Source: Promethearchaeota archaeon (GTDB lineage: Archaea > Asgardarchaeota > Lokiarchaeia > Sigyniarchaeales > SOKP01). From it: a stretch of 61,999 bases of DNA. The notes beneath the pieces are model-generated. The model was not told where the DNA came from, ran no database searches, and was given only the letters and a program-made list of their open reading frames with translations. The stretch is taken from NCBI GenBank assembly GCA_019058365.1, contig JAHPZE010000027.1:1-61999 (forward strand), in the 5' to 3' direction. Shown here piece by piece: positions 1-61,999 of the stretch. The position numbers and the translations under genes are program-made. Each line of letters opens with the position of its first letter. Positions within the stretch are counted from its first letter, which is position 1.

Positions 1-63
1 ATAGAAAAATAACAAAAAAGAATTAAAAAAATTAAGAGCAAAATTTACTCAATTTTTTAAAAT

Positions 64-1572
64 TTATTTATAAGTTACTTTGTTTAATTTATTCCTTGAT
101 ATTATTACAACGATTATTCCAACCATTAAAGTTACAACTAAAATTTCAATATAATATCCTGGGATAGCGGGTTTTTCTTCAATTATATCAAAATATGCTG
201 TAAATACCGGATCGTGAACGAGTGTACCTCCCCCACTCTCACCATATTTAGGATAACATGTAATAAAGAAAGCAGCGGTTTCATTAGGATGAAATGCCTC
301 CCAGGCGTCATCAAATGGAATTCCATATGTGAATTGATTTGTTTGATTAACAGCATAACTTATAACTAATCTAGCGAAGTCTCCCATTAATGGAAGCATT
401 CCTGAGACAAATTCAATAAACTCTGAATCATCATTAACATCCAAACATTCATAAAGAACTGGATAAGTATTAGGAGTCGTTCCATTAATATCTGTAAGTT
501 CATATGTGGGTTTTTGACTAAATCCAAAATCAAAAGCATGAGACCCTCCTAAAGTTGTCTCAACTGTGGTTAAACCTGTTTTATGAACAGTAGCATTAAT
601 CTCTCCTACTTCATGATCAATCATTGCCCAATCTTGATCGGCCATGATAAAGCTCCAAGTACCAAGCGCCATTGCCCATGTTTCTGGCATATATCCTGGA
701 TCTCCAACATGGACCTCTACCCAAGAACTTATATTTGAAGATCTCGACATTAATACTCCAAACTCTCCTATTTCATAGTCTTGATGCAAAGAAGCCTCTC
801 CAGCAGCTGTATCAATGTCTAAAGTATATGTATATGAGATATAAGTCTGATTGCCAATGACAGATGAACCACTGACATAAGTCCCAGGATCATCATAGTC
901 AAAACCCCAATCAAAAACACGTTTACCTCCGATCTCATCTGTATGGGGAACATAAAAAATGATATCATTATAAGTATAACTCCAAGTATAGGTAACAACG
1001 GAGCCACTTTCCGATCTTTCTAAATTAGTTGCCTCGGTCTGTGGGTTTGAATATATACCCACTACTTCTCGCATTTCTTTATTAGCTACACCCATATAAA
1101 AAAATGGATTTATAGACTCACCATCTGTATAATTATCATCAGGCACAATAGTATCATCAAATCCAAACCATGCACAATGCATTGATGCAATAAAGATTTC
1201 TGAACCATTCAAGTAGGCATGTTGCCACCAAAATTGTGCTGGTGTGGTATATGTTGAATGTTCTCCCATTTCAAAATGAGTTTTGTTAATGAATGCTAGC
1301 ATACCCATTTCAAAATTACCTTCTTTAATCCATTTGATATTCCAAGTATTATTTAGCCATGAAGTCATGTTATTAACTTCTGGGTGATCCCATCGTGAAT
1401 TATTAAATACATTAGTATCCCAATAACCTTCTTCAAATGTATTACCCGGACCAAACGCTTCTTCAGGAGTTGGAGGGCCGTTATCTGCTTTAGTATTGAA
1501 TGTGAAGAATCCAAATACAAGAATAATTCCAAAAATTAATGTAAATATTCTACTTTTATGGAAATTTTTCAA
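64..1572 (-). CDS. Secreted/surface protein with N-terminal signal peptide and C-terminal IPGY-TM-basic sorting tail (Loki-CTERM-like)
   Basis: 502 aa ORF; hydrophobic N-terminus; many N-x-S/T sequons; ends AIPGYY + TM helix + RNKLNK. Confidence 0.75.
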   Translation of the reverse strand: MKNFHKSRIFTLIFGIILVFGFFTFNTKADNGPPTPEEAFGPGNTFEEGYWDTNVFNNSRWDHPEVNNMTSWLNNTWNIKWIKEGNFEMGMLAFINKTHFEMGEHSTYTTPAQFWWQHAYLNGSEIFIASMHCAWFGFDDTIVPDDNYTDGESINPFFYMGVANKEMREVVGIYSNPQTEATNLERSESGSVVTYTWSYTYNDIIFYVPHTDEIGGKRVFDWGFDYDDPGTYVSGSSVIGNQTYISYTYTLDIDTAAGEASLHQDYEIGEFGVLMSRSSNISSWVEVHVGDPGYMPETWAMALGTWSFIMADQDWAMIDHEVGEINATVHKTGLTTVETTLGGSHAFDFGFSQKPTYELTDINGTTPNTYPVLYECLDVNDDSEFIEFVSGMLPLMGDFARLVISYAVNQTNQFTYGIPFDDAWEAFHPNETAAFFITCYPKYGESGGGTLVHDPVFTAYFDIIEEKPAIPGYYIEILVVTLMVGIIVVIISRNKLNKVTYK

Positions 1573-1847
1573 TTTTACCCCTCTATTATTTTAAGGTTAA
1601 GTATATTTAAAAGATTAAAAGTAAATTTATTTATTTAAATCTATTCGAAAATTTAAAAAGCCCAAAACAGTAAAATTTTTAATATTTGGTATCTTTATTT
1701 ACTTACAGTGGAAGACTCGTATTCTTATTTTTTAAGATTAATATTATATAATTGTTATAGAGGATGTTTTCTCCTATGATTTATGCATTTTTATCATTTT
1801 TTAAAATTATTTTTAAGGTATTTTGATTATATGGAGGTATTTAGGTT

Positions 1848-4805
1848 ATGAGTTATACATTTTCAAGGACTAAAATGATTGAAAAAATAAAATTTGGACT
1901 TTTGAGCCCAAATGAGATTCGGAAAATGAGTGCAGCAAGAATAATTACTGCTGACACTTATGACGAGGATGGACTTCCGATACCAAGTGGTCTTATGGAC
2001 CAAAGATTAGGAACTATCGAACCTGGACAACGATGTCAGACTTGTGGTAATCTCGTGAGCAATTGTATGGGGCATTTCGGACATTGTAAGAAGCATTTAG
2101 AGTCTTACGTCTAAATTGAACTGGCCCGTCCGGTAATTCACGTCGGTTACGCAAAAAAAGTCTTAAAAGTATTAAGAAGTATTTGTCCAGAATGTAGCAA
2201 GTTAATGCTCACTGAAGATGAAAAAGAGAAATTCAGACAAGAGCAATTAACACATAGAAAGATCTTTTTTGAGGGCGATGAGGATGCTGCTAAAATTGTT
2301 TTTAAAAGAGCAAGGAAGGCAAAAGTTTGCCCTCATTGTGGAGCTATTAAAAAAAAAATTATTATTGAAAAACCAACTACCTTTTATGAAGAAGAAGAAG
2401 GCAAAGGCTCACGGAGAATAACGCCTATTGAGATTTTAGAACGTCTAAAGAAAATTGGTGATGTGGATCTAAGGATCCTTGGTATTTCTCCTGAAAATGC
2501 AAGACTTGAATGGGTAGTATTTACAGTATTACCAATCCCTCCTGTATGTGCAAGGCCATCAATTACTCTAGATAGTGGTATTCGATCTGAAGATGATTTA
2601 ACACATAAGCTGGTTGATGTCATCCGAATTAACCAAAGATTGCGAGAGAATATTGATGCAGGAGCGCCTCATTTAATAGTTGAAGATCTATGGGAATTAT
2701 TACAATACCATATTACAACTTATTTTGATAATCAAGTTTCTGGTATACCTCCTGCTAGGCATCGTTCTGGTAGAGCACTTAGAACATTAACTCAGAGGTT
2801 AAAGGGTAAGGAGGGTAGATTTAGAAGTAATCTAAGTGGTAAAAGAGTTGATTTTTCTGCCCGCAGTGTTATATCACCTAATCCATATATTAGCATTAAT
2901 GATGTAGGTGTTCCAATAGAAATTGCAAAAATTTTGACAATCCCTACGAATGTTAATGATTGGAATATTGAAGAGATGAAACAAATGGTCCTAAATGGAC
3001 CTTTTAGACATCCGGGTGCGAATTACATCATACGTAATGATCGAAGAAGGATTGACTTACGATACGTAAAAAACCGAAAAATTATCGCTGATATGCTCGC
3101 ACCGGGTTTTACAATTGAACGACATTTAAATGATGGAGATTTAGTATTGTTCAATCGACAACCTTCGCTTCATAGAATGAGTATAATGGCTCATGAAGTA
3201 AAAATAATGACAGGAAGAACTTTTCGCCTAAATTTAACTGTATGCCCACCTTATAATGCGGACTTCGATGGAGATGAAATGAATTTACATGTACCCCAAA
3301 GTGAAGAAGCACGCACGGAAGCAGAATTACTTCTTAAAGTTCAAAACCATATACTTTCTCCAAGATTTGGTGGACCAATATTAGGCGGAATTCAAGATTT
3401 TATATCAAGTGTCTTTCAATTTACCAGTAAAGAATCTTTATACGATAAGAAGGACACATTAAAATTATTATATTTTGGAGATGTATATAAAAATAATCCT
3501 GATTTTAGTTTAGATCAACTTACTCCTATAATTACTGATCCAGAGCCAAAATACTCGGGAAAAGAAATTTTTAGTACATTATTTCCAGATGATCTAAATA
3601 TTAAAGTAAAATCTAAATTTTGTAAAAAATGCGAAATCTGTGAAGAGGAAAATTGTCCTTATGATGCGTATGTCGTGATTAAAAATGGTAAATTAATAAC
3701 TGGAACTGTTGATGAGAATTCTTTTGGAGCTATGCAATCAAATAGTATCTTGCAGCGCATAATTAAAGATCATGGTAATGCACTTGGAAGGCAATTTTTA
3801 GATAGTGCTACCAAAATGCTCTTATACGTTATTCGACAGAATGGAATGACAATGGGATTGGATGAAGTGTATGTGCATGGACATGCATATGAAGAAATCG
3901 AAAAAATATTAAAAGATGCAAACATCGAGTCTGAGAAATTAATTAATGCTTTCTATGAAAATGATACAACAATTCTTAGAAGAGCACCCGGACGTTCAAT
4001 GAGAGAAACATTGGAATTAAGAATCAGACAAGTATTAGCAGAAGCTAGAAAACAAGCAGAAGAAACTGCTGCAAATTTCATTGGAGATGAAGCTCATTCT
4101 GTTATTATGACTAAATCTGGAGCTCGGGGTAATATATTAAATTTAGGACAAATGTCTGCGGTTGTTGGGCAACAAGCAATTAGAGGAGAAAGGATAAATC
4201 GAGGATATAGTATGAGAACATTGCCTCATTTTAAAATTAATGATCTTTCACCTAAATCCAGAGGATTTGTATCCTCTTCTTATAGAAATGGATTAAAACC
4301 AGTGGAATTTTTCTTCCACGCAATGGGAGGAAGAGAGGGATTAGTAGACACAGCAGTTAGAACTTCTACCTCGGGATATATGCAACGTAGGTTAGTAAAT
4401 GCATTACAAGATATGGTTGTTGAAAATGATGGCACCGTCAGAAATTCGGATAAAAATATTATCCAATTCCGCTTTGGTGATGATGGTATAGATCCTATGC
4501 ATACAGATCATGGTGCTGCTGTAAATTTAGATGTTTTATTATTAAAAGCCAAAGCCTTGGATTCTAAAGAAGTACGTGAAGAAATTAAAAAAAACTTACC
4601 AAAAAAATTATCCGTATCGAAGGAAAAAGGAGTATCTAAAAAAAAACCTACTAAAACACCTACAAATAAACCGCAACCAAAGAAAAAACCAGATGATAAT
4701 GACTCAATGATACAACAATTCGAAGAAGAGACTGGTAAAAAAGCAATTTGGCGAGGGAAAGAAACCAAAGCTTATTTAGATTGGAAAGAAGAAAAATTAG
4801 GATAA
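1848..4805 (+). CDS. rpo1N: DNA-directed RNA polymerase subunit Rpo1N (A'), two exons 1848-2084 and 2115-4805 (975 aa after removing the 30-nt insert)
   Basis: FGLLSP, CQTCG..CMGHFGH|[21 protein letters not shown] catalytic motif, [13 protein letters not shown]; ORFs 1848-2114 and 2205-4805 are in the same frame. Confidence 0.97.
2085..2114 (+). other. Putative 30-nt BHB-type (archaeal tRNA-splicing-type) intron in rpo1N mRNA
   Basis: TGTAAGAAGCATTTAGAGTCTTACGTCTAA; central helix GGAC(2079-82)/GTCT(2109-12); bulges ATT(2083-85) and AAA(2113-15); intron stem GTAAGA/TCTTAC; removal gives GGA CAT|ATT GAA (G-H-I-E). Confidence 0.88.
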
Positions 4806-4836
4806 AAAAATTGTTGTATAAAGAAGGGAATTAATA

Positions 4837-6033
4837 ATGGCAAAAATAGATTCAGAATATTTAGAAGAAAAGTTAAAAGAACTAGAAGGGGATGGTATTC
4901 CCGAAGATTTAATAAATAAAATTAGAAAAAAACTTAACGAAGAGGAATTAGAAAAGGAACAACTTGAATATTTATTAAATAAAATTTATATTAATTTTAC
5001 TAATGCTCTTGTAGAAACTTCAGAACCAGTAGGTACCGTAGCAGCTCAGTCTATTGGTGAACCTGGAACCCAAATGACATTGAGAACATTCCATTATGCA
5101 GGAGTAGAGGAATTCTCTGTAACCCAAGGATTACCCAGGCTCATTGAAATAGTTGATGCTAGACGTTTCCCTAGTACCCCACAAATGACCATCTATCTTG
5201 AAAAACCCTATAATGAAAGCGAGGATAAAGCAATTAATGTTCATAATCGTATTGAACAAATACGTATAGAACAAATAACTCATGATGTCGATCTAGATTT
5301 TGTGAATTGGAATATTGTTATTAATTTAATACCAGAAATTTGTGAGAAAAAAGGAATTGAAATAAACGATATTCCTGAAATTTTAAAGCGTTATAAAAAG
5401 AAAGGAACAATAAAACGTGAAGGAACTTCTATAATTATAGATCCGGGAATAGAAGATTTACAGAGTTTACAAAAATTAAGAGAAAAGATACTTAAAAAGG
5501 TTGTAAAAGGGATTAGAGGAGTTAAGAGAGGACTATTGACTCTTTCAGATGATGGTAAAGAATGGATAATTAAAACTGAAGGTACTAACATGCAAAGTGT
5601 AATACAAATTGAAGGAGTAGATGTAACCAGAACAGTTTCAAACCATATTCACGAAGTAGAAAAATTATATGGCGTAGAAGCAGCACGTCAAATGATAATA
5701 TTGGAAGCTCAAAAAGTCTTGGAACAACAAGGATTAGATGTAGATTTAAGGCATCTCTTGATTTTATCAGATCTAATGTGTTATTCTGGATCAATTCAAT
5801 CTATTGGAAGACATGGAATATCAGGTTCAAAATCGAGTGTATTTGCTCGTGCAGCATTTGAAGTCACAGTCAATCAATTACTCGATGCTGGGCTTTACGG
5901 AGAGGAAGAGCGTTTACTTGGAATACCTGAAAATGTAATTGTAGGCCAAATTAGCCCGATAGGCTCAGGGCGTGTAGCTGTAATGTTCGATCTTGACGCT
6001 AATTTAGAAATATTAAAAAAGAAGGAAAAATAA
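4837..6033 (+). CDS. rpo1C: DNA-directed RNA polymerase subunit Rpo1C (A'')
   Basis: [39 protein letters not shown] motifs; follows rpo1N. Confidence 0.97.
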
Positions 6034-6154
6034 TATCATCAAGTGAAAACTTTTAATTAGGGTATAATAACATAAATATTCCTAAAAAAAAAAATTAAAA
6101 ATTAAAAAAGCATTATTCTTATTACTTATTATATAGATACTTATTGAAATTATC

Positions 6155-6529
6155 ATGGCAAAGGGAAAGAGTAAAACCGTCACTGAAAAAGTCGATCTAA
6201 GTAGGAAAAAAACTAAGGAGTTTGATGTTGATACTAATATCAAAGTTGCTTATAAAACAGGTAAAATAGTCTATGGTAAAAATCAAGTTCTGAAGAACAT
6301 AAAAAGGGCAAATTCTTTTAAAATGCTTATCGTGAGTAATAATTGCCCTGCAGAATTGATTAAACAATTGAATTATTATAATTCTCTTTTAAAAGATCAA
6401 ATCTTTATCTATAAATATAAGGGCTCAAGTTGGGACTTAGGTCTAGCTTGTGCTAAGCCATACATGATTTCTATTATAGGTATAATCGATTTTGGAGATT
6501 CCGCTTTGATCTCTTTAAAAACTAAATGA
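6155..6529 (+). CDS. rpl30e: 50S ribosomal protein L30e
   Basis: KTGKIVYG, NNCP, YKGSSWDLGLACAKPY; conserved position after rpo1C. Confidence 0.93.
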   Translation: MAKGKSKTVTEKVDLSRKKTKEFDVDTNIKVAYKTGKIVYGKNQVLKNIKRANSFKMLIVSNNCPAELIKQLNYYNSLLKDQIFIYKYKGSSWDLGLACAKPYMISIIGIIDFGDSALISLKTK

Positions 6530-6557
6530 TCTTAATAACGCAAAACAAGTTTTTTCT

Positions 6558-7034
6558 ATGTTAAAAAAGAATATTAAAATTGATCGGGAAGCAATGGAGC
6601 TTATTTCGCTATTTAATAACATATCTGGAGCAATTATAAAAGATTGTCTGATTTTTAAATCGCCTGAGAATAGATCCGAAATTATTATTTTTTTAGTAAA
6701 AGAAGAGGATGTAGGAAAAGCTATTGGAAAAGCGGGTGAGCATGTTAAGGATTTAAAATCAAAACTCCAAAAAAAAATAGATGTTATTGCCTTCTCTGAA
6801 AATCTTAACCAATTCATCCAAAACATATTACAAACTACAAAGAATTCTATAATGGTTCAAAATATCGAAATTAAAGAAAGTAGAAATCTAAAAAAGACCG
6901 TTATTATTACTGTAAGACCTCAAGATCGCGGAAAAGCAATTGGCAAAGAAGGCTCAATGATAAGAAAGATAAAAGAACTGGTGCTAAGGTACTTTGAAGT
7001 CGATAATGTAATTATTAATACGAAAAATATCTGA
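6558..7034 (+). CDS. nusA: Archaeal NusA-like KH-domain transcription factor
   Basis: Two KH motifs GKAIGKAG / GKAIGKEG; conserved position after L30e. Confidence 0.93.
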   Translation: MLKKNIKIDREAMELISLFNNISGAIIKDCLIFKSPENRSEIIIFLVKEEDVGKAIGKAGEHVKDLKSKLQKKIDVIAFSENLNQFIQNILQTTKNSIMVQNIEIKESRNLKKTVIITVRPQDRGKAIGKEGSMIRKIKELVLRYFEVDNVIINTKNI

Positions 7035-7100
7035 TTGTTATTACCTAAAAATTATCCTTAATAATTATTATTAATTTAATCACAAAAATTACTATTTATA

Positions 7101-8357
7101 GTGATTCATCTGTCAAAATTAACCCTTTATGATGAACAAGCTGCTAATAATCATGTTAAATCGCTAGATTTTACACGGCACGCAGCAACTGATGGTGAAA
7201 CAAAAACTATAACCTATATCCAAAAAGAACTAGAAAAAGTGAATCTTGATGCTAAAGTTGAGTCTTTTGAGTGGACTACTTCATTATATAAAATAAGGAA
7301 ATTGTTGTTTTTATGGATATTCATTTTCATTTTAAGTAGTGAGATATTATTATTGTATCCAAGTAATACATGGCTAATTCTTCCTCTTGATGGTCTCTTT
7401 TTATTAGGATTACTAGTAGTAGTCAAATATGCTTTTGATCATTCAAAGCTAATATTCATAGGTAAGAAAAGAGAATCAAAAAATGTTATAGCAACCATTC
7501 ATGCGAAAGATTTATATCCGAAAAGACCTGTTATAGTTTTTTCAGCTCATCATGATTCAGTTTCGTCTAATTTTACACACAAAATAACAAAATTATTACT
7601 TCTTTCAGCAGTATTTTTACTCCTCTCATATCTATTAATTAACTTAATCCTCGCAATTTGGTCAACAATAGCATTATTTACAGCAATTCAAATTGAAATT
7701 ATTTATTTATGGATAAGAAATATTTCCCTAATTATCGGGAGCATTCTACTTTTAGAAATATTTGTTACCTTTTTCATGAAAACAACCAATGAATCTATTG
7801 GTTCAGTTGACAATGCGTCAGGAGTTGCAATTCTATTAGAATTAGCGAAGTTAATCCAAAAAAAACCACTTGAAAAGACTGATGTACTTTTTTTATGGTG
7901 TGGAGCGGAGGAAATGGGCCTATGGGGGTCTAAACAATACTGTTCTAAACATTTCGAAGAATTAGATACTGATTATGACTTGAATAAATCATATAACATT
8001 AATATAGACATGGTGGGTACTTACATAGGTTTAATTGATGAAACTGGATTATTTAGAAAAAAAAAAATAAATAATAATCTTAATGATATCTTAAAGGCAT
8101 CAGATATACAACATAAAATCCCCTCTGAGAAATCAAAATTATCATTAGGTTCTGGAAGTGATCATTTAGTTTTTCGTGCATTTACAAAAAAAACAGAGAA
8201 AAACGGTTTCCAAGTAACTTGCTTTTTATCAAAAAAAGACGCAAAATATATACATTCTAACAAGGATATTCCTGAATTGTGCTCTGCTGAAAATCTAAAT
8301 GGATGCATAGATATTTGTTATAATGCTATAAAAAGCCTTGATCTGAGAGTAGAATAG
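7101..8357 (+). CDS. Membrane-embedded M28 family metallopeptidase
   Basis: SAHHDS, GSVDNASG, GAEEMGLWGS, NIDMVG, SDH, YIHS motifs plus TM segments; true start possibly CTG at 7110. Confidence 0.85.
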   Translation: MIHLSKLTLYDEQAANNHVKSLDFTRHAATDGETKTITYIQKELEKVNLDAKVESFEWTTSLYKIRKLLFLWIFIFILSSEILLLYPSNTWLILPLDGLFLLGLLVVVKYAFDHSKLIFIGKKRESKNVIATIHAKDLYPKRPVIVFSAHHDSVSSNFTHKITKLLLLSAVFLLLSYLLINLILAIWSTIALFTAIQIEIIYLWIRNISLIIGSILLLEIFVTFFMKTTNESIGSVDNASGVAILLELAKLIQKKPLEKTDVLFLWCGAEEMGLWGSKQYCSKHFEELDTDYDLNKSYNINIDMVGTYIGLIDETGLFRKKKINNNLNDILKASDIQHKIPSEKSKLSLGSGSDHLVFRAFTKKTEKNGFQVTCFLSKKDAKYIHSNKDIPELCSAENLNGCIDICYNAIKSLDLRVE

Positions 8358-8455
8358 GATATTCAAAAGAAGCATTTTTTCATTATATACATAAATTTTA
8401 AGTTTAAAGAAACATTTTTTCTATTACTAAAGTTCTATTAATTAATAATTATTAG

Positions 8456-8896
8456 GTGTTATCAATAGCTCCCAAAGGGTTATATGCCGCGAGAAAACTT
8501 AAAACTAATCGAAAAAAGTTTAAATGGTCCAAAACAAAATATAAAAGAAGAATACTCAAATTAAAACAAAAAGTTGACCCATTAGAAGGAAGTTGTCAAG
8601 CTCTTGGTATCGTTCTTCAAAAAGTAGGTCGAGAAAGTAAACAACCAAACTCAGCAATAAGAAAGTGCGTACGTATCCAATTGAAAAAGAATGGAAAAGG
8701 TGTGACTGCCTTCCTTCCGGGGGATGGGGCGCTTAACTTCATAGAAGAGCATGATAGAGTAATAGTTGAAGGAATTGGAGGCGCTAAAGGACGATCTATC
8801 GGAGATCTCCCTGGAGTACGTTATAGGGTCGTTAAAGTTAATGGTGTAAGTTTAGAAGCTCTTTTATCAGGAAAGAAAGAAAAGCCGTTGCGGTAA
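8456..8896 (+). CDS. rps12: 30S ribosomal protein S12 (uS12)
   Basis: [29 protein letters not shown]; start may be ATA at 8465. Confidence 0.97.
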
Positions 8897-8910
8897 AGAG
8901 GTTAAAAGTT

Positions 8911-9528
8911 ATGAGTAAGGTAAAGAGAGAAGTAAAACTATTTAATAATTGGTCTTATTCAGACATACATATAGGGGATAGAACTCTTGAAAACTATATT
9001 AATTTGAAACCAATTATCGTACCTCATTCTGCTGGCAGACATGAGCATAAAAGATTCTGGAAAACCTCAAAAGTCTCAATTATTGAACGTTTTTCCAATA
9101 GATTACTCTCTCCTGGTTTCATCGGCAGTAAGATCAGAGGTCATAAGAGTTCCTATCATTCTGGCAAGAAAGCTAAACTTCTGAAGAGTATAAAAAATGC
9201 TTTTGTTTTAATAGAATTGACCACCGAGCAAAATCCAATCCAAGTTTTAGTAGATGCGGTTTGTAATTCTGCACCTCGTGAAGAAACTACAAAGATTGCG
9301 ATGGGAGGTATTTCATACGCGTCAGCAGTAGATATAGCACCACAACGTCGAGTCGACTTGGCTATTAAGTATCTCGTTCAAGCAATTGGTGCCCGGTCAC
9401 ATGCAAATGAAAAGATGTTTGAAGAAAATGTAGCTCAAGAACTAATACTCGCAGCAAGTAACAATCAAGAATCTAGAGCTGTAAAACGCAAGGATGAAAT
9501 CGAAAGAATTGCGGTCTCAGCAAGATAA
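8911..9528 (+). CDS. rps7: 30S ribosomal protein S7 (uS7)
   Basis: PHSAGRH, NPIQVLV, APREE, VDIAPQRRVD, ERIAVSAR. Confidence 0.97.
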   Translation: MSKVKREVKLFNNWSYSDIHIGDRTLENYINLKPIIVPHSAGRHEHKRFWKTSKVSIIERFSNRLLSPGFIGSKIRGHKSSYHSGKKAKLLKSIKNAFVLIELTTEQNPIQVLVDAVCNSAPREETTKIAMGGISYASAVDIAPQRRVDLAIKYLVQAIGARSHANEKMFEENVAQELILAASNNQESRAVKRKDEIERIAVSAR

Positions 9529-10047
9529 ATATTTTTAAAATTTTTAAAAAATCACTTTTTATCCAAAAATAATCCTTTTATCATTGATTATAACCAAATT
9601 CTCCATTTTATTAGAGTTTAACATTTCTAATTTTTATATAAATTATATTTGAAAGATTTAATACATCAAAAATTTACCATTTCCTTTTAAATAATATTCA
9701 AGAACTATAGGATTATAGTGTCATGACAGTTCTATTTCTGTACAATTTGAAGCTAAACTTAATCTAGTTTAAGGAGGTTATGCAAAATAAGGACTTATAA
9801 AAAATGTGAATGGTTAATTAAAAATGAAAAAATGCAAGAAATGAGTCCAAAACATTATTATAAAGAGAGATTTAAAAAAATTGTACGTGAGATTGAAAGT
9901 AATGCCAAGAAGAAGGATTCTCATTGTCTGGACAATCTATAAAGCGGAATAATGAAATAGAGGGAATTTTGTTCAGCAAGTTAAATTATAATGAATATCA
10001 TAATAAATAACTAGTATGAATATAAAAAAAAATAGAAGTTATTGATA

Positions 10048-11550
10048 CTATCTATTTTGAATAGAATCTAAAATGGTACCAATTATCGCAATTGTTAGTG
10101 TCCCCCCAATAGAAAACATTGTTATCAAATACTCATGAGTTTGGAAAATGACTACTTGAAGAATCATCATTGTAAATGTTGTTACTAAAACTAAGCTCCA
10201 GAAACCTAAAAGTCTTGTATTAAAAGGTCTCTTTATTATATACCGAGTAATTAAAGCTCCAATCGCATACGCAAGGATGATAAAAAGAGGTATTGGTACC
10301 CAAAACTCTTGCATCCAAAAAGAAAAAAGCAATATTGAAGAGAAAACTATGAAGAAGTTGATGTAATAAAGCGCCCGTCTAAGTATGTTTTTATTTTGAT
10401 CTATTTTATACCACAGAATTCCGAATGAAATAAATATTATCCATACCGCAACTAGGTTTACGACCGCATTAAGTATTTCTGCTATATCATTTTGCGAGAA
10501 AGGGAATGTAACAAGAGTGTTTATAGCATAATGATCTCCCCAAAAGGCGTAAATCATTCCATATCCTAGTATTTGGGTAAGTAAGATATGATATGTGGAT
10601 CTGCTAATCAAAGAAATTCCTCGCGAAAGTCGTCCGTCTGGGTTCTGAGGTAAAAATTTCATTGCTAGCAAAAATAAAAATGCTGAGTATGGAACAATTA
10701 ACAAATGATAATCCCCTCTTAGAAGTGGTACACCATCAATTCTGATTCTATAGGAGAAGAACTGATGTGCTGTAATAAAAGCTAAACTTATTGGATAAAT
10801 AATCCACATAAAGAAGTTTCGATTATCATTAAGTTTATATCCAAAGGAAAACCACATTCCTAAGCCAATAGCAGGAAGATAAAATAAAACAGAGGTCATA
10901 AAAATCGTCACGATATAGCTTTCTTCATATGAGGTAATATTTCCAATCAAGAAAAACAGTGTTAACTGCAATGCTATTTCTACCACGAAACATAGAATTA
11001 ATGTTATAACTGGTTTTTTTGTAAATGCCCAATAAAGTAAAGGAAAGATTAAAATGGATTGGAATAGTAATGGAAGAAACCAATTTCCTGGGCCCCAAAA
11101 TGGTAAGAATCCTATGAACAAGAGGATGAAACCATGATCTGGATAATATTGCCCATTCCACATAGCAGTAATATCAAATCCATACATAAACAATCCTATA
11201 AATGTTGATGCCGCATACAAAACTAGGAATGGTACAATATACCGCAAAATTTTACTTTTGAAATAACTCCAAGAATACATTTCCCTTAATGTCTTTGCTT
11301 CACTTTTTTGTATTGAGCAACCCATATTAAAGCCCAATATCACTAAAAACACTGGTATTGAGATTCTCTCCCAAAGAGTGACAGCAATGTAAGATTTTAC
11401 ACTCCAAGAAACTATATGATCGAATATAACTAAAAAGATCATTGCTGCTTTTAAAAAATCCACTTGGAAATAATGCTCCCCTAATTCAACCAAAGTCTCT
11501 TTTTCAGCTTCTTCTAATACTACTTCACTAACTTGTTTTTTAGATGTCAT
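10048..11550 (-). CDS. Acyltransferase family 3 (OafA-like) polytopic membrane protein
   Basis: VDFLKAAMIFLVIFDH, IPVFLVILG, KILRYIVPF, WFL, STYHILLTQ; many TM helices. Confidence 0.75.
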   Translation of the reverse strand: MTSKKQVSEVVLEEAEKETLVELGEHYFQVDFLKAAMIFLVIFDHIVSWSVKSYIAVTLWERISIPVFLVILGFNMGCSIQKSEAKTLREMYSWSYFKSKILRYIVPFLVLYAASTFIGLFMYGFDITAMWNGQYYPDHGFILLFIGFLPFWGPGNWFLPLLFQSILIFPLLYWAFTKKPVITLILCFVVEIALQLTLFFLIGNITSYEESYIVTIFMTSVLFYLPAIGLGMWFSFGYKLNDNRNFFMWIIYPISLAFITAHQFFSYRIRIDGVPLLRGDYHLLIVPYSAFLFLLAMKFLPQNPDGRLSRGISLISRSTYHILLTQILGYGMIYAFWGDHYAINTLVTFPFSQNDIAEILNAVVNLVAVWIIFISFGILWYKIDQNKNILRRALYYINFFIVFSSILLFSFWMQEFWVPIPLFIILAYAIGALITRYIIKRPFNTRLLGFWSLVLVTTFTMMILQVVIFQTHEYLITMFSIGGTLTIAIIGTILDSIQNR

Positions 11551-11862
11551 TATTATCTGTTTATTTTTTTAAAGTTTTAAGATTTAGTTATAGCCTTTGT
11601 GAACTTTTTGAAAAATATAACGAAGTGGGAGTCCAATTTTTACAATTGAAATACAGCGTTAAGACAAGATTTAATAATAAAATTATTTTTAGATTAAAAA
11701 AGCATGGATATTAAAATAAATCTTTTAAATTCAAGTTTAATATCACCCACATATTATCCCTATTCATTGATGGATTGGAAAATTCCTAAATTTTTATATA
11801 ACTGTAAATCATATTATTTAGTTAAACAGAATTGAAGAAACAGAACAGGGTCAATAAGTAAA

Positions 11863-13845
11863 GTGGATGCCGACAAAAATCAAAATGTGTTAGAAAAGCA
11901 ACTAAAAACATTGGGTCAAAAGGTTAGGATTGATATTTTAAAAAAATTAAAACATGCTCATACTCCATTATCATTTTCAAAGCTTCAAAAAGAGATATTT
12001 GGAAATGATCCTCCTTCTGTAAATTTATCATTTCATCTAAATACATTAAAGAAGAGTGATTTAATTTTGTCGTCGGATAATGGATATTCAATTACGCTTT
12101 TAGGGGAGCAAATAATAGAAAAGATTTTATCTATTGAACAAATTTTAAATAAACAAAATAAAACCTTAATGATCCGAACTTCGAAATACTCTAAAGAAGT
12201 ATTTGATATAAATAAAATTGAGAAATATTTAGTGAAGGAAGGTGAATTGGAAATATATTTAGCAAGACAAGTTGCCCATGAGGTAGAGGAGCGTTTATCA
12301 AAAACTAATATAGAATACATGACTGCTCCATTAATGCGAGAGTATATTAATGCAATATTATTAGAGAATGGTTTAGAAGAAGTAAGGCACAAGTTAACTC
12401 GACTAGGAACTCCTCCATTTGAGGTATTTAAACTATTCAATTCAAATAATGTTGAAATAACACCAGAAAAATTTATTAAAAAGTTAGGTTCTGACGCTTC
12501 AGAGCAATTTTTACTTTTAAACCTCCTACCAAAAAATTTAGCTGACTTATATTTATCGGGAGAAATTGCCTTACTTCATTTAAATTACTGGGGGTTAAGA
12601 CCATTAAGTTTGTATATAAATACAAAAACAATTATCAATTATCTCTTTAATATTGATTCAAATATTTCAGCGAGAGATAAAAATACTACAGGATATACGA
12701 GGGTTATTATTAATTTTATAGATCTTCTACAGAGGCTAAAACAATTTTATTCTGAAGATTTAATTCTTGGCAATTTTAATAATGAATTAATTTCTTATTT
12801 AGAATTACCAAAAATAAAGTCGTCCAATTTTAATTTCTTTATTTCTCAAATTTTCCAATTTAATACACTTATTAATAAATGTAAATCTCATTTATCTTTA
12901 GAATTTAATTACAATGGAAAAACAAAGGACCAATTTTCAAACCAGATCCAAAATGATATTCCTTTTCTAAATTCACTGGACATACAGTGTAAAGATTGCG
13001 TAAAACCATTCCTTATTTTTGAAGGCTCTAAGATTTTTCGATCAGATCAAGGAAATGGGGTTATAAAGAATCTTATTAAAGGATCTAATAAAAATAATCT
13101 AATTTTTTATAATCAAAATTATTCAAATTTATTGAATTCATCTCTTATTCAAATACCAGATCCTAAGGAGGACATAATTATTTTAGATAAGATTTTAGTA
13201 AACTTACATATGATTTCTGCAGAAGCGAACCAAAATGACGATTTATTTTTCGATTTATTACAAGATAAATTAATTTCTGTTTTTGAATTGTTTAATTTTA
13301 AGGAGAAATTAGTACAAAAAAAGTTAAATCCTCTTAAGCAATGGGATTCTATAGTCACACGGGTTTTTGACAAAAATAAGAGTAAAATATTTAAAAACTC
13401 TGTAAAATCTATTAGTTTTTTCGGGTTAAATCAAGCCATTTTAAACCATTGCGGGATAGAACTTGATAGAACCGAAAATAGCGAAGAATTTGCTCTAAAA
13501 ATCTTGATATTAATGAAAAAAATTATTAACGAAAAAAATGAAGCAAAAAATGACACTTTTATTCTAAGCGCACCTCATAGAGATTCATACTTAAGAAATT
13601 CTTGGTATAATGGCATTGTACAACACACACAAGACATAAATGAATATTCTGCAAAACTAATTAGAGGAACATCAAACCTCTCTTTGAGTAAGAAAATCAT
13701 ATTATTCAAAAAATTTCAAAAAATCATTGGTGGAGGGTGTTTATTTATGGAAAAAAAACCAAATGATATGTCATTTCAAAAATTTTTAAAGATGTTGTTT
13801 CAATCCGAAATTGGTACAATATCTTTAAGAGATTGCACATTCTAA
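11863..13845 (+). CDS. ArsR-type wHTH + ATP-cone + degenerate anaerobic ribonucleotide reductase (NrdD)-like protein
   Basis: N-terminal LKTLGQKVRIDILKKL..LSFHLNTLKKSDLI; ATP-cone FDINKIEKYLVKE..TAPLMREYINAILLENGLEEVRHKLTRLG; LSGEIALLHL; SISFFGLNQ; no C-terminal glycyl-radical (R-x-x-G-Y) motif. Confidence 0.7.
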   Translation: MDADKNQNVLEKQLKTLGQKVRIDILKKLKHAHTPLSFSKLQKEIFGNDPPSVNLSFHLNTLKKSDLILSSDNGYSITLLGEQIIEKILSIEQILNKQNKTLMIRTSKYSKEVFDINKIEKYLVKEGELEIYLARQVAHEVEERLSKTNIEYMTAPLMREYINAILLENGLEEVRHKLTRLGTPPFEVFKLFNSNNVEITPEKFIKKLGSDASEQFLLLNLLPKNLADLYLSGEIALLHLNYWGLRPLSLYINTKTIINYLFNIDSNISARDKNTTGYTRVIINFIDLLQRLKQFYSEDLILGNFNNELISYLELPKIKSSNFNFFISQIFQFNTLINKCKSHLSLEFNYNGKTKDQFSNQIQNDIPFLNSLDIQCKDCVKPFLIFEGSKIFRSDQGNGVIKNLIKGSNKNNLIFYNQNYSNLLNSSLIQIPDPKEDIIILDKILVNLHMISAEANQNDDLFFDLLQDKLISVFELFNFKEKLVQKKLNPLKQWDSIVTRVFDKNKSKIFKNSVKSISFFGLNQAILNHCGIELDRTENSEEFALKILILMKKIINEKNEAKNDTFILSAPHRDSYLRNSWYNGIVQHTQDINEYSAKLIRGTSNLSLSKKIILFKKFQKIIGGGCLFMEKKPNDMSFQKFLKMLFQSEIGTISLRDCTF

Positions 13846-13882
13846 GAAATAAAAAATAGAAGAAGAATAAGTATTTTAAAAA

Positions 13883-14800
13883 TTAATCAGTCATTAATTC
13901 TGCTAAGAGTGCTTTTCTCATAGGGATCCCATAATAAGTTTGTTTAAAGTAAATTGCTTTTTCTGAATTATCAACATCTGGAGAAATTTCTGTAATTCTA
14001 GGAAGTGGGTGCAATAATCTAAAATTGTTTTTTGTTTGTATAAGATCTTCTTGTTGGAATATGTAAAATCCTTTAATTCTTTCGTATTCTTCCGAATCAA
14101 CAAACCTTTCTTTTTGGACCCGAGTCATATAAAGAACATCTAAAATGTTTAAAATTTTTCGGTAATCTGTAAGTTCTTTATATTTAACTTGGCGTTGCTG
14201 AAGAAAATCTTTATCACGGTTTCTCATTTTTAATTCTAAAGGGCTTATGAAATAAACATTTACATTAAAATTCGAAAGCAAAATTGAGAGTGAATGTACG
14301 GTTCTTCCATATTTGAGATCACCCATTAAACCTATATTCAACCCATCTAAAGGACCTACCTCTTCGTTTATTGTTAATAAATCTAATAATGCTTGAGTGG
14401 GATGTTCTCCACTTCCAGAACCAGCATTAATAATTGGAATTTTAGCAAATTTTGCTGCTAATATAGCAGCTCCTTCAAGCGAATGTCTTATTACTATACA
14501 ATCACTATAATTTTCAACGGTTCTTATTGTATCTGCAATGCTCTCTCCTTTTTTGATGGATGACACATCTCCAGATTGGAACCCGATAACACTCCCCCCT
14601 AATCTATACATAGCTGATTCAAAACTAAGACGGGTTCGAGTAGAAGGCTCAAAAAATAATGTAGCTAAGATTTTACCTTGAAGAATATTTGAGTTCTTGA
14701 GTTCAATCATTTCTTTAGCTTTCTTTATAATATATTCAATATCTTCTCTATCAAATTGCTTAGCACTAATTATTCCTCCACTAAATTTCTCTTTGAACAT
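13883..14800 (-). CDS. pyrB: Aspartate carbamoyltransferase catalytic subunit
   Basis: FFEPSTRTRLSF, HPTQALLD, GDLKYGRTVHS, TRVQKER, LHPLPR. Confidence 0.97.
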   Translation of the reverse strand: MFKEKFSGGIISAKQFDREDIEYIIKKAKEMIELKNSNILQGKILATLFFEPSTRTRLSFESAMYRLGGSVIGFQSGDVSSIKKGESIADTIRTVENYSDCIVIRHSLEGAAILAAKFAKIPIINAGSGSGEHPTQALLDLLTINEEVGPLDGLNIGLMGDLKYGRTVHSLSILLSNFNVNVYFISPLELKMRNRDKDFLQQRQVKYKELTDYRKILNILDVLYMTRVQKERFVDSEEYERIKGFYIFQQEDLIQTKNNFRLLHPLPRITEISPDVDNSEKAIYFKQTYYGIPMRKALLAELMTD

Positions 14801-14961
14801 TTAAAATCTCATTCAATATGTTTTTATTAACATTATGTAAATAAGATTTAAATTATTTTTTATTACACCATGATTTTTCAAAAAGAACCATCAGAACTAA
14901 TAAAATTTAAAATTTATAAATAATTACTATATTTATTCTTAATACTAACAGTCTCTGATAA

Positions 14962-15243
14962 ATGAAGTACCCTAAAACTATTAACCGCTATTGTCCAACT
15001 TGTGGATCACATCAGAAGCATACAGTCTCTCTTTATAAAAAAGGGAAGGAAAGGATGCTTAATCAAGGAAGAAGAAGAGTAGAAAGAAAGAAAAGAGGTT
15101 ATGGCTCATTCCCCAAGGAGATTTTCCATAAAAACGCAAAATTAAATAAGAAATCAACCCCTATATTAGAATGTACTGAATGTGGGAAAAAGCAATATGC
15201 CAAATCTTATCGCGTTAAAAGATTAGAATTTCAAGAAGTGTAA
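14962..15243 (+). CDS. rpl44e: 50S ribosomal protein L44e
   Basis: MKYPKTINRYCPTC..H, LECTECGK zinc ribbon. Confidence 0.95.
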   Translation: MKYPKTINRYCPTCGSHQKHTVSLYKKGKERMLNQGRRRVERKKRGYGSFPKEIFHKNAKLNKKSTPILECTECGKKQYAKSYRVKRLEFQEV

Positions 15244-15257
15244 AAGTGTGAATACTT

Positions 15258-15461
15258 ATGACTAATAAAAAAGAAAAAGAACTTATTCCACAGCCAAAAA
15301 GCAGGTTTTTACGCGTAAAATGTTTGAATTGCGGAAATCAACAAATTATATTTGGTTGTTCTGCCACAGATGTGGAATGTTTAGTGTGCGGAAAAACCTT
15401 ACTTCAATCTACTGGCGGTAAAGCAAGAATTCTTACAAAGATTATAGAAGTTCTTTCTTAA
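15258..15461 (+). CDS. rps27e: 30S ribosomal protein S27e
   Basis: [33 protein letters not shown]. Confidence 0.96.
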
Positions 15462-15569
15462 AGTAATTTTTAACACTTTACATCTTTATAGAGTAAAATC
15501 TCGACTTAGCTATTGTTTAGAAATCTATATCTTTATTTATTCTTACATCATAATATTAATTATTTTTAG

Positions 15570-17141
15570 GTGTTAATTATGAATCAAGAAAAAGGTTCAA
15601 AGAAATATAAATTAATTGTAATTGGCGCAGGAATGGCGGGATTAAGCACTGGTATAACATGGGCTATAAACAATGAATTAAATAAAGATCCAGTGCTTCT
15701 TATCGAAAAACAACCAAAAACTGGAGGTTTTGTCACTTCGTATGAAAGAGAAGGATTTGTGTTTGATACATGTCAGGTGATTCCAAATATCTCTGAAATA
15801 CTTGATTATTTAGGAATCGAAATAGAGCTTAAGAAGTTTAAAGGATATTATATGAGAATTCTTGTTGTTAATCCCGAAACTGATGATGTTAAAGTTCTTG
15901 AATTACCCTCTGGATTAGATAATTTTAAAAAAAAACTAATGGACCAATATCCTGATAATGGATCACAAATAGAAGAATTCTTAGATTACTCACGAGAGAT
16001 GTATTTGGAATTATTTAATCTCAAAGTTGAGCCTAAATTCATTGATATTCTAAAGTTATTATTTACATGCCCAAAAATAATAAAAAACTCATCAAAAACA
16101 TTTAAAAATTACTTTGAACAATTTGGAATCACAGAACCAGATGTCATTGAAATTTTTAACATATTTGCAGATTTTAGTGCTCTGCCTTCTGAGCAAGTAA
16201 CTGCACTTGTTCCAATTTCAGCTATGAATTCTCTATTAGATGGAGCATATAGGACGAAAAAAGGATTTATCGATTTTACAAATAAATTGCAGGAACGTTA
16301 TGAAAACTTGGGAGGAGAATTATTACTAAAAACAGAAGTTACAAAAATTTTAGTAGAAGATAATCAAGTAAAAGGCGTCCAACTTAAAAGTGGTGAAAAA
16401 ATTTACTCGGATTATGTTGTGACCACTGTTGATACGATGTTAGCAATGAAACAGTTAGTAGGATTAGAAAAAATTCGAAGTATTGATAAAAAATATGCTA
16501 ATAAAATTGAGTCTATAAAAATGTCTACTTCTTCCATTAATGTTAGCTTAGGGTTAGATGATAAGTTGGATCTTGCAGGATTAGGTATGGATTGTGGCTA
16601 TAACGTCATTACTACTGGAGGAGATACTTATGATCGACTTTTTGATGATTATGAAAAAGGAAAAATTGGATTTTCAGATAAAAGATTTCAGGTTGGAGTT
16701 ATTTGTCCATCCCTTACAACTGGTGGGCAACCTAACATAACCATTCGAGTATCCCCGATGGGGTTGGGAGATTGGGCAAAATTGAGAGAAAATGATAGAC
16801 CAAAATATCAAGAGGAGAAACAAAAATGGGGAGATTTTTTTATTAATATTGTAGAAAAATATCTTATACCAGATTTAAGAAGACATATTTTAATATCAGA
16901 TATATCAACACCCGCAACTTATGCGCGATATTCAAGCTCTCCTACAGGTTCAATTTTTGATATGGCACCATATACAAATAATTTTGGGAGAACGCGTTTA
17001 AAAATGAGAACACCGATTAAAGGTTTATTTCAACCAAAATTTGTTCATGGAGTATTTGGCTCTTTACTTGCGGGTATACAAGTTAATGATATGATCCTTA
17101 ATCGTAAAATAATGAATGGAAATGCTAGACTGAAAATATAA
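15570..17141 (+). CDS. Phytoene desaturase-family FAD-dependent oxidoreductase
   Basis: VIGAGMAGL dinucleotide fold, EK..GG...REGFVFD, ISTPATY, RTPIKGLF; likely ATG start at 15579. Confidence 0.85.
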   Translation: MLIMNQEKGSKKYKLIVIGAGMAGLSTGITWAINNELNKDPVLLIEKQPKTGGFVTSYEREGFVFDTCQVIPNISEILDYLGIEIELKKFKGYYMRILVVNPETDDVKVLELPSGLDNFKKKLMDQYPDNGSQIEEFLDYSREMYLELFNLKVEPKFIDILKLLFTCPKIIKNSSKTFKNYFEQFGITEPDVIEIFNIFADFSALPSEQVTALVPISAMNSLLDGAYRTKKGFIDFTNKLQERYENLGGELLLKTEVTKILVEDNQVKGVQLKSGEKIYSDYVVTTVDTMLAMKQLVGLEKIRSIDKKYANKIESIKMSTSSINVSLGLDDKLDLAGLGMDCGYNVITTGGDTYDRLFDDYEKGKIGFSDKRFQVGVICPSLTTGGQPNITIRVSPMGLGDWAKLRENDRPKYQEEKQKWGDFFINIVEKYLIPDLRRHILISDISTPATYARYSSSPTGSIFDMAPYTNNFGRTRLKMRTPIKGLFQPKFVHGVFGSLLAGIQVNDMILNRKIMNGNARLKI

Positions 17142-17245
17142 TTTATTAAATCTTTTCATTTTTTATTTTTTGTATCTTCGTGAAACTGTTCTTTCACGAT
17201 ATTTCTTCTATATCAAAATGTTATAAAATTTGTAACTAAGTTATA

Positions 17246-17584
17246 TTATTGTTCGCGCCATGTATATTTACATTTAGTGCATTTAAAAAAGTGAGTACTT
17301 GGCTCATCAGAACTCCTTATTTGCACTTGCCAAGTCTCTGCTTCAAGATTCCCACATTTAGGACATTCTTTTCTTGTCTTAGGATTTGCTGAGATCTTAT
17401 CTTCTTCAGAAAGTACAATAAAATTCTTTTTTAAAGCTTTTTTCTTTTTTTGGATATTTTCTTCAATTTTATTATTATCAAGCTTCAATTCCCTTTCATA
17501 ACCACACTTACATGCTAAAAATGACTTCTCATTTACTTTTTTTTTTCGTAAGAGGTTTGAACATTCGGGACAAAATTCTACCAT
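17246..17584 (-). CDS. tfs: Transcription factor S (TFS / RpoM-like)
   Basis: FCPECSNLL..CKCGY N-terminal ribbon; CPKCG..QIRSSDEP..FFKCTKC C-terminal ribbon with DE. Confidence 0.93.
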   Translation of the reverse strand: MVEFCPECSNLLRKKKVNEKSFLACKCGYERELKLDNNKIEENIQKKKKALKKNFIVLSEEDKISANPKTRKECPKCGNLEAETWQVQIRSSDEPSTHFFKCTKCKYTWREQ

Positions 17585-17707
17585 ATTGATTACTCTGAGA
17601 TTAAATATTAAATATATAGATTAAAAATAATAATATTTAAAAAATCTTATCTTATCCATTAATGTACACATAAAAGTGAATTATTTGAAATAAACAATTA
17701 CATAAAA

Positions 17708-18072
17708 ATGAGTTTTATGAGGTTTAAGGAATTTGTTACTTTTTTGGGAACAGAAGATCTCGAAAAAACTTCAAATTTTTATTTAAATGTTCTAGGTTTA
17801 TCTCTATATAAAGACCAAGATGCTTGCTTAATTTTTAATATTAATAATCAAAGTAAAATTGGCTTTTGCAAACATATGACCGTTGTTCATCAAGCCAAAA
17901 GTCCAATCCTCACTCTTATAACAGAAAAAGTTGATGAAACCTATCATAAATTATTAAATTTGGATTAGATACCATAGAACTACCTAAAATTAATGAAAAA
18001 TTTAACATTTATCACTTTTTCTTTAAAGATCCTAATGGCTATACAATTGAGATACAAAAATTTTTAGAATAA
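17708..18072 (+). pseudogene. VOC/glyoxalase-family protein split by a -1 frameshift near 17960
   Basis: Frame 0 DLEKTSNFYLNVLGL.. stops at 17968; -1 frame continues GLDTIELPKINEKFNIYHFFFKDPNGYTIEIQKFLE* to 18072. Confidence 0.75.
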
Positions 18073-18103
18073 TAGAAGAGTTCAAAAAAATAGGTTGTTA
18101 AAT

Positions 18104-18424
18104 CTAATCCAATTCTTTTTTTAACTGATATATTTTTTGATAATATTTAAAATTCAATTTCTTCATATCTTGGATAATATCTGCATTAATCCGTTTTTCT
18201 CCTGTAGATTGAAATTCTAGGTCTCCAATTACATTAACTAAATCATTCTCTTCAAAATTAAAATCATCAATTCTAATGATTTTAATATTAATTTGGCCCG
18301 TTTGATCATCTAAAATAAAAAATTCATCATTGATTCTACTTTTTATATATCCTGTAACTTGAATTCGTTCATCATCAATAGTGATATCTTTAATCATTCT
18401 TTGTTTTGCATGCTGAAATGACAT
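18104..18424 (-). CDS. Small single OB-fold protein (RPA small-subunit-like)
   Basis: IQVTGYI..FILDDQTGQI..DLVNVIG..INADII OB pattern; divergent from PCNA. Confidence 0.7.
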   Translation of the reverse strand: MSFQHAKQRMIKDITIDDERIQVTGYIKSRINDEFFILDDQTGQINIKIIRIDDFNFEENDLVNVIGDLEFQSTGEKRINADIIQDMKKLNFKYYQKIYQLKKELD

Positions 18425-18604
18425 TTTTTTTTTAAATATGAATCATTTAATTATCTAGTACAAATTTGAAAATTTAAGATAAGTATAAATAATTAATTTA
18501 AAACCTAAAATTGATATTATTAAAACACTAATATCAATCATTATTAATAATGCGAATTACACAATATTATCTTATTTAAAATTGAATAATTTTGCTGAAA
18601 GAAT

Positions 18605-19408
18605 ATGACCTTTAAATTAAAATTAGAAAATAGTCGGATATTGAAAGGAATTGTTGAAACTCTTTCAAGTATTATTGATGAAACAGAGTTTCGAGTCACT
18701 CCTAAAGAGTTTACAATTTCAGCGATGGATCCTAGTAGAATTTGTCTGTTAAAACTATCTGTGAAAAAGGAAAATTTTGATGAATATCAATGTTCTAAAG
18801 AATCAAAAGTTGGATTAAATTTAGATGATTTAGATAAAATTTTAAAAAGAAGCGCGGCGAATGATTCTGTTGAAATTGATTTTAATGAAGCTGATCAGAA
18901 AATAAAAATCAAAATGCAACGTGAGGGTATGACACGCACCAGAACATTTAGCTTAGCATTATTAGATATTGATATTGAAGAAATTCCTATGGATAATTTA
19001 TTAAAGATTGAATATCCTTCAAAGTGGGTTATTGAGCCAGACTTTTTAGTTGAAGCAATAAAGGATGCTGAAATTTATTCCGAAATCCTTAACATAACTT
19101 CAACAGAAGGACAAGGATTAATTTTTAGTTCAACAGGGCAAATTGGTGAAATGGAATATAATCTTAGTGAAGATGATTTAATAGAAACAAGTCTTAATGG
19201 AACAAGTAGTGGTGCATATTCCTTATCATTTTTAAAAGCAATTTTAAAAATAGCTTCAATCACAGAAAAGCTAGAAATATCTTTAAAGACTGATCATCCA
19301 TTAAAAATGATATTTAATCTTCTTGAAGGTGGCGAATTAAGTTACTTCTTAGCACCCAGAGTCGAAGAAGCTGAATTTGAAGAAGATGAAGATATGGACG
19401 AATTTTAA
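18605..19408 (+). CDS. pcn: DNA sliding clamp PCNA
   Basis: AMDPSRICL, GLNLDDLDKILKR, YSLSFL, DHPLKM, YFLAPRVE; acidic tail. Confidence 0.96.
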   Translation: MTFKLKLENSRILKGIVETLSSIIDETEFRVTPKEFTISAMDPSRICLLKLSVKKENFDEYQCSKESKVGLNLDDLDKILKRSAANDSVEIDFNEADQKIKIKMQREGMTRTRTFSLALLDIDIEEIPMDNLLKIEYPSKWVIEPDFLVEAIKDAEIYSEILNITSTEGQGLIFSSTGQIGEMEYNLSEDDLIETSLNGTSSGAYSLSFLKAILKIASITEKLEISLKTDHPLKMIFNLLEGGELSYFLAPRVEEAEFEEDEDMDEF

Positions 19409-19661
19409 TCAATTAATGTAACTACGACATAATAATAAGAAATACGATTAAATAATAGAAAAAATGTGTAAAAAATAATTGAATCTCCAACAAGATATTG
19501 ATTCAATCTCTAAAAAAATCACCCAATTTTGTATTTTAAACAGAAAAATTAACTAATAAGTAAATTAGATAACCAACCACAATCTTTTTATTTAAAAAAA
19601 TCATTATCAACTACTATAATTACAAATAATTAGATTAATTAAAAATATTAGAGGAATAAAA

Positions 19662-19814
19662 ATGGGAATTGTATGTCCAAAGTGTAAAGGAACATTTTCT
19701 GCGTTTACAACCGAAAATAAACCTATAGTAAAAACCACATGTCCATTTTGCAAATATAAGTTTAAAATTCAGAATCCAAATTTTAATGATGAACCAAAAA
19801 CAGAAAAAAAGTAG
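19662..19814 (+). CDS. 50-aa zinc-ribbon microprotein (not in ORF track)
   Basis: MGIVCPKCKGTFSAFTTENKPIVKTTCPFCKYKFKIQNPNFNDEPKTEKK; two CPxC motifs; GAGG SD-like motif upstream. Confidence 0.7.
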   Translation: MGIVCPKCKGTFSAFTTENKPIVKTTCPFCKYKFKIQNPNFNDEPKTEKK

Positions 19815-20194
19815 AAAAAAGTCCTGTTGAAAGGGACTGTTAATCAGAATGACGATGTCCGCAGAAATCATTTAGTGTCTTTCGATCTATTATATAATAT
19901 CTTATTTTTCATTAAGAATCATTCCTATCTCGGTGCATGAGACCAGAAATCCATTCTCCGATAAGAACTTTAGTAAACGCTAAGGGGTTCGATATGAGCT
20001 TTGCAATACAAAAAAATTTGTAATTGAATTCATACTATAGTTACAACTACATTTTTTCTTATTATTTATTAGTTTATTAATAGATTTATTAAAATTATCA
20101 GTAAATTAATTTACTCTTAATCTATTAAAGTTTAGTCCCATCATTTTTTTTAAACTTTAATTATTTAGATTTAAAAGAAGAGAATTTCTGGGCA

Positions 20195-21388
20195 ATGAAC
20201 GACATCTATGACATAATAAAACGGTATCCATGGCTCCCTTCTTTAAAAGAGTATTATTCGGAAATTGCTTTAAAGGATCCAGCTGAATTTATTTCTGAAG
20301 TATTTTCAGAACAATTTGGAAATGAACTTAAACAACGAATATTAGAACTATTTAATGCTGCATTTGATAATTTGGAAGAAATTTCTGAATACAAGACTGA
20401 TAATTTAAACATTTACACTTATTTGTTATTAAAATTCTTACTTTATGCTTTAGATAATCAAATGATTACCAATAGACTTGCTAATCTTTATTCAAAAATA
20501 ACATATAATAAGCTAATTAAAGAAAAAAATCATTCAACAGTTTATGATATTTGTCAAAATTTAGGATTAAGAATAAGATACTATGATCCCCCTATTAAGT
20601 ATGGTAAGATTATTATAAAAGATCAACATCAAAATCTGGAAACCAATTTTATGGTTCATTTTATTGATTATTTGAAACTAGCCTCAAATTTAAGAGATGA
20701 ATATAGAAAATTAGTCCATAATTCTCTTTCCGATGGGTATTTATTCATTCAAAACAAAAGATTAATTCGTTTACTACAAGAATATGTAAGATCTAAACTT
20801 CTTATTAAAGAAACAGAGGATAAGGCTTCATTAAATGTATTTTTAGAAGATATATTAAAGATAAAAGAATTCAAAGAGATATATGATAAAATTTTAGCTG
20901 TTTGGACTGAACGTAAAGAAGAATTCGAATATATATTTAAAATAGATTTCGAAAATAATGAAGATATAATTACACTTTATCCTCCATGTGTAAAAGAAAT
21001 TCTTAGGAAAGCACAAGAAGGTCAAAACTTAATCCATAATGAAAGACTTTTTATTGTTTGGTTTTTACTTGCTCTTGATTATCCTGTAGAGAAAATTGTA
21101 CATGTATTTTCAACTTTACCTGATTTTGATAGAGAAAAAACATTTTATCAAGTCAATTTCGCGAAGAATAAGCATTATACTCCATATAAATGTTTAACTT
21201 TAAAATCTTTAAATTTATGTATGGCAGTGAGTTATAAAGATGAACTGTGTCTGACCGGTTATGGAGCAGAAGAACTAAGTGAAAGGAAAAAATTAGCTCA
21301 TCCCTTAGCATATACACAAATAAAGCAATATCGCGCCTCCAAATGGAAGAACTATATGAAAAAGGAATCGGAAAAAGAAAATGAGTAA
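20195..21388 (+). CDS. priL: DNA primase large subunit
   Basis: RYPWL, YPPCV..GQNLIHNERL, F..LPDFD..T.YQV, Y.PYKC..L...NLC..C Fe-S domain. Confidence 0.94.
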   Translation: MNDIYDIIKRYPWLPSLKEYYSEIALKDPAEFISEVFSEQFGNELKQRILELFNAAFDNLEEISEYKTDNLNIYTYLLLKFLLYALDNQMITNRLANLYSKITYNKLIKEKNHSTVYDICQNLGLRIRYYDPPIKYGKIIIKDQHQNLETNFMVHFIDYLKLASNLRDEYRKLVHNSLSDGYLFIQNKRLIRLLQEYVRSKLLIKETEDKASLNVFLEDILKIKEFKEIYDKILAVWTERKEEFEYIFKIDFENNEDIITLYPPCVKEILRKAQEGQNLIHNERLFIVWFLLALDYPVEKIVHVFSTLPDFDREKTFYQVNFAKNKHYTPYKCLTLKSLNLCMAVSYKDELCLTGYGAEELSERKKLAHPLAYTQIKQYRASKWKNYMKKESEKENE

Positions 21389-22658
21389 TATAGCATATTT
21401 AAAACGGTTATTTCAAGCATATTATAAGGAAAAACGAACCGAAATCCCTATAGTCAGTTTATTTGATAAACGAGAATTCGGCTTTATTCCATGGGGTGAG
21501 CAATTTTTTATGAAGAGACATATGAGTTTTAGTAATTTTGATAGTCTAGCAAAATATATTATAAATGAAGGACCCAGACATATTTATTCAAGTGGAACAA
21601 TATATTTACAGCCAGATAATACGGATATGAATAATAAAGATTATCAAGGCTGTGATTTAATCTTTGATATTGATGTAGACCATTTTTATACTCCCTGTAA
21701 AGATGATCATGATATTTGGTATTGTATTGAATGTGGTAATACTGGGACAGGTATGGTAAAGAAATGCCCTAAATGCAAAAAACTAAAATTAAAACAACTA
21801 ACTTGGATTTGTGATAAATGTTTAAAAGTTGCTAAAAAAGAGTTAATGAAGTTGATTTACAATTTTCTGATTCCTGATTTTGGAATTCCACTAAATCAAA
21901 TGAAACTTGCTTTTTCAGGACATCGTGGATATCATTTAAAAATAGAAAATGCAGAAGTGAGAACTTTATCGGGTGAAGAAAGAAGAGAAATTGCTGCGTA
22001 TGTATCAGGAAACAATATCTCTCTTGAGATTTTAGGTTTAAGAAAAATTAACAACGTTATTTATGGTTTATTAAGAGAAAATATTGGTTGGTCTCAAAAA
22101 ATTATAAATAAAATTGAAAAGATATTGCATAATTACACTGATGATAAAATCCGAAGATTATTAATTGATTTTGGATTGAAAGCCGATGCAATTAGAAGTT
22201 TTTTAAATTCCAAGGATGATTTTTTACAATCTATCTCACAAAATGATAATAATATATGGAATATCGAAGGTTTTGGACTTAAAACTTGGTCTACATTCTT
22301 AGAGGGGATTATTGGTATGATTGGGACAGAAATTGATGAACCCGTATCTATTGATATTCATAGACTTATTCGTTATCCGGGTTCATTGCATGGAAAAACA
22401 GGTTTTAAAGTCCAAGAACTTTACCCCGATGATCTCGATAATTTTAATCCCTTAAATGAGTGGAATGAAAAGTTAGATCCCGTTGTATTTGAAAGCAAAA
22501 AAAAAATCACCCAAAAGATAGAAATTATTGAAGCTAAAATACCAGCAACAAAAATTAAGGGGGAAACATTTGGACCTTACACCCAAGGAGAGAAAATTGA
22601 AGTTCCTCATCATATTGCTGTTTTTTTACTATGTAAAGGAGTAGCTAAAACCATTTAA
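21381..22658 (+). CDS. priS: DNA primase small (catalytic) subunit with Zn-ribbon insert
   Basis: REFGF, DLIFDIDVDH, FSGHRGYH, IDEPVSIDIHRLIRYPGSLHGKTG. Confidence 0.95.
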   Translation: MSNIAYLKRLFQAYYKEKRTEIPIVSLFDKREFGFIPWGEQFFMKRHMSFSNFDSLAKYIINEGPRHIYSSGTIYLQPDNTDMNNKDYQGCDLIFDIDVDHFYTPCKDDHDIWYCIECGNTGTGMVKKCPKCKKLKLKQLTWICDKCLKVAKKELMKLIYNFLIPDFGIPLNQMKLAFSGHRGYHLKIENAEVRTLSGEERREIAAYVSGNNISLEILGLRKINNVIYGLLRENIGWSQKIINKIEKILHNYTDDKIRRLLIDFGLKADAIRSFLNSKDDFLQSISQNDNNIWNIEGFGLKTWSTFLEGIIGMIGTEIDEPVSIDIHRLIRYPGSLHGKTGFKVQELYPDDLDNFNPLNEWNEKLDPVVFESKKKITQKIEIIEAKIPATKIKGETFGPYTQGEKIEVPHHIAVFLLCKGVAKTI

Positions 22659-22718
22659 GTTAAAAAATTTAAACTCACAACACTTTTTTATTATATAACT
22701 CTTAAAAATTCGATATTT

Positions 22719-23384
22719 ATGGATTTGCAAAAAGAATATGAAAAACTCTATCAACATTGGCTTAAAGAGTTCCAAAATACAGATCTAACTGAATTAAGTC
22801 AAGATACTTTCAATAACTACATAAAGATTTTAAATTTTATTAATGAGCATCAAGAAAAAGAAACGGATGCCATAAAGCAGCGTATATTTGATTCCTACAA
22901 AGATAATATAAATTATTTATTTAATGATCTATTGAAGATTAGAGAAATCAAGATAATAAACTCAGCATTAGCTCTACATGAAATTTATATCGATAAGGTT
23001 ATTGAATCTGAGAAATTGCTTTATGAAAATTTGGTAAGTTCTATTAAAGGATATCAAAAAGTATTAGCTATATCACTTTTTAAAGAAGATCATGTTCCAT
23101 CAGATATCTTGATTGAACCAAAAGCACAAGCAAAATCTGTTGTTGAAGATGAACCAATATTGAAAGAGGAAAGACCTTCTATTATTCTTGATTATAAAAA
23201 TAAAGATGATCAAGAAAAAGTTAATTATACACTTATAAGGTTTTTAAGAGCCACCCCGCCTTTAGTAGGTGTTGATCTTATAAATTATGGACCTTTCGGA
23301 GAAGAAGATATTGCAAATCTTCCCCAAGAAAACGCTAAAATTCTAATAATTGAAAAATTTGCTGAAAAAATAGAACTTCCTTGA
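22719..23384 (+). CDS. gins15: GINS complex subunit (Gins15/Gins51 type)
   Basis: Helical A domain, C-terminal B domain PPLVGVDLINYGPF..DIANLP..NA; follows priS. Confidence 0.85.
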   Translation: MDLQKEYEKLYQHWLKEFQNTDLTELSQDTFNNYIKILNFINEHQEKETDAIKQRIFDSYKDNINYLFNDLLKIREIKIINSALALHEIYIDKVIESEKLLYENLVSSIKGYQKVLAISLFKEDHVPSDILIEPKAQAKSVVEDEPILKEERPSIILDYKNKDDQEKVNYTLIRFLRATPPLVGVDLINYGPFGEEDIANLPQENAKILIIEKFAEKIELP

Positions 23385-23386
23385 CT

Positions 23387-23590
23387 TTATTTAAACTTCT
23401 TATCAAAATCTTCTTTAAAATATTCTAATCGATACTTCCCATATTTATCTATTAAAGAAAACTTTGGAGGTCTTGGATTCATTAACATCCCTCCACAATA
23501 ACGACACTTTGATCCAGGATTCTGTAATCCATATTTATTACAATTTTTACATTTTTGGAGGTATTTTGTCATTGTGAATACTACTTTCAT
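23387..23590 (-). CDS. nop10: H/ACA RNP protein Nop10
   Basis: KCKNC..Y.L..CRYCGG..PRPPKFSLIDKYGKYR; follows aIF2-alpha. Confidence 0.92.
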   Translation of the reverse strand: MKVVFTMTKYLQKCKNCNKYGLQNPGSKCRYCGGMLMNPRPPKFSLIDKYGKYRLEYFKEDFDKKFK

Positions 23591-23601
23591 ATTATAAATT
23601 T

Positions 23602-24423
23602 TTAATCTCGAATAAACTCAAACGTCCCATCATTTTTTTCTGCATTGTGTTCAATAATTTCTAATGCATCAGATAAAATATTTTCTGCATCAAGATAATC
23701 TTTTGAAACTATTTCTAATCGATAAAATGGTGCTGCAATATAATTGATTGTAATATTTCTTGTTTCCTTTGGTTCTATTATTTTTAATGCTTCTATTAAA
23801 GAATCTTTAATATGTTCTATCCCGTTTTCCGAAGTAAATGAAAGTTTTATCTTACCGGATATGTTTACAGTAGAAATACTTACATTTTCACTAATGATTC
23901 TTAATAAAGCTTTCTTTGTATCCTCTGTAATTCCATTTAAGTCAGACAAAAGTTCCTTTCCATTTTCTTTAAGGTTTTCAATAGCTTCTTGATATGTCTC
24001 GAAACGATCTAAAACTGGAAAACCAATTAATTCATATGCTTCCTCCAGAGTCATATTAATACCTTCTGTTTCTGTTAGGAATTGTAGTAAATTTTCAAAC
24101 TTTAAGGCGTATTTCCATTCCTTCATTCGAATCTCTTTTTGAGCTGAATTGACTCTTCGCAAAGATAAGTCCACATGCCCTTTATCTGCATCTACTCTTA
24201 ATACTCGCAGAACCACTCTTTGACCAATGCGAACAAAATTACGTATATTTTTAATCCACCGAGAGCTTATTTCAGAAATATGGATCATACCTCTAGCACA
24301 CTCCTCAGAATCCAAACCCTCGAAGTCAATTAAATCAACGTAAACGTATTGGTTTTCTACCTCAGTTACTTTAGCAATTACAAATTTACCTTCCTTTGGG
24401 AACTTTGTTTTACTTTTTACCAT
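23602..24423 (-). CDS. eif2a: Translation initiation factor aIF2 alpha subunit
   Basis: S1 domain GMIHISEISSRWIKNIR, VLRVDADKGHVDLSLRRV, YIAAPFYR. Confidence 0.96.
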   Translation of the reverse strand: MVKSKTKFPKEGKFVIAKVTEVENQYVYVDLIDFEGLDSEECARGMIHISEISSRWIKNIRNFVRIGQRVVLRVLRVDADKGHVDLSLRRVNSAQKEIRMKEWKYALKFENLLQFLTETEGINMTLEEAYELIGFPVLDRFETYQEAIENLKENGKELLSDLNGITEDTKKALLRIISENVSISTVNISGKIKLSFTSENGIEHIKDSLIEALKIIEPKETRNITINYIAAPFYRLEIVSKDYLDAENILSDALEIIEHNAEKNDGTFEFIRD

Positions 24424-24545
24424 TATTTTGACAAAACTCTAGTTAATTATTTAATTTTTATGAATTCTTAATTTTATTTAACGAACTATAATTTTTTATT
24501 TTTATTATCTTTCAAGAAAAAAAGTATATAAAAAGTGATTAACAA

Positions 24546-24992
24546 ATTCCTAATTGGTTTATTCATAATAAGTGGGCTAAAAAAGCGGGAATTAAAAAAA
24601 ATATTTCAGATTTAGTGAATAGAGCCGTTGATTATGGATTTAATTGGGTCTATTATAAACAAGACGAAATAGCTTTTGAAGTTAACAATGATAATATAAT
24701 TTTTCGTCAACTAAAGTATTTTTATGAGAAAGATAAAAATAAAAAAGGCTATATTAAAGCGCTTTATCTACATCATCTTTTAGATTTCTTTAAGGAAACA
24801 CATGTTAATATTTATGATCTCAATTTAGTTTTTGAAAAATTTCTACAAAATAAAATTATACTTGAAATTTCTGATGCTGAAGGTAAGAAAATAAACTTCC
24901 AAGAAGATCTGCAAGAGATATTCAAACTCTTAAAAGATAATAAAAAAGAATTGTATGAGGATTTAAAAGGAGAATATTTGGTTGATTTATAA
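24546..24992 (+). CDS. Conserved-looking hypothetical protein (P-x-W-x-x-H-x-K-W-A ... LHHLLD), apparent ATT start
   Basis: Track ORF 24615-24992 extends in frame to ATT 24546 (PNWFIHNKWAKKAGIKKNISDLVNRAVD); an in-frame TAA lies at 24540. Confidence 0.65.
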   Translation: MPNWFIHNKWAKKAGIKKNISDLVNRAVDYGFNWVYYKQDEIAFEVNNDNIIFRQLKYFYEKDKNKKGYIKALYLHHLLDFFKETHVNIYDLNLVFEKFLQNKIILEISDAEGKKINFQEDLQEIFKLLKDNKKELYEDLKGEYLVDL

Positions 24993-25019
24993 AATGTTAA
25001 AATCATAAAATAATAGATT

Positions 25020-26885
25020 CTAAAGATATTGTGAAACCCAATCTATATCCAATTCTTCTAATTTTGATTTTGTTGGGATTCCATCATCATCCCAACCCAT
25101 CATTTTATAATAATTAATTATCGCATTTTTAAGTTCATCTGGTTTAATTGCTGTTTCTACGAGGGCTCCTGAAGTATGAGGTTTGAAAAATCTTTCAGGT
25201 AACCAATCATCCTTTTTTGTAAGCGCTTCTCTCATATTGAAAGCTCTTGCCATCGTTGTAATCCTCTCTCCTACTTTCATTAATTCCCAAGTTGAAGTAT
25301 GCCATCCAGTCACAGCTCTTACAATTTCGGGTATATCCACATAATCCCACGGTACGAAATAGCACATTAATAAAGCATTCAACGAGTTCTGCCAATTAGT
25401 ATAATAAACCAATGCTCGAACCTTCTTTATTCCTAAATCATCGATCTTGAGAGGCTCTAAAATCCCAATAGCACTATGAGAAGCCATCGCTCTTTCACTA
25501 GCAATTGATGTATCATGCAAATTTGCCATATGTTCTGCTCCTGTAGGTGAGATTGTATAACCAACCCCTAATCCCTGCTTTAAGCGAGGTTCATGCATTG
25601 GAATCTCTTGGCCTTTAACATGCATAGCATACTTATCTGCTCCATTTTTTATCTTTTCCGCAGCTCTTTTAACACCTTCTGCTAAAATATCCCCTAAACC
25701 TTCACGTTTCGCAATCATCTCAACCATCTTAACTACGGCTTCAGCGTTTCCAAAATTTAATGCTATTCCATCTGTATCCTCATCTGTTAAGATTTCATTT
25801 TCATAACATTCCATCGCAAACCCAATTGAAACACCAGTAGATATGACATCTATTGAATATTTATTACAAAGTTCATTTGCTTTACACACAGCTCTTAAAT
25901 CATCTACACCACAATTTGAACCAAACGCACCAATTGACTCATATTCCGGACCCCCATATATTGGATCGACATTCCAAGGTTCTCCAATTTCCACAATCTT
26001 TTTACACCGAATTGAACAAGCATAACAAGCTTCCATTTTAAGTCCAATTTCTTCTTTCATAATACCGGGATCTAAAACCTTTGCACCCTTAAAATCTCCA
26101 TCTCTAAAATTTCGTGTTGGAAGATTTCCAGATGAAGCAAATTGTTCCATTATACCATATCCTGTACCATACTTAAAATAACCCGAAAAAGATTTATAAG
26201 CAACTTCATTAAATTCTTTTATTTTCGCTCTTAATTTCTCTTTATTCTTAACAGCAAATTTTTTATGCCCTCTAACAGCAATAGCTTTTAAATTCTTAGA
26301 ACCCATTACAGCACCCATCCCAGTACGACCAGCAGCATTTCTTAAATCATTTATAATACAAGCATAACGTACTAAGTGTTCTCCTCCAGGTCCAATCTGA
26401 GCTACACGGATTAATTTATCTCCCAGCTCTTTTTTAATAACTGCCTCCGTTTCGCCTGTAATTTTGCCCCAAAGATGACTCGCATCCTTTATTTCTACCT
26501 TACCATCATTTATCCACAGGTAAACAGGATTTTTAGCCTTTCCCTCTATTATTATTGCATCAAATCCTGCATGCTTTAACTCAGCACCCCAATACCCTCC
26601 AACTTCAGCTTCACCAAAACCCCCCGTTAAAGGTGATTTAGCACCAACACTGTTTCTCCCCGTTCCTGGTATCGCAAACCCAGTTAATGAACCTGCGGCA
26701 AATATTAACTTGTTTTCTGGACCTAATGGGTCAATCCTTGCTTTTAATTCCTTTAAGAGGTAATAGGCTACAAACCCCTCACCTCCAATGTATCGACGGT
26801 AGAAAATTTCTTCAGGATTTTCTATTAAGATTTTCCCATTTGTTAAATCTACTCTAAGAATATTTCCAGTATATCCATTTACCAT
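25020..26885 (-). CDS. aor: Tungsten-containing aldehyde:ferredoxin oxidoreductase family
   Basis: GYTGNILRVDLT, KSPLTG, GRTGMGAVMGSKNLKAI, C-x2-C-x3-C, GPEYE, DDWLPERF. Confidence 0.93.
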   Translation of the reverse strand: MVNGYTGNILRVDLTNGKILIENPEEIFYRRYIGGEGFVAYYLLKELKARIDPLGPENKLIFAAGSLTGFAIPGTGRNSVGAKSPLTGGFGEAEVGGYWGAELKHAGFDAIIIEGKAKNPVYLWINDGKVEIKDASHLWGKITGETEAVIKKELGDKLIRVAQIGPGGEHLVRYACIINDLRNAAGRTGMGAVMGSKNLKAIAVRGHKKFAVKNKEKLRAKIKEFNEVAYKSFSGYFKYGTGYGIMEQFASSGNLPTRNFRDGDFKGAKVLDPGIMKEEIGLKMEACYACSIRCKKIVEIGEPWNVDPIYGGPEYESIGAFGSNCGVDDLRAVCKANELCNKYSIDVISTGVSIGFAMECYENEILTDEDTDGIALNFGNAEAVVKMVEMIAKREGLGDILAEGVKRAAEKIKNGADKYAMHVKGQEIPMHEPRLKQGLGVGYTISPTGAEHMANLHDTSIASERAMASHSAIGILEPLKIDDLGIKKVRALVYYTNWQNSLNALLMCYFVPWDYVDIPEIVRAVTGWHTSTWELMKVGERITTMARAFNMREALTKKDDWLPERFFKPHTSGALVETAIKPDELKNAIINYYKMMGWDDDGIPTKSKLEELDIDWVSQYL

Positions 26886-27014
26886 ATAAATCCCCTATTT
26901 TTTAATTAATTTTTATTGTTATTTAGTTAAATTTCATGTTATTTATATTTCTTATCTGAATCAAATCTCTGTTTTCTATATAATGTTTAAAATGATAGTG
27001 GGTAATTTTACAGC

Positions 27015-27057
27015 TATAGAGAAAAAAAATATAAACTCAATAAGCTTTATAATTAAT
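27015..27057 (+). repeat. ~40-bp diverged direct repeat, copy 1 (copy 2 at 29121-29160)
   Basis: TATAG..AAAAAATATAAACTCAAtAAgcTTTAtAATTAAT vs TATAGtAAAAAATATAAACTCAAcAAcaTTTAcAATTAAT. Confidence 0.6.
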
Positions 27058-27272
27058 TTTGGTCTAAATCTGCAAATAAATTATCAAATTAATTAATTAG
27101 GTTTACATTCTCTTTTAAAATATCATAATGAATTTTGCTAATTTATAGTTTGAACTTTTGAACTTCACTCGAAGTCCAAATTTAAATCGAACAAATACAA
27201 ATTGAATTTTTTATTGGATATTTAGTTTTGATTTAATATCTAAATTCAATCTTTTGGATATTAATACTATAA

Positions 27273-28247
27273 ATGCAAACTAAGCGAAAGTTTAAAAGTT
27301 GTTTTATCAATACTTTTTTTGAAATCAAGATGAAAAAACTCATAAAATCAATTACATTATTTCTCATCTTAATTTTTCCCAGTCTAAATTTAATTATGCC
27401 TCAAAACTCTATTGCAAATCCAATTTATATTCCTGATGTGACATTTTCTGGCGGATTGTTACCTAAAGAAAATTATTCTCTTAGTTTAATATCTGCGAAT
27501 GTAGAAATCGTTGCAGATACCTCAGATTTGAAATTTCTTGGTGAAATACACTTTAATGGGAATTACACTATTTTTAACCCAGAAAATGATATTAATATAA
27601 CAATAGGCGCTCCATTCAATTTTTATCCTATAGATAATTGTACTGTTTTATTAAATGGTACAAATATTCCATTTACCCTAAAGAATGATGACGAACTTTT
27701 CGATGAAGACAATTGTGAAATTTTACAACAATATATGGTAAATAGAAATGAATTACCATATTTTAGGATATTCTGGGTTTTATGTAATGTATCAATTCCT
27801 AAAAATTCGTCAATAAGGTTAGAATATAAGTTTAATACCCCTAGACCTAAATCCACAGAGCTGGTAAAATACTTTTATATTATTTATGATGTTGGTACGG
27901 CACGTCTATGGAATGGAAATATAACAGAGGTGGTTGAAATAAAAGTGCACAGAAATTTTCCTACTTCTATTTTTAATGAAGATTTATGCAATACTACTAA
28001 TATTTCGAATGAAATATGTTTTCGATGGGAATGGTATAAAGAGCGAATTGAAGTTAATTATGTTGGACTTCATTATTATGTGGATTTATCGAATGAATAT
28101 GAGTATTTGTACAATTCTATTAAATTCACTCTTATTTTAGTCGTCAGCATAGTAGGTATTACTTTATTGATAATAAAGAGAAATTATAACATAAAAAATA
28201 AAAAAAAGTTATTTGGAAATAATAGAAATGAAGGATCACGAAATTGA
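27273..28247 (+). CDS. Exported protein with signal peptide and C-terminal TM anchor
   Basis: MKKLIK + hydrophobic stretch (probable true start at the internal ATG), YDVGTARLWNGNI, many N-glycosylation sequons, terminal TM + basic tail. Confidence 0.65.
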   Translation: MQTKRKFKSCFINTFFEIKMKKLIKSITLFLILIFPSLNLIMPQNSIANPIYIPDVTFSGGLLPKENYSLSLISANVEIVADTSDLKFLGEIHFNGNYTIFNPENDINITIGAPFNFYPIDNCTVLLNGTNIPFTLKNDDELFDEDNCEILQQYMVNRNELPYFRIFWVLCNVSIPKNSSIRLEYKFNTPRPKSTELVKYFYIIYDVGTARLWNGNITEVVEIKVHRNFPTSIFNEDLCNTTNISNEICFRWEWYKERIEVNYVGLHYYVDLSNEYEYLYNSIKFTLILVVSIVGITLLIIKRNYNIKNKKKLFGNNRNEGSRN

Positions 28248-28872
28248 ACCTGTGTATTGCCCAAGGTGCAGAAAAGGATTAGTGTCAATAGGATCGGTTT
28301 GTTCAAATTGTGGTTTTAAATTATCATATGAGGGCATCAAGGAGCTACACCTATATAATATTAAAAGTGCAAGAAAACTATCCACAGAAGAGTTAAAAAA
28401 AAAAATTATGAGATCAGGTTATTTAATTTCGGGGTTTACCTTACCTTTCCTTATAGGGCTCACTAGTATATGGAACTTTAATATACTCTATTTTCTTATG
28501 TATATTACACCATGGTCCTTTCTTTTTTTTCCTGGAGGATTTATAACATTTATCTTTGCTATTCTAGTTAATATCATTGGATTAAGATTAATATTTTTTT
28601 CAATTAGACCTAAATCTAAAGGATATTTTTTAATAATTTTTGGTTACTTTCTATTTACCATTTTTTTTTTAATACAAACCTCAATCAACTTCGACTCCGT
28701 TAGGAACGTTCTATTGTATTTAGTCTTTATAGATATTCCAATTCTAACTATGATAATATTCGGTATTTATAATATTTATAATTTTGAGAATAAAACTATA
28801 CCCGATATAATATGTTTCATACCAGTATTATTTTCTAACATTTTCCCTTACATTTTTTATCTTTTTCCTTAA
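28228..28872 (+). CDS. Zinc-ribbon membrane protein
   Basis: YCPRCR..CSNCG followed by ~5 TM helices; ATG at 28228 in frame with track ORF 28213. Confidence 0.65.
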   Translation: MKDHEIEPVYCPRCRKGLVSIGSVCSNCGFKLSYEGIKELHLYNIKSARKLSTEELKKKIMRSGYLISGFTLPFLIGLTSIWNFNILYFLMYITPWSFLFFPGGFITFIFAILVNIIGLRLIFFSIRPKSKGYFLIIFGYFLFTIFFLIQTSINFDSVRNVLLYLVFIDIPILTMIIFGIYNIYNFENKTIPDIICFIPVLFSNIFPYIFYLFP

Positions 28873-29120
28873 TTATCGTATATTAAATATTTGCTGAGAT
28901 ATAGTATAAAATATTGAGCTTCACAGCAAGTTGGAATTTATATTGATTTAATGTAGATTTTATGTATCTTTTTTTTTTCTCAATTAAATATTACACTCTA
29001 ATGATTATATTCAATTAATTATTCAGCGAACGTATTAGAATACTTAACTAAGAATGATCAATCTAAAGATCTATATTTATTCATGGTAATACTTATTAAA
29101 ACTCGATAATTTGGCTGAAA

Positions 29121-29160
29121 TATAGTAAAAAATATAAACTCAACAACATTTACAATTAAT
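29121..29160 (+). repeat. ~40-bp diverged direct repeat, copy 2
   Basis: Matches 27015-27057. Confidence 0.6.
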
Positions 29161-29215
29161 CAGGGTTTTGAGTTTCATTCTTTTTAGAAAACTTCCGATT
29201 AACTACTTCGACACT

Positions 29216-30709
29216 ATGTTTTTTGAGCCGAATAGTGAGCTTGATAACCCTAAGGAGAGCTTAGATCGATTACATTATGATGAAGAATTACACTCAACGG
29301 CAAGAGACTTTTTACGAGGGAAGAAATATAAAGGGTTCGATATAACTGTCGATGATTGGGTTAACTGGGAAGTACTAGCTTTACTTAAGGAGAAGTGGGA
29401 AAGCGGTGAAAAGATGAGTCAGCTAGAAAGAGTAATTAACGATGTTGCGGTGTTCTACATGGGTGGAAAAGATAAGGTCTCTGTCGCTGAGAAGGAAGAT
29501 GTATTGACAACCGAACAATTTATCGATTATCTTCTGGAAGAAATAAAGAAATTTGAACCAGATTTTAGGGAGCTTTCATTAACTCAACTAAGAATTGAGG
29601 TTAGTAAAATTATAAAAGATTCTAGTTATTTCTTAAAGCATGTTGTAGCTCGACTTAAGAATTCAAATGATATCAAGACTTATAATCCGAAATATACATT
29701 TTCAGAGGAGCTTCTAGATTTGTTTGGAGATAGATTGGAAGAGAAATATGGCGAAAGAGCAAAGACTTGTCTCAATATAATTGAAAAATATAGAGCTTCT
29801 AATGAGTTAAAGGTATATTCGAAGCAGCAATATCATTACCATAATCCAAATCTTGATAGTCGATTTTTTAGTAGATTAGACACAGAAGATAAAGGTTATT
29901 GGTTTGGGTTTATGCTATCTGATGGATCAATCACTCTTGGAAATGATGATATAGTTCGCTACCAGATAGCAATCGAATTGTCTATTAAAGATAAGGATCA
30001 GTTAGTGAGATTTTGTCAAACTGTAGGAATAGACCCCACGAAAATTGGTAAGAGAACACGAGAAATAGATGGGACGGAATATGAAGTGGCTTATATAGAA
30101 TTTACTTGTAAAGAAATGACTCAAGATTTGAGAGCCCTTGGATATTTTGAATTTAAAGAGGGTGGCAAGCTCCCTTCCTTTGAAGGTTTTACTTCTGACA
30201 TTCAAAGAGCTATTGTGTTAGGTGTTTTTGATGGTGATGGTATTCAAGGAACAAGTAAAATATCTACCACAAATGTACAATTTTTACACCAATTAAAAGA
30301 ATATTATGATATCAAATATGAAGTGAGAAAGAAAATTGATATCGATGCTGATTATATTAATAACAATCCTATAAGACCCACTAAGAATCTTTACAGTTTA
30401 TCCCTTGGAGCGACCTTATTTAACAGCCTTCTTAATAATTACAGGAATAGTATGAATAGAAAAAGAATCATATTAGATGAATATCGAGATAAGTATGATA
30501 ATTTAAAAGATTTAATTGGTAGTAAAGACCATTTACAAAACATGGTTAATAATTTCCCTAGGAGTTGGTTAGCTCGACACTTTAATTGTGATGTTAGAAC
30601 CTTAAATAAACTTTGCACTGAATGGGACATTGAACTACAAAAAAATGGTTTTTGGACATTTGATAAATTAGAAGAAGCTCGTGAGAAATTCGACAAATTA
30701 TTCAAATAA
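29216..30709 (+). CDS. Free-standing LAGLIDADG homing-endonuclease-like protein with N-terminal helical region and possible C-terminal HTH
   Basis: Two LAGLIDADG-like helices GYWFGFMLSDGSI and RAIVLGVFDGDG; IELSIKDKDQL; NVQFLHQLK; terminal RSWLARHFNCDVRTL; ATG 29216 in frame with track ORF 29168; no intein splice motifs seen. Confidence 0.8.
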   Translation: MFFEPNSELDNPKESLDRLHYDEELHSTARDFLRGKKYKGFDITVDDWVNWEVLALLKEKWESGEKMSQLERVINDVAVFYMGGKDKVSVAEKEDVLTTEQFIDYLLEEIKKFEPDFRELSLTQLRIEVSKIIKDSSYFLKHVVARLKNSNDIKTYNPKYTFSEELLDLFGDRLEEKYGERAKTCLNIIEKYRASNELKVYSKQQYHYHNPNLDSRFFSRLDTEDKGYWFGFMLSDGSITLGNDDIVRYQIAIELSIKDKDQLVRFCQTVGIDPTKIGKRTREIDGTEYEVAYIEFTCKEMTQDLRALGYFEFKEGGKLPSFEGFTSDIQRAIVLGVFDGDGIQGTSKISTTNVQFLHQLKEYYDIKYEVRKKIDIDADYINNNPIRPTKNLYSLSLGATLFNSLLNNYRNSMNRKRIILDEYRDKYDNLKDLIGSKDHLQNMVNNFPRSWLARHFNCDVRTLNKLCTEWDIELQKNGFWTFDKLEEAREKFDKLFK

Positions 30710-30926
30710 TTTTTTTTATTTCGATTTATTTTTCTAGATTTTTTATGGAAAATTCTCCTAATTTCTACATTTTAGATTTTCCTAACTTACCTTGAATTAA
30801 AAGAAGTATGAAATTTCCAAAAGATTATAGTAAAAATTATAAATTCATAGACATTTACAAATAACATCTATTAAAAATTATTTAAAATTATTTTAGATAA
30901 AAATTACAATTTATGAATGATTTATA

Positions 30927-32263
30927 ATGAGTTCGAAACTAAAAGAACATTTGAATTTAGTGATAATAGGGCACATCGATCATGGAAAGATTTAGTTTAA
31001 ATAAAACTCAATCCCATAGAATCAACCATGATGGGCGCTATGCTTATTGAAACAGGCGCAGTTACAGATAGAGAAGCTCGTGAATTAGACAAACTCGCAA
31101 AAGAATACGATAGAGATTCTTGGTCTTATGCCTTTGTTTTTGACAGATTAAAAGAGGAGAGACAGCGTGGCATCACAATTGACTTAGCATTTAGAAAATT
31201 TGAGACTAAAACAAAGTATTTCACTATCATTGATGCACCTGGCCATGCTGACTTCGTAAAAAATATGATTACTGGTGCAAGCCAAGCTGATGCTGCTATC
31301 TTAGTAGTATCTGGGAAGAAAGGTGAAATGGAAGTTGGGATCGCAGCTAATGGACAAACTCGTGAACATGCTTATTTAGCTCAAACATTAGGTGTAAAAC
31401 AACTAGTCGTTGCTATCAATAAAGCAGATGTTTATGAGTATTCTGAGGCAAGATTTAATGAATGTAAGGAAGCAGTTGGAGATCTTCTAAAAAACATAGG
31501 ATTTAAGCTCAAGGATGTACCCTTTGTCCCTACTTCTGGCATGCAAATGGAAAATCTTTCAAAGAAAAGCGATAAAATGCCATGGTATAATGGTCCAACC
31601 TTGATTGAAGCTATTGATCAATTTGTCCTTCCTGAAAAACCAACTGGTAAACCTTTGAGACTACCCATCCAAGATTGCTATAAAATTAAGGGAACTGGTG
31701 TAGTCCCCGTTGGTAGAGTAGAGACTGGAATATTAAAGAAAGGAGATAAAATTATTATTATGCCCACTGGATTTCAAGGTGAAATCCGAAGTATCGAAAT
31801 GCATCATGAAGAAATTCCACAAGCTATCCCTGGAGATAACGTAGGATTTAGTATTAGGGGCATTACATTGGCAGATGCAAGTAGAGGAGATTGTTTAGGA
31901 CATCCTAGTGATCCACCAACTGTAGTTACTCCAAAAGGAAAATGGACGGGACAGATTATTGTTATTTGGCATCCTACAGCAATAGCCCAAGGTTACACTC
32001 CGGTAATTCATGCACATACAGCACAAGTAGCTGCAAAGTTTACGAGTTTAGTTAAAAAATTAGATCAGAAAACTGGGGCTGTAATTGAAGACTCACCTAA
32101 GTTTCTTAAAAAGAATGAAGCTGCCATCGTAGAGCTATCTCCGATTAAGAAAATGTGTCTTGAAAAGTATGAAGTAATTCCAGAAATGGGCCGATTCGCA
32201 GTACGCGATATGGGTCGTACCGTATGTGTAGGGATTGTGAAGGACATAGTTACAGGCGCATAA
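30927..32263 (+). CDS. tuf: Elongation factor 1-alpha, two exons 30927-30987 and 31020-32263 (434 aa after removing the 32-nt insert)
   Basis: Exon 1 MSSKLKEHLNLVIIGHIDHG(K); exon 2 STMMG..ERQRGITID, DAPGHADF, NKAD, GRFAVRDMGRTV. Confidence 0.97.
30988..31019 (+). other. Putative 32-nt BHB-type intron in EF-1alpha mRNA
   Basis: AGATTTAGTTTAAATAAAACTCAATCCCATAG; central helix ATGG(30982-85)/CCAT(31014-17); bulges AAA(30986-88) and AGA(31018-20); intron stem GATT/AATC + AGTTT/AAACT; removal gives GGA A|AA TCA ACC (G-K-S-T). Confidence 0.88.
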
Positions 32264-32480
32264 TTCGTCTATAGTTTTTGATTTTTTTTCATTATAATTT
32301 ATATCCTTATTTATTTTTTTAAATACTCTATTTTTATTTAGAATCAATTTAATTCAAAACTAAAATTTCCTTTATATTCTATTAGGATATTCCCATGATA
32401 CACGAATAATATTTTCTTTTTTGAAGTTTAATTTGCCTTTTCTACTTAAGAAGGTTCTATTTAGAAAAGGTTGATTTAAA

Positions 32481-32954
32481 GTTCTTTCGACTAAAACAAA
32501 AATTTGTGTATTAGGGTTGAGCAGTGTTGGAAAATCATCACTCTTAAGTTTACTCCAAGGTCGTGAAATAACGAAAGAAACAAATCCAACGGTAGGATTA
32601 GAAATCGAAGATTCAATTCTTAATGGGAAAAAGGTTAATATATGGGATTTTGGAGGACAAGAACGGTTTAGATTCATGTGGGAGGATTTTCTGAGAGGAG
32701 CAGGCTTAACTGTTTTTGTATGTGATTCTACAGAAGATAACATAACAAAAACAAAAGAAATTTACAATAAATTTTCACGTTATATGAATACAAAAATTAT
32801 TGCCATAGCAAATAAACAAGATCTTCCTAGTGCCTTAAGTGCAAAGAAAGTTCAAAAGAAGTTAGGTATTCAAACATATGGAATGTCTGCAATAAGGGCA
32901 GATTTACGAGATAGAATTCGTGAAATTTTAGAATATGAAATTGAAACAGAGTAA
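32481..32954 (+). CDS. Small Arf/Rab-like GTPase (eukaryotic signature protein type); start uncertain
   Basis: KICVLGLSSVGKS (G1, begins upstream of the track start 32517), PTVG, WDFGGQERFR, NKQD, MSA. Confidence 0.88.
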   Translation, partial: VLSTKTKICVLGLSSVGKSSLLSLLQGREITKETNPTVGLEIEDSILNGKKVNIWDFGGQERFRFMWEDFLRGAGLTVFVCDSTEDNITKTKEIYNKFSRYMNTKIIAIANKQDLPSALSAKKVQKKLGIQTYGMSAIRADLRDRIREILEYEIETE

Positions 32955-32970
32955 AAAGAAATTTAAAATC

Positions 32971-33531
32971 TTAAAATAATTTTCCAATTAAATGTGCTAA
33001 TCTTACAGATTCCGGCAATTTGGAATCTATACAGATTTTTTTTAAGAGAGATTCCACTTCCTTAACTTCAATACCTTTACAATGAAAATATAATTTTGAC
33101 ATTCCCCCTGCAGTATCAATCTCCGTTTCATATAAATTTCCCGCACCAATAATATATTTCAATTTGTTTTTATAGGTATTTGGGAATTTATTGATAAGAG
33201 CTTTCTTTACAGAGTCAAAATCTACTTCTCTCTCAGTTATAGCAATAATAGGTTTATAGATTTCTGAATAGATTTTATCTAAATTTACTAAATTAAATCC
33301 ACCAAAAGTTATTGAATGAGTGATAACATATTGTACTTGCTGTTCGTTTTCTTTAACTAATTTTATCAATTTTTCAGTAGCATCCTCACCATCTATCATG
33401 ATTTTATCTCGAATAACACCTACCATTCTTGTTCCTTGACAAATGACCCCAATTAATTGGGTATGCTTTATCTCTGAGTGTAATTCAAAAACAGCATCAT
33501 CAAATCCAATTGTTATAGGGTTATCTTTCAT
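32971..33531 (-). CDS. DUF99 / endonuclease V-like family protein
   Basis: IGFDDA, DGEDAT, SITFGGFNLV, KLPESVRLAH. Confidence 0.85.
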   Translation of the reverse strand: MKDNPITIGFDDAVFELHSEIKHTQLIGVICQGTRMVGVIRDKIMIDGEDATEKLIKLVKENEQQVQYVITHSITFGGFNLVNLDKIYSEIYKPIIAITEREVDFDSVKKALINKFPNTYKNKLKYIIGAGNLYETEIDTAGGMSKLYFHCKGIEVKEVESLLKKICIDSKLPESVRLAHLIGKLF

Positions 33532-33535
33532 TTTT

Positions 33536-33988
33536 TTATTTTTCTGGTAAAAATTTTTTAATATAATTTAGAAGATTAGTAAATGCAATAGTTGCATTTT
33601 TAATTTCTTCGTTTCTATTGTATAAATCTCCAGAAAGATTATCTGCTAAAAAATCAACCAACTCTTTTAAAGTCATTTTATTACTAAACCATACATAAGC
33701 TACTAGTGCTTCAACAGTATCCGCAAGATCATGAGCATCAGCTCTAGTTTTTGCGAAAATTTTCATATTTGCATTTTTTAAAGCTGTTTCTAAGATAGTT
33801 TTACTTACTTTTTTACCTGTTCTAATAATTTTTTCATTAAGATTATTTTTCGTTAAAAAAATAGATTTTGCAACGGAATAAGCTAAGTTTACGATACCAT
33901 CTCCAATTTTAGCTAAACCTTTATCGGTTCCGATAATTTTTTGTGATTTATTAAGATTTAAATCTGAAATTAAAAACTCGTAATCCAT
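33536..33988 (-). CDS. Archaeal RNase III-like domain protein
   Basis: GLAKIGDGIVNLAYS, ADTVEALVAYVW; typical neighbour of rpoL/DUF99. Confidence 0.8.
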   Translation of the reverse strand: MDYEFLISDLNLNKSQKIIGTDKGLAKIGDGIVNLAYSVAKSIFLTKNNLNEKIIRTGKKVSKTILETALKNANMKIFAKTRADAHDLADTVEALVAYVWFSNKMTLKELVDFLADNLSGDLYNRNEEIKNATIAFTNLLNYIKKFLPEK

Positions 33989-34042
33989 TAAGATAAGTTG
34001 AATTAAGGCTTCTTATAAAGTTTTATAAAAAAGAGAATAATC

Positions 34043-34537
34043 TTAGGTTAGGTTTTTGAATAATTTTTGAACTTTTACTACTTCTTCTCTTAATAATTCA
34101 ATTCCTTTATGCAAAATATCTTTAATTTTGTAATCTTTTTCAAGACGGATGTATATAGTTGCGGGTTCTAATTTAGTATATTTGTATGCCGCTATATTAA
34201 CACCCTCAATAGTTAATAAATGCTTTACAAGTATATTGCATAATCCATGTGATTGACCTTCAATAAATAATTCATAATCATTTATACCCCGTCCTTTTTT
34301 TATTTCGACGTTGAGATATTTATAGTTGGGAAATCGAGCTTCTTCTTCAAGTTCAAACTCAAATTCTTCCTCTTCTATAGGTTCTTCAAGCGATATGGGT
34401 TTTGTTTCTGTTTCACTTTTTTCTTTTAATTTAGGATAGATGCTCTCAATTTCATCATCTTCTAAAAAATCATCCACAAAATCATCGATTTCATCTTCAT
34501 CTTTTTCTTCTGTTTTGACCGCTTTTTTTTTTGCCAT
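34043..34537 (-). CDS. rpo11: RNA polymerase subunit Rpo11 (L) with long acidic N-terminal extension
   Basis: IEGQSHGLCNILVKHL...GVNIAAY core; context csl4-rpoL. Confidence 0.8.
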   Translation of the reverse strand: MAKKKAVKTEEKDEDEIDDFVDDFLEDDEIESIYPKLKEKSETETKPISLEEPIEEEEFEFELEEEARFPNYKYLNVEIKKGRGINDYELFIEGQSHGLCNILVKHLLTIEGVNIAAYKYTKLEPATIYIRLEKDYKIKDILHKGIELLREEVVKVQKLFKNLT

Positions 34538-34631
34538 TATTATTACTCTTACTGCAAAGGATTTGATAACTTTAATAAAGAATATACAAAATATAATAAA
34601 TTTTTTATGGTTTTATAAAAAAACTGATTTT

Positions 34632-34850
34632 TTACAAATACTGATTTGCTAAATCTTTTAATCTTTCAGATGCTAATTGCTGAAGGTCTTTTGAGCCGAA
34701 AAGTGTGACTTTTATGCTTTTTCCTTCAACAGAGACATTTAAATCAAGATAATTCACTTTTTTCTGAATACTTTCAAGAAATTTAACTATATTTTCCAGT
34801 GAACCACTATTATTATAGAAATGAATTATTTTTTTCGCGATTTTTTTCAC
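34632..34850 (-). CDS. Small hypothetical protein (possibly DUF2067-like)
   Basis: 72 aa ORF between csl4 and rpo11. Confidence 0.55.
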   Translation of the reverse strand: MKKIAKKIIHFYNNSGSLENIVKFLESIQKKVNYLDLNVSVEGKSIKVTLFGSKDLQQLASERLKDLANQYL

Positions 34851-34887
34851 TAATAAACACTTAAATTTGTCTAAATAAAAAACACTT

Positions 34888-35499
34888 TTAAAATCTTAGA
34901 TTATTAGTTACATTTCCATAATCATTGGCGAGTTTTCTACTCTCCACGTTTCCACACCGTTCACATTTTAATTTATTATATCCTATTTTTGTGAGGGAAT
35001 TTCCACAGATTACACAATCTGCATAAATCACACCAAGAGTTTTTCCAGTAGTGCTTAATTTATATTCATTATACTCTTGTTCTACAACACGAGCGCGAAC
35101 GATGTCTGTTATTTGAAAAGCATCATGTATCTTTTCAACATACTTGTCTGAAATCTGTGATACATGGATGTTTCCAAAATAATTTGAATTAAAATGAATT
35201 TTTTTATTTATTGTATAAAAACTAATCCCGACGGAATAGAGACGTAAAAAAAGAATAACTCCAATAACAGTATCTCCAATTTTAACAACTTTACGATCTT
35301 TTTCTTGATGAGTGCTTATTTCAATTTTCTTTTCTTTGTTATTAACAGTAATCAAACCAGTTTTGGTTGCAAAAATTTTTCCATCTTTAATAAATGTAGA
35401 TTGTTTATCAGGGAGGAATTCCTCCACCACTCCGAGATATTGACCAGTTAAGACAATATCTTCATCATCAAAAGATTTTTTACTCAATAATATCAACAA
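34888..35499 (-). CDS. csl4: Exosome RNA-binding protein Csl4
   Basis: VLTGQYLGVVEEF, S1 domain IHVSQISDKYV, DIVRARV, C-x2-C..C-x2-C ESRKLA ribbon. Confidence 0.93.
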   Translation of the reverse strand: MLILLSKKSFDDEDIVLTGQYLGVVEEFLPDKQSTFIKDGKIFATKTGLITVNNKEKKIEISTHQEKDRKVVKIGDTVIGVILFLRLYSVGISFYTINKKIHFNSNYFGNIHVSQISDKYVEKIHDAFQITDIVRARVVEQEYNEYKLSTTGKTLGVIYADCVICGNSLTKIGYNKLKCERCGNVESRKLANDYGNVTNNLRF

Positions 35500-35601
35500 T
35501 AGTTTTTTAATTTCTCAAACTCTTTCTAACTTAAATATATATTATTAAAAAAGATAAATAAATTTAATGTATTAATTTTAAAAGAGTAAACATTTTTTCG
35601 G

Positions 35602-36246
35602 ATGAAATTTAACAAAAAAAATTTGATTTCTGTAATTCAAGGCACCGAATCATATAATAATCCTAAAATCGAATTAGAACAATATTGTATCGATGCATCT
35701 AGTGCAGTGGACATTATTTATTATGCAGGATTTGAATATAATGATATCAGTAATGCATTTATTATTGATTTAGGTGCCGGAACAGGAAGATTATCCATTG
35801 CAAGTGCCTTTTTCAATGCTAGTTATGTTTTAAGTGTTGATATTGATATAAAAGCGTTAAAAATTTTAAAAAAAAATGTCCTTACTCTTAATTTGAATCA
35901 GATTGTTTTTCCTATATGTGCTGATATTGAATACTTCGAAATTTCACCCAAAAACCTACCCAAGAGAATGAAAGTAACAACAATAATGAATCCTCCATTT
36001 GGAGTACAAACTAAATTTGCAGATAGACCTTTTTTGGATAGAGCCTTTAATTTTTCAGATATTGTATATTCCATTCATCTAGCAAATGAGAAAATTCAAA
36101 ATTTTATTTCAGATTACATCAAGAAATATCATTGGAAAATAGATAATATAATTCCCTTCAGCATGGTTCTAGAAAGAAGCTTTCCTTTTCACAGTCAAAA
36201 GACTAAAAAGATCAATGTTCATGTGTATAGATTTATTAAAAAATAA
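35602..36246 (+). CDS. METTL5-family N6-adenine RNA methyltransferase
   Basis: PKIELEQY, DLGAGTG, VDID, MNPPFG, VYSIH, FPFH. Confidence 0.9.
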   Translation: MKFNKKNLISVIQGTESYNNPKIELEQYCIDASSAVDIIYYAGFEYNDISNAFIIDLGAGTGRLSIASAFFNASYVLSVDIDIKALKILKKNVLTLNLNQIVFPICADIEYFEISPKNLPKRMKVTTIMNPPFGVQTKFADRPFLDRAFNFSDIVYSIHLANEKIQNFISDYIKKYHWKIDNIIPFSMVLERSFPFHSQKTKKINVHVYRFIKK

Positions 36247-36269
36247 TAAAAGAAATTGAAAAATTAGAA

Positions 36270-37574
36270 TTAGATAAAGTTTTTCCACGAATCTAAATTT
36301 ATAGGATATTTGGCATTATCTCCTAAAATCTCTTCAATTCTGAGTAGCTGATTGAACTTACAAACTCGATCTGATCTACATGTAGCACCAGTCTTAAGTT
36401 GACCTGTACATAACCCAACAGCTAAGTCTGCGATAAAAGTATCTTCTGTCTCACCAGAACGATGCGAAACCATAACATTAAAACCATTATTAAATGCCAT
36501 TTTAGCAGCTTTAATAGCTTCAGTCAAAGAACCGATTTGATTCACCTTTAACAATAAAGCATTTCCTGCTTTTTCATTTATAGCTTTTTGAAGAATTTTA
36601 ATATTTGTTACTGTCAGATCATCATCAACAATTTGAATAGATTTATCAACTTTAGCAGATAAATTCGAAAAGTTCCGAAAATCTTTTTCATCAAATGGGT
36701 CCTCAATGGATTTGAAAGGATATTCATGGATTAGATCCATATAATATTCTAATAACTCTTCTTCAGATAGCTTTTTGCCATCAATGTTATAAGACCCATC
36801 TTCAAAAAATTCACTCGCAGCAGCATCCATCCCCAATACAAAGTCTGTACCTACAAGAAATCCTGCGGTTTCAATTGCTTCAATTATTATTTCCACCGCT
36901 TCAGAGGTTAAAGATAAATTTGGAGCAAATCCTCCCTCATCACCCACATTTATTGCAGAAGGACCATATTTCTTTCTTAGCAATGTCTTTAATGTTTGAT
37001 ATACTTCAGCAACATTTTGTATTGCTTGAGAAAAAGAATTAGCACCTACGGGTAAGACCATAAATTCTTGGATTGATAAATTGTTCCCTGCATGCTCCCC
37101 TCCATTTATGATGTTACAGCAAGGAAGAGGAAGTAAATAATCTTCTCTAGTTTTATTATATGCTAAATTATAGAGATGTTCAAACAAGGGGACTTCAGAT
37201 AATTGAGAAGCTAATTTTGCTACTGCTAATGAAACAGATAAAATTGCATTAGCGCCTAAATTACTTTTATTTTCTGTACCATCAATAGAAATCATTTCTT
37301 CATCTATTTTTGTCTGTTCTCTCACATCAAATCCTAATAATTTTTTTCCCAATATTTCGTTTACATTAGCTACAGCTTTTAATACATGTTTTCCCATGAA
37401 TGCTTTTCCACCATCTCGTAGTTCAAGTGCCTCTAAAACACCTGTTGATGCGCCAGAAGGAACAGCTGCTCTGGAATAGCTTTTTCCCGCAAATACATCA
37501 GATTCAACAGTAGGGTTTCCTCTTGAATCTAAAATCCATCTAGATTTTATTTTAGTAATTTTATAATCAGTCAT
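36270..37574 (-). CDS. eno: Enolase
   Basis: ILDSRGNPTVE, VPSGASTG, GDEGGFAP, LLKVNQIG, SHRSGETED. Confidence 0.98.
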   Translation of the reverse strand: MTDYKITKIKSRWILDSRGNPTVESDVFAGKSYSRAAVPSGASTGVLEALELRDGGKAFMGKHVLKAVANVNEILGKKLLGFDVREQTKIDEEMISIDGTENKSNLGANAILSVSLAVAKLASQLSEVPLFEHLYNLAYNKTREDYLLPLPCCNIINGGEHAGNNLSIQEFMVLPVGANSFSQAIQNVAEVYQTLKTLLRKKYGPSAINVGDEGGFAPNLSLTSEAVEIIIEAIETAGFLVGTDFVLGMDAAASEFFEDGSYNIDGKKLSEEELLEYYMDLIHEYPFKSIEDPFDEKDFRNFSNLSAKVDKSIQIVDDDLTVTNIKILQKAINEKAGNALLLKVNQIGSLTEAIKAAKMAFNNGFNVMVSHRSGETEDTFIADLAVGLCTGQLKTGATCRSDRVCKFNQLLRIEEILGDNAKYPINLDSWKNFI

Positions 37575-37675
37575 ATAAATCTTAATCTTTTTTATTAGAT
37601 ATGAATATTAATAAAGAATTAAGAAAATTTAATTCTTAATATAATTATTTAAAATTCAAATCACATCTAAAAAAT

Positions 37676-38647
37676 ATGCCTTTTGAGAATAGACCTTGGG
37701 TGGAGAAATATCGACCAAGGGTATTAGCTGAAGTTGTGAATCAGAATGGAATTATAGGACGTTTAAAACAATTTGTAAACGATAAATCTATGCCTCATCT
37801 CATCTTCGCGGGTCCCGCAGGAACAGGAAAAACAACTTCAGCGTTAGCAATGGTTAGAGAATTATACGGGCGAAATATGGTGGTTAATAGAACATATTTA
37901 GAATTAAATGCTAGTGATGCTAGGGGTATTGATGTTATTCGAACATATATAAAAGATTTTGCAAAAGCACGCCCTCCCATAGATGTTCACTTCAAGGTAT
38001 TGATTTTAGATGAAGCTGATAATATGACGGCACCTGCTCAACAAGCTTTAAGGAGAACTATGGAAAAATATACTAAAAACTGTAGAATGATTTTAATTTG
38101 CAATTATTCTAATAAGATAATCCCTCCAATTCAATCAAGGTGTGTAGTATTTAGATTTGCTTTTTTAAATAGTGATGATATAAAAAGTAGAGTAAAATAT
38201 GTAGCACAGCAAGAGGATATTGGTTTAACTCCTGGAGGATTAAACGCAATAGTAGATGTTTCTCGTGGGGATTGTAGAAGAGCGATCAATTATTTACAAT
38301 CATGTGGCACAATATCAAAAAAAATTGATCAAGAGATTGTTTTTCGCGTTGCTGGAGAAGTTCCTCCTGACAAGATAAAAGATGTTTTAAATACGGCAAT
38401 TAAAGGTCAATTGCAATTATCTATCAAGCTTTTAGATAACTTAATTATAGAATATGGCCTTTCTGGGCAAAACATTATTAAGAATTTGCATCGAGAGATC
38501 TATGATCTTAAAGTTCCTGAAGAATTTAAAATTGAATTATCGAAATTATTAGCTGAATTTGAATATAGATTAAGCCAAGGGGGAACAGAGATAATTCAGC
38601 TTCAAGCTTTGCTAGCTAAAATAGTTTTGTTGCAAAGCTCTGAATAA
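37676..38647 (+). CDS. rfcS: Replication factor C small subunit
   Basis: PWVEKYRP, GPAGTGKT, ELNASD, LDEAD, ALRRTME, IQSRC. Confidence 0.97.
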   Translation: MPFENRPWVEKYRPRVLAEVVNQNGIIGRLKQFVNDKSMPHLIFAGPAGTGKTTSALAMVRELYGRNMVVNRTYLELNASDARGIDVIRTYIKDFAKARPPIDVHFKVLILDEADNMTAPAQQALRRTMEKYTKNCRMILICNYSNKIIPPIQSRCVVFRFAFLNSDDIKSRVKYVAQQEDIGLTPGGLNAIVDVSRGDCRRAINYLQSCGTISKKIDQEIVFRVAGEVPPDKIKDVLNTAIKGQLQLSIKLLDNLIIEYGLSGQNIIKNLHREIYDLKVPEEFKIELSKLLAEFEYRLSQGGTEIIQLQALLAKIVLLQSSE

Positions 38648-38886
38648 CTGATGTCTGAGTCCAAAATTAATCTTTTTTGATAGAAAAGAATTATTTATTC
38701 TTTCTTTAGCTTTTGGATCTTCTATAAACTTAATTTTATCATCAAATCTTACATCCCATAAAATTAATCCACTATGATCTGCCGTTTGATAGGAAATTAC
38801 TTATGATTTATCAAACAGATTTAAGAAATCATCATATTGAACTATAATCGTTCCTAATTCTAAAATCTTTTTAATAATTCGTCTGA
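38593..38886 (+). repeat. Left copy of 294-bp diverged direct repeat (rfcS 3' end + truA 3' end)
   Basis: Colinear with 44237-44530; shared exact core TTGTTGCAAAGCTCTGAATAACTGATGTCTGAGTCCAAAAT. Confidence 0.9.
38612..38885 (-). pseudogene. truA C-terminal remnant with internal stop
   Basis: RRIIKKILELG..LFDKS*VISYQTAD..GLILWDVRFDD..FGLRHQLFRALQQ matches the end of truA (44256-45101). Confidence 0.85.
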
Positions 38887-39716
38887 ATGCTTTATTGCAC
38901 TACTTTTCTATGCAAGAGTGGTCTAAAACTAATGATAAATACTGGCATTAATAAGATAGTATATAAAGAAGGTTATAGTATGGAAAATTAGTAAAAGAAA
39001 AAATTATCAAAATATCTGATTTAATAATTGACCCTTTTTCTTATGTACATAATTTAAAGGGATAAAAAAGACTTTTTGCTATAGGACAAAAATTTATTTC
39101 TAAGAATTCGAATATCTATGTGATTTTTCAAATTCTTCTCAAAATATGCAAATTACTTTTTTACTTCTTTATATACTCCATTTAATTTCTATATAAAATA
39201 GCCCCACTGTGAAAATAAATATTTTTCAAAGTTACCTAGAAATATAATCGGTTTTTAAAAAAATTTAATAATCTATTTACATCAGCCAGTCACTATTCTT
39301 TCCAGTAAAGTCAATTATATTATAAAATTGTTGGAATTGATCTTAATTTAAAGAATATTCTCTTCTGCTTAATACAGAAAAATTTAATTTTGAGTTCTGA
39401 ATTTTTTACCTACCTTTCTATTACTTCAGAACTATTGTAGCTTTGTTTATAGGAGCCATCCTTTCGAATTTCTATAATAAGATGAAAAAACATGTAATAA
39501 AATAGAGTTAGACTTTAATCATTATTAGCGAGTTATTTTAAGAAAGGAGGAATGCAAGTCCGATTTACTATTCGTGATGCTAAAATATTAAACGATTTGA
39601 AAGGCCATTTTGAAAAATTCATTGCTTTAATGGGAAAAATTAGTGTATACATTGTGTATGAAAAAGATTTAGTCTAATTTATAAATGCAGAAATAAAATA
39701 AAGAGCCGAAATAAAT

Positions 39717-40397
39717 CTATAGATTCTCCTTAACTTCTTTATATATTTCCCTTTCATATTTCTTAATTTTTGATAATTTTTTATTCCAGTGAAAAAAATG
39801 ATACCATGTATATATTAAATAAAGTATAATAGCAATTATACTGATAAAATTAAGATATTGTATTATTTTGTAAAAGATATTTATTTGAGTCCAATTATTC
39901 CTATCAACTGGAGGTGGTGGTAGAAAATGCTCTCCGAATATAAACTCAGGTGAGAAGAAAAAATAAAAGATTACTATAAGATTTAATAATATAAAATAAA
40001 TTTTAATTTTCCTCATGTGATCAATAATCTTATAAAAGATATCCGTTAAAGTAGTATAATTTTTGATATTTTGTGTATTTCCTATCATTTCTTTATAATA
40101 ATTACTTAAAACTTTCCACTTTCGTAAGAATAAAGCTTGTTTAGAGGAAATTATAGTGAAAATTACAAAAAGACTAAAACTACTAAAAAAGAAAAATATA
40201 CTTGGAATAAATACGTGATCTCTACTAAAAAAGGTACTAACAAATACTATTAATGTTATTATATTAACGATTAATGAAAAAAAAGGGAAAAATATACTAA
40301 ATTTAAGATAATAATTTTGTTTATTGATATAGTTTAATCCTAAATCATTATATCGTTCTAAAACATTCTTCTCATCAAAATTTTTTACCATTATCAC
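39717..40397 (-). CDS. Hypothetical 4-TM membrane protein
   Basis: 226 aa with four hydrophobic segments. Confidence 0.65.
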   Translation of the reverse strand: MIMVKNFDEKNVLERYNDLGLNYINKQNYYLKFSIFFPFFSLIVNIITLIVFVSTFFSRDHVFIPSIFFFFSSFSLFVIFTIISSKQALFLRKWKVLSNYYKEMIGNTQNIKNYTTLTDIFYKIIDHMRKIKIYFILLNLIVIFYFFFSPEFIFGEHFLPPPPVDRNNWTQINIFYKIIQYLNFISIIAIILYLIYTWYHFFHWNKKLSKIKKYEREIYKEVKENL

Positions 40398-40409
40398 CTA
40401 CTTTATATA

Positions 40410-40715
40410 CTAACTTAATTCTGTATTTATTTTTACAAACCAATCATATCTCTTTTTTCCTAATATAGTGATGTCAATATAAGTAATTGTTCTATCACCC
40501 CACTCTTTTTCATGTAGAGTTATATAATTTGCTTTTTCTAAACTGGTGATATATTTTTCTGCCGTTTCAGCTTTTAGTTTACAATATTTTATTAAATGTG
40601 TTTTCAATATACCTGTATTTTTATTCTCAAGTAGATTATTTCTTTTTTCCCTTAAAATACCTTCTAAAATATTTTCTATAATATTAGCGAAATTTCGATA
40701 TATTTGATCCTTCAC
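40410..40715 (-). CDS. Winged-helix DNA-binding protein
   Basis: LKTHLIKYCKLKAETAEKYITSLEKANYI..ITILGK wHTH pattern. Confidence 0.7.
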   Translation of the reverse strand: MKDQIYRNFANIIENILEGILREKRNNLLENKNTGILKTHLIKYCKLKAETAEKYITSLEKANYITLHEKEWGDRTITYIDITILGKKRYDWFVKINTELS

Positions 40716-40814
40716 ACTAACTAAAAATTTAAAATTTTTTATAAAATTATTAAAAAAAAAAAATATTTGTTGTGATTTGTCGAAATATTTGATCTATTTA
40801 TACATATCAAAAAT

Positions 40815-41636
40815 CTATTTTAATTGCCTTTTTTTGAAAATCTTTATTGCCAGATAAAAAGAAACAATTAAATAAATAAATATAACAAATAACCCCATTC
40901 CTATTGCAGGTGTTTTCCACTCAATTCTATTAAAAGGACCTCTCGTGTATTCTTCATATCGTGGATTTGGATAATCAAGAATATAGAAGATGAGACTACT
41001 GATATAATTGAGCGAATATATAGGTTCTATTTCACTACCTATAAGAAGTTTAATAAGACTCTCCCCAATAAGTAAAAATAATAAACTAACTATAAGCGTT
41101 ATTCCAACATTTTTCATCATCGAACTTATCAATGTTACAAAGCCACCAATTGAGAAAACAAAAAGTATAGCAAACATAAAGCTAAGAGAATATTCAATGG
41201 GTATGGTTTCAGCATAAAATATTGAACCTGCTATACCCAGTGTTAAATAAAAAACACTTATCACGCAGATAACCATGAAAAAATTGCATAAAAATTTGGC
41301 AAATATAAATTTATAGCGGTTTATAACGGGAAATGTAAGATAACCTGTTTTATAATCATATTCCTCACAAATAATTGCACTAAAGAAAAAACATACCGCA
41401 AAAATTATTAAATAATAAAAATACGTAAACCCTTCTTGGAGATAATATATTAAAGTGCTAGGAAAAACATAATCAGAAAAGATAAAATATGGCAAAACAC
41501 TAAGAGAAATTACCATCAATGCTGAAATAAGAATAAATAATGAGAACATGAATTTTCTCTTCTCATATTCAAATCTTAAAATTGCGAATACTGACGTAAA
41601 TTCTTCGTTTATTTTATTAATATCAATAATTCTCAT
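40815..41636 (-). CDS. ABC-2 type transporter permease
   Basis: AIICEEYDYKTGYLTFPVINRYKFIFAKF; 6 TM; ends IFKKRQL. Confidence 0.85.
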   Translation of the reverse strand: MRIIDINKINEEFTSVFAILRFEYEKRKFMFSLFILISALMVISLSVLPYFIFSDYVFPSTLIYYLQEGFTYFYYLIIFAVCFFFSAIICEEYDYKTGYLTFPVINRYKFIFAKFLCNFFMVICVISVFYLTLGIAGSIFYAETIPIEYSLSFMFAILFVFSIGGFVTLISSMMKNVGITLIVSLLFLLIGESLIKLLIGSEIEPIYSLNYISSLIFYILDYPNPRYEEYTRGPFNRIEWKTPAIGMGLFVIFIYLIVSFYLAIKIFKKRQLK

Positions 41637-41647
41637 TATTTCCTCGT

Positions 41648-42634
41648 CTATACAATTGTTTCTGTATATAATTGTTCCAATAAATTACTCCTTTCTTGAG
41701 AGTAAGATATTAATCTGAAATTGGATTTAAATTTTGTTGTTAGTATGTCTAACATCTCTGCCTTGGCTTTCCTCTTTCCATCAAAATAAATTCTAAGTTG
41801 TTGAGTATCATAGAAATATTGAATCGGAGGATCGATATTGTAATCCAAATAGGGTTCAAGTTCCTTGGTAATTTTCTTTAACAAATCGTCTACTCCAGAA
41901 CTAATAGGGTCTAATATTTGACATGTAAGTTCATTAATTTTTAATTTCCTTTGTAAATTTTCGATTGTATCATAAGCAATCAATTCTCCTCTGTTTATAA
42001 AGGCAATTTTTTCACATATTTGCGATAGTTCATGAATCATATGAGAACAAATCAATATTGTTTTACCTTTCTCTTTATTGAAATTTGCGATAATTTTTCT
42101 AACTTCAACACGAGCTTTTGGATCAATACCTGTCTGAGGTTCATCCAAAATTAAGATATCTGGATCAATTAACATTGCTGAAATTATTCCTAACTTTTGT
42201 TTCATGCCTTTTGAAAAATATTGAACTTTCTCATCTCTCCATTTATATAATCTAAATAACCTAAGAAGATCCTCAATTCTGGAATCCAGTTCTTTTTTGG
42301 GAACAAGTTGTGCCCTACCTAAAAATCTTAAAATCTGGTATGCCGAAACTGATTTATAGAAAGATGGGATGTCAATTAAAAAACCTACTTTGATTAAATT
42401 AGTTGACTTTTTGCCTATATCTTGTAATTTTCCTTTTTTGTTTGAAATTAAAACTTCACCATAAGTGGGTTTTATTAGTCCTGCAATCATCTTAACAATG
42501 GTAGTTTTTCCTGAACCATTAGGCCCTAACAACGCAATAGCATCTCCTTTATTAATTTCAAAACTGACTTTATTAACTGCGTTGAATGGACCGAAAATTT
42601 TTGATACTTTATTTAGTTTTATTAATTCTGTCAT
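41648..42634 (-). CDS. ABC transporter ATP-binding protein
   Basis: GPNGSGKTT, FSKGMKQK, ILDEP, CSH. Confidence 0.95.
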   Translation of the reverse strand: MTELIKLNKVSKIFGPFNAVNKVSFEINKGDAIALLGPNGSGKTTIVKMIAGLIKPTYGEVLISNKKGKLQDIGKKSTNLIKVGFLIDIPSFYKSVSAYQILRFLGRAQLVPKKELDSRIEDLLRLFRLYKWRDEKVQYFSKGMKQKLGIISAMLIDPDILILDEPQTGIDPKARVEVRKIIANFNKEKGKTILICSHMIHELSQICEKIAFINRGELIAYDTIENLQRKLKINELTCQILDPISSGVDDLLKKITKELEPYLDYNIDPPIQYFYDTQQLRIYFDGKRKAKAEMLDILTTKFKSNFRLISYSQERSNLLEQLYTETIV

Positions 42635-42755
42635 TTACCATCAGATAAGAATTCAATTTTAATGAGATATATTAAAAATCTTATTTAAATAATGCCAGAA
42701 CAATGTTCTAGTAGCATTTAAATAATGAAAATTAATAAATAATTTAAAAACAGAG

Positions 42756-42929
42756 ATGAATTATAAATTGATTTTACAGGATTTTTTCACTAATCAAGCT
42801 CAACAGATATTATTAGAACTTTCACCTATAATTTTAGTTATGATTATTATCATAATTATAGTTCTACGAAAAAGAAATAAAGAAAAAAACCGTGTGAGAA
42901 TGTTATTAAGGGAAGAAGGAGAAGGATAG
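42756..42929 (+). CDS. 57-aa single-pass membrane microprotein (not in ORF track)
   Basis: MNYKLILQDFFTNQAQQILLELSPIILVMIIIIIIVLRKRNKEKNRVRMLLREEGEG. Confidence 0.55.
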   Translation: MNYKLILQDFFTNQAQQILLELSPIILVMIIIIIIVLRKRNKEKNRVRMLLREEGEG

Positions 42930-43016
42930 TGATTATTTTAATCCATATTTTTGCATATAAATAATTTATAATGGAGTGCGATTTTAAAATAAAAATGTTT
43001 AAGAGGAGGATTTGAA

Positions 43017-43997
43017 ATTAAAAGGAATTATCTTATTCCAAGAAATTATCGTAAAAAAGTTATTATCACTTTATTAACAGTCCATATAATTATTTTTGGG
43101 ATTTTTATTATCTCATTAAATTCTTTTCAGAATTTTAGTCTTCAAGGGAATAATAATAAGAAATATATGGTTATTGATTTATATACAAGTTACATCCCGA
43201 AAAGTTCGCAGAACATCATTGTAGCACAAATAGACCCCCCTCCATGGGGTGATGGTGATCCTCCATGGGGTGATGGTGACCCTCCATGGGGTGGTGGAGA
43301 CCCTCCATGGGGAGATGACCCTCCTCCTTGGGGAGAGAATGGTACTCCATTCAGTGATGAACCTCCTCCATGGTTTAGAGACGGAGGGGGGGATAGTGAA
43401 GAGTCAGGGGTTTCAACGAGTGTTTCTCCTTTGGCTATCATTGTAGTTATTACACTAATAGTGGTAGTATTGACTAGTGCTTTTTATATTCAAAATGTAA
43501 AAAAACACAAAGCTAATTTCCGTATTGTACATCAACTTGGTAAAAGAAGAATGTTACCAAAAGATGAAGAAGAATTACAAATCTATAAGCAATGGGGATA
43601 TGAATCTCATAAAAATATTCCACAATGGGCTTATAAAATAATTCATCAAAGAGAAAGGGCTAGTAATAATAAAATAACAAGCGGAAAAATTTCATATAAA
43701 CATATACCCAAGAAGTTAAAAGACCAAAGGGTTATATTCTGCACTTATGAGAAATCCGAAGATCGTTATTATATCCTTCGTGCTTATAAATTGACAGAAT
43801 ATGATTTTATAAAGGGTAAGGAGGCGTTGAAAGACATACATAATAAGATTGATATCAAGAGTACACTAAAAACAGATCCTTCTAAGAAAAAGATTATGAA
43901 ATTTCAAATCCAAATGAATGATAAGGCAGAAAAGACCCAAGGAGATTCACATCTAGATTTGATAAAACAATTACTAAACCAGGATGAGAATAAATAG
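43017..43997 (+). CDS. Membrane protein with (D)PPWG repeats; probable ATT start with signal/TM segment upstream of track start 43167
   Basis: GAGGAGG at 43003-43009, then ATT 43017 in frame: IKRNYLIPRNYRKKVIITLLTVHIIIFGIFIISL..; PPWG repeats; second TM; basic cytoplasmic domain. Confidence 0.65.
   Translation: MKRNYLIPRNYRKKVIITLLTVHIIIFGIFIISLNSFQNFSLQGNNNKKYMVIDLYTSYIPKSSQNIIVAQIDPPPWGDGDPPWGDGDPPWGGGDPPWGDDPPPWGENGTPFSDEPPPWFRDGGGDSEESGVSTSVSPLAIIVVITLIVVVLTSAFYIQNVKKHKANFRIVHQLGKRRMLPKDEEELQIYKQWGYESHKNIPQWAYKIIHQRERASNNKITSGKISYKHIPKKLKDQRVIFCTYEKSEDRYYILRAYKLTEYDFIKGKEALKDIHNKIDIKSTLKTDPSKKKIMKFQIQMNDKAEKTQGDSHLDLIKQLLNQDENK
43233..43374 (+). repeat. Coding tandem repeat, ~21-nt unit CCTCCATGGGGTGATGGTGAY (PPWGDGD)
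   Basis: 3-4 near-perfect copies from 43239 plus degenerate copies (PPPWG, PPPWF). Confidence 0.9.
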
Positions 43998-44149
43998 TCT
44001 ATTTTATAAAATAAACTGAATTCTTTGAGGAAAATTACGAAGTATTGAGAGGCTTATTCTTTTAAAAATTTATTATCGAAAACGAAAACAATGATTTAGA
44101 TGTTATAATTTGTAAATGATATTCCCACTTTCTACACATTATTTTTAAA

Positions 44150-44212
44150 TTGTTAATACAAGTGTAAGGGTTTATAATATCTTAGAAAAGCTTTTTTGAT
44201 TTCCAGAATTAA
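44150..44212 (+). repeat. Diverged copy of the uvrA upstream region (52893-52955)
   Basis: TTGTTAATAC..TAAGG.TTTAT..TATCTTAGAAAA.CTTTTTTGATTTCCAGAATTAA shared. Confidence 0.8.
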
Positions 44213-44236
44213 GACATCTTAAAAGAAAAGATTATA

Positions 44237-44530
44237 AATTCAGCTTCAAGCTTTACTAGCAAAAATTATCTTGTTGCAAAGCTCTGAATAACTGATGTCT
44301 GAGTCCAAAATCAATCTCTTTTGTTAGAAAAAAATTATTTCTTCTTTCTATAGATTTTTGATCTTCTATAAACTTAATTCTATCATCAAATCTTACATCC
44401 CATAAAATTAATCCTTTAGAATCGGCAGGTTGATAAGAGATTTCTTTTGATTTATCAAATAGATCTAAAAAATCGTCATAACTAATTTCGTTTTTTCCTA
44501 ACTCTAAAATCTTTTTAACCATTCGTCTGA
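44237..44530 (+). repeat. Right copy of 294-bp direct repeat (contains rfcS 3' remnant IQLQALLAKIILLQSSE*)
   Basis: Colinear with 38593-38886. Confidence 0.9.
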
Positions 44531-45101
44531 CCTGTTGCCTAAGAAATGATCTACTTTTAAATTGGAAAATTAAATAATCGTCTTGTATTGATAGTGTTGC
44601 AGAATCCATATCTCTTATCGATTTTATCAAATTCCCTTCACTTTTAAAGAAATTTACAAAATCATGGCGCCCTTCTATCTGTTTACAAGCTTTCTTCATT
44701 ATGTCTACGTTTATATTAGATGTTTTTTGAAGATAGGACATTGGAGTAGAAACTATATATATATAATGTCTAAAAATAGCATTATACCTTGAAGAAAACT
44801 CTAATGGCACTTCAGTATATGCCCAAATACCTATTTCTCTCGGTAAACTACTATTTATCTCCATTAATATTGGTTCTTTTTGAGTTATACAAGTAAAACA
44901 AGCTCCTCTTGCTGAAACAAATCGATCTGTTCGACTGGCAAATTCGAAATCACCATCTTTAAGTTTATGAATGTAATTCCTATTTTCTAACGCTTTTAAA
45001 ATAGTATTCTCAATTGTTAAAATATTCCCTTGCCGTTGAGATCCATAGTACTTATGGGTTCCAATATAATAGAATTTAAAGAGAAATTTTGATTTTGTCA
45101 T
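44256..45101 (-). CDS. truA: tRNA pseudouridine(38-40) synthase TruA
   Basis: YYIGTHKYYGSQRQ, ASRTDRFVSA, GRHDFVNF, SFLRQQVRRMV. Confidence 0.92.
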   Translation of the reverse strand: MTKSKFLFKFYYIGTHKYYGSQRQGNILTIENTILKALENRNYIHKLKDGDFEFASRTDRFVSARGACFTCITQKEPILMEINSSLPREIGIWAYTEVPLEFSSRYNAIFRHYIYIVSTPMSYLQKTSNINVDIMKKACKQIEGRHDFVNFFKSEGNLIKSIRDMDSATLSIQDDYLIFQFKSRSFLRQQVRRMVKKILELGKNEISYDDFLDLFDKSKEISYQPADSKGLILWDVRFDDRIKFIEDQKSIERRNNFFLTKEIDFGLRHQLFRALQQDNFC

Positions 45102-45283
45102 ACATGCACAGCTCTGTTTTTTTGTTCATATCCAATTTTTACTATCTTTTTTCATATTATTTTGAATTTTACAAAATGTTAGATTAAATTATAATTAAAT
45201 TTTAATCTTAAGGATTTTTTTTATTAACAAAATTAAATTATGGTTATTAAATTAGTTCATAATTAAGTTTTGATTGAAAAATT

Positions 45284-48200
45284 ATGGTAAAGATCCTCAC
45301 CTCAATAAGAAATTTCCGTGATCGTCTCAGAACATCAATATCTGTGAAAGTAAGTAACATTTTATTTTTTCTGGCGATTTTTTTACTTGTAACTCTAACC
45401 ATAATTATTAGATGTAGCCCTCTCATCAGAGGGGTAACTCTGATAAAAGCTTTTGATCCATGGATTCAATATTATAATGCAGAATATTTAAATACTCATT
45501 CTATTTATCAATATTTTAATTGGATCGATTATAAAAGTTGGTATCCTCAAGGAATTTATCGTGGAAATTTACGACCGGGATTAACTTTTACTGTTGTAAT
45601 ACTCTATAATATTTTTCGCTTTTTTGGGATACCTATCTCATTATATAATATATGCTTTTTTTTCCCTGCATTTATGGGAGGGATAACGGTATTAGTTATA
45701 TATTTTCTGGGAAAAGAAATCGATAGTCGCTCAACTGGCTTATTTGCAGCCTTTTTTTTAGCATTCAATCCTGGTTTTTTACAACGAACCACCGCAGGAT
45801 TTTTCGATAATGAAACTATTGGTGTTTTTGCTACTTTAATGACATTCTTATTCTTTTTAAAAGCAATAAGGACGGGAAAATTTTCATATTCTGTAATTGG
45901 TGGAATTTTCCTTGGTTATTTGTCTCTCAGCTGGGGGGGATATCAATTTGTTTTCTTCGTGATCCCTCTTATTAGCGTTATTTTAATTTTAACTAAAAAA
46001 TATAATGAAAATATATTAATATCTTATGCAGGGGTTGAAGGAACTGGTTTATTGATATTTTCTTTATATTTGAAATTTAACTATCAAGATTTCTTCTCCG
46101 AATTAGATTTAGGGGGGATTTTTCTTTTTACAATTATTTTAATAGTTTTCCATATAATTCACACAAAAAGGGGTGAGCATACCAACCTTTATAATAATTT
46201 GATAAATTTTATAAAGTGGGGTTTTATTCCAATTGTTTTAATAGTTGCTGTAATAATATGGGTCGCTCCTGAAATTATACCCTTTGGTTTTGGTTTACGA
46301 TTTTGGACAATTCTAAATCCTTTACTTCGTGAACAAGTATCTCTTGTTGCTTCAGTAGCCGAACAGATGCCCAGTGCATGGAGTGTCTTTTATTATAATA
46401 CATTAATCCCGTTAGTCCTTGTACCCTTAGGCATATATTTCTGTTTTAAGAGATTAAATGTTGCAGATATTTTTGTAATTTTGTTTATTATTCTAATGTA
46501 CTATTTTACAGGAAGTATGATTCGTATCATTTTAATTTTTGCTCCAGCAGCAGCATTAGCGGGAGCTTATGGATTAGTTAGTGTGTTAAAAATTTTCGGT
46601 AGTTTCATAGGGGAAAAAAAAGCTGGAGTAAGTAGAAAAAGACAAAGACAGTTAAAAGGAACATTAGGCAGTTCAGAATCTTTTGCTGTGTATCTTATTG
46701 TTGGGATTATATGTATTGCCCAAGTCACTCATACTAGTGAGATTGCTATTACACAGATGTCATATGCACAAATGGCACCTCAAGGGATTATTCATGATTG
46801 GGAGGAAGCTTTAACGTATATGAAATATAATTTAAAAGGAACAGATGTAGTGGTTTCATGGTGGGATTACGGTTATTGGCTTACTCCAGTGGGGAATGTC
46901 ACAACGGTAAATGATAATAATACTAAGAATTCAACAAGGATAGGGTTGACAGGAATGGCGATGATGCAGTCCAATGAGATTTATAGTGCTAAAGTATTTC
47001 GCGCCTTAAAGGCCGATTATGTATTAGTCTATTTTGGATTTCTTTATACAGGATTAGGTGGTGATGAAGGAAAGTGGACTTGGATGGTAGATATTTGCAA
47101 CGATCATTATGCTACTTATCTTAATAGGGGAATGGAAGAAGATAATTGGGCAGAAAATGCTGTTTTTGATATTAATGAATATCATAATACAACCACTGGA
47201 TATATGGGAGACAAATGGTTTGACAGTCAATTGGTTAAGTTAATGTTTTGGGGCGAAACTACCACATCTTCAGAAGATTTAAACTATTTTGAAGATAATT
47301 ATGCCACGCAGATAAATAGTAGAACTGATGATGATGGAGACTTATGGGCAACTCATATTCCTGAAAACGGTGAGTATGAATCTATCGTATTTATTCCACA
47401 ATACTTCTCTTTATACCATTTAGTCAAGCTATATAAAATAGATTATACTGCTCTAGACTCTAGTTTTGTAATTAAAAATTCAGAGGTTTTTGAGAATGGA
47501 TATGCTACATTTGAATTAGTAAACACGGGAACAAAGGATTTGCTTATCAATAAAGTAGATGTCAATGGAGTGGATTATCCATTTGTTATGGGTCCTGAAA
47601 ATAATACAGTTGAGCAGGGGAGTGAAGAATTAGTCTGGGTAGATATGACAGACGCAAATTTAGAAAAAGATGATGTTGCTAACATAACTGTAACCGCTCA
47701 ATCAGAAGCTTTATATTCAAGAACTTTTGAATTTACAAATTCGACTAGTAACTTTTTTGTTAAAGAAGCAGTGGAAGGTGCTATTAATATAAATAAGGAA
47801 AATAGTATTGTTATTCAAAAAGATTCATCTAGCGTCGATATATACCTTGAAGTGGAAAATGTTGGTGATTCAGTTGAAGTACTAGATAGATTCTACGCAA
47901 CCGAAGATACCATAGATAATAGATTTAATCAAGAGATAATCACATATTTAGAAGGTTCCTCCGTTCTTGGACCAACGGAGAAAGCTTATGTTAAGATAGA
48001 AAATGCAGATGTAGATTTTTTCCCAATTAAAAAATATAATAAGATAGGTGTGGCTACTCAAAATAATATATCTGACGAAGTCTTATTCACTTCAAATAAA
48101 GAAAGCTTTTCTCTATCAATATTAAGTGAGGAAAGGATTATATCACCTGAAGAGTTAGCGGCTCTTAATAGTAATTATAGGAAAAATATTCCAATTGATT

Positions 48201-49183
48201 TCAATAACTCATATGCTTATACGTATGATAATGGAAGTACAATTTTAACTGTAAGAATAAAAAATACTGGGGACATTATTTTTGGTTTGGATTCAATATA
48301 TTTAACAGAATCTTTAACTAATGTTAATATAAATGATTTTCATACTCAAAGTGGAAAACTAAATATAGAAAGCAATAAAGAAGATGTAATTATTATAGAT
48401 GCCACTGATTATGTATCTGGAGAAGTTAATGAAGAAATACTAATATGTGTTACTGGAAGTTTCGGAACAACAGTTGCTTCCGACATTGGATATATTCATA
48501 CCATAAGAGATCAGGAGGATATTCAAATTATTGAAAGTATTGATGGAACGGCAGTTTCATACATTAACGCAAATGAAACAGGCACACTACTAATCAAAAA
48601 CACAGGAGATACACCTGTAACTTTAGAAAATGTCATTATTAATAGTACTGTTACACTTGATTGCTCAAATCTTAATGAAATTGAATTTTTATATGGGGAT
48701 ACCTCACTAGATATACAAGAATGTGCCTTGATTACTTTTAATATTCCAACTTTGCAAATAAATAAATCAGATGATGTTGTAGTTAAAATAACAACTACTT
48801 CCACGGCAGAGTATGAAACAACATTTAGTGCAATAGTTGATAATGAATATTTCAATATCACAATTAATCCTGATATAACTAAAATTGACCTTAGCGACAA
48901 TGAAGTCACAATAAAAATAATAAATAATGGAAAGTTGAATGTGACGGTTGATTCAATTTATATAAATGAGACGTACATTCCTCTTAATATCTATTTCAGT
49001 TTTGAAGATGGAATATCTTATGAAATTGCTCGCCTAGGAGGTTCCATTACAATTACAATGACGGTCAATGATCTAAAACTATTAATTGGTGTTGATCCTC
49101 TTAATGTGGATGATAACCTAATAATTTTAGTTCGTACAATAGAAGGTGCTGAAGACATTCAAGAAGAACTTGTAAAGAACTAA
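45284..49183 (+). CDS. aglB: Oligosaccharyltransferase AglB/STT3 with long C-terminal Ig-like repeat extension
   Basis: AFDPW, FFDNE, SVAEQ, SWWDYG, DNNT, DEGK motifs; C-terminal ~580 aa with repeated (L/I)xNxG beta-sandwich modules. Confidence 0.93.
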   Translation: MVKILTSIRNFRDRLRTSISVKVSNILFFLAIFLLVTLTIIIRCSPLIRGVTLIKAFDPWIQYYNAEYLNTHSIYQYFNWIDYKSWYPQGIYRGNLRPGLTFTVVILYNIFRFFGIPISLYNICFFFPAFMGGITVLVIYFLGKEIDSRSTGLFAAFFLAFNPGFLQRTTAGFFDNETIGVFATLMTFLFFLKAIRTGKFSYSVIGGIFLGYLSLSWGGYQFVFFVIPLISVILILTKKYNENILISYAGVEGTGLLIFSLYLKFNYQDFFSELDLGGIFLFTIILIVFHIIHTKRGEHTNLYNNLINFIKWGFIPIVLIVAVIIWVAPEIIPFGFGLRFWTILNPLLREQVSLVASVAEQMPSAWSVFYYNTLIPLVLVPLGIYFCFKRLNVADIFVILFIILMYYFTGSMIRIILIFAPAAALAGAYGLVSVLKIFGSFIGEKKAGVSRKRQRQLKGTLGSSESFAVYLIVGIICIAQVTHTSEIAITQMSYAQMAPQGIIHDWEEALTYMKYNLKGTDVVVSWWDYGYWLTPVGNVTTVNDNNTKNSTRIGLTGMAMMQSNEIYSAKVFRALKADYVLVYFGFLYTGLGGDEGKWTWMVDICNDHYATYLNRGMEEDNWAENAVFDINEYHNTTTGYMGDKWFDSQLVKLMFWGETTTSSEDLNYFEDNYATQINSRTDDDGDLWATHIPENGEYESIVFIPQYFSLYHLVKLYKIDYTALDSSFVIKNSEVFENGYATFELVNTGTKDLLINKVDVNGVDYPFVMGPENNTVEQGSEELVWVDMTDANLEKDDVANITVTAQSEALYSRTFEFTNSTSNFFVKEAVEGAININKENSIVIQKDSSSVDIYLEVENVGDSVEVLDRFYATEDTIDNRFNQEIITYLEGSSVLGPTEKAYVKIENADVDFFPIKKYNKIGVATQNNISDEVLFTSNKESFSLSILSEERIISPEELAALNSNYRKNIPIDFNNSYAYTYDNGSTILTVRIKNTGDIIFGLDSIYLTESLTNVNINDFHTQSGKLNIESNKEDVIIIDATDYVSGEVNEEILICVTGSFGTTVASDIGYIHTIRDQEDIQIIESIDGTAVSYINANETGTLLIKNTGDTPVTLENVIINSTVTLDCSNLNEIEFLYGDTSLDIQECALITFNIPTLQINKSDDVVVKITTTSTAEYETTFSAIVDNEYFNITINPDITKIDLSDNEVTIKIINNGKLNVTVDSIYINETYIPLNIYFSFEDGISYEIARLGGSITITMTVNDLKLLIGVDPLNVDDNLIILVRTIEGAEDIQEELVKN

Positions 49184-49313
49184 CTTTCTGATTTTTTATT
49201 TATCGATTAATAAAAATCATAAGGTATGGAACATTAGAATATCATAAGTCTTATCTCCAATAAATTAACTGTATTTTTTTGTTGAATAAATGTAAAATAA
49301 ATCATTTAAAGTC

Positions 49314-51320
49314 ATGATTGTTGAATTTAAATTAGAATCCAAATTTCTTCCAGCGGGGGATCAACCAGAAGCTATAAAAACTCTATCTAATAATATATCT
49401 AAAGGTAAACGCTTTCAAACATTATTAGGAGCGACTGGAACGGGAAAAACTTTTTCTATCGCCAATATAATTCAAGAAATTCAGAAACCAACTTTAGTGA
49501 TGGCTCCTAATAAAACTTTAGCAGCTCAATTATATAATGAATTAAAAGAGCTTTTTCCTCATAACTCGGTTCATTATTTTGTCTCATATTACGATTATTA
49601 CCAACCTGAGGCATATATGCCAATTTCAAGTTTGTATATTGAAAAAGATTTTAGTGTTAATGAAGAAATTGAAAGATTAAGACTCGCAGCAGCTCATGCT
49701 GTAAGAACTCGGATAGATGTTATTGTTGTTGCTACAGTCTCATGTATTTATGGATTGGGAAACCCTGATCTTTGGACAAAGATTGCTCTCTATGTAGAGA
49801 AAGGACAGCAAATAAAACGATCTGATATTATAAAGAAATTAATAAAAATCAATTATGAACGTAATGATATTGAATTTAAACCTGGAATTGTAAGAGTAAA
49901 AGGAGATATAATCGATATATATCCAGCATATCTAAATAATGGTGTAAGAATTTCTTTGTTTGGGGATGAAATTGAGTCAATCACAGAGATTCATCCTCTA
50001 ACTAATAATCCAATACAAGAAGTACCAAACTATAGAGTATTCCCTGCTACACATTTTATAATTCCAGATGAAAATAAGGCGAAAGCTTTAGAATATATAA
50101 GTGAGGAACTGGAAGAACGTATTAAATATTTTAAAAATCAGAAAAGGTATGCGGAAGCACAAAATATTGAGAGGATAGTTAAATATGATATAGAAATGAT
50201 GAAGGAAATGGGTTGGTGCAAAGGTATAGAGAATTACTCTAGACCTTTAGATGGCAGACCGGAAGGAACACCTCCTATGACGTTAGTAGATTACTTTCCA
50301 AATGATTTTTTAATAGTTGTTGATGAATCTCATGTAACAATACCACAAATCCATGGAATGATTGGCGGAGATCGATCTCGTAAAAAAAATCTTGTAGATT
50401 ATGGATGGCGTTTGCCAAGCGCTTATGATAATAGACCTCTTACATTTGATGAATGGGAATCTAAGATAAAATATGTAATTCTAATGAGCGCCACCCCTGG
50501 TGATTGGGAATTAAAGAAATCTGGAGGGGTTTCTGCAGAGCAGATAATTCGACCTACTGGTCTCGTTGATCCGATAGTAGAGGTAAGGCCCGCAAAAAAT
50601 CAAATTGATGATTTATTAGGAGAAATCAGAAAAGTAATTGAAAATAACGGTAGAATTCTTATAACAACTCTTACTAAAAGAATGGCTGAAGATATAGCAG
50701 AATATTATAATGAATTAGGATTGAAAATTACTTATTTGCATTCAGAAGTAGATACTGTGGAAAGATTTGAAATTTTACGTCAATTAAGAGATGGAACTTT
50801 TGATATTTTAGTAGGTATTAATCTTTTAAGAGAAGGGTTAGATTTGCCAGAAGTACAATTAGTAGCAATTTTGGATGCTGATAAATTAGGATTTTTAAGA
50901 GATACTCGCTCTTTAATTCAAACTATTGGTAGGGCTTCGAGAAATGTTGAAGGGAAAGCAATTTTATATGGAGATAGGATGTCTCCAGCCATGAAAGCAG
51001 CGATTGATGAAACCAATAGAAGAAGAAATAAGCAAATTATATATAATGAAGAAAATGGTATCACTCCTCAAACCATTAAAAAAAACATATTAAAATCTCT
51101 ATCAGAGGAACAGGAGTTTAAAGATAGAGAAGTTAAAAAACTTAAACAAAAAGTAAAAGATAAAATTAAAAAATTGGAAGAAGAAGGAGATATTGACATT
51201 GTTATTCAGTATCTGGAGAGTAAAATGTTTTTGGCAGCAAAAGAATTAAGATTTGAAGATGCTGCTTATCTAAGAGACAAAATCAAGGACATTAAAAAGG
51301 TTTATGAAATAGAATCATGA
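49314..51320 (+). CDS. uvrB: Excinuclease ABC subunit B
   Basis: PAGDQP, GATGTGKT, YYDYYQPEAY, DESH, QTIGRASRN, FEDAAYLRD. Confidence 0.98.
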   Translation: MIVEFKLESKFLPAGDQPEAIKTLSNNISKGKRFQTLLGATGTGKTFSIANIIQEIQKPTLVMAPNKTLAAQLYNELKELFPHNSVHYFVSYYDYYQPEAYMPISSLYIEKDFSVNEEIERLRLAAAHAVRTRIDVIVVATVSCIYGLGNPDLWTKIALYVEKGQQIKRSDIIKKLIKINYERNDIEFKPGIVRVKGDIIDIYPAYLNNGVRISLFGDEIESITEIHPLTNNPIQEVPNYRVFPATHFIIPDENKAKALEYISEELEERIKYFKNQKRYAEAQNIERIVKYDIEMMKEMGWCKGIENYSRPLDGRPEGTPPMTLVDYFPNDFLIVVDESHVTIPQIHGMIGGDRSRKKNLVDYGWRLPSAYDNRPLTFDEWESKIKYVILMSATPGDWELKKSGGVSAEQIIRPTGLVDPIVEVRPAKNQIDDLLGEIRKVIENNGRILITTLTKRMAEDIAEYYNELGLKITYLHSEVDTVERFEILRQLRDGTFDILVGINLLREGLDLPEVQLVAILDADKLGFLRDTRSLIQTIGRASRNVEGKAILYGDRMSPAMKAAIDETNRRRNKQIIYNEENGITPQTIKKNILKSLSEEQEFKDREVKKLKQKVKDKIKKLEEEGDIDIVIQYLESKMFLAAKELRFEDAAYLRDKIKDIKKVYEIES

Positions 51321-51376
51321 AATTTTTGCTTTAAAAATAGTTAAAAATGTTAATTATATAAAGGAATCTGAAAAAC

Positions 51377-52681
51377 CTACTCCTTTTCAACATCCAATTG
51401 TCCTGAAATGATTGAGGTTGTTCCGCTAATAATATAAGCTATTACTGTTGTTATTCCAGCAGGAATAAATAATATTGGAACCCAAGTCATTTCTACAATT
51501 ATGAAGATAGCTGCGATAGGATTATTTGTTGCTGCCCCTAAAGTAGCAGAAACCCCTAACATTACGAATAGTTCAGCATTTTCAGGATAAACTAATACGC
51601 CGAATAAACCTCCATTAATTGCACCAACAATCATTAAAGGCATAATAATCCCAGCACTATTCATTGTTCCAATTGAAAGAATAATAGCAATTATTATTAC
51701 AATTAAAAAGATAAGCAAATGATTCCAAGGAATATTCTGGATAAAATTCGTGAGTACACTCAAAAAGGTTATATCTGGATGAATCAACTCATTGCTATAA
51801 TTAAAATTTATGAAAGGAATTATTATAAATAAAAAAATCCCATATCCAATTCCTCCCAGAAAAGGGAGAATCCATAAACCTATTTTTTTTTTAAATTGTT
51901 TATTTAATTGATTAGTAATGATTTTTAATATACCTATGTAAAATATGACGAAAATTCCAATGTAAAGTCCGAAAACAATAAATATTGGAAATAAAAGAAT
52001 ATAATTGATACTCTTAGGAGTTGCAGAAGAAAGTTGTGTCGTTATTAAAGGAGTAAATCCAAAAACTAAACAAAAAATAATATAGGCGATAGTTGATGAA
52101 ATAATTGAAGGTATCAACGACTTATAATGAATATGGTTACAATATGGAAGTTCAGCGCAAAATAGCGCACCACTTATAGGGGCTTTTAATAACGCTGCCG
52201 TACAAGCACTTGCACCAATAAAAGAATATATATTTTTATCTATCTTTTTTTTTTTTGATAACTGTGAACCTAAAGTTGCTCCGATTAAAAGACCTGGACC
52301 TTCTCTTCCACAAATCATCCCTGACCCAAATGTCCAAGATGTTGCAAAAGCTTTAGCAATTAAATTTGCTATTTTCTTATATTCTGGATTTGATAAAGTA
52401 ACTTCTTTTATAAATTGATCTGACCCAGTACCCATTATTCTATTATATTTCCCATATTTTACTAATAAACTTGTTGAAAGCCCCGCTATAATTGGTGCTA
52501 CAAAATAAGGTACATATGAAAAACCAAATTTGAAAAGTTCTAAAAGATATTTGAACAAAATTATTATTAAACCACATACTACTCCAAAAAAGATTGCTAT
52601 AAAGAAATACTGATAAAAATTTTTACCCAAAGCTAATTTGGACACAACAATCCGTTTCATTTTTTTAAGAAAATGATTCAT
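51377..52681 (-). CDS. ClC-family chloride channel/transporter (no CBS domains)
   Basis: GREGP motif, APISGALFCAE, PIAAIFIIVEMT; ~11 TM. Confidence 0.88.
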   Translation of the reverse strand: MNHFLKKMKRIVVSKLALGKNFYQYFFIAIFFGVVCGLIIILFKYLLELFKFGFSYVPYFVAPIIAGLSTSLLVKYGKYNRIMGTGSDQFIKEVTLSNPEYKKIANLIAKAFATSWTFGSGMICGREGPGLLIGATLGSQLSKKKKIDKNIYSFIGASACTAALLKAPISGALFCAELPYCNHIHYKSLIPSIISSTIAYIIFCLVFGFTPLITTQLSSATPKSINYILLFPIFIVFGLYIGIFVIFYIGILKIITNQLNKQFKKKIGLWILPFLGGIGYGIFLFIIIPFINFNYSNELIHPDITFLSVLTNFIQNIPWNHLLIFLIVIIIAIILSIGTMNSAGIIMPLMIVGAINGGLFGVLVYPENAELFVMLGVSATLGAATNNPIAAIFIIVEMTWVPILFIPAGITTVIAYIISGTTSIISGQLDVEKE

Positions 52682-52971
52682 ATTTATGCCAAAATCAGTT
52701 TAATAGTATTTAATTATATGATTGGTAGTTTTTAAAGTTGAGAAAAGATTTTTTCTTGATTTCGATATTATTATTGAGTAATTATAATAATTTCAGATTA
52801 TACATATTATTCTTTTGTTATCTAAGAAAAATAATAATATGGCTAGTAATAATTCATAAATTGCATACCCCGATTCTGTATATTTTTTTTATTTGTTAAT
52901 ACCAATATAAGGTTTTATTGTATCTTAGAAAAACTTTTTTGATTTCCAGAATTAAAAAGAAATAGTAGAAC

Positions 52972-55842
52972 ATGAATGAATTTATTGTCATTAAAGGTGC
53001 CAGAGAGAACAATTTAAAAGATATTAATGTAAAAATACCACGAAATAAGCTTGTGGTTGTAACTGGTATTAGTGGGAGCGGAAAAAGTTCCCTAGTAATT
53101 AATACATTATATGCCGAAGGACAGCGAAGATTCTTAGAATCATTATCTAGTTATGCTAGACAATTCTTAGGAGAGATGGATAAACCTGATGTAGATTCAA
53201 TAGAAGGATTATCTCCTGCAATAGCAATTGAGCAAAAACCACTTTCAAAAAATCCAAGAAGTACGGTTGGTACTGTTACTGAAATATATGATTACTATCG
53301 ATTGTTATTTGCTAATATTGGTATCCCTCATTGTCCTAATTGCGGTAAAGAGATAAAACCACAGACACCACAACAAATTATTCAGCAAGTATTAGATTCA
53401 ATTGAAGAGAATAAAAAATTTATGGTTAAAGCTCCCGTTATACGAGATAGAAAAGGAGAATACAAAGAGCTTTTACAAGATTTAAAGAAGCAAGGATATA
53501 TGAGAGTTGAAGTTGATGGGATTCAATATACTTTAGATGAAGATATCTCGATGGAAAAAAATGTGAAACACAATATCAATGTTATAATTGACAGGTTAGT
53601 AATGCGTAAGGATATTAAGACAAGACTAGCTGATTCTATTGAAATTGCATTAGAACTAACAGATGGTTTAGTTATTGTTGAGATCATAGAAAATGGGGAG
53701 CAAATTTACTCTGAACATCTCGCTTGTATTGATTGTGGAATATCTTTTCCTCCTTTAGATCATAAAATGTTTTCATTTAACATTCCTCATGGAAGCTGTA
53801 AATATTGTAGCGGTTTAGGTAATGTTATGGAATTTGATTATGGATTACTTTTAGGAAATGATTTAGATGTTTCGCTAGAGGAGACTCCTCTAAGAGATAT
53901 TCCTGGATTTGGATCTCTAAACGGTTATTCTTGGCAAACAATAGTGCAAGTTGCTAAACACTATGGATTTGACACGGATAAAACACCAATTAAAAATATT
54001 GACTCAACAAAACTTCATAAAATATTATATGGTTCTGAAAATGAATCAATTGATTTTCATTTTGAGAGTGAAAATAATGACTATAAAAACCATAATGGAG
54101 ATTTCAAATCTTCTTGGCAAGTTGTTAGACCTTTCGAGGGAATAATTCCACTATTGCAAAGACGATACATGGAAACTCGTTCAGAGTGGGCTCGCGATGT
54201 TTATGAAAGTTTTATGAATAGGATAAATTGCCCTCAGTGTGATGGACAAAGATTAAAACCAGAAAGTTTAGCAGTAACAATTAACAATCTCAATATTGCT
54301 GAATTGTCTGCTTTATCTGTAAAGGATTCTTTAAAATTTTATAAAGAATTAAATTTAACTGAAATTGAAAAAATAATAGTTAAAGAAGTGTTAAAAGAAA
54401 TATTAGATAGATTGTCTTTCCTTGAAAATGTAGGATTAGATTATATTTCATTAAACCGTCGATCAGATACATTATCCGTCGGAGAAGCAGAAAGAATTCG
54501 ATTAGCTACTCAATTAGGGTCTAGCTTAGTAGGAGTTTTATATGTTTTAGATGAACCTAGTATAGGACTTCATCAAAGAGATATCAATCGTCTTATCAAA
54601 ATGTTAAAAAAATTAAGAGATCTAGGGAATACTGTTATTGTGGTTGAACATGATGAGGCAATAATGCGTAGTGCAGATCACATTATTGATTTAGGACCAT
54701 TAGCAGGTGAGAAGGGGGGTGAAATAGTTGCTGAAGGACCTATTGAAGCTATAATCAAATCCAGGACTTTAACTGGGGATTATCTATCAGGAAAAAAGAA
54801 AATAATAATTCCTAAAAATAGACGAAAAATAAACAAAGATTTTGTTGAAATAAAAGGAGCAGACGAGAATAATTTAAAACATATCGATGTAAAAATTCCT
54901 TTAGGAGTATTTACTTGTATAACAGGTGTTTCTGGAGCAGGAAAAACTAGTCTAATTATTGATTGTTTATATAAAGGACTCTATAATCTAATAAATACAA
55001 GGAGTTCAAAAATCAGCGAAGGAAAGCATGATAAGATTATAGGATATGAAAAAATTGATAAAATTATTAATATAGACCAATCCCCAATAGGAAGAACTCC
55101 CAGATCTGTCCCTGCAACATATACAAAAGCTTTAGATTATATTAGAGAAATCTTTGCTGGATTACCAGAAGCAAGAGAAAGAGGTTATAAAAAGGGTCGA
55201 TTTAGTTTTAATACTAACGATGGACATTGCAAAAAATGTAAAGGAACGGGATATATACTTAAAGAAATGTATTTCTTACCCGATGTGTATATAAAGTGTG
55301 ATTTATGTAAAGGAAAAAGATATAATGCTGAGACATTAGACATTAAGTATCGGGGAAAATCAATTTATGAGATATTGAGAATGACTTTCCATCAAGCTTT
55401 AGAATTTTTTGATAATTTTCCAAATTTAAAAAGGACTATAAAAACAATAGTAGATGTTGGGTTAGGTTATTTAGAATTAGGTCAATCCTCAACTACTTTA
55501 AGTGGAGGAGAATCACAACGATTAAAAATAGCTAGAGAACTAAGAAAAGCAAGTACGGGAAACACACTTTATATTTTAGATGAACCTACAACTGGACTTA
55601 GTTCTTTCGATATTAATTATTTATTAAAAGTCCTTCAAAAGTTAGTTGATAAAGGTAATACAGTAATTATAATTGAACATAATATGGATATTATAAAATC
55701 GGTTGATTTTATTATTGATCTTGGTCCGGAAGGTGGTGAAAAAGGAGGTAATATTGTAGTAAAAGGAACTCCTGAAGAAATCATTAAAAATCCTCATTCA
55801 TTTACAGCGCAATATTTAAAAGGATACCTTACAAACAATTAA
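52972..55842 (+). CDS. uvrA: Excinuclease ABC subunit A
   Basis: GARENNLK, GISGSGKSS, two ABC modules, zinc fingers, LSGGESQR, LDEPTTGL. Confidence 0.98.
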   Translation: MNEFIVIKGARENNLKDINVKIPRNKLVVVTGISGSGKSSLVINTLYAEGQRRFLESLSSYARQFLGEMDKPDVDSIEGLSPAIAIEQKPLSKNPRSTVGTVTEIYDYYRLLFANIGIPHCPNCGKEIKPQTPQQIIQQVLDSIEENKKFMVKAPVIRDRKGEYKELLQDLKKQGYMRVEVDGIQYTLDEDISMEKNVKHNINVIIDRLVMRKDIKTRLADSIEIALELTDGLVIVEIIENGEQIYSEHLACIDCGISFPPLDHKMFSFNIPHGSCKYCSGLGNVMEFDYGLLLGNDLDVSLEETPLRDIPGFGSLNGYSWQTIVQVAKHYGFDTDKTPIKNIDSTKLHKILYGSENESIDFHFESENNDYKNHNGDFKSSWQVVRPFEGIIPLLQRRYMETRSEWARDVYESFMNRINCPQCDGQRLKPESLAVTINNLNIAELSALSVKDSLKFYKELNLTEIEKIIVKEVLKEILDRLSFLENVGLDYISLNRRSDTLSVGEAERIRLATQLGSSLVGVLYVLDEPSIGLHQRDINRLIKMLKKLRDLGNTVIVVEHDEAIMRSADHIIDLGPLAGEKGGEIVAEGPIEAIIKSRTLTGDYLSGKKKIIIPKNRRKINKDFVEIKGADENNLKHIDVKIPLGVFTCITGVSGAGKTSLIIDCLYKGLYNLINTRSSKISEGKHDKIIGYEKIDKIINIDQSPIGRTPRSVPATYTKALDYIREIFAGLPEARERGYKKGRFSFNTNDGHCKKCKGTGYILKEMYFLPDVYIKCDLCKGKRYNAETLDIKYRGKSIYEILRMTFHQALEFFDNFPNLKRTIKTIVDVGLGYLELGQSSTTLSGGESQRLKIARELRKASTGNTLYILDEPTTGLSSFDINYLLKVLQKLVDKGNTVIIIEHNMDIIKSVDFIIDLGPEGGEKGGNIVVKGTPEEIIKNPHSFTAQYLKGYLTNN

Positions 55843-55968
55843 CTCTCAATTTTACCTCAATTTTCTCTTAAATTTTAAAATAAAATTCTAATCCAATGGT
55901 AAATAAAATTATACTATAAGCAACAGATTATCTATTTTAAAAATGCAATTTGAGATTCGTGATAAATT

Positions 55969-57774
55969 ATGACTGAAGTTGAAAGTAAGATGATCAGAGC
56001 CCCAATTGTATGTATTCTTGGCCATATTGACCACGGAAAAACTACTATCTTAGATTATATTAGAGGAACTGTTGTCCAACAAAGAGAAGCTGCTGGAATC
56101 ACTCAACATATAGGTGCTTCATATTTTCCGACTAAAGACATTAAAGAATTTCTAGGAAAATCTAAACAAGAATTCGCTGAAAAAGAAATAAAACTTCCAG
56201 GTATATTAGTTATTGATACACCAGGGCATGCAGCATTCCTGAATTTGCGAAGGAGGGGTGGTGCTGTTGCTGATATCGCAATTTTAGTAATAGATGTCAC
56301 TGCAGGAACAATGCCAATAACGTGGGAATCCGTTCGAATCTTAAGGGAGAGAAAAACACCTTTTATAATTGCAGCCAATAAAATAGATAGAATTTCAGGA
56401 TGGAAATCAATTAAAGATGCAGATTTTTTAGATTCCTATAATTCCCAAAAGCCTCATGTCAAAGATTACTTGGATGAGAAAATTTTACAGATAATAGGGA
56501 ATTTCTTAGAAGAAGGGTTCAAAGGAATCGATCGCTATGACAAAATAAAAGATTTTACTCAAAAAATTGCAATTGTGCCAACAAGTGGCAAAACAGGAGA
56601 GGGTATATCAACACTATTAATGATTTTGATGGGATTAGTTCAACAATATTTAACTACAAATCTTCGATTCTCTGAGGGAGCTGCTAAAGGTGTTGTGTTA
56701 GAAGTTAAAAAGGAAAAAGGACAAGGAAAAACCATGGATGTCCTTATATATGATGGCATAATTCATAAAGGTGATGAATTTATTGTTGGGGGATTAGAAA
56801 AACCTATTAAATCGAAGGTAAGAGCATTGTTAATTCCAAAACCCTTAGATGAAATACGAGATCCAAGACAAAAATTTGATTCTGTTGATTTTATTAGTGC
56901 TGCAGCTGGTATTAAAATACTTGCTCCAAATATTGAGGATGTCGTAGCAGGTTCTCCATTCAGAGGCATTGCAGATTATTCCGAAGAAGAAAAAGTTTAT
57001 AGTGAAATTGAATCTGAAGTAGAGAGTATTCGGATAAAAACTGATAAAGCAGGAGTAGTCTTAAAAGCAGATACTTTGGGTTCACTAGAAGCACTAGAGA
57101 ATCACTTTACAAAAAATGGTGTAAAAATCAGTATTGCTGATGTTGGACCAATTAAAAAAGAAGACATAATTAATGCAAAAATTGTCAAAAATTTAGACCC
57201 CTATTCTGCAACGGTTTTAGGGTTCAATGTTCCAATATTACCTGAAGCTAATGAACAAGCGATTAAAGATAATATAAGAATCTTCACGAATAATGTTATT
57301 TATCGATTATTGGAAGACTATATTGAGTATGCAGAAACAAGAAAAGCAGAAGATACAGCTAAAGGGTTAAGTGAACTTATCTTACCCGCTAAAATTAAAA
57401 TGCTCCCAGAATTTATATTCCGAAATTCAGATCCTGCTGTTTTTGGTGTATATGTTGAAGCTGGAACACTTTATCCAAAGGTTCAATTAATAACTGATAA
57501 AGGTAAGAGAGTAAGGAGAGTTCATCAAATTCAGGACAAAGGTCAAACACTTGAGAAAGCTTATAAAGATTCAGAAGTAGCTATTTCTATTCGCGGTATT
57601 GAAATTGGTCGAGATATAGAAAAAGATGAAACTCTATTTGTTAATGTCCCAGAATCTCACGTTAGGCAATTAATGGGAAGGTTTATAGATGAGTTGACTA
57701 TAGATCAAAAACAAGCTCTAAAAGAATTTATTATGTTAATGCGAAACATAAATCATCCCTGGTGGGGGATGTGA
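55969..57774 (+). CDS. infB: Translation initiation factor aIF5B (IF-2)
   Basis: RAPIVCILGHIDHGKTT, REAAGITQHIGA, DTPGH, NKID, KADTLGSLEAL. Confidence 0.97.
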   Translation: MTEVESKMIRAPIVCILGHIDHGKTTILDYIRGTVVQQREAAGITQHIGASYFPTKDIKEFLGKSKQEFAEKEIKLPGILVIDTPGHAAFLNLRRRGGAVADIAILVIDVTAGTMPITWESVRILRERKTPFIIAANKIDRISGWKSIKDADFLDSYNSQKPHVKDYLDEKILQIIGNFLEEGFKGIDRYDKIKDFTQKIAIVPTSGKTGEGISTLLMILMGLVQQYLTTNLRFSEGAAKGVVLEVKKEKGQGKTMDVLIYDGIIHKGDEFIVGGLEKPIKSKVRALLIPKPLDEIRDPRQKFDSVDFISAAAGIKILAPNIEDVVAGSPFRGIADYSEEEKVYSEIESEVESIRIKTDKAGVVLKADTLGSLEALENHFTKNGVKISIADVGPIKKEDIINAKIVKNLDPYSATVLGFNVPILPEANEQAIKDNIRIFTNNVIYRLLEDYIEYAETRKAEDTAKGLSELILPAKIKMLPEFIFRNSDPAVFGVYVEAGTLYPKVQLITDKGKRVRRVHQIQDKGQTLEKAYKDSEVAISIRGIEIGRDIEKDETLFVNVPESHVRQLMGRFIDELTIDQKQALKEFIMLMRNINHPWWGM

Positions 57775-57783
57775 ATCTATTCT

Positions 57784-59241
57784 ATGACACAACTTAATGA
57801 AATCTTTATAGAAGTGTTAAAAGAAATTACTCCAACTCAAAAAGAGATAGATTTAATTAACAGAATAACCGAGAAATTAAAAAATCTGTTGAGTAAAAAA
57901 GCTAATGAATTAAATATTAATTATACAAAAATAGAACCTCAAGGATCAACAGGAATTAAACAAACACAATTAAAAAATGATTTTGATATCGATCTTTTTA
58001 TTGGATTGGATTATAACCAGTTTAAACATAAGTATGAAGGTTTAAGTAAAAATAAATTAAAAAGAGATTCTAAAAAAGATTTTTTAGTATTGTGTAATAA
58101 TTGGATTCTTCCAAGTTTAACTTTACACGAATTATATAACCCACGCTTTTTATATGCTGAACATCCATATATTACTGTAAATTATCTTTTAGACAATATA
58201 AAAATCAAGATAGATATTGTTATGTATTTTGATTTAGATTTGGAATACATTAATAAGAATGGCCCTATTACTGCAGTTGATAGATCTCCTTGGCATGGCT
58301 GTTTTGTTAGAGATGAGTTAAATCCTGCCCAGAAAAATGAGGTAAGACTTTTAAAGCAGTTCTTTAAATCTTGTTATAGTTATGGTGATAAGAGCCCAGT
58401 AGGAAAAGTAGGTTTCATAGGTTATAGTGCAGAACTATTAGTTTATTATTTTAAAAACATAAACAATCTGTTTGAAAATTTTAATACATTAAATTCAAAC
58501 CCACTGGATTATTTTAAAAGAACTGCGGAAGAATTAAGTAAAGTTCCCCACTTTCAGAATGATTATCTTATTATCATAGATCCCATCGATAAAAATAGAA
58601 ATGTTGCTTCGGCGATATCTGAAAGAGCATATAAATATTGTAATTATAAAATTAGTGAATTTCTAAAAAAACCAAGTGGAGAATTTTTTAAAATTAAACC
58701 AATTCCCGAAGCTAATCTATCAAATAAACATGATTCTTTTCTCTTACATACTTATATTGTTGAATTACAAAATGCTAACAAAGAAATTCATTATACAATT
58801 AACCGAGATAAATTATACTCTTTGAGCGAAAGTCTTAAAGCGAATGGAGAAAAAGAATTTTCTCACGCTGAACGCTTTGAGAATATAATTTTCGAAGTTT
58901 ATTTCGAGGATGAGAATGATCAATATAATTTGGCTATTTACTGCGAAAAACCTCATATCTCCAGAAGCTACATTCGTAGAGGACCCCCGATTGGAGAAAA
59001 AAAGCATGTTGTCAAATTTACAAGAAAAAATCCAGATTATTTTGAAAAAGAAGGTTATTTATGGGTGGAAACTTCAAGAGAATATAAAGAGTTCTATAAT
59101 TTTTTAAAAAATTTTGTTAAAGATAAAATTCCGGATAATTTTAGTATAAGAAATATTTCTCCCGCGTTTGAGACTATTACGTCATCAGGAAAAAAAGCCT
59201 TAAGTATCCTAAAAAATATAATTTTACCTTTCTATATTTAG
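57784..59241 (+). CDS. cca: Class I CCA-adding enzyme
   Basis: QGSTG..T.L..DFDIDLF, YAEHPY, TAVDRSPWH, EVRLLKQF, GYSAELL, IIDPID..RNVASA, GPP. Confidence 0.92.
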   Translation: MTQLNEIFIEVLKEITPTQKEIDLINRITEKLKNLLSKKANELNINYTKIEPQGSTGIKQTQLKNDFDIDLFIGLDYNQFKHKYEGLSKNKLKRDSKKDFLVLCNNWILPSLTLHELYNPRFLYAEHPYITVNYLLDNIKIKIDIVMYFDLDLEYINKNGPITAVDRSPWHGCFVRDELNPAQKNEVRLLKQFFKSCYSYGDKSPVGKVGFIGYSAELLVYYFKNINNLFENFNTLNSNPLDYFKRTAEELSKVPHFQNDYLIIIDPIDKNRNVASAISERAYKYCNYKISEFLKKPSGEFFKIKPIPEANLSNKHDSFLLHTYIVELQNANKEIHYTINRDKLYSLSESLKANGEKEFSHAERFENIIFEVYFEDENDQYNLAIYCEKPHISRSYIRRGPPIGEKKHVVKFTRKNPDYFEKEGYLWVETSREYKEFYNFLKNFVKDKIPDNFSIRNISPAFETITSSGKKALSILKNIILPFYI

Positions 59242-59668
59242 TATATCATAGACTTCGGGAATTAAAAATATAATATTACTCCCTTTTGTATAATTTAAAG
59301 AACGGCTCCCCTCTCTAAATCTGAGAACTTCTTTACATTTAAGCCTAATTCTGCCCCTCTATTTACCTGTTCCTTTGCAATCATAATCAATTTTTTTAGA
59401 TTTTCTTTATTTTCAAAATCAAATAAATTTTGGCTAATAATTTCTAAAGAGAATTGTCCTTAGATAATAACTTATTTTTATATTATTGAAATTTTAATGC
59501 AAACGGTTTTTCTTAAATAAATTTGAATTTTTATATACTCCCAATAATCTGTTTTAACCAAAATTATTAATTTATCTAAGAGAATCACAAAACTTTTATG
59601 ATTTCTTGTATTCTTTTCTTTAATTATAACATTAGAATTAACTATAATTTGTACGATGTGATCATATA

Positions 59669-61921
59669 ATGGTTAAAGTGAAAAACCCAGACGAAATCGC
59701 TAAATTGGTTACTTCTGGTTCATATGAAAAGAAAAGAATTTTTAGCATTACAGCCCATATAGATCATGGAAAAACAACTGCTACAGATTACTTACTTCGT
59801 AGAGCTGGACTTATGAGACCTGAAGATGCAGGTCAACTTCAGATGACCGATTCAGATGATGAAGAACAAGAAAGAGGAATAACTATTTTTACATCTGTAG
59901 TATTACTTGCTTTTCAAGATCCGAGAAAACCAGATGATGAAGAACCATATATTATTCAGCTTAATGATACTCCGGGGCATATCTCTTTTACAGGGGAGGT
60001 TTCAAGAGCACTAAGAGGAAGTGATGGTGCAATAATATTAGTAGATGCTCTTGAAGGAGTTATGACTCAAACGGAAACTAATATTAGGTTATCAGTTGGT
60101 GAAGAATTCTGCAAACCTGTTCTCTTTATCAATAAAGTTGACAGATTAATAAGTGAATTAAAACTTAGCCCTGAAGATACCTTTGCGAAAATTGATAAAA
60201 TTACAAGAGAAATTAATGAATTAATTAGAAAGGTTAGACCTGAAGGCTCGGACTGGGGGATAGATTTTGCAAAAAATTCAGTTGCTGTTGGTTCAGCTAA
60301 ACATGGATGGGGTTTTACGTATGAAATTTTACTTGAAAAGGGTTTGAAGCCTCAAGATGTTTTTACAAAGTATAATGAAGGAAATATTCAATGGTTAAGG
60401 GATAATTTACCATTGGATGAACCTATGCTAAGAATGATTGTTGATCATCTTCCGGATCCCGTTACGGCTTCTAAGTATAGAATTCCTCATATTTGGGACC
60501 ATGATTTAAACTCTGAGCTTGGACAAGCACTTCAAAAAAGCGACCCAAATGGTCCACTATATGGGATGATTACTAAAATATTCCTTGATCCAAAAAGAAA
60601 TTATCAAGCTACACTAATAGGCCGCGTTTTTTCGGGTACATTTGATCAAACTGATTCAATTTATCTTATTAATAGTGAGTCAAGCAATCGAGTGAAAAGA
60701 TTGGGCGTTATGGAAATTACTGATATTTTAGATATTCCTAAAATTCCAGCAGGAAATCTATTCGCTTTATTTGGGTTTATATGTCCTTCTGGTGAGACTT
60801 TTATGTTATCCAATGATGTCCCTAAAGATAAAGAAGAAAAGAAGAGATTACCTTCTTTCGAAAAAATCCATTATGCTTGTGAAGCTGTTGTTTCAAGAAG
60901 TATAAAACCAAAAGATCCACATGAAATTGATAAATTAGATGAAGTTGTAAGCAAATGGTTAAAAGCTGATCCTACCGCAGAATATAGAAGGGATCAAGAG
61001 TCGGGTGAATTTATCCTTTCAGGGATAGATCCCCTCCAAATCGAGATCTTAGTCAAAAGAATTAATAATCAAGTTCAAATTAATATTGGAGAACCTATCA
61101 TCGTTTATCGAGAAAAAATAACACAAAAGAGTCCAGATTATTATACTAAATCTGCAAACACTCACAATCGGATATTATTGTATATTGAACCACTAGATGA
61201 AACAACTGAAAGATTGATTGAAACTGGTAAAGTCAATGATTTGCAAAATGATAAAGATAGAGCAACAATCCTTAGGGAAGAGGCTGGATGGGATGCAAAA
61301 GAAGCAAGACGTATCGTTGACGTATATCAAGGAAGTGCCCTTGTAAATGGTACTACGGGATTACAGAGATTTGACCGTGTTAAATCCTATTTGAGTGCTG
61401 CTTTTAGAGATTGGCTTGGTAACTGTATTATTGCGAAAGAACCAGCTACTGGAATTAAAGTAGTATTTACAGATATGACAATCCATGAAGATCCGAGACA
61501 TACGTCTTATGGACAGATTGCAGGAATGGCATTTTCAGCTATGTCATTAGCTATGTTAGATTCAAAACCTCATCTTTTTGAACCAATTCAAAAAATTGAT
61601 ATTAAAACGCCTCAAGGAAGCGAAGGAGGAGTAACTGCTATTATAACCAAACGCCGAGGGCGAATTACTAATGTTATTCCTGAAGGTGAATATGTAAGAA
61701 TTCAAGGTCAAATTCCTGCTGCTGAAACAATTGGAATAGCAGACGATATTAGAGGTTCAACTCAGGGAAGAGCCTTCTTTGGCTATGAGTTCAAAGGTTT
61801 TGAGAAAGTTCCTCCTAATTTAGAAGAGGATCTCATTATGGAAATTCGTAGACGTAAAGGTATGCCCGAAGAGCTGCCTTCCAGAAAGAGCTGGGAAAGA
61901 TTTATATATAAACGTACGTAA
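59669..61921 (+). CDS. fusA: Elongation factor 2 (archaeal), non-canonical diphthamide loop
   Basis: AHIDHGKTT, EQERGITI, DTPGH, NKVD, domain IV HEDPRHTSYGQ, RGSTQGRA, IRRRKGM. Confidence 0.93.
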   Translation: MVKVKNPDEIAKLVTSGSYEKKRIFSITAHIDHGKTTATDYLLRRAGLMRPEDAGQLQMTDSDDEEQERGITIFTSVVLLAFQDPRKPDDEEPYIIQLNDTPGHISFTGEVSRALRGSDGAIILVDALEGVMTQTETNIRLSVGEEFCKPVLFINKVDRLISELKLSPEDTFAKIDKITREINELIRKVRPEGSDWGIDFAKNSVAVGSAKHGWGFTYEILLEKGLKPQDVFTKYNEGNIQWLRDNLPLDEPMLRMIVDHLPDPVTASKYRIPHIWDHDLNSELGQALQKSDPNGPLYGMITKIFLDPKRNYQATLIGRVFSGTFDQTDSIYLINSESSNRVKRLGVMEITDILDIPKIPAGNLFALFGFICPSGETFMLSNDVPKDKEEKKRLPSFEKIHYACEAVVSRSIKPKDPHEIDKLDEVVSKWLKADPTAEYRRDQESGEFILSGIDPLQIEILVKRINNQVQINIGEPIIVYREKITQKSPDYYTKSANTHNRILLYIEPLDETTERLIETGKVNDLQNDKDRATILREEAGWDAKEARRIVDVYQGSALVNGTTGLQRFDRVKSYLSAAFRDWLGNCIIAKEPATGIKVVFTDMTIHEDPRHTSYGQIAGMAFSAMSLAMLDSKPHLFEPIQKIDIKTPQGSEGGVTAIITKRRGRITNVIPEGEYVRIQGQIPAAETIGIADDIRGSTQGRAFFGYEFKGFEKVPPNLEEDLIMEIRRRKGMPEELPSRKSWERFIYKRT

Positions 61922-61999
61922 TTTTTTTTTTAAATTTCTTTTTTTGATAATTTTTAATTTCCCTTCATCGACAAAAATATTTATAGCTTGTGGGTTTTG

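What the first reader, a model, noticed from the sequence alone, without database searches (positions are those of the whole stretch)
2070..2130. 30-nt bulge-helix-bulge intron interrupting RNA polymerase Rpo1N (A') mRNA
Seen: the conserved clamp zinc-site sequence C-x-G-H-F-G-H-I-E-L is broken by a 30-nt in-frame insert (2085-2114) that ends in TAA, which would truncate an essential subunit at 88 aa. The RNA folds as 5'-GGAC[AUU]GUAAGA-loop-UCUUAC GUCU[AAA]-3'. That gives a 4-bp central helix (GGAC/GUCU), a 3-nt bulge closed by a perfect 6-bp intron stem, and a second bulge on an imperfect exon stem (GGGGCAUUUC/GAACUGGCCC, relaxed BHL-like). Established: archaeal splicing endonuclease EndA cuts after the 2nd nt of each bulge and RtcB ligates; pre-mRNA BHB introns are known mainly from crenarchaeal cbf5. 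Applying that rule gives CAU|AUU, which restores [16 protein letters not shown] exactly. Inference: a tRNA-type intron in a core protein-coding gene of an Asgard archaeon, which ORF callers would annotate as a split gene or pseudogene.
Basis: partly seen in the sequence, partly recalled or inferred. Interest (0 to 1): 0.95.

Follow-up and report, generated by a model that had tools for sequence, protein, structure and literature searches.

The report
tRNA-type intron inside Asgard RNA polymerase
The only gene for a core RNA polymerase subunit in this Asgard archaeon is interrupted by a 30-base hairpin of the kind archaea cut out of tRNAs, so its messenger RNA very probably has to be spliced; in the papers I could search this is confirmed for only one other archaeal protein gene (cbf5), and no spliced transcript has been seen here.

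Summary
Confirmed. A 30-nt insert (2085-2114, ending in an in-frame TAA) splits the only rpo1N (A') copy of a Promethearchaeota (Lokiarchaeia) genome. Of 30 possible 30-nt excisions, only the one predicted by the bulge-helix-bulge (BHB) cutting rule restores GHFGH|IELARP. An independent read assembly is identical, so it is not an assembly error. Eleven of about 128 family genomes carry an insert at this exact site (30-40 nt). Their sequences diverge but the fold is kept: 9 of 21 pairs show compensatory changes, reached by 0/500 shuffles. Silent exon codons are also constrained to keep the pairing. Two other rpo1N sites are interrupted in relatives, two genomes having a 4-nt micro-exon. This genome holds at least six more such inserts in other genes and encodes a two-subunit EndA with the broad-specificity loop, plus RtcB. 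Carriers are scattered on the gene tree, which suggests repeated exchange, gain or loss. Splicing is inferred: no transcript was found. This scan has noted the same site and class on other DNA; in searchable print only cbf5 is confirmed.

The parts
1848..2084 (+). rpo1N (RNA polymerase A') exon 1, 79 codons, ending in the clamp motif C-x-G-H-F-G-H
   Evidence: identical in protein to intron-less relative L002; best solved match Rpo1N 2waq_A
2069..2078 (+). 5' strand of the outer exon stem (2069-2071 pair with 2125-2127; 2076-2078 with 2118-2120)
   Evidence: silent codon bias in carriers
2079..2082 (+). exon strand of the 4-bp central helix (GGAC), pairs with intron 2109-2112
   Evidence: 100% of cells paired in 10 inserts; A-U, G-U and G-C at one position
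2083..2085 (+). 3-nt bulge; predicted 5' cut between 2084 and 2085
2085..2114 (+). 30-nt intron: 1 nt + 9-bp stem (2086-2094 with 2100-2108) + 5-nt loop + helix strand 2109-2112 + AA; in-frame TAA at 2112-2114
2113..2117 (+). 3' bulge/loop (5 nt unpaired); predicted 3' cut between 2114 and 2115
2115..4805 (+). rpo1N exon 2, 896 codons plus stop; ORF callers start it late at ATG 2205

Best explanation
It is a tRNA-type (BHB-family) pre-mRNA intron. The rpo1N transcript folds at the insert into a 4-bp exon-intron helix, with a 3-nt bulge closed by the intron hairpin on one side and a relaxed 5-nt loop closed by an exon-exon stem on the other. The cell's two-subunit splicing endonuclease EndA cuts after the second nucleotide of each bulge and RtcB joins the exons, giving His79-Ile80 and a 975-aa Rpo1N. 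Unspliced RNA stops at 88 aa. Shown: insert, unique register, conserved and covarying fold, exon codon constraint, single gene copy, enzymes encoded. Inferred: cleavage, ligation and full-length protein. More weakly inferred: the intron is a tolerated passenger that moves among relatives by homologous exchange of the 5' end of the gene, not an ancient regulatory switch.
For: Unique restoring register equals the EndA rule. All 19 distinct inserts tested at two sites give a 4/4 central helix in the restoring register, and 0 of 192 shifted registers pass. Covariation in 10 inserts: 93.8% of cells paired, 9 pairs with double changes, 0/500 shuffles, slid controls 31-49%; RNAalifold finds the same fold. 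Conserved G-U pairs point to RNA of the sense strand. Exon codons that build the stems: GGR 14/14 vs 31/77, Ala GCC 13/14 vs 13/77, Arg CGN 14/14 vs 36/77; all three together go with the intron in about 9 of 11 independent pairs and almost never the other way (median p 0.004), with no such bias at distant codons. Both exons are under purifying selection. Inserts of 31, 40, 50, 65 and 85 nt shift the frame. Single copy in a 100%-complete genome. EndA alpha is closest to Aeropyrum EndA and keeps the K44-P-R46 loop that allows relaxed motifs to be cut (PMC3241643); second EndA paralog and RtcB present.
Against: No spliced transcript or peptide was found. The 3' site is not a canonical 3-nt bulge. 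The single-sequence fold is only z -2.1. Covariation shuffles ignore relatedness, although carriers are scattered on the tree. The spread-by-exchange step rests on divergence patterns that cannot tell gain from loss.
Confidence: 0.93

Rival explanations
1. Translational recoding: the ribosome reads through the TAA or hops over the hairpin, with no RNA cutting.
For: In this genome the insert is in frame with a single stop, and 30 nt is the commonest length. Hairpins accompany known bypass sites (own knowledge).
Against: Relatives carry up to three stops or frame-shifting lengths at the same site. No matching take-off and landing codon (His codon before, TAA at the end). Read-through would put 10 unrelated residues in the clamp core. 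Recoding does not explain why three sites obey the cut-after-second-bulge-base rule.
Confidence: 0.02
2. Split gene: an 80-90 aa N-terminal piece and a separately started C-terminal piece assemble into the polymerase.
For: Archaeal A is already split into A' and A''; gene callers do report two genes here.
Against: No start codon is conserved at the beginning of exon 2 (Leu82 is CTG, CTC, TTA, CTT, TTG or CTA). The first ATG would drop about 30 conserved residues including further zinc ligands. Tails after His79 vary freely. It leaves the exon-intron helix unexplained.
Confidence: 0.02
3. A DNA-level element (miniature hairpin insertion) that is excised from the chromosome in part of the population, or a pseudogene or assembly artefact.
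For: The insert is a near-palindrome and comes and goes between genomes only 2-4% apart.
Against: No target duplication. G-U pairs are kept. An identical Logan contig, 0 mismatches over 2637 nt, and many independent assemblies of other carriers. Single copy of an essential gene with pN far below pS.
Confidence: 0.03

Closest known systems
cbf5 pre-mRNA intron of Desulfurococcales and Sulfolobales (Watanabe 2002; Yoshinari 2006; Yokobori 2009, PMC2738675)
   Same: Short (16-44 nt there, 30-40 nt at this site); relaxed BHB at the borders; cut between second and third bulge base; sits in a highly conserved motif; host has a hetero-oligomeric EndA.
   Different: Different gene and phylum. cbf5 is one site in one gene, gained once and occasionally lost; here rpo1N has three sites, the genome has at least seven interrupted genes, and presence flips between near relatives. 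cbf5 splicing is shown by cDNA; this is not.
Non-canonical archaeal tRNA introns (Thermoproteales; Asgard tRNA introns, bioRxiv 10.64898/2026.10.13.758758)
   Same: Same motif, size and hairpin form; repeated gains; this genome's own tRNA genes carry many inserts of about 28-34 nt.
   Different: The host is a coding sequence, so the exon stems must be built from silent codon positions. That preprint does not mention mRNA or cbf5. No sequence match between this intron and any other place in the genome.
BHB intron in the 5' UTR of Haloferax HVO_1309 (PMC7714728)
   Same: mRNA substrate of the splicing endonuclease.
   Different: Outside the reading frame, so not needed to make the protein; that paper names cbf5 as the only other mRNA case.

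Membership tests
EndA-spliced BHB intron (cbf5/tRNA type) | 4-bp central helix between exon and intron end | tested here: met
   4/4 pairs in all 19 inserts tested; 100% paired, one covarying position
EndA-spliced BHB intron (cbf5/tRNA type) | 3-nt bulge at the 5' site closed by an intron helix | tested here: met
   8 of 9 stem pairs with double changes
EndA-spliced BHB intron (cbf5/tRNA type) | Cuts after the second base of each bulge restore the host sequence exactly | tested here: met
   unique register; also at two other rpo1N sites
EndA-spliced BHB intron (cbf5/tRNA type) | Host encodes EndA able to cut relaxed motifs, and a ligase | tested here: met
   two PF01974 paralogs, one with catalytic Tyr/His/Lys and the K44-type loop, one lacking the His; RtcB. 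Activity itself untested.
EndA-spliced BHB intron (cbf5/tRNA type) | Excision from RNA shown (cDNA, reads, or in vitro cleavage) | not testable with these tools
   searches for an intron-less copy with carrier-type exons found none identifiable as RNA
Canonical hBHBh' motif (strict form) | Second bulge of exactly 3 nt closed directly by an exon helix | tested here: not met
   5 unpaired bases (2113-2117) before the exon stem in the consensus fold; relaxed form, as reported for most cbf5 introns
Group I or II intron, intein, or other Rfam family | Catalytic RNA core or intein reading frame | tested here: not met
   30 nt with an in-frame stop; no Rfam match at E up to 1

The most novel reading that the evidence does not exclude
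Lokiarchaeia run a routine, genome-wide layer of mRNA splicing by the tRNA endonuclease: a population of stereotyped 30-nt hairpin introns that repeatedly invades conserved motifs of essential genes (RNA polymerase included), spreads between species, and can stack into multi-intron genes with 4-nt micro-exons that are spliced in order. This would be protein-gene intron proliferation in the prokaryotic sisters of eukaryotes, independent of group II introns and the spliceosome.
Probability: 0.65. Interest if true: 0.9.

Novelty: new variant of a known kind. Interest (0 to 1): 0.8.

Why it matters
In the papers I could search, archaeal splicing inside a reading frame is confirmed only for cbf5, and I found none on Asgard protein-gene introns (subscription papers are largely missing from that library). 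An intron in the single gene for a core RNA polymerase subunit must be removed efficiently, which makes it the cleanest test case: one RT-PCR or one read-mapping decides it. If true, transcription in these cells depends on the tRNA-splicing machinery; Asgard annotations and marker-gene sets contain falsely split or truncated core genes (public databases hold many 70-91 aa truncated A' pieces); and intron gain and loss in protein genes can be watched among close relatives in the lineage nearest to eukaryotes.

Tried and rejected
De novo BHB scan of the genome with codon scoring: 140,950 raw hits, dominated by AT-rich noise; it missed this intron under strict filters and works only with homology. 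Search for RNA evidence: a pattern allowing 0-30 nt at the junction found 3 JGI/GenBank contigs, all with the intron; fragment clusters and look-ups gave DNA assemblies or intron-less alleles with non-carrier codons; exon-2 product not on record. Source of the intron among this genome's tRNA introns or elsewhere: no match above chance. Long co-conversion tract shared by carriers: not seen outside the paired bases. Split matches in other Asgard families (4 checked) were open frames or contig breaks, not stop-bearing inserts; only the best 150 of the phylum matches were listed, so absence outside the family is not shown. The Lokiarchaeum RNA polymerase debate paper does not mention introns. A quick motif search did not reproduce the radA, elf1, mutase or hgdC candidates noted by the scan; this is a weak search, not a refutation. 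Sigma-70 promoter scan uninformative. About 28% of the comparison genome G044 could not be fetched, so the genome census is a lower bound.

Full report
OBSERVATION. The window is contig C52 of a 4.74-Mb genome scored 100% complete; its relatives are Promethearchaeota, that is Lokiarchaeia-type Asgard archaea. The rpo1N frame opens at ATG 1848 and stops at a TAA at 2112-2114 after 88 codons; the next called ORF starts at 2205. Removing 2085-2114 gives a continuous 975-aa protein. Of 30 alternative 30-nt excisions only this one restores GHFGHIELARP, the motif seen in intron-less relatives and in solved Rpo1N. There is one rpo1N locus in the genome. A Logan contig from run SRR14802574 matches the window with no mismatch over 2637 nt, insert included, so this is not an artefact of one assembler.

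ANATOMY. The predicted RNA has a 4-bp helix between exon 2079-2082 and intron 2109-2112, a 3-nt bulge (2083-2085) closed by the intron stem, and five unpaired bases (2113-2117) closed by an exon-exon stem. By the rule for the archaeal splicing endonuclease, cutting between the second and third base of each bulge (PMC2738675), the cuts fall at 2084/2085 and 2114/2115, the unique restoring register. On its own the fold is modest (z -2.1).

RELATIVES. In the family, 128 of 135 genomes have the gene. Most, including the nearest (99% protein identity), are intact at this site. Nine genomes in five genera have a single insert here, and two more (G039, G072) have it plus a second insert four bases downstream. 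Metagenome contigs add more, including Loki's Castle assemblies. Lengths at this site are 30, 31 and 40 nt. A second site, inside the Glu81 codon, carries 35-85 nt inserts (G066, G085, G021, G039, G072), and a third, inside the Leu43 codon, carries 30-nt inserts (G048, G049; 3 of 4 helix pairs). At the first two sites all 19 inserts tested have a 4/4 central helix in the register that restores the protein, and none of 192 shifted registers passes. In G039 and G072 the second helix is 3/4 before and 4/4 after the first intron is removed, which suggests ordered splicing around a 4-nt exon (inference).

COVARIATION. Ten 30-nt inserts align without gaps. The structure is paired in 93.8% of cells; 8 of 9 stem pairs and one central-helix pair change on both sides; no shuffle of 500 reaches this, and slid controls give 31-49%. 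RNAalifold finds the same fold unprompted. The central helix varies among A-U, G-U and G-C at an exon third-codon position, and a G-U pair is kept in 9 of 10, which fits sense-strand RNA rather than DNA. The exons are also constrained: codons that build the stems are GGR 14/14 against 31/77 in intact genes, GCC 13/14 against 13/77 and CGN 14/14 against 36/77. The three together follow the intron in about 9 of 11 phylogenetically independent pairs (median sign-test p 0.004); distant codons show no bias. Both exons are under purifying selection: pN 0.001-0.003 against pS about 0.2 in exon 2 of close pairs, and exon 1 is identical in protein to an intact relative.

MACHINERY. The genome encodes two EndA paralogs and RtcB. 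One paralog keeps the catalytic Tyr, His and Lys and is closest to Aeropyrum pernix EndA among solved structures, with the loop lysine K44 aligned; that loop and lysine give the ability to cut relaxed bulge-helix-loop substrates (PMC3241643). The other lacks the His and is the likely structural subunit (inference). That RtcB is the archaeal splicing ligase is my own knowledge. Many tRNA genes of this genome carry inserts of similar size.

NOT ALONE. Comparing about 1650 ORFs of a relative (G044, 2.4 Mb) with this genome without using the motif, the stop-bearing or frame-shifting inserts with flanks at least 90% identical were five, all with this geometry: rpo1N, and genes whose motifs I read as AMP phosphorylase, class I aldolase, acyl-CoA dehydrogenase and carbamoyl-phosphate synthase large subunit. 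Two more (acetoacetyl-CoA synthetase-like, mevalonate kinase-like) were verified by motif. G044 has four different ones, all 30 nt. Nearly all share the plan 1 + 9-bp stem + 5-nt loop + 4 + 2 bases and sit in conserved motifs. In-frame inserts without stops did not show the geometry consistently.

HISTORY. On a tree of the downstream part of the gene the 14 carriers of this site need 13 changes, and carriers sit beside intact alleles only 2-4% away. In this genus exon 1 differs between close relatives 2-8 times more than the distal gene, also between intact pairs, and the upstream neighbour gene is swapped out of step with the tree. My inference is that the 5' end of rpo1N serves as a recombination anchor for a variable upstream region, and that alleles with and without the intron are exchanged along with it. 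This cannot tell gain from loss and does not say how the intron first arose.

RIVALS. Read-through or hopping fails on frame-shifting and multi-stop inserts and on the lack of matching codons. A split protein fails on the lack of a conserved restart. A pseudogene, artefact or DNA-excised element fails on selection, independent assemblies and G-U pairing. None explains why the cut rule predicts the register at three sites.

WHAT IS KNOWN. The closest case is the crenarchaeal cbf5 intron (PMC2738675), which says no other gene's splicing was confirmed although some were predicted. A 2020 study names cbf5 as the only earlier mRNA case and adds a 5' UTR intron (PMC7714728). An October 2026 preprint on Asgard tRNA introns does not treat mRNA. 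My searches found no paper on Asgard protein-gene introns; the library lacks most subscription papers. This scan has recorded the same rpo1N site on another genome and the class on many; those notes are unchecked AI notes and are not counted as evidence.

VERDICT. A real, selected, tRNA-type intron in an essential gene, probability about 0.93; mechanism of a known kind, but new in host gene, lineage, number per genome and turnover. Splicing remains to be shown on RNA.

Noticed in passing
G000 C9:32935-32964(+), C9:554-585(-), C46:48704-48733(+), C24:5759-5788(+), C49:53861-53890(+), C36:26607-26637(-): Six further 30-32 nt BHB-type inserts in conserved motifs of genes read as AMP phosphorylase, class I aldolase, acyl-CoA dehydrogenase, carB, acetoacetyl-CoA synthetase and mevalonate kinase.
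   Followed up: partly
G044 C1 near 1621977(-), 2599625(+), 1410049(-), 1505072(+): Four other 30-nt BHB-type inserts in genes intact in G000; motifs suggest NAD synthetase, CinA-like, undecaprenyl diphosphate synthase-like and one unknown protein.
   Followed up: partly
L033:3094-3194(-), L034:3107-3207(-): Two introns separated by a 4-nt exon in rpo1N of G039 and G072; the second helix becomes perfect only after the first intron is removed.
   Followed up: partly
L031:469-589, L037:475-595, L269-L278: 85-nt inserts at the Glu81 site hold three hairpins and may be introns nested in introns.
   Followed up: no
window 1848-2084 against L002-L024, L205, L264: Exon 1 is 2-8 times more diverged at silent sites than the distal gene among close relatives, and the upstream gene differs out of step with the tree: likely a recombination anchor.
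   Followed up: partly
L288-L294 (protein P0146, KKN42838.1): The Loki's Castle metagenome (PRJNA259156) carries the same-site intron; its exon 1 is deposited as an 80-aa hypothetical protein. Whether it belongs to the published Lokiarchaeum bin was not checked.
   Followed up: partly
window 1848-9528: By their sequences the cluster reads rpo1N-rpo1C-rpl30e-nusA-(peptidase-like gene)-rps12-rps7, with no rpoB upstream and a divergent 502-aa membrane-anchored protein gene at 64-1572. Names from my own reading, not tested.
   Followed up: no
G000 tRNA genes, e.g. C16:76131-76243, C39:246289-246392, C33:43906-44010: Many tRNA genes carry 28-34 nt hairpin inserts at non-canonical positions and are mis-called by ARAGORN.
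   Followed up: partly

Follow-up and report, generated by a model that had tools for sequence, protein, structure and literature searches.

The window, a stretch of 61,999 nucleotides from a Promethearchaeota archaeon of the Lokiarchaeia (Asgard; source genome G000), carries two genes on its forward strand whose coding sequences are each broken by a short insert. In rpo1N (1848-4805), which encodes RpoA', an exon 1 of 79 codons (1848-2084; PRK08566 positions 4-77) ends with the Zn-site motif GHFGH and is followed by a 30-nt BHB-type intron in phase 0 that ends in TAA (2085-2114) and by exon 2 (2115-4805; PRK08566 positions 78-876). Only one in-frame deletion, that of the 30 nt at 2085-2114, restores the sequence GHFGH|IEL. 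In EF-1alpha (ATG at 30927, stop at 32263), an exon 1 of 20 codons plus 1 nt (30927-30987), with the P-loop GHIDHG at its end, is separated from exon 2 (31020-32263; PRK12317 positions 23-422) by a 32-nt BHB-type intron in phase 1 (30988-31019), which shifts the frame and contains a stop codon. Three slides restore GHIDHGKST; among these, the BHB rule selects 30988-31019, the sole slide with a 4-bp central helix. The two inserts within conserved motifs that a sequence-only reading had described were thus confirmed. Directly upstream of EF-1alpha, at 29216-30709 on the same strand, lies a free-standing gene for a putative two-motif LAGLIDADG homing endonuclease, which that reading did not mention.

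The rpo1N intron folds with a central helix that pairs 2079-2082 with 2109-2112, an intron helix that pairs 2086-2091 with 2103-2108, and bulges at 2083-2085 and 2113-2115. For EF-1alpha, the central helix pairs 30982-30985 with 31014-31017, the intron helix 30989-30992 with 31010-31013, and an inner stem 30994-30998 with 31004-31008. The cuts fall after the second bulge nucleotide in both folds, so the canonical BHB cut rule does excise each insert exactly, as had been claimed. The motif itself is of the relaxed HBh' type, because the outer exon-exon helix beside the bulge is not canonical (2/4 pairs in rpo1N and 0/4 in EF-1alpha); neither intron has the strict hBHBh' form, in which a canonical outer helix h closes a 3-nt bulge. 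In coding DNA of G000, any one register has a 2.6% probability of forming a 4-bp central helix by chance; this falls to 1.2e-4 when a contiguous intron helix of 6 bp or more is also required (rpo1N) and to 7.3e-4 for one of 4 bp or more (EF-1alpha). Pair probabilities of the central helix in local folds were only ~0.5.

Relatives provided comparative evidence for these structures. The rpo1N intron was detected at the same site in 10 further genomes (11/127 family genomes in total), and the EF-1alpha intron in 9 further genomes (10/124 in total) and 11 metagenome contigs. In the rpo1N alignment, 95% of cells were paired, compared to 31-44% in slid controls; 0/500 shuffles were as well paired, and two-sided changes occurred in 8/13 pairs, one of which joins exon and intron at a synonymous position. 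In the EF-1alpha alignment, the central helix was invariant (8/8) and 85% of cells were paired, compared to 25-49% when slid. The intron-side helix h' was maintained through compensatory change in both introns, and homologous inserts with such changes were present in four genera. The protein-restoring cut coincided with the BHB register at nearly all sites found by homology.

The source genome also encodes the enzymes needed. Its EndA alpha subunit carries the Y/H/K triad as well as a loop that aligns with the Crenarchaea-specific loop of Aeropyrum pernix, and a His-less EndA beta subunit and RtcB are also encoded; the two EndA subunit genes lie on C26 (~34.7 kb) and C12 (~101.6 kb). By sequence, this EndA is predicted to be a heterotetramer of the relaxed-specificity type, able to cut relaxed motifs; heteromeric CSL-type enzymes have broad specificity (PMC12397907, PMC2724299). 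No group I or group II catalytic core was found in the inserts, which are only 30-32 nt long, and there was no Rfam match in the window. Taken together, structure, covariation and enzyme presence indicate that both inserts are very probably ORF-less archaeal BHB introns that are spliced, which supports the proposal that they belong to the tRNA-machinery type. The spliced EF-1alpha junction had no match in JGI metagenome contigs; this is weak counter-evidence because these contigs are mostly DNA. No transcript-derived protein matching a spliced product was found. Two short, gene-sized JGI contigs (L275 and L276) were rejected as cDNA of G000, with an identity of only 92.6%, and L279 was a false pattern match.

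A genome-wide scan showed that these introns are part of a wider class, as had been suspected. We identified at least 16 BHB-type introns in 14 genes of G000, and more than 15 additional sites in relatives; uL11 is among the interrupted genes. Most of the affected G000 genes are metabolic, and therefore the introns are not confined to core informational genes as first thought. A motif-free census yielded six ORF-breaking inserts of 30-32 nt (assigned to G000 and purA by automatic test or inspection), all six with a 4-bp central helix, and the BHB test was passed by 1 of ~73 harmless in-frame indels. Ab initio scans for BHB plus frame had no power against frame-shifted nulls, and even with gene filtering applied their excess was slight, so their hits needed homology or a restored motif. 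Candidate C24:97263 was dropped for lack of profile support, and C33:20661 is a further putative intron. In the two gene regions searched, three single-contig genomes of family f2 were free of inserts.

Several lines of evidence support the assignment of the ORF upstream of EF-1alpha. It encodes 497 aa from its ATG (513 aa from a TTG at 29168), and its LAGLIDADG motifs (29897-29929 and 30212-30241) have intact acidic residues. The product matched Pfam LAGLIDADG_3 (E 0.0018), 10/10 Atlas matches were LAGLIDADG, and its AF2 model has an alpha-beta fold that matches I-SceI, bI3, PI-PfuI and I-DmoI. Another ORF (7101-8357) was considered as a nuclease and rejected, being an M28 peptidase.

The endonuclease gene is closely associated with the EF-1alpha intron. 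It was found beside EF-1alpha at 12/17 intron-containing loci and at 0/36 intron-less loci (Fisher 2.3e-8, with kin not independent); the five remaining intron loci had no endonuclease, and the gene occurs in intact, truncated and remnant states. Homologs also adjoin introns in aIF2gamma (G114 and G130), in GH38 mannosidase (G002, G005 and G123) and at another rpo1N site, cds ~127 (G090), and the homolog tree is grouped by target gene. A LAGLIDADG ORF lay within ~1 kb of 3/15 intron loci in G000 (P ~9e-5, post hoc). Beside the rpo1N-237 introns checked, there was no endonuclease of the EF-1alpha-neighbour family, and ORFs upstream of these introns did not match the G090 endonuclease. The three f2 genomes had at most a weak match to the family.

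Local divergence may be a further trace of exchange. Compared to its sister genome G005, rpo1N of G000 showed 14% divergence over cds 0-300 vs 3.1% elsewhere, the top ratio of 253 genome pairs. This suggests a probable recombination (co-conversion) tract at 1848-2150, over the intron site. A tract of local divergence was detected at the EF-1alpha site as well, and a weaker one in one other pair (G015/G020, a sister pair picked regardless of introns, with an rpo1N 5' ratio of 2.9).

The adjoining LAGLIDADG gene best explains the intron pattern. In our best overall reading, to which we assign a probability of roughly three in four, the introns are near-neutral, are spliced by EndA and RtcB and are spread by collaborative homing, in which a free-standing endonuclease adjoins and is co-inherited with an ORF-less intron; this arrangement was found for EF-1alpha. 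The heterotetramer-type EndA would cleave the pre-mRNA at both bulges, in each case behind the second nucleotide, and RtcB would ligate the exons to give full-length RpoA' and EF-1alpha. The introns would be near-neutral passengers, tolerated because EndA is already occupied with many tRNA introns. It is quite probable that homing by the adjoining gene spreads the EF-1alpha intron between lineages: the enzyme would cut alleles that lack the intron, in or close to the conserved motif; repair would then transfer the endonuclease gene, exon 1 and the intron as one unit, and the intron would probably shield the new allele by splitting the target. That the endonuclease gene later degenerates and disappears, so that introns such as that of rpo1N are left behind as orphans, is about as likely as not. 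Copies of the introns elsewhere in G000 did not exceed the shuffled level, and therefore they do not form a copy-paste family; the origin of new introns is not accounted for by homing, which counts against the model.

Alternatively, the spliced introns might simply hitch-hike in a co-conversion tract and confer no immunity, the target of the endonuclease being the intergenic slot that it occupies or some other site (intronless homing). Two homologs in G024, which lie upstream of uninterrupted genes (aIF5B and L7Ae), and homologs adjoining tRNA genes in G046 are consistent with this possibility, as is the co-conversion of hundreds of bases by free-standing T4 endonucleases (PMC2988022). However, the endonuclease was never found with an intron-less EF-1alpha allele (0/36), and two relatives have aIF2gamma interrupted at the equivalent P-loop register, again beside a homolog, which makes hitch-hiking unlikely. 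The aIF2gamma introns also qualify the claim of gene-specific insertion: aIF5B (55969-57774) and EF-2 (59669-61921) are indeed uninterrupted in the window, but the same P-loop codons are hit in aIF2gamma, and therefore the site is less gene-specific than claimed.

The sequence-only reading had also raised, as speculation, a possible global regulatory switch, with a chemistry reminiscent of HAC1/XBP1, by which the introns would make RNA polymerase and EF-1alpha synthesis dependent on EndA and RtcB; on this model, they would be kept for that reason. In HAC1/XBP1, IRE1 cuts a non-spliceosomal mRNA intron at stem-loops, under stress control and at a conserved site, and a tRNA ligase (in animals, RTCB) seals the exons. 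The likeness is confined to the ligase; the Asgard introns have BHB/EndA geometry and occur patchily. In favour of a switch, both genes are essential, and without splicing their messages would yield no full-length protein. However, most relatives have neither intron; each occurs in only 8-9% of family genomes and both only in G000 and G159, with varying positions and sequences. In addition, sister G005 lacks the rpo1N intron in spite of 95.6% DNA identity in this gene, cases in G000 are mostly metabolic, and EndA and RtcB are required anyway for intron-rich tRNAs. Because of the low prevalence and the intron-less sister, a switch is unsupported and appears very improbable; the endonuclease gene that accompanies the EF-1alpha intron points to a mobile mRNA-intron family instead.

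Ribosome hopping over the insert on uncut RNA, as with the T4 gene 60 and yeast mitochondrial byp elements, which are stop-containing hairpins of similar size, is highly implausible: the take-off and landing codons do not match (CAT/TAA in rpo1N, AAG/GAA or GGA/ATA in EF-1alpha), and both the helix that covaries between exon and intron and the A at position -2 of the intron agree with EndA geometry. Assembly error or pseudogenes, conceivable for a MAG with 6.6% contamination, are refuted by the comparative data in four genera; a separate Logan assembly (SRR14802574, possibly of the same sample) that is 100% identical over the EF-1alpha insert also speaks against them, as does the otherwise intact state of these single-copy essential genes, for which no second intact copy was found in G000.

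Several known systems come close to this one. Archaeal rRNA BHB introns carry internal LAGLIDADG ORFs (I-DmoI); they share BHB splicing, LAGLIDADG homing and the I-DmoI fold with the system described here, but the endonuclease lies inside the rRNA intron and outside the mRNA intron. In phage collaborative or trans homing (F-CphI and the psbA intron; T4 mobE; PMC2988022, PMC2814812), an ORF-less intron at a conserved site likewise owes its mobility to a free-standing endonuclease encoded next to it. The phage intron is a self-splicing group I ribozyme; the Asgard one is a 30-nt BHB intron spliced by proteins, and it lies on a cellular chromosome next to the gene of a LAGLIDADG enzyme. In the literature searched, BHB introns within archaeal coding sequence were reported only for cbf5 of Crenarchaeota (Watanabe 2002; Yokobori 2009, PMC2738675), whose intron is also short and ORF-less, with heteromeric EndA and lineage-specific gain and loss. 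Compared to this one gene with one ancient site, the Asgard introns affect at least 14 genes per genome, including core genes (RNA polymerase, EF-1alpha and uL11), with many polymorphic sites, micro-exons and an adjoining endonuclease. The BHB intron of HVO_1309 in Haloferax volcanii (PMC7714728) is likewise in an EndA-processed mRNA, but within the 5'-UTR, where the reading frame is unbroken. A study of Asgard and Thermoproteales tRNA introns (bioRxiv 10.64898/2026.10.13.758758) described repeated gains as well as BHB boundaries and found no general arrival route; it deals with tRNA genes only, with 0 mentions of mRNA. In the source genus, tRNA introns are 28-33 nt and resemble the mRNA introns in size and ends.

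We lean towards the broader view that in one Lokiarchaeia family the tRNA machinery also acts on protein-coding mRNAs, splicing between one and two dozen of them in each genome, among them those of multi-intron genes with 4-nt micro-exons, and that the introns are mobile as a class, carried along by free-standing LAGLIDADG genes that have radiated and that retarget between paralogous motifs (the P-loops of EF-1alpha and aIF2gamma). If so, this would be an intron-proliferation route in a prokaryote near eukaryotes, and it might also account for the arrival of tRNA introns in Asgard archaea. In this lineage, which is among the nearest kin of eukaryotes, the messages for RNA polymerase, EF-1alpha, uL11 and many enzymes appear to be spliced. 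Spliceosomal-intron ancestry is not shown by these introns; they suggest that intron-rich mRNAs can accumulate without a spliceosome, and they offer a mobility route that is testable. In such genomes, core phylogenomic markers come out of gene calling truncated or split: databases carry 866-aa fragments of RpoA', and EF-1alpha is present only as a truncated 411-aa ORF starting at 31028.

Two protein-coding genes of contig C52, part of a 4.74-Mb MAG whose EF-1alpha has its nearest neighbours in Promethearchaeia/Lokiarchaeia, contain short inserts. The rpo1N gene (start, 1848) is interrupted at positions 2085-2114; only deletion of these 30 nt restored the GHFGHIEL zinc-site motif, and the exons abut on the PRK08566 profile (exon 1, 4-77; exon 2, 78-876). 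EF-1alpha (start, 30927) has a frameshifting 32-nt insert inside GHIDHGK; three slides restored the protein, and a 4-bp central helix was present only at 30988-31019. [quoted passage not shown] The intron-side helix was present and the outer helix imperfect, and both motifs are of the relaxed HBh' type. In coding DNA of this genome (G000), the chance of such geometry per register was 1.2e-4 for rpo1N and 7.3e-4 for EF-1alpha. The EF-1alpha insert was identical in a second assembly. The aIF5B and EF-2 genes in the window are intact, as that reading also noted. In aIF5B (55969-57774), the match to PRK14845, a long IF-2 model, begins at residue 25, immediately after GHIDHGK; if the extra length of this model corresponds to the known intein, that intein's site and the register of the EF-1alpha intron would be only 2 nt apart. 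The RNAP/ribosomal cluster also contains, with nusA on one side and rps12 on the other, a gene for an M28 peptidase-like membrane protein (7101-8357).

Inserts in rpo1N and EF-1alpha were sought in all 161 class genomes, and anomalous loci were retrieved. Distribution was patchy: the rpo1N intron at coding-sequence position (cds) 237 occurred in 11 of 127 genomes of the window's family, in four genera, and the EF-1alpha intron at cds 61 in 10 of 124, as well as in 11 metagenome contigs. Conservation of the inserts rules out an artefact, and ribosomal bypass is contradicted by the absence of matched codons. Other EF-1alpha sites were cds 29, 36, 48, 54, 294 and 1259. Further rpo1N introns lay at about cds 127 and at cds 241, the latter being homologous in three genomes (G022, L023; G100, L251; G071, L255; 35, 50 and 85 nt) with a common terminal hairpin; additional internal hairpins in the 50- and 85-nt forms are possibly nested introns. 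These sites were found through homology, not shape, and at nearly all of them the protein-restoring cut coincided with a 4-bp helix (3/4 pairs at about cds 127). EF-1alpha of G041 (L274), from a family of another order (f5), contains two 32-nt BHB inserts (cds 840 and 1252), showing that the phenomenon extends beyond the window's family. In rpo1N of G085 (L252) and G104 (L253), introns at 237 and 241 flank a micro-exon of only 4 nt; the central helix of the second intron has 3/4 pairs before removal of the first intron and 4/4 after, suggesting splicing in order, first then second. The EF-1alpha cds 48 intron of G117 (L261) and the window's rpo1N intron (2079-2119), although in unrelated genes, are inserted into an identical 11-nt context, GGACAT^ATTGA.

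Eight rpo1N introns showed 95% pairing. Of the 13 pairs, 8 had changed on both sides, and one of these joins exon and intron at a synonymous position of a glycine codon. Slid controls reached 31-44%, and none of 500 shuffles matched; slid controls and the register test were given more weight because related sequences can outdo shuffles without structure. In eight EF-1alpha introns, the central helix was invariant and the intron stem covaried. G000 encodes RtcB and two EndA paralogs, one of which lacks the His of the Tyr/His/Lys triad found in the other. The triad-bearing paralog most resembles the alpha subunit of A. pernix and shares its loop and lysine, which have been linked to relaxed EndA specificity (PMC12397907, PMC2724299); the EndA type, raised in the sequence-only reading, is predicted to be a relaxed one. 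Enzymes of this type occur widely; having them permits splicing but does not prove it. We infer, with a probability of about 0.93, that EndA cleaves the inserts and RtcB ligates the exons.

When 1.22 Mb of G000 was aligned with parts of three congeners without regard to any motif, five clean ORF-breaking inserts of 30-32 nt emerged in G000 (in rpo1N, EF-1alpha, mevalonate kinase, AMP phosphorylase and a JAMM protease), all five with a 4-bp central helix. Of the in-frame indels that were harmless, about 73 in all, only 1 passed the BHB test, and none of the remaining ORF-breaking events in the alignment (14-19, 48 and 94-187 nt) did; one 30-nt insert in G023 had 3/4 central-helix pairs. Exon pairs occupy consecutive profile positions in lsrF and acyl-CoA dehydratase activase, and exon 2 begins at the end of exon 1 in carB, RNase HII and a B12-binding protein. 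With acd, acetoacetyl-CoA synthetase, a radA paralog and uL11 (three introns), the G000 total comes to 16 introns or more, spread over 14 genes, and we estimate 12-25 genome-wide. Together with the further sites in relatives, this bears out the suspected wider class of protein-gene introns. No common sequence above chance was found among introns within G000. Size and ends of the mRNA inserts match those of tRNA introns in G000 and congeners. Genome comparisons also revealed tRNA introns outside the anticodon loop; ARAGORN reported only 30 tRNA genes in G000, with many odd intron calls. A candidate 32-nt BHB-like segment (C33:20661-20692; L292) lies 5' of a FAD-binding (GlcD-like) domain.

The sequence-only reading also suggested that the introns form a global regulatory switch. 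This is unlikely because occupancy is 8-9%, sites vary, sister genomes differ through intron loss or gain, and targets are mostly metabolic. Homing accounts for the EF-1alpha intron with good probability: a free-standing LAGLIDADG enzyme would drive homing, and the intron would protect. An ORF with two LAGLIDADG motifs and intact aspartates, inside neither intron nor intein, stops about 280 bp upstream of this intron. Its Pfam match is weak, its Atlas clusters are LAGLIDADG (10/10), and its AF2 model resembles I-SceI, bI3, PI-PfuI and I-DmoI. Its association with the intron was assessed at distinct EF-1alpha loci for which 1 kb or more of upstream sequence was available, and which as kin are not independent. 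Homologs or remnants precede 12 of the 17 such loci that have the site-61 intron and none of the 36 that lack it. Three lineages of the enzyme, sharing only about 40% identity, are represented; the gene is intact in G000, its sister G005 and G145, truncated in G001, G119 and G143, and a remnant in G116 and G147. The gene family occurs in 50 of 134 genomes of the window's family and 1 of 26 outside. Homologs, which cluster by target gene, also adjoin introns in the aIF2gamma P-loop (register as in EF-1alpha), a GH38 mannosidase motif and rpo1N near cds 127. In G000, a LAGLIDADG ORF lies within about 1 kb of 3 of 15 intron loci (P about 9e-5, post hoc). Homing elements persist at conserved motifs, where the target sequence is not free to drift and any imprecise loss would kill the host (PMC2814812).

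Known archaeal mRNA BHB cases located in our literature search, which covered subscription journals poorly, were cbf5 (PMC2738675) and a Haloferax 5'-UTR intron (PMC7714728). In phages, collaborative homing has been described for group I introns (PMC2988022). A preprint of October 2026 deals with tRNA introns of Asgard archaea, makes no mention of mRNA and leaves the arrival route open (bioRxiv 10.64898/2026.10.13.758758). The separate parts are known; the literature so covered contained no report of them in this combination or on this scale.

No LAGLIDADG gene of this kind neighbours the window's rpo1N intron; for this gene, we put at even odds that the enzyme was lost later, leaving an orphan intron. 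The first 300 nt of rpo1N differ by 14% between G000 and G005, compared with 3% downstream; over the first 150 nt, it is the G000 copy that deviates. The pattern is consistent with arrival of the intron on an imported tract, although another genome pair shows a weaker 5' divergence tract. Homologs of the window's LAGLIDADG gene also adjoin tRNA-Ser and tRNA-Val genes in G046 (L330, L331) and, in G024 (L178, L181), precede the genes for aIF5B and L7Ae, both of which are intact; the homolog near aIF5B has an internal stop.

What the first reader, a model, noticed from the sequence alone, without database searches (positions are those of the whole stretch)
30975..31030. 32-nt bulge-helix-bulge intron inside the P-loop of EF-1alpha
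Seen: the EF-1alpha N-terminus (MSSKLKEHLNLVIIGHIDHGK, ATG 30927) is missed by the ORF track because a 32-nt insert adds a stop and a frameshift inside the G1 motif. Structure: central helix AUGG/CCAU; bulges AAA (30986-88) and AGA (31018-20); intron hairpin GAUU-U-AGUUU-[AAAUA]-AAACU-C-AAUC; short exon pairing GAU/AUC. Cutting after bulge nt 2 on both strands removes 30988-31019 and yields GGA AAA UCA ACC = G-K-S-T, restoring GHIDHGKST and the reading frame. Because 32 is not a multiple of 3, readthrough cannot rescue the gene, so precise excision is needed. The insert shares no obvious sequence with the rpo1N insert, only geometry.
Basis: partly seen in the sequence, partly recalled or inferred. 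Interest (0 to 1): 0.95.

Follow-up and report, generated by a model that had tools for sequence, protein, structure and literature searches.

The report
tRNA-type mini-intron splits Asgard EF-1alpha
The only gene for the essential translation factor EF-1alpha in this Asgard (Loki-type) archaeon is broken by a 32-base insert shaped like the introns that archaea cut out of tRNAs, one of at least nine such inserts in its protein genes, so these relatives of eukaryotes very probably splice many messenger RNAs, which the papers I could search document inside only one archaeal protein gene (cbf5).

Summary
Confirmed. Removing window 30988-31019 joins two exons that match consecutive positions of the EF-1alpha model (3-20, then 21 on) and restores GHIDHGKST. 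It is the genome's only EF-1alpha, and an independent read assembly has the same insert. The fold is a relaxed bulge-helix-bulge motif (shuffle p=0.0012); the exon side is a 1x3 loop, not canonical. Ten different 31-33 nt inserts occupy this site across the family, all keeping helix and cut register, and four more EF-1alpha sites carry such inserts. The genome encodes a two-subunit EndA with the Aeropyrum-type K-P-R loop, plus RtcB. It has at least eight more homology-checked inserts: rpoA1, carB, radA, lsrF, AMP phosphorylase and three in rpl11. Best reading: an EndA/RtcB-spliced mRNA intron (0.92). Splicing is not shown at RNA level. Near-identical introns in distant hosts suggest lateral spread. 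The known precedent is crenarchaeal cbf5; new are the Asgard host, essential genes and multiplicity. This scan had already noted EF-1alpha introns, including this site, in other Asgard genomes.

The parts
30927..30987 (+). Exon 1 of EF-1alpha: codons 1-20 and the first base of Lys21 (beta-1 strand and P-loop GHIDHG)
   Evidence: matches PRK12317 EF-1alpha model positions 3-20
30988..31019 (+). 32-nt putative BHB/BHL intron in the P-loop lysine codon (phase 1)
   Evidence: absent from most relatives, same site occupied in others
30978..30980 (+). 5' strand GAT of the 3-bp exon helix (pairs with 31021-23; C30981 unpaired, giving a 1x3 loop)
   Evidence: kept in all ten site variants, GAC/GTC compensatory in L197
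30982..30985 (+). Central helix, exon strand ATGG
   Evidence: His codon CAT in 11/11 carriers versus 14/46 intronless genes
30986..30988 (+). 5' bulge AAA; predicted cut between 30987 and 30988
   Evidence: BHB rule; equals the frame-restoring register
30989..31013 (+). Intron hairpin: GATT/AATC, AGTTT/AAACT, loop AAATA 30999-31003; holds in-frame TAG 30993-95 and a TAA at 30998-31000 in the exon-2 frame
   Evidence: loop varies freely among relatives while stems are kept
31014..31017 (+). Central helix, intron strand CCAT
   Evidence: invariant in ten distinct inserts
31018..31020 (+). 3' bulge AGA; predicted cut between 31019 and 31020
31020..32263 (+). Exon 2 of EF-1alpha (rest of Lys21 to stop); the first ATG at 31028 gives the truncated 411-aa ORF that gene callers report
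   Evidence: matches model from position 21
2085..2114 (+). Second insert of the same kind in this window: 30 nt with in-frame TAA in the rpoA1 zinc-site motif CMGHFGH^IEL
   Evidence: motif-free census; absent from 5 close relatives; same site in 10 of 135 family genomes with exon-intron compensatory changes

Best explanation
A protein-spliced archaeal-type mRNA intron. The pre-mRNA folds into a relaxed bulge-helix-bulge motif. The (alpha-beta)2 splicing endonuclease EndA cuts after the second base of each 3-nt bulge (30987/30988 and 31019/31020), RtcB joins the exons, and the mRNA then reads GGA AAA UCA ACC (G-K-S-T), giving full-length 434-aa EF-1alpha. Unspliced RNA gives a 22-aa peptide; internal initiation at ATG 31028 would lack the P-loop. 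Shown here: the insert, its geometry, conservation of structure rather than sequence, single gene copy, presence of the enzymes. Inferred: cleavage, ligation and in vivo splicing. It belongs to a population of such mini-introns in core genes of this Lokiarchaeia family. They recur at fixed conserved sites and probably spread between lineages by recombination or gene conversion (weaker inference, about 0.65).
For: Only EF-1alpha copy in a 100%-complete assembly; next tblastn hit is 26% identical. Exons match consecutive model positions. Cut register equals the BHB rule, p=0.0012. Ten distinct inserts of 31, 32 and 33 nt at the same base, as little as 11/32 identical, all with ATGG/CCAT, 3-nt bulges and an intron helix with compensatory pairs such as A-T to C-G, T-A to G-C, T-A to C-G or A-T. 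Four more EF-1alpha sites with the same geometry. At the rpoA1 site 10/10 inserts keep four central pairs while the exon wobble base and its intron partner change together, A-T, G-C, G-T, T-G. In the motif-free census the well-supported disruptive inserts have BHB at the homology-defined register, and none of the stop-free in-frame inserts reaches 4+4 pairs. EndA alpha is closest to Aeropyrum and Sulfolobus enzymes and keeps Tyr/His/Lys and the loop K-P-R, residues tied to relaxed-motif cleavage (PMC12397907); beta subunit and RtcB present. Exon 1 is conserved in protein among carriers despite synonymous change.
Against: No spliced transcript or full-length protein was found. One pattern that would match spliced and unspliced forms hit only an unspliced contig in JGI metagenomes, a mostly DNA collection. 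The BHB fold is 1.2 kcal/mol above the local MFE and central-helix pair probabilities are about 0.53. The exon side is not canonical. On the seven-row alignment of this site the formal covariation score does not beat shuffles, because the key pairs are invariant. One carrier of another site (G019) also has an unrelated in-frame TAA.
Confidence: 0.92

Rival explanations
1. Ribosomal recoding (bypass or programmed frameshift) produces EF-1alpha without RNA cutting.
For: A stop codon and a hairpin follow the exon-1 codons closely, as in T4 gene 60 bypassing (own knowledge).
Against: No matching landing codon: Lys take-off AAG would need AAR before TCA, but the codon there is GAA. Both exon frames are blocked inside the insert (TAG 30993, TAA 30998), so two shifts would be needed and about 11 residues would enter the P-loop. 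Inserts of 31, 32 and 33 nt occur at the same base, and exon-intron helix pairs co-vary, which recoding does not require.
Confidence: 0.02
2. Pseudogene or assembly artefact.
For: The genome is a MAG with 6.6% contamination; one other carrier gene has a stray stop.
Against: Only copy; identical in an independent assembly of reads; same site in several species and genera; exon 2 is 98.5% identical in protein to G005 at 0.82 four-fold-site identity.
Confidence: 0.02
3. A miniature DNA hairpin element that is excised precisely from the chromosome (for example by an IS200/IS605-type transposase), with function supplied by excised alleles.
For: Patchy distribution and intronless close relatives; a hairpin with 4-nt pairing to the flank loosely recalls IS200/IS605 target recognition (own knowledge).
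Against: Inserts in different genes share no sequence and have no second copy in the genome. The staggered 3-nt bulge geometry is that of EndA substrates and matches this genome's own tRNA and 23S rRNA introns. Nine or more independent DNA excisions per cell would be needed.
Confidence: 0.03

Closest known systems
cbf5 pre-mRNA intron of Crenarchaeota (Desulfurococcales, Sulfolobales; Watanabe 2002; Yokobori 2009, PMC2738675)
   Same: Short (cbf5: 16-44 bp), unconventional BHB, cut after bulge base 2, splits the codon of a key catalytic residue between bases 1 and 2 (Asp there, P-loop Lys here), host has a hetero-oligomeric EndA.
   Different: cbf5 is one gene with one inherited site, and its splicing is shown. 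Here the host is Asgard, genes are essential and many (at least 7 in one genome, three inserts in rpl11), EF-1alpha has five sites across the family, carriers are scattered on the gene tree, and splicing is not yet shown.
BHB intron in the 5' UTR of Haloferax HVO_1309 (PMC7714728)
   Same: mRNA substrate of EndA with a BHB motif.
   Different: Lies in the untranslated leader and does not interrupt a reading frame; halophile EndA.
Non-canonical tRNA introns of Asgard archaea and Thermoproteales (PMC11291895; bioRxiv 10.64898/2026.10.13.758758)
   Same: Same size class and geometry, repeated gains, relaxed motifs, (alpha-beta)2 EndA; this genome's tRNA genes hold similar 27-31 nt BHB candidates.
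   Different: Those are in tRNA genes; the preprint has no occurrence of 'mRNA' or 'cbf5' and does not treat coding introns.
Archaeal rRNA introns with LAGLIDADG homing endonucleases and their ORF-less derivatives (discussed in PMC2738675)
   Same: BHB ends, mobile between lineages, conserved target sites; this genome has one in 23S rRNA.
   Different: The EF-1alpha inserts are too short to encode a nuclease, and no long ORF-bearing version was seen at this site (my patterns would have missed long inserts).

Membership tests
Archaeal BHB (EndA-spliced) intron | 4-bp central helix flanked by two 3-nt bulges on opposite strands | tested here: met
   ATGG/CCAT with AAA and AGA; p=0.0012 by shuffling
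Archaeal BHB (EndA-spliced) intron | Cuts after bulge base 2 give the correct exon junction | tested here: met
   Rule-based excision equals the only length that restores GKST; HMM halves contiguous
Archaeal BHB (EndA-spliced) intron | Intron-side helix closing the 5' bulge | tested here: met
   4 bp here; 2-4 of the first 4 pairs in relatives, with compensatory changes
Canonical hBHBh' motif | Exon-side helix directly closing the 3' bulge | tested here: not met
   0 of 4 pairs in direct register; 3 pairs after skipping C30981, a 1x3 loop, i.e. relaxed BHL type as in cbf5-like unconventional motifs
Archaeal BHB (EndA-spliced) intron | Host encodes EndA able to cut relaxed motifs, and an RNA ligase | tested here: met
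   alpha with Tyr/His/Lys and K-P-R loop aligned to Aeropyrum K44-P45-R46, beta subunit, RtcB; activity inferred from sequence
Archaeal BHB (EndA-spliced) intron | Excision from the RNA in vivo or by EndA in vitro | not testable with these tools
   No transcript data; a junction pattern found only an unspliced contig
cbf5 pre-mRNA intron | Located in cbf5 at the catalytic Asp codon | tested here: not met
   Host gene is EF-1alpha; works like the cbf5 intron but is not that intron
Homing (LAGLIDADG) archaeal intron | Encodes its own endonuclease | tested here: not met
   32 nt, no ORF
Group I / group II / spliceosomal intron | Ribozyme core of hundreds of bases, or GU-AG ends | tested here: not met
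   32 nt; no relevant Rfam match; 5' ends at this site are AG or TG

The most novel reading that the evidence does not exclude
This Lokiarchaeia family runs routine pre-mRNA splicing. Short EndA/RtcB introns interrupt many essential genes per genome (at least nine inserts here, three in one ribosomal protein gene), recur at fixed conserved motifs and move between lineages, making the tRNA-splicing machinery a gate on expression of translation, transcription and repair genes in a close prokaryotic relative of eukaryotes.
Probability: 0.65. Interest if true: 0.9.

Novelty: new variant of a known kind. Interest (0 to 1): 0.77.

Why it matters
The literature I could search treats coding-region splicing in archaea as a single-gene curiosity (cbf5). 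Obligatory splicing of EF-1alpha, RNA polymerase A', uL11, RadA and CarB mRNAs in an Asgard lineage would show genes in pieces without a spliceosome in the group nearest to eukaryotes, by the enzyme family related to eukaryotic TSEN. It makes intron gain and spread in archaea testable on many independent sites. Practically, gene callers report these proteins truncated (for example 409-411-aa EF-1alpha lacking the P-loop), which affects marker-gene phylogenies and metabolic reconstructions of Asgard genomes.

Tried and rejected
De novo genome scan (BHB plus a coding model): too noisy for a count, about 2200 hits for true and for shifted registers alike. With tighter filters 8 versus 4 and 3 in controls; it missed EF-1alpha itself, and one hit (C18:3006) proved to be two adjacent ABC genes. 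So the count of nine is a floor from homology checks, not an estimate. A further 400 kb of reference gave no more disruptive inserts; shared introns are invisible to that census. Search for spliced sequences: none in JGI contigs or among listed cluster members; the spliced protein has no reference and could not be looked up. Second class-wide pattern was too strict and says nothing about other families; the 24 genomes outside the family were only partly inspected. No donor sequence for the intron in the genome; no RVT_1 reverse transcriptase. First tree had one misaligned row, corrected. Two short database proteins were not intron cases: L169 is intact with a TTG start, L168 is a contig edge. 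Rfam and sigma-70 scans uninformative. Eight literature searches found no report of Asgard coding-region BHB introns; the library lacks most subscription papers.

Full report
Observation. From ATG 30927 the frame reads MSSKLKEHLNLVIIGHIDHGK-I-stop. Trying every deletion of 1-79 nt around the site, only a 32-nt one restores GHIDHGKST and a 434-aa ORF. Registers 30988-31019 and 30989-31020 give the same RNA. Exon 1 matches positions 3-20 of the EF-1alpha model and exon 2 starts at 21. tblastn finds no second copy; the next hit is 26% identical, in an assembly rated 100% complete and 6.6% contaminated. A Logan contig from SRR14802574 is identical over 1437 bases, insert included. Relatives are titled Promethearchaeota/Promethearchaeia, so the host is a Lokiarchaeia-type Asgard archaeon.

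Structure. At the frame-restoring register the RNA forms ATGG/CCAT, 3-nt bulges AAA and AGA, and a 4-bp intron helix; neighbouring registers do not. Shuffling the insert reaches this in 0.12% of trials. The exon side is weaker than stated: GAT/ATC pairs only after skipping C30981, a 1x3 loop, so the motif is relaxed. It lies 1.2 kcal/mol above the local MFE, with central pair probabilities near 0.53.

Comparative evidence at this site. Two sister species have a 32-nt insert at the same base, while relatives at 96-98% protein identity lack it. A family-wide pattern found N-terminal inserts in 13 of 135 genomes in four genera, a lower bound. Following database proteins that lack the P-loop gave more carriers. 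In all, ten distinct inserts of 31, 32 and 33 nt sit at this base. They share as few as 11 of 32 bases, yet all keep ATGG/CCAT, the bulges and an intron helix, with both-sided changes in the most divergent ones. Loops vary freely. On seven rows 93% of cells pair, against 27-52% for slid partners, but the covariation score does not exceed shuffles because key pairs are invariant. Carriers use CAT for the adjacent His in 11/11 cases versus 14/46 in intronless genes, as the helix requires; the rows are not independent. Four other EF-1alpha sites carry inserts of 29-31 nt with the same geometry: V^I, H^I, D^H in the P-loop strand and D^F after DAPGHA.

Genome context. A motif-free comparison with 790 kb of a relative recovered rpoA1, EF-1alpha and rpl11 as well-supported disruptive inserts, each with BHB at the homology-defined register; stop-free in-frame inserts never reached 4+4 pairs. 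rpl11 resolves into three inserts. A further 400 kb added none. carB, radA, lsrF and AMP phosphorylase have BHB inserts between halves that match consecutive model positions. That is nine inserts in seven genes, a floor. The rpoA1 site is occupied in 10 of 135 genomes, always with four central pairs, and the Gly wobble base changes together with its intron partner. This is the clearest exon-intron covariation I found. Earlier notes of this scan pointed to radA, lsrF, AMP phosphorylase and rpoA1; I re-tested those four.

Machinery. Two EndA paralogues and RtcB are present. The catalytic subunit is closest to Aeropyrum and Sulfolobus enzymes and keeps Tyr, His, Lys and the loop K-P-R. In Aeropyrum K44, P45 and R46 of this loop matter for cleavage, and such loops are linked to relaxed motifs (PMC12397907). 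The genome is also rich in tRNA introns and has a homing-type 23S rRNA intron with BHB ends.

Mechanism. Most likely EndA cuts at 30987/8 and 31019/20 and RtcB ligates the exons (0.92). Recoding is unlikely: there is no matching landing codon, both exon frames hold stops inside the insert, and three lengths occur at one base. Pseudogene and artefact are excluded by single copy, independent assemblies and conservation. DNA-level excision has no support beyond patchiness. No spliced RNA was found; one pattern able to match both forms hit only an unspliced contig, which is weak because the collection is mostly DNA.

Spread. Carriers of this site are scattered on the EF-1alpha tree (at least 9 changes), and monophyly of the five similar 32-nt carriers is rejected, p-AU 2.7e-6. 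Introns are 28-29/32 identical between hosts whose gene bodies share only 0.30-0.38 of four-fold sites, yet 25/32 between hosts at 0.82. Flanking third positions are shared among distant carriers (6-7 of 8) and not with their intronless sisters (1 of 8), part of which structure alone explains. Lateral transfer by recombination fits best; an old intron with many precise losses and strong constraint is not excluded. No reverse transcriptase was found, and how a site is first invaded is open.

Comparison and novelty. The closest known case is the crenarchaeal cbf5 intron: 16-44 bp, unconventional BHB, splitting a catalytic codon (PMC2738675). A 2020 paper names it as the only earlier mRNA case and adds one in a Haloferax 5' UTR (PMC7714728). 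Papers on Asgard introns cover tRNA genes. Eight searches found no report of Asgard coding introns, within a library that lacks most subscription papers. This scan has noted EF-1alpha and EF-2 introns in other Asgard genomes before, including 32- and 33-base inserts in the P-loop; those notes are not independent evidence. The element works like the cbf5 intron and meets the testable features of a relaxed BHB intron, but not the canonical exon helix. I class it as a new variant of a known kind: same chemistry, new host group, essential genes, many sites per genome. Interest 0.77.

Noticed in passing
G000 C34 minus strand, inserts starting at 39280, 39222 and 39157 (L221): Ribosomal protein uL11 gene carries three inserts (37, 36, 28 nt) in its first 35 codons; removing all three restores the sequence of the intact relative. 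Two have 4-bp central helices, the middle one 3 of 4.
   Followed up: partly
window 2085-2114: rpoA1 insert; absent in five close relatives, present at the same site in 10 of 135 family genomes of five genera (30, 31 and 40 nt), with exon-intron compensatory changes.
   Followed up: yes
G000 C24:5759 (+, 30 nt), C46:248835 (-, 31), C9:585 (-, 32), C9:32935 (+, 30): BHB inserts in carB, radA, lsrF and AMP phosphorylase; the two halves match consecutive family-model positions in each.
   Followed up: yes
G000 C36:26637 (-, 31 nt) and C7 about 91535 (+, probably 30 nt): Candidate inserts in a mevalonate-kinase-like gene (GKTILFGE^HFVVYG) and in the HSHPGF motif of a JAMM/Rpn11-like gene; judged by motif only.
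   Followed up: partly
G000 C35 minus strand, about 95357-94581 (L231): A 777-nt intron in the 23S rRNA gene with BHB ends (CGTG/CACG, read by eye) encodes a LAGLIDADG protein: a classical homing rRNA intron in an Asgard genome.
   Followed up: partly
G000 C46:49077-50564 and C35:55929-59600: Two more LAGLIDADG-domain ORFs: a 496-codon one between flavoprotein-like genes and one inside a 1224-codon ORF, perhaps an intein.
   Followed up: no
G024 C7, first 400 kb (L125-L144): A 29-nt fully canonical BHB insert in a gene that is intact in this genome: relatives have their own private introns.
   Followed up: partly
L031 (G019 C117): EF-1alpha with a site-A insert also has an in-frame TAA about 140 codons into exon 2; assembly error or decay.
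   Followed up: no
G000 tRNA genes: ARAGORN finds only 30 tRNAs, 19 with (often mis-placed) introns; several fit 27-31 nt non-canonical BHB introns.
   Followed up: partly
EF-1alpha 5' ends, L001-L005: The first 24 codons look mosaic: intronless sisters about 88-90% identical at third positions in the gene body share only 2-5 of 8 per window near the intron site and have a different N-terminus (MADKEH versus MSSKxKEH).
   Followed up: partly
L045-L055, L070 record titles: NCBI labels such as Odin-, Thor-, Hod- or Hermodarchaeota are attached to genomes that fall in this genus by contig match and EF-1alpha identity of 88-94%.
   Followed up: no
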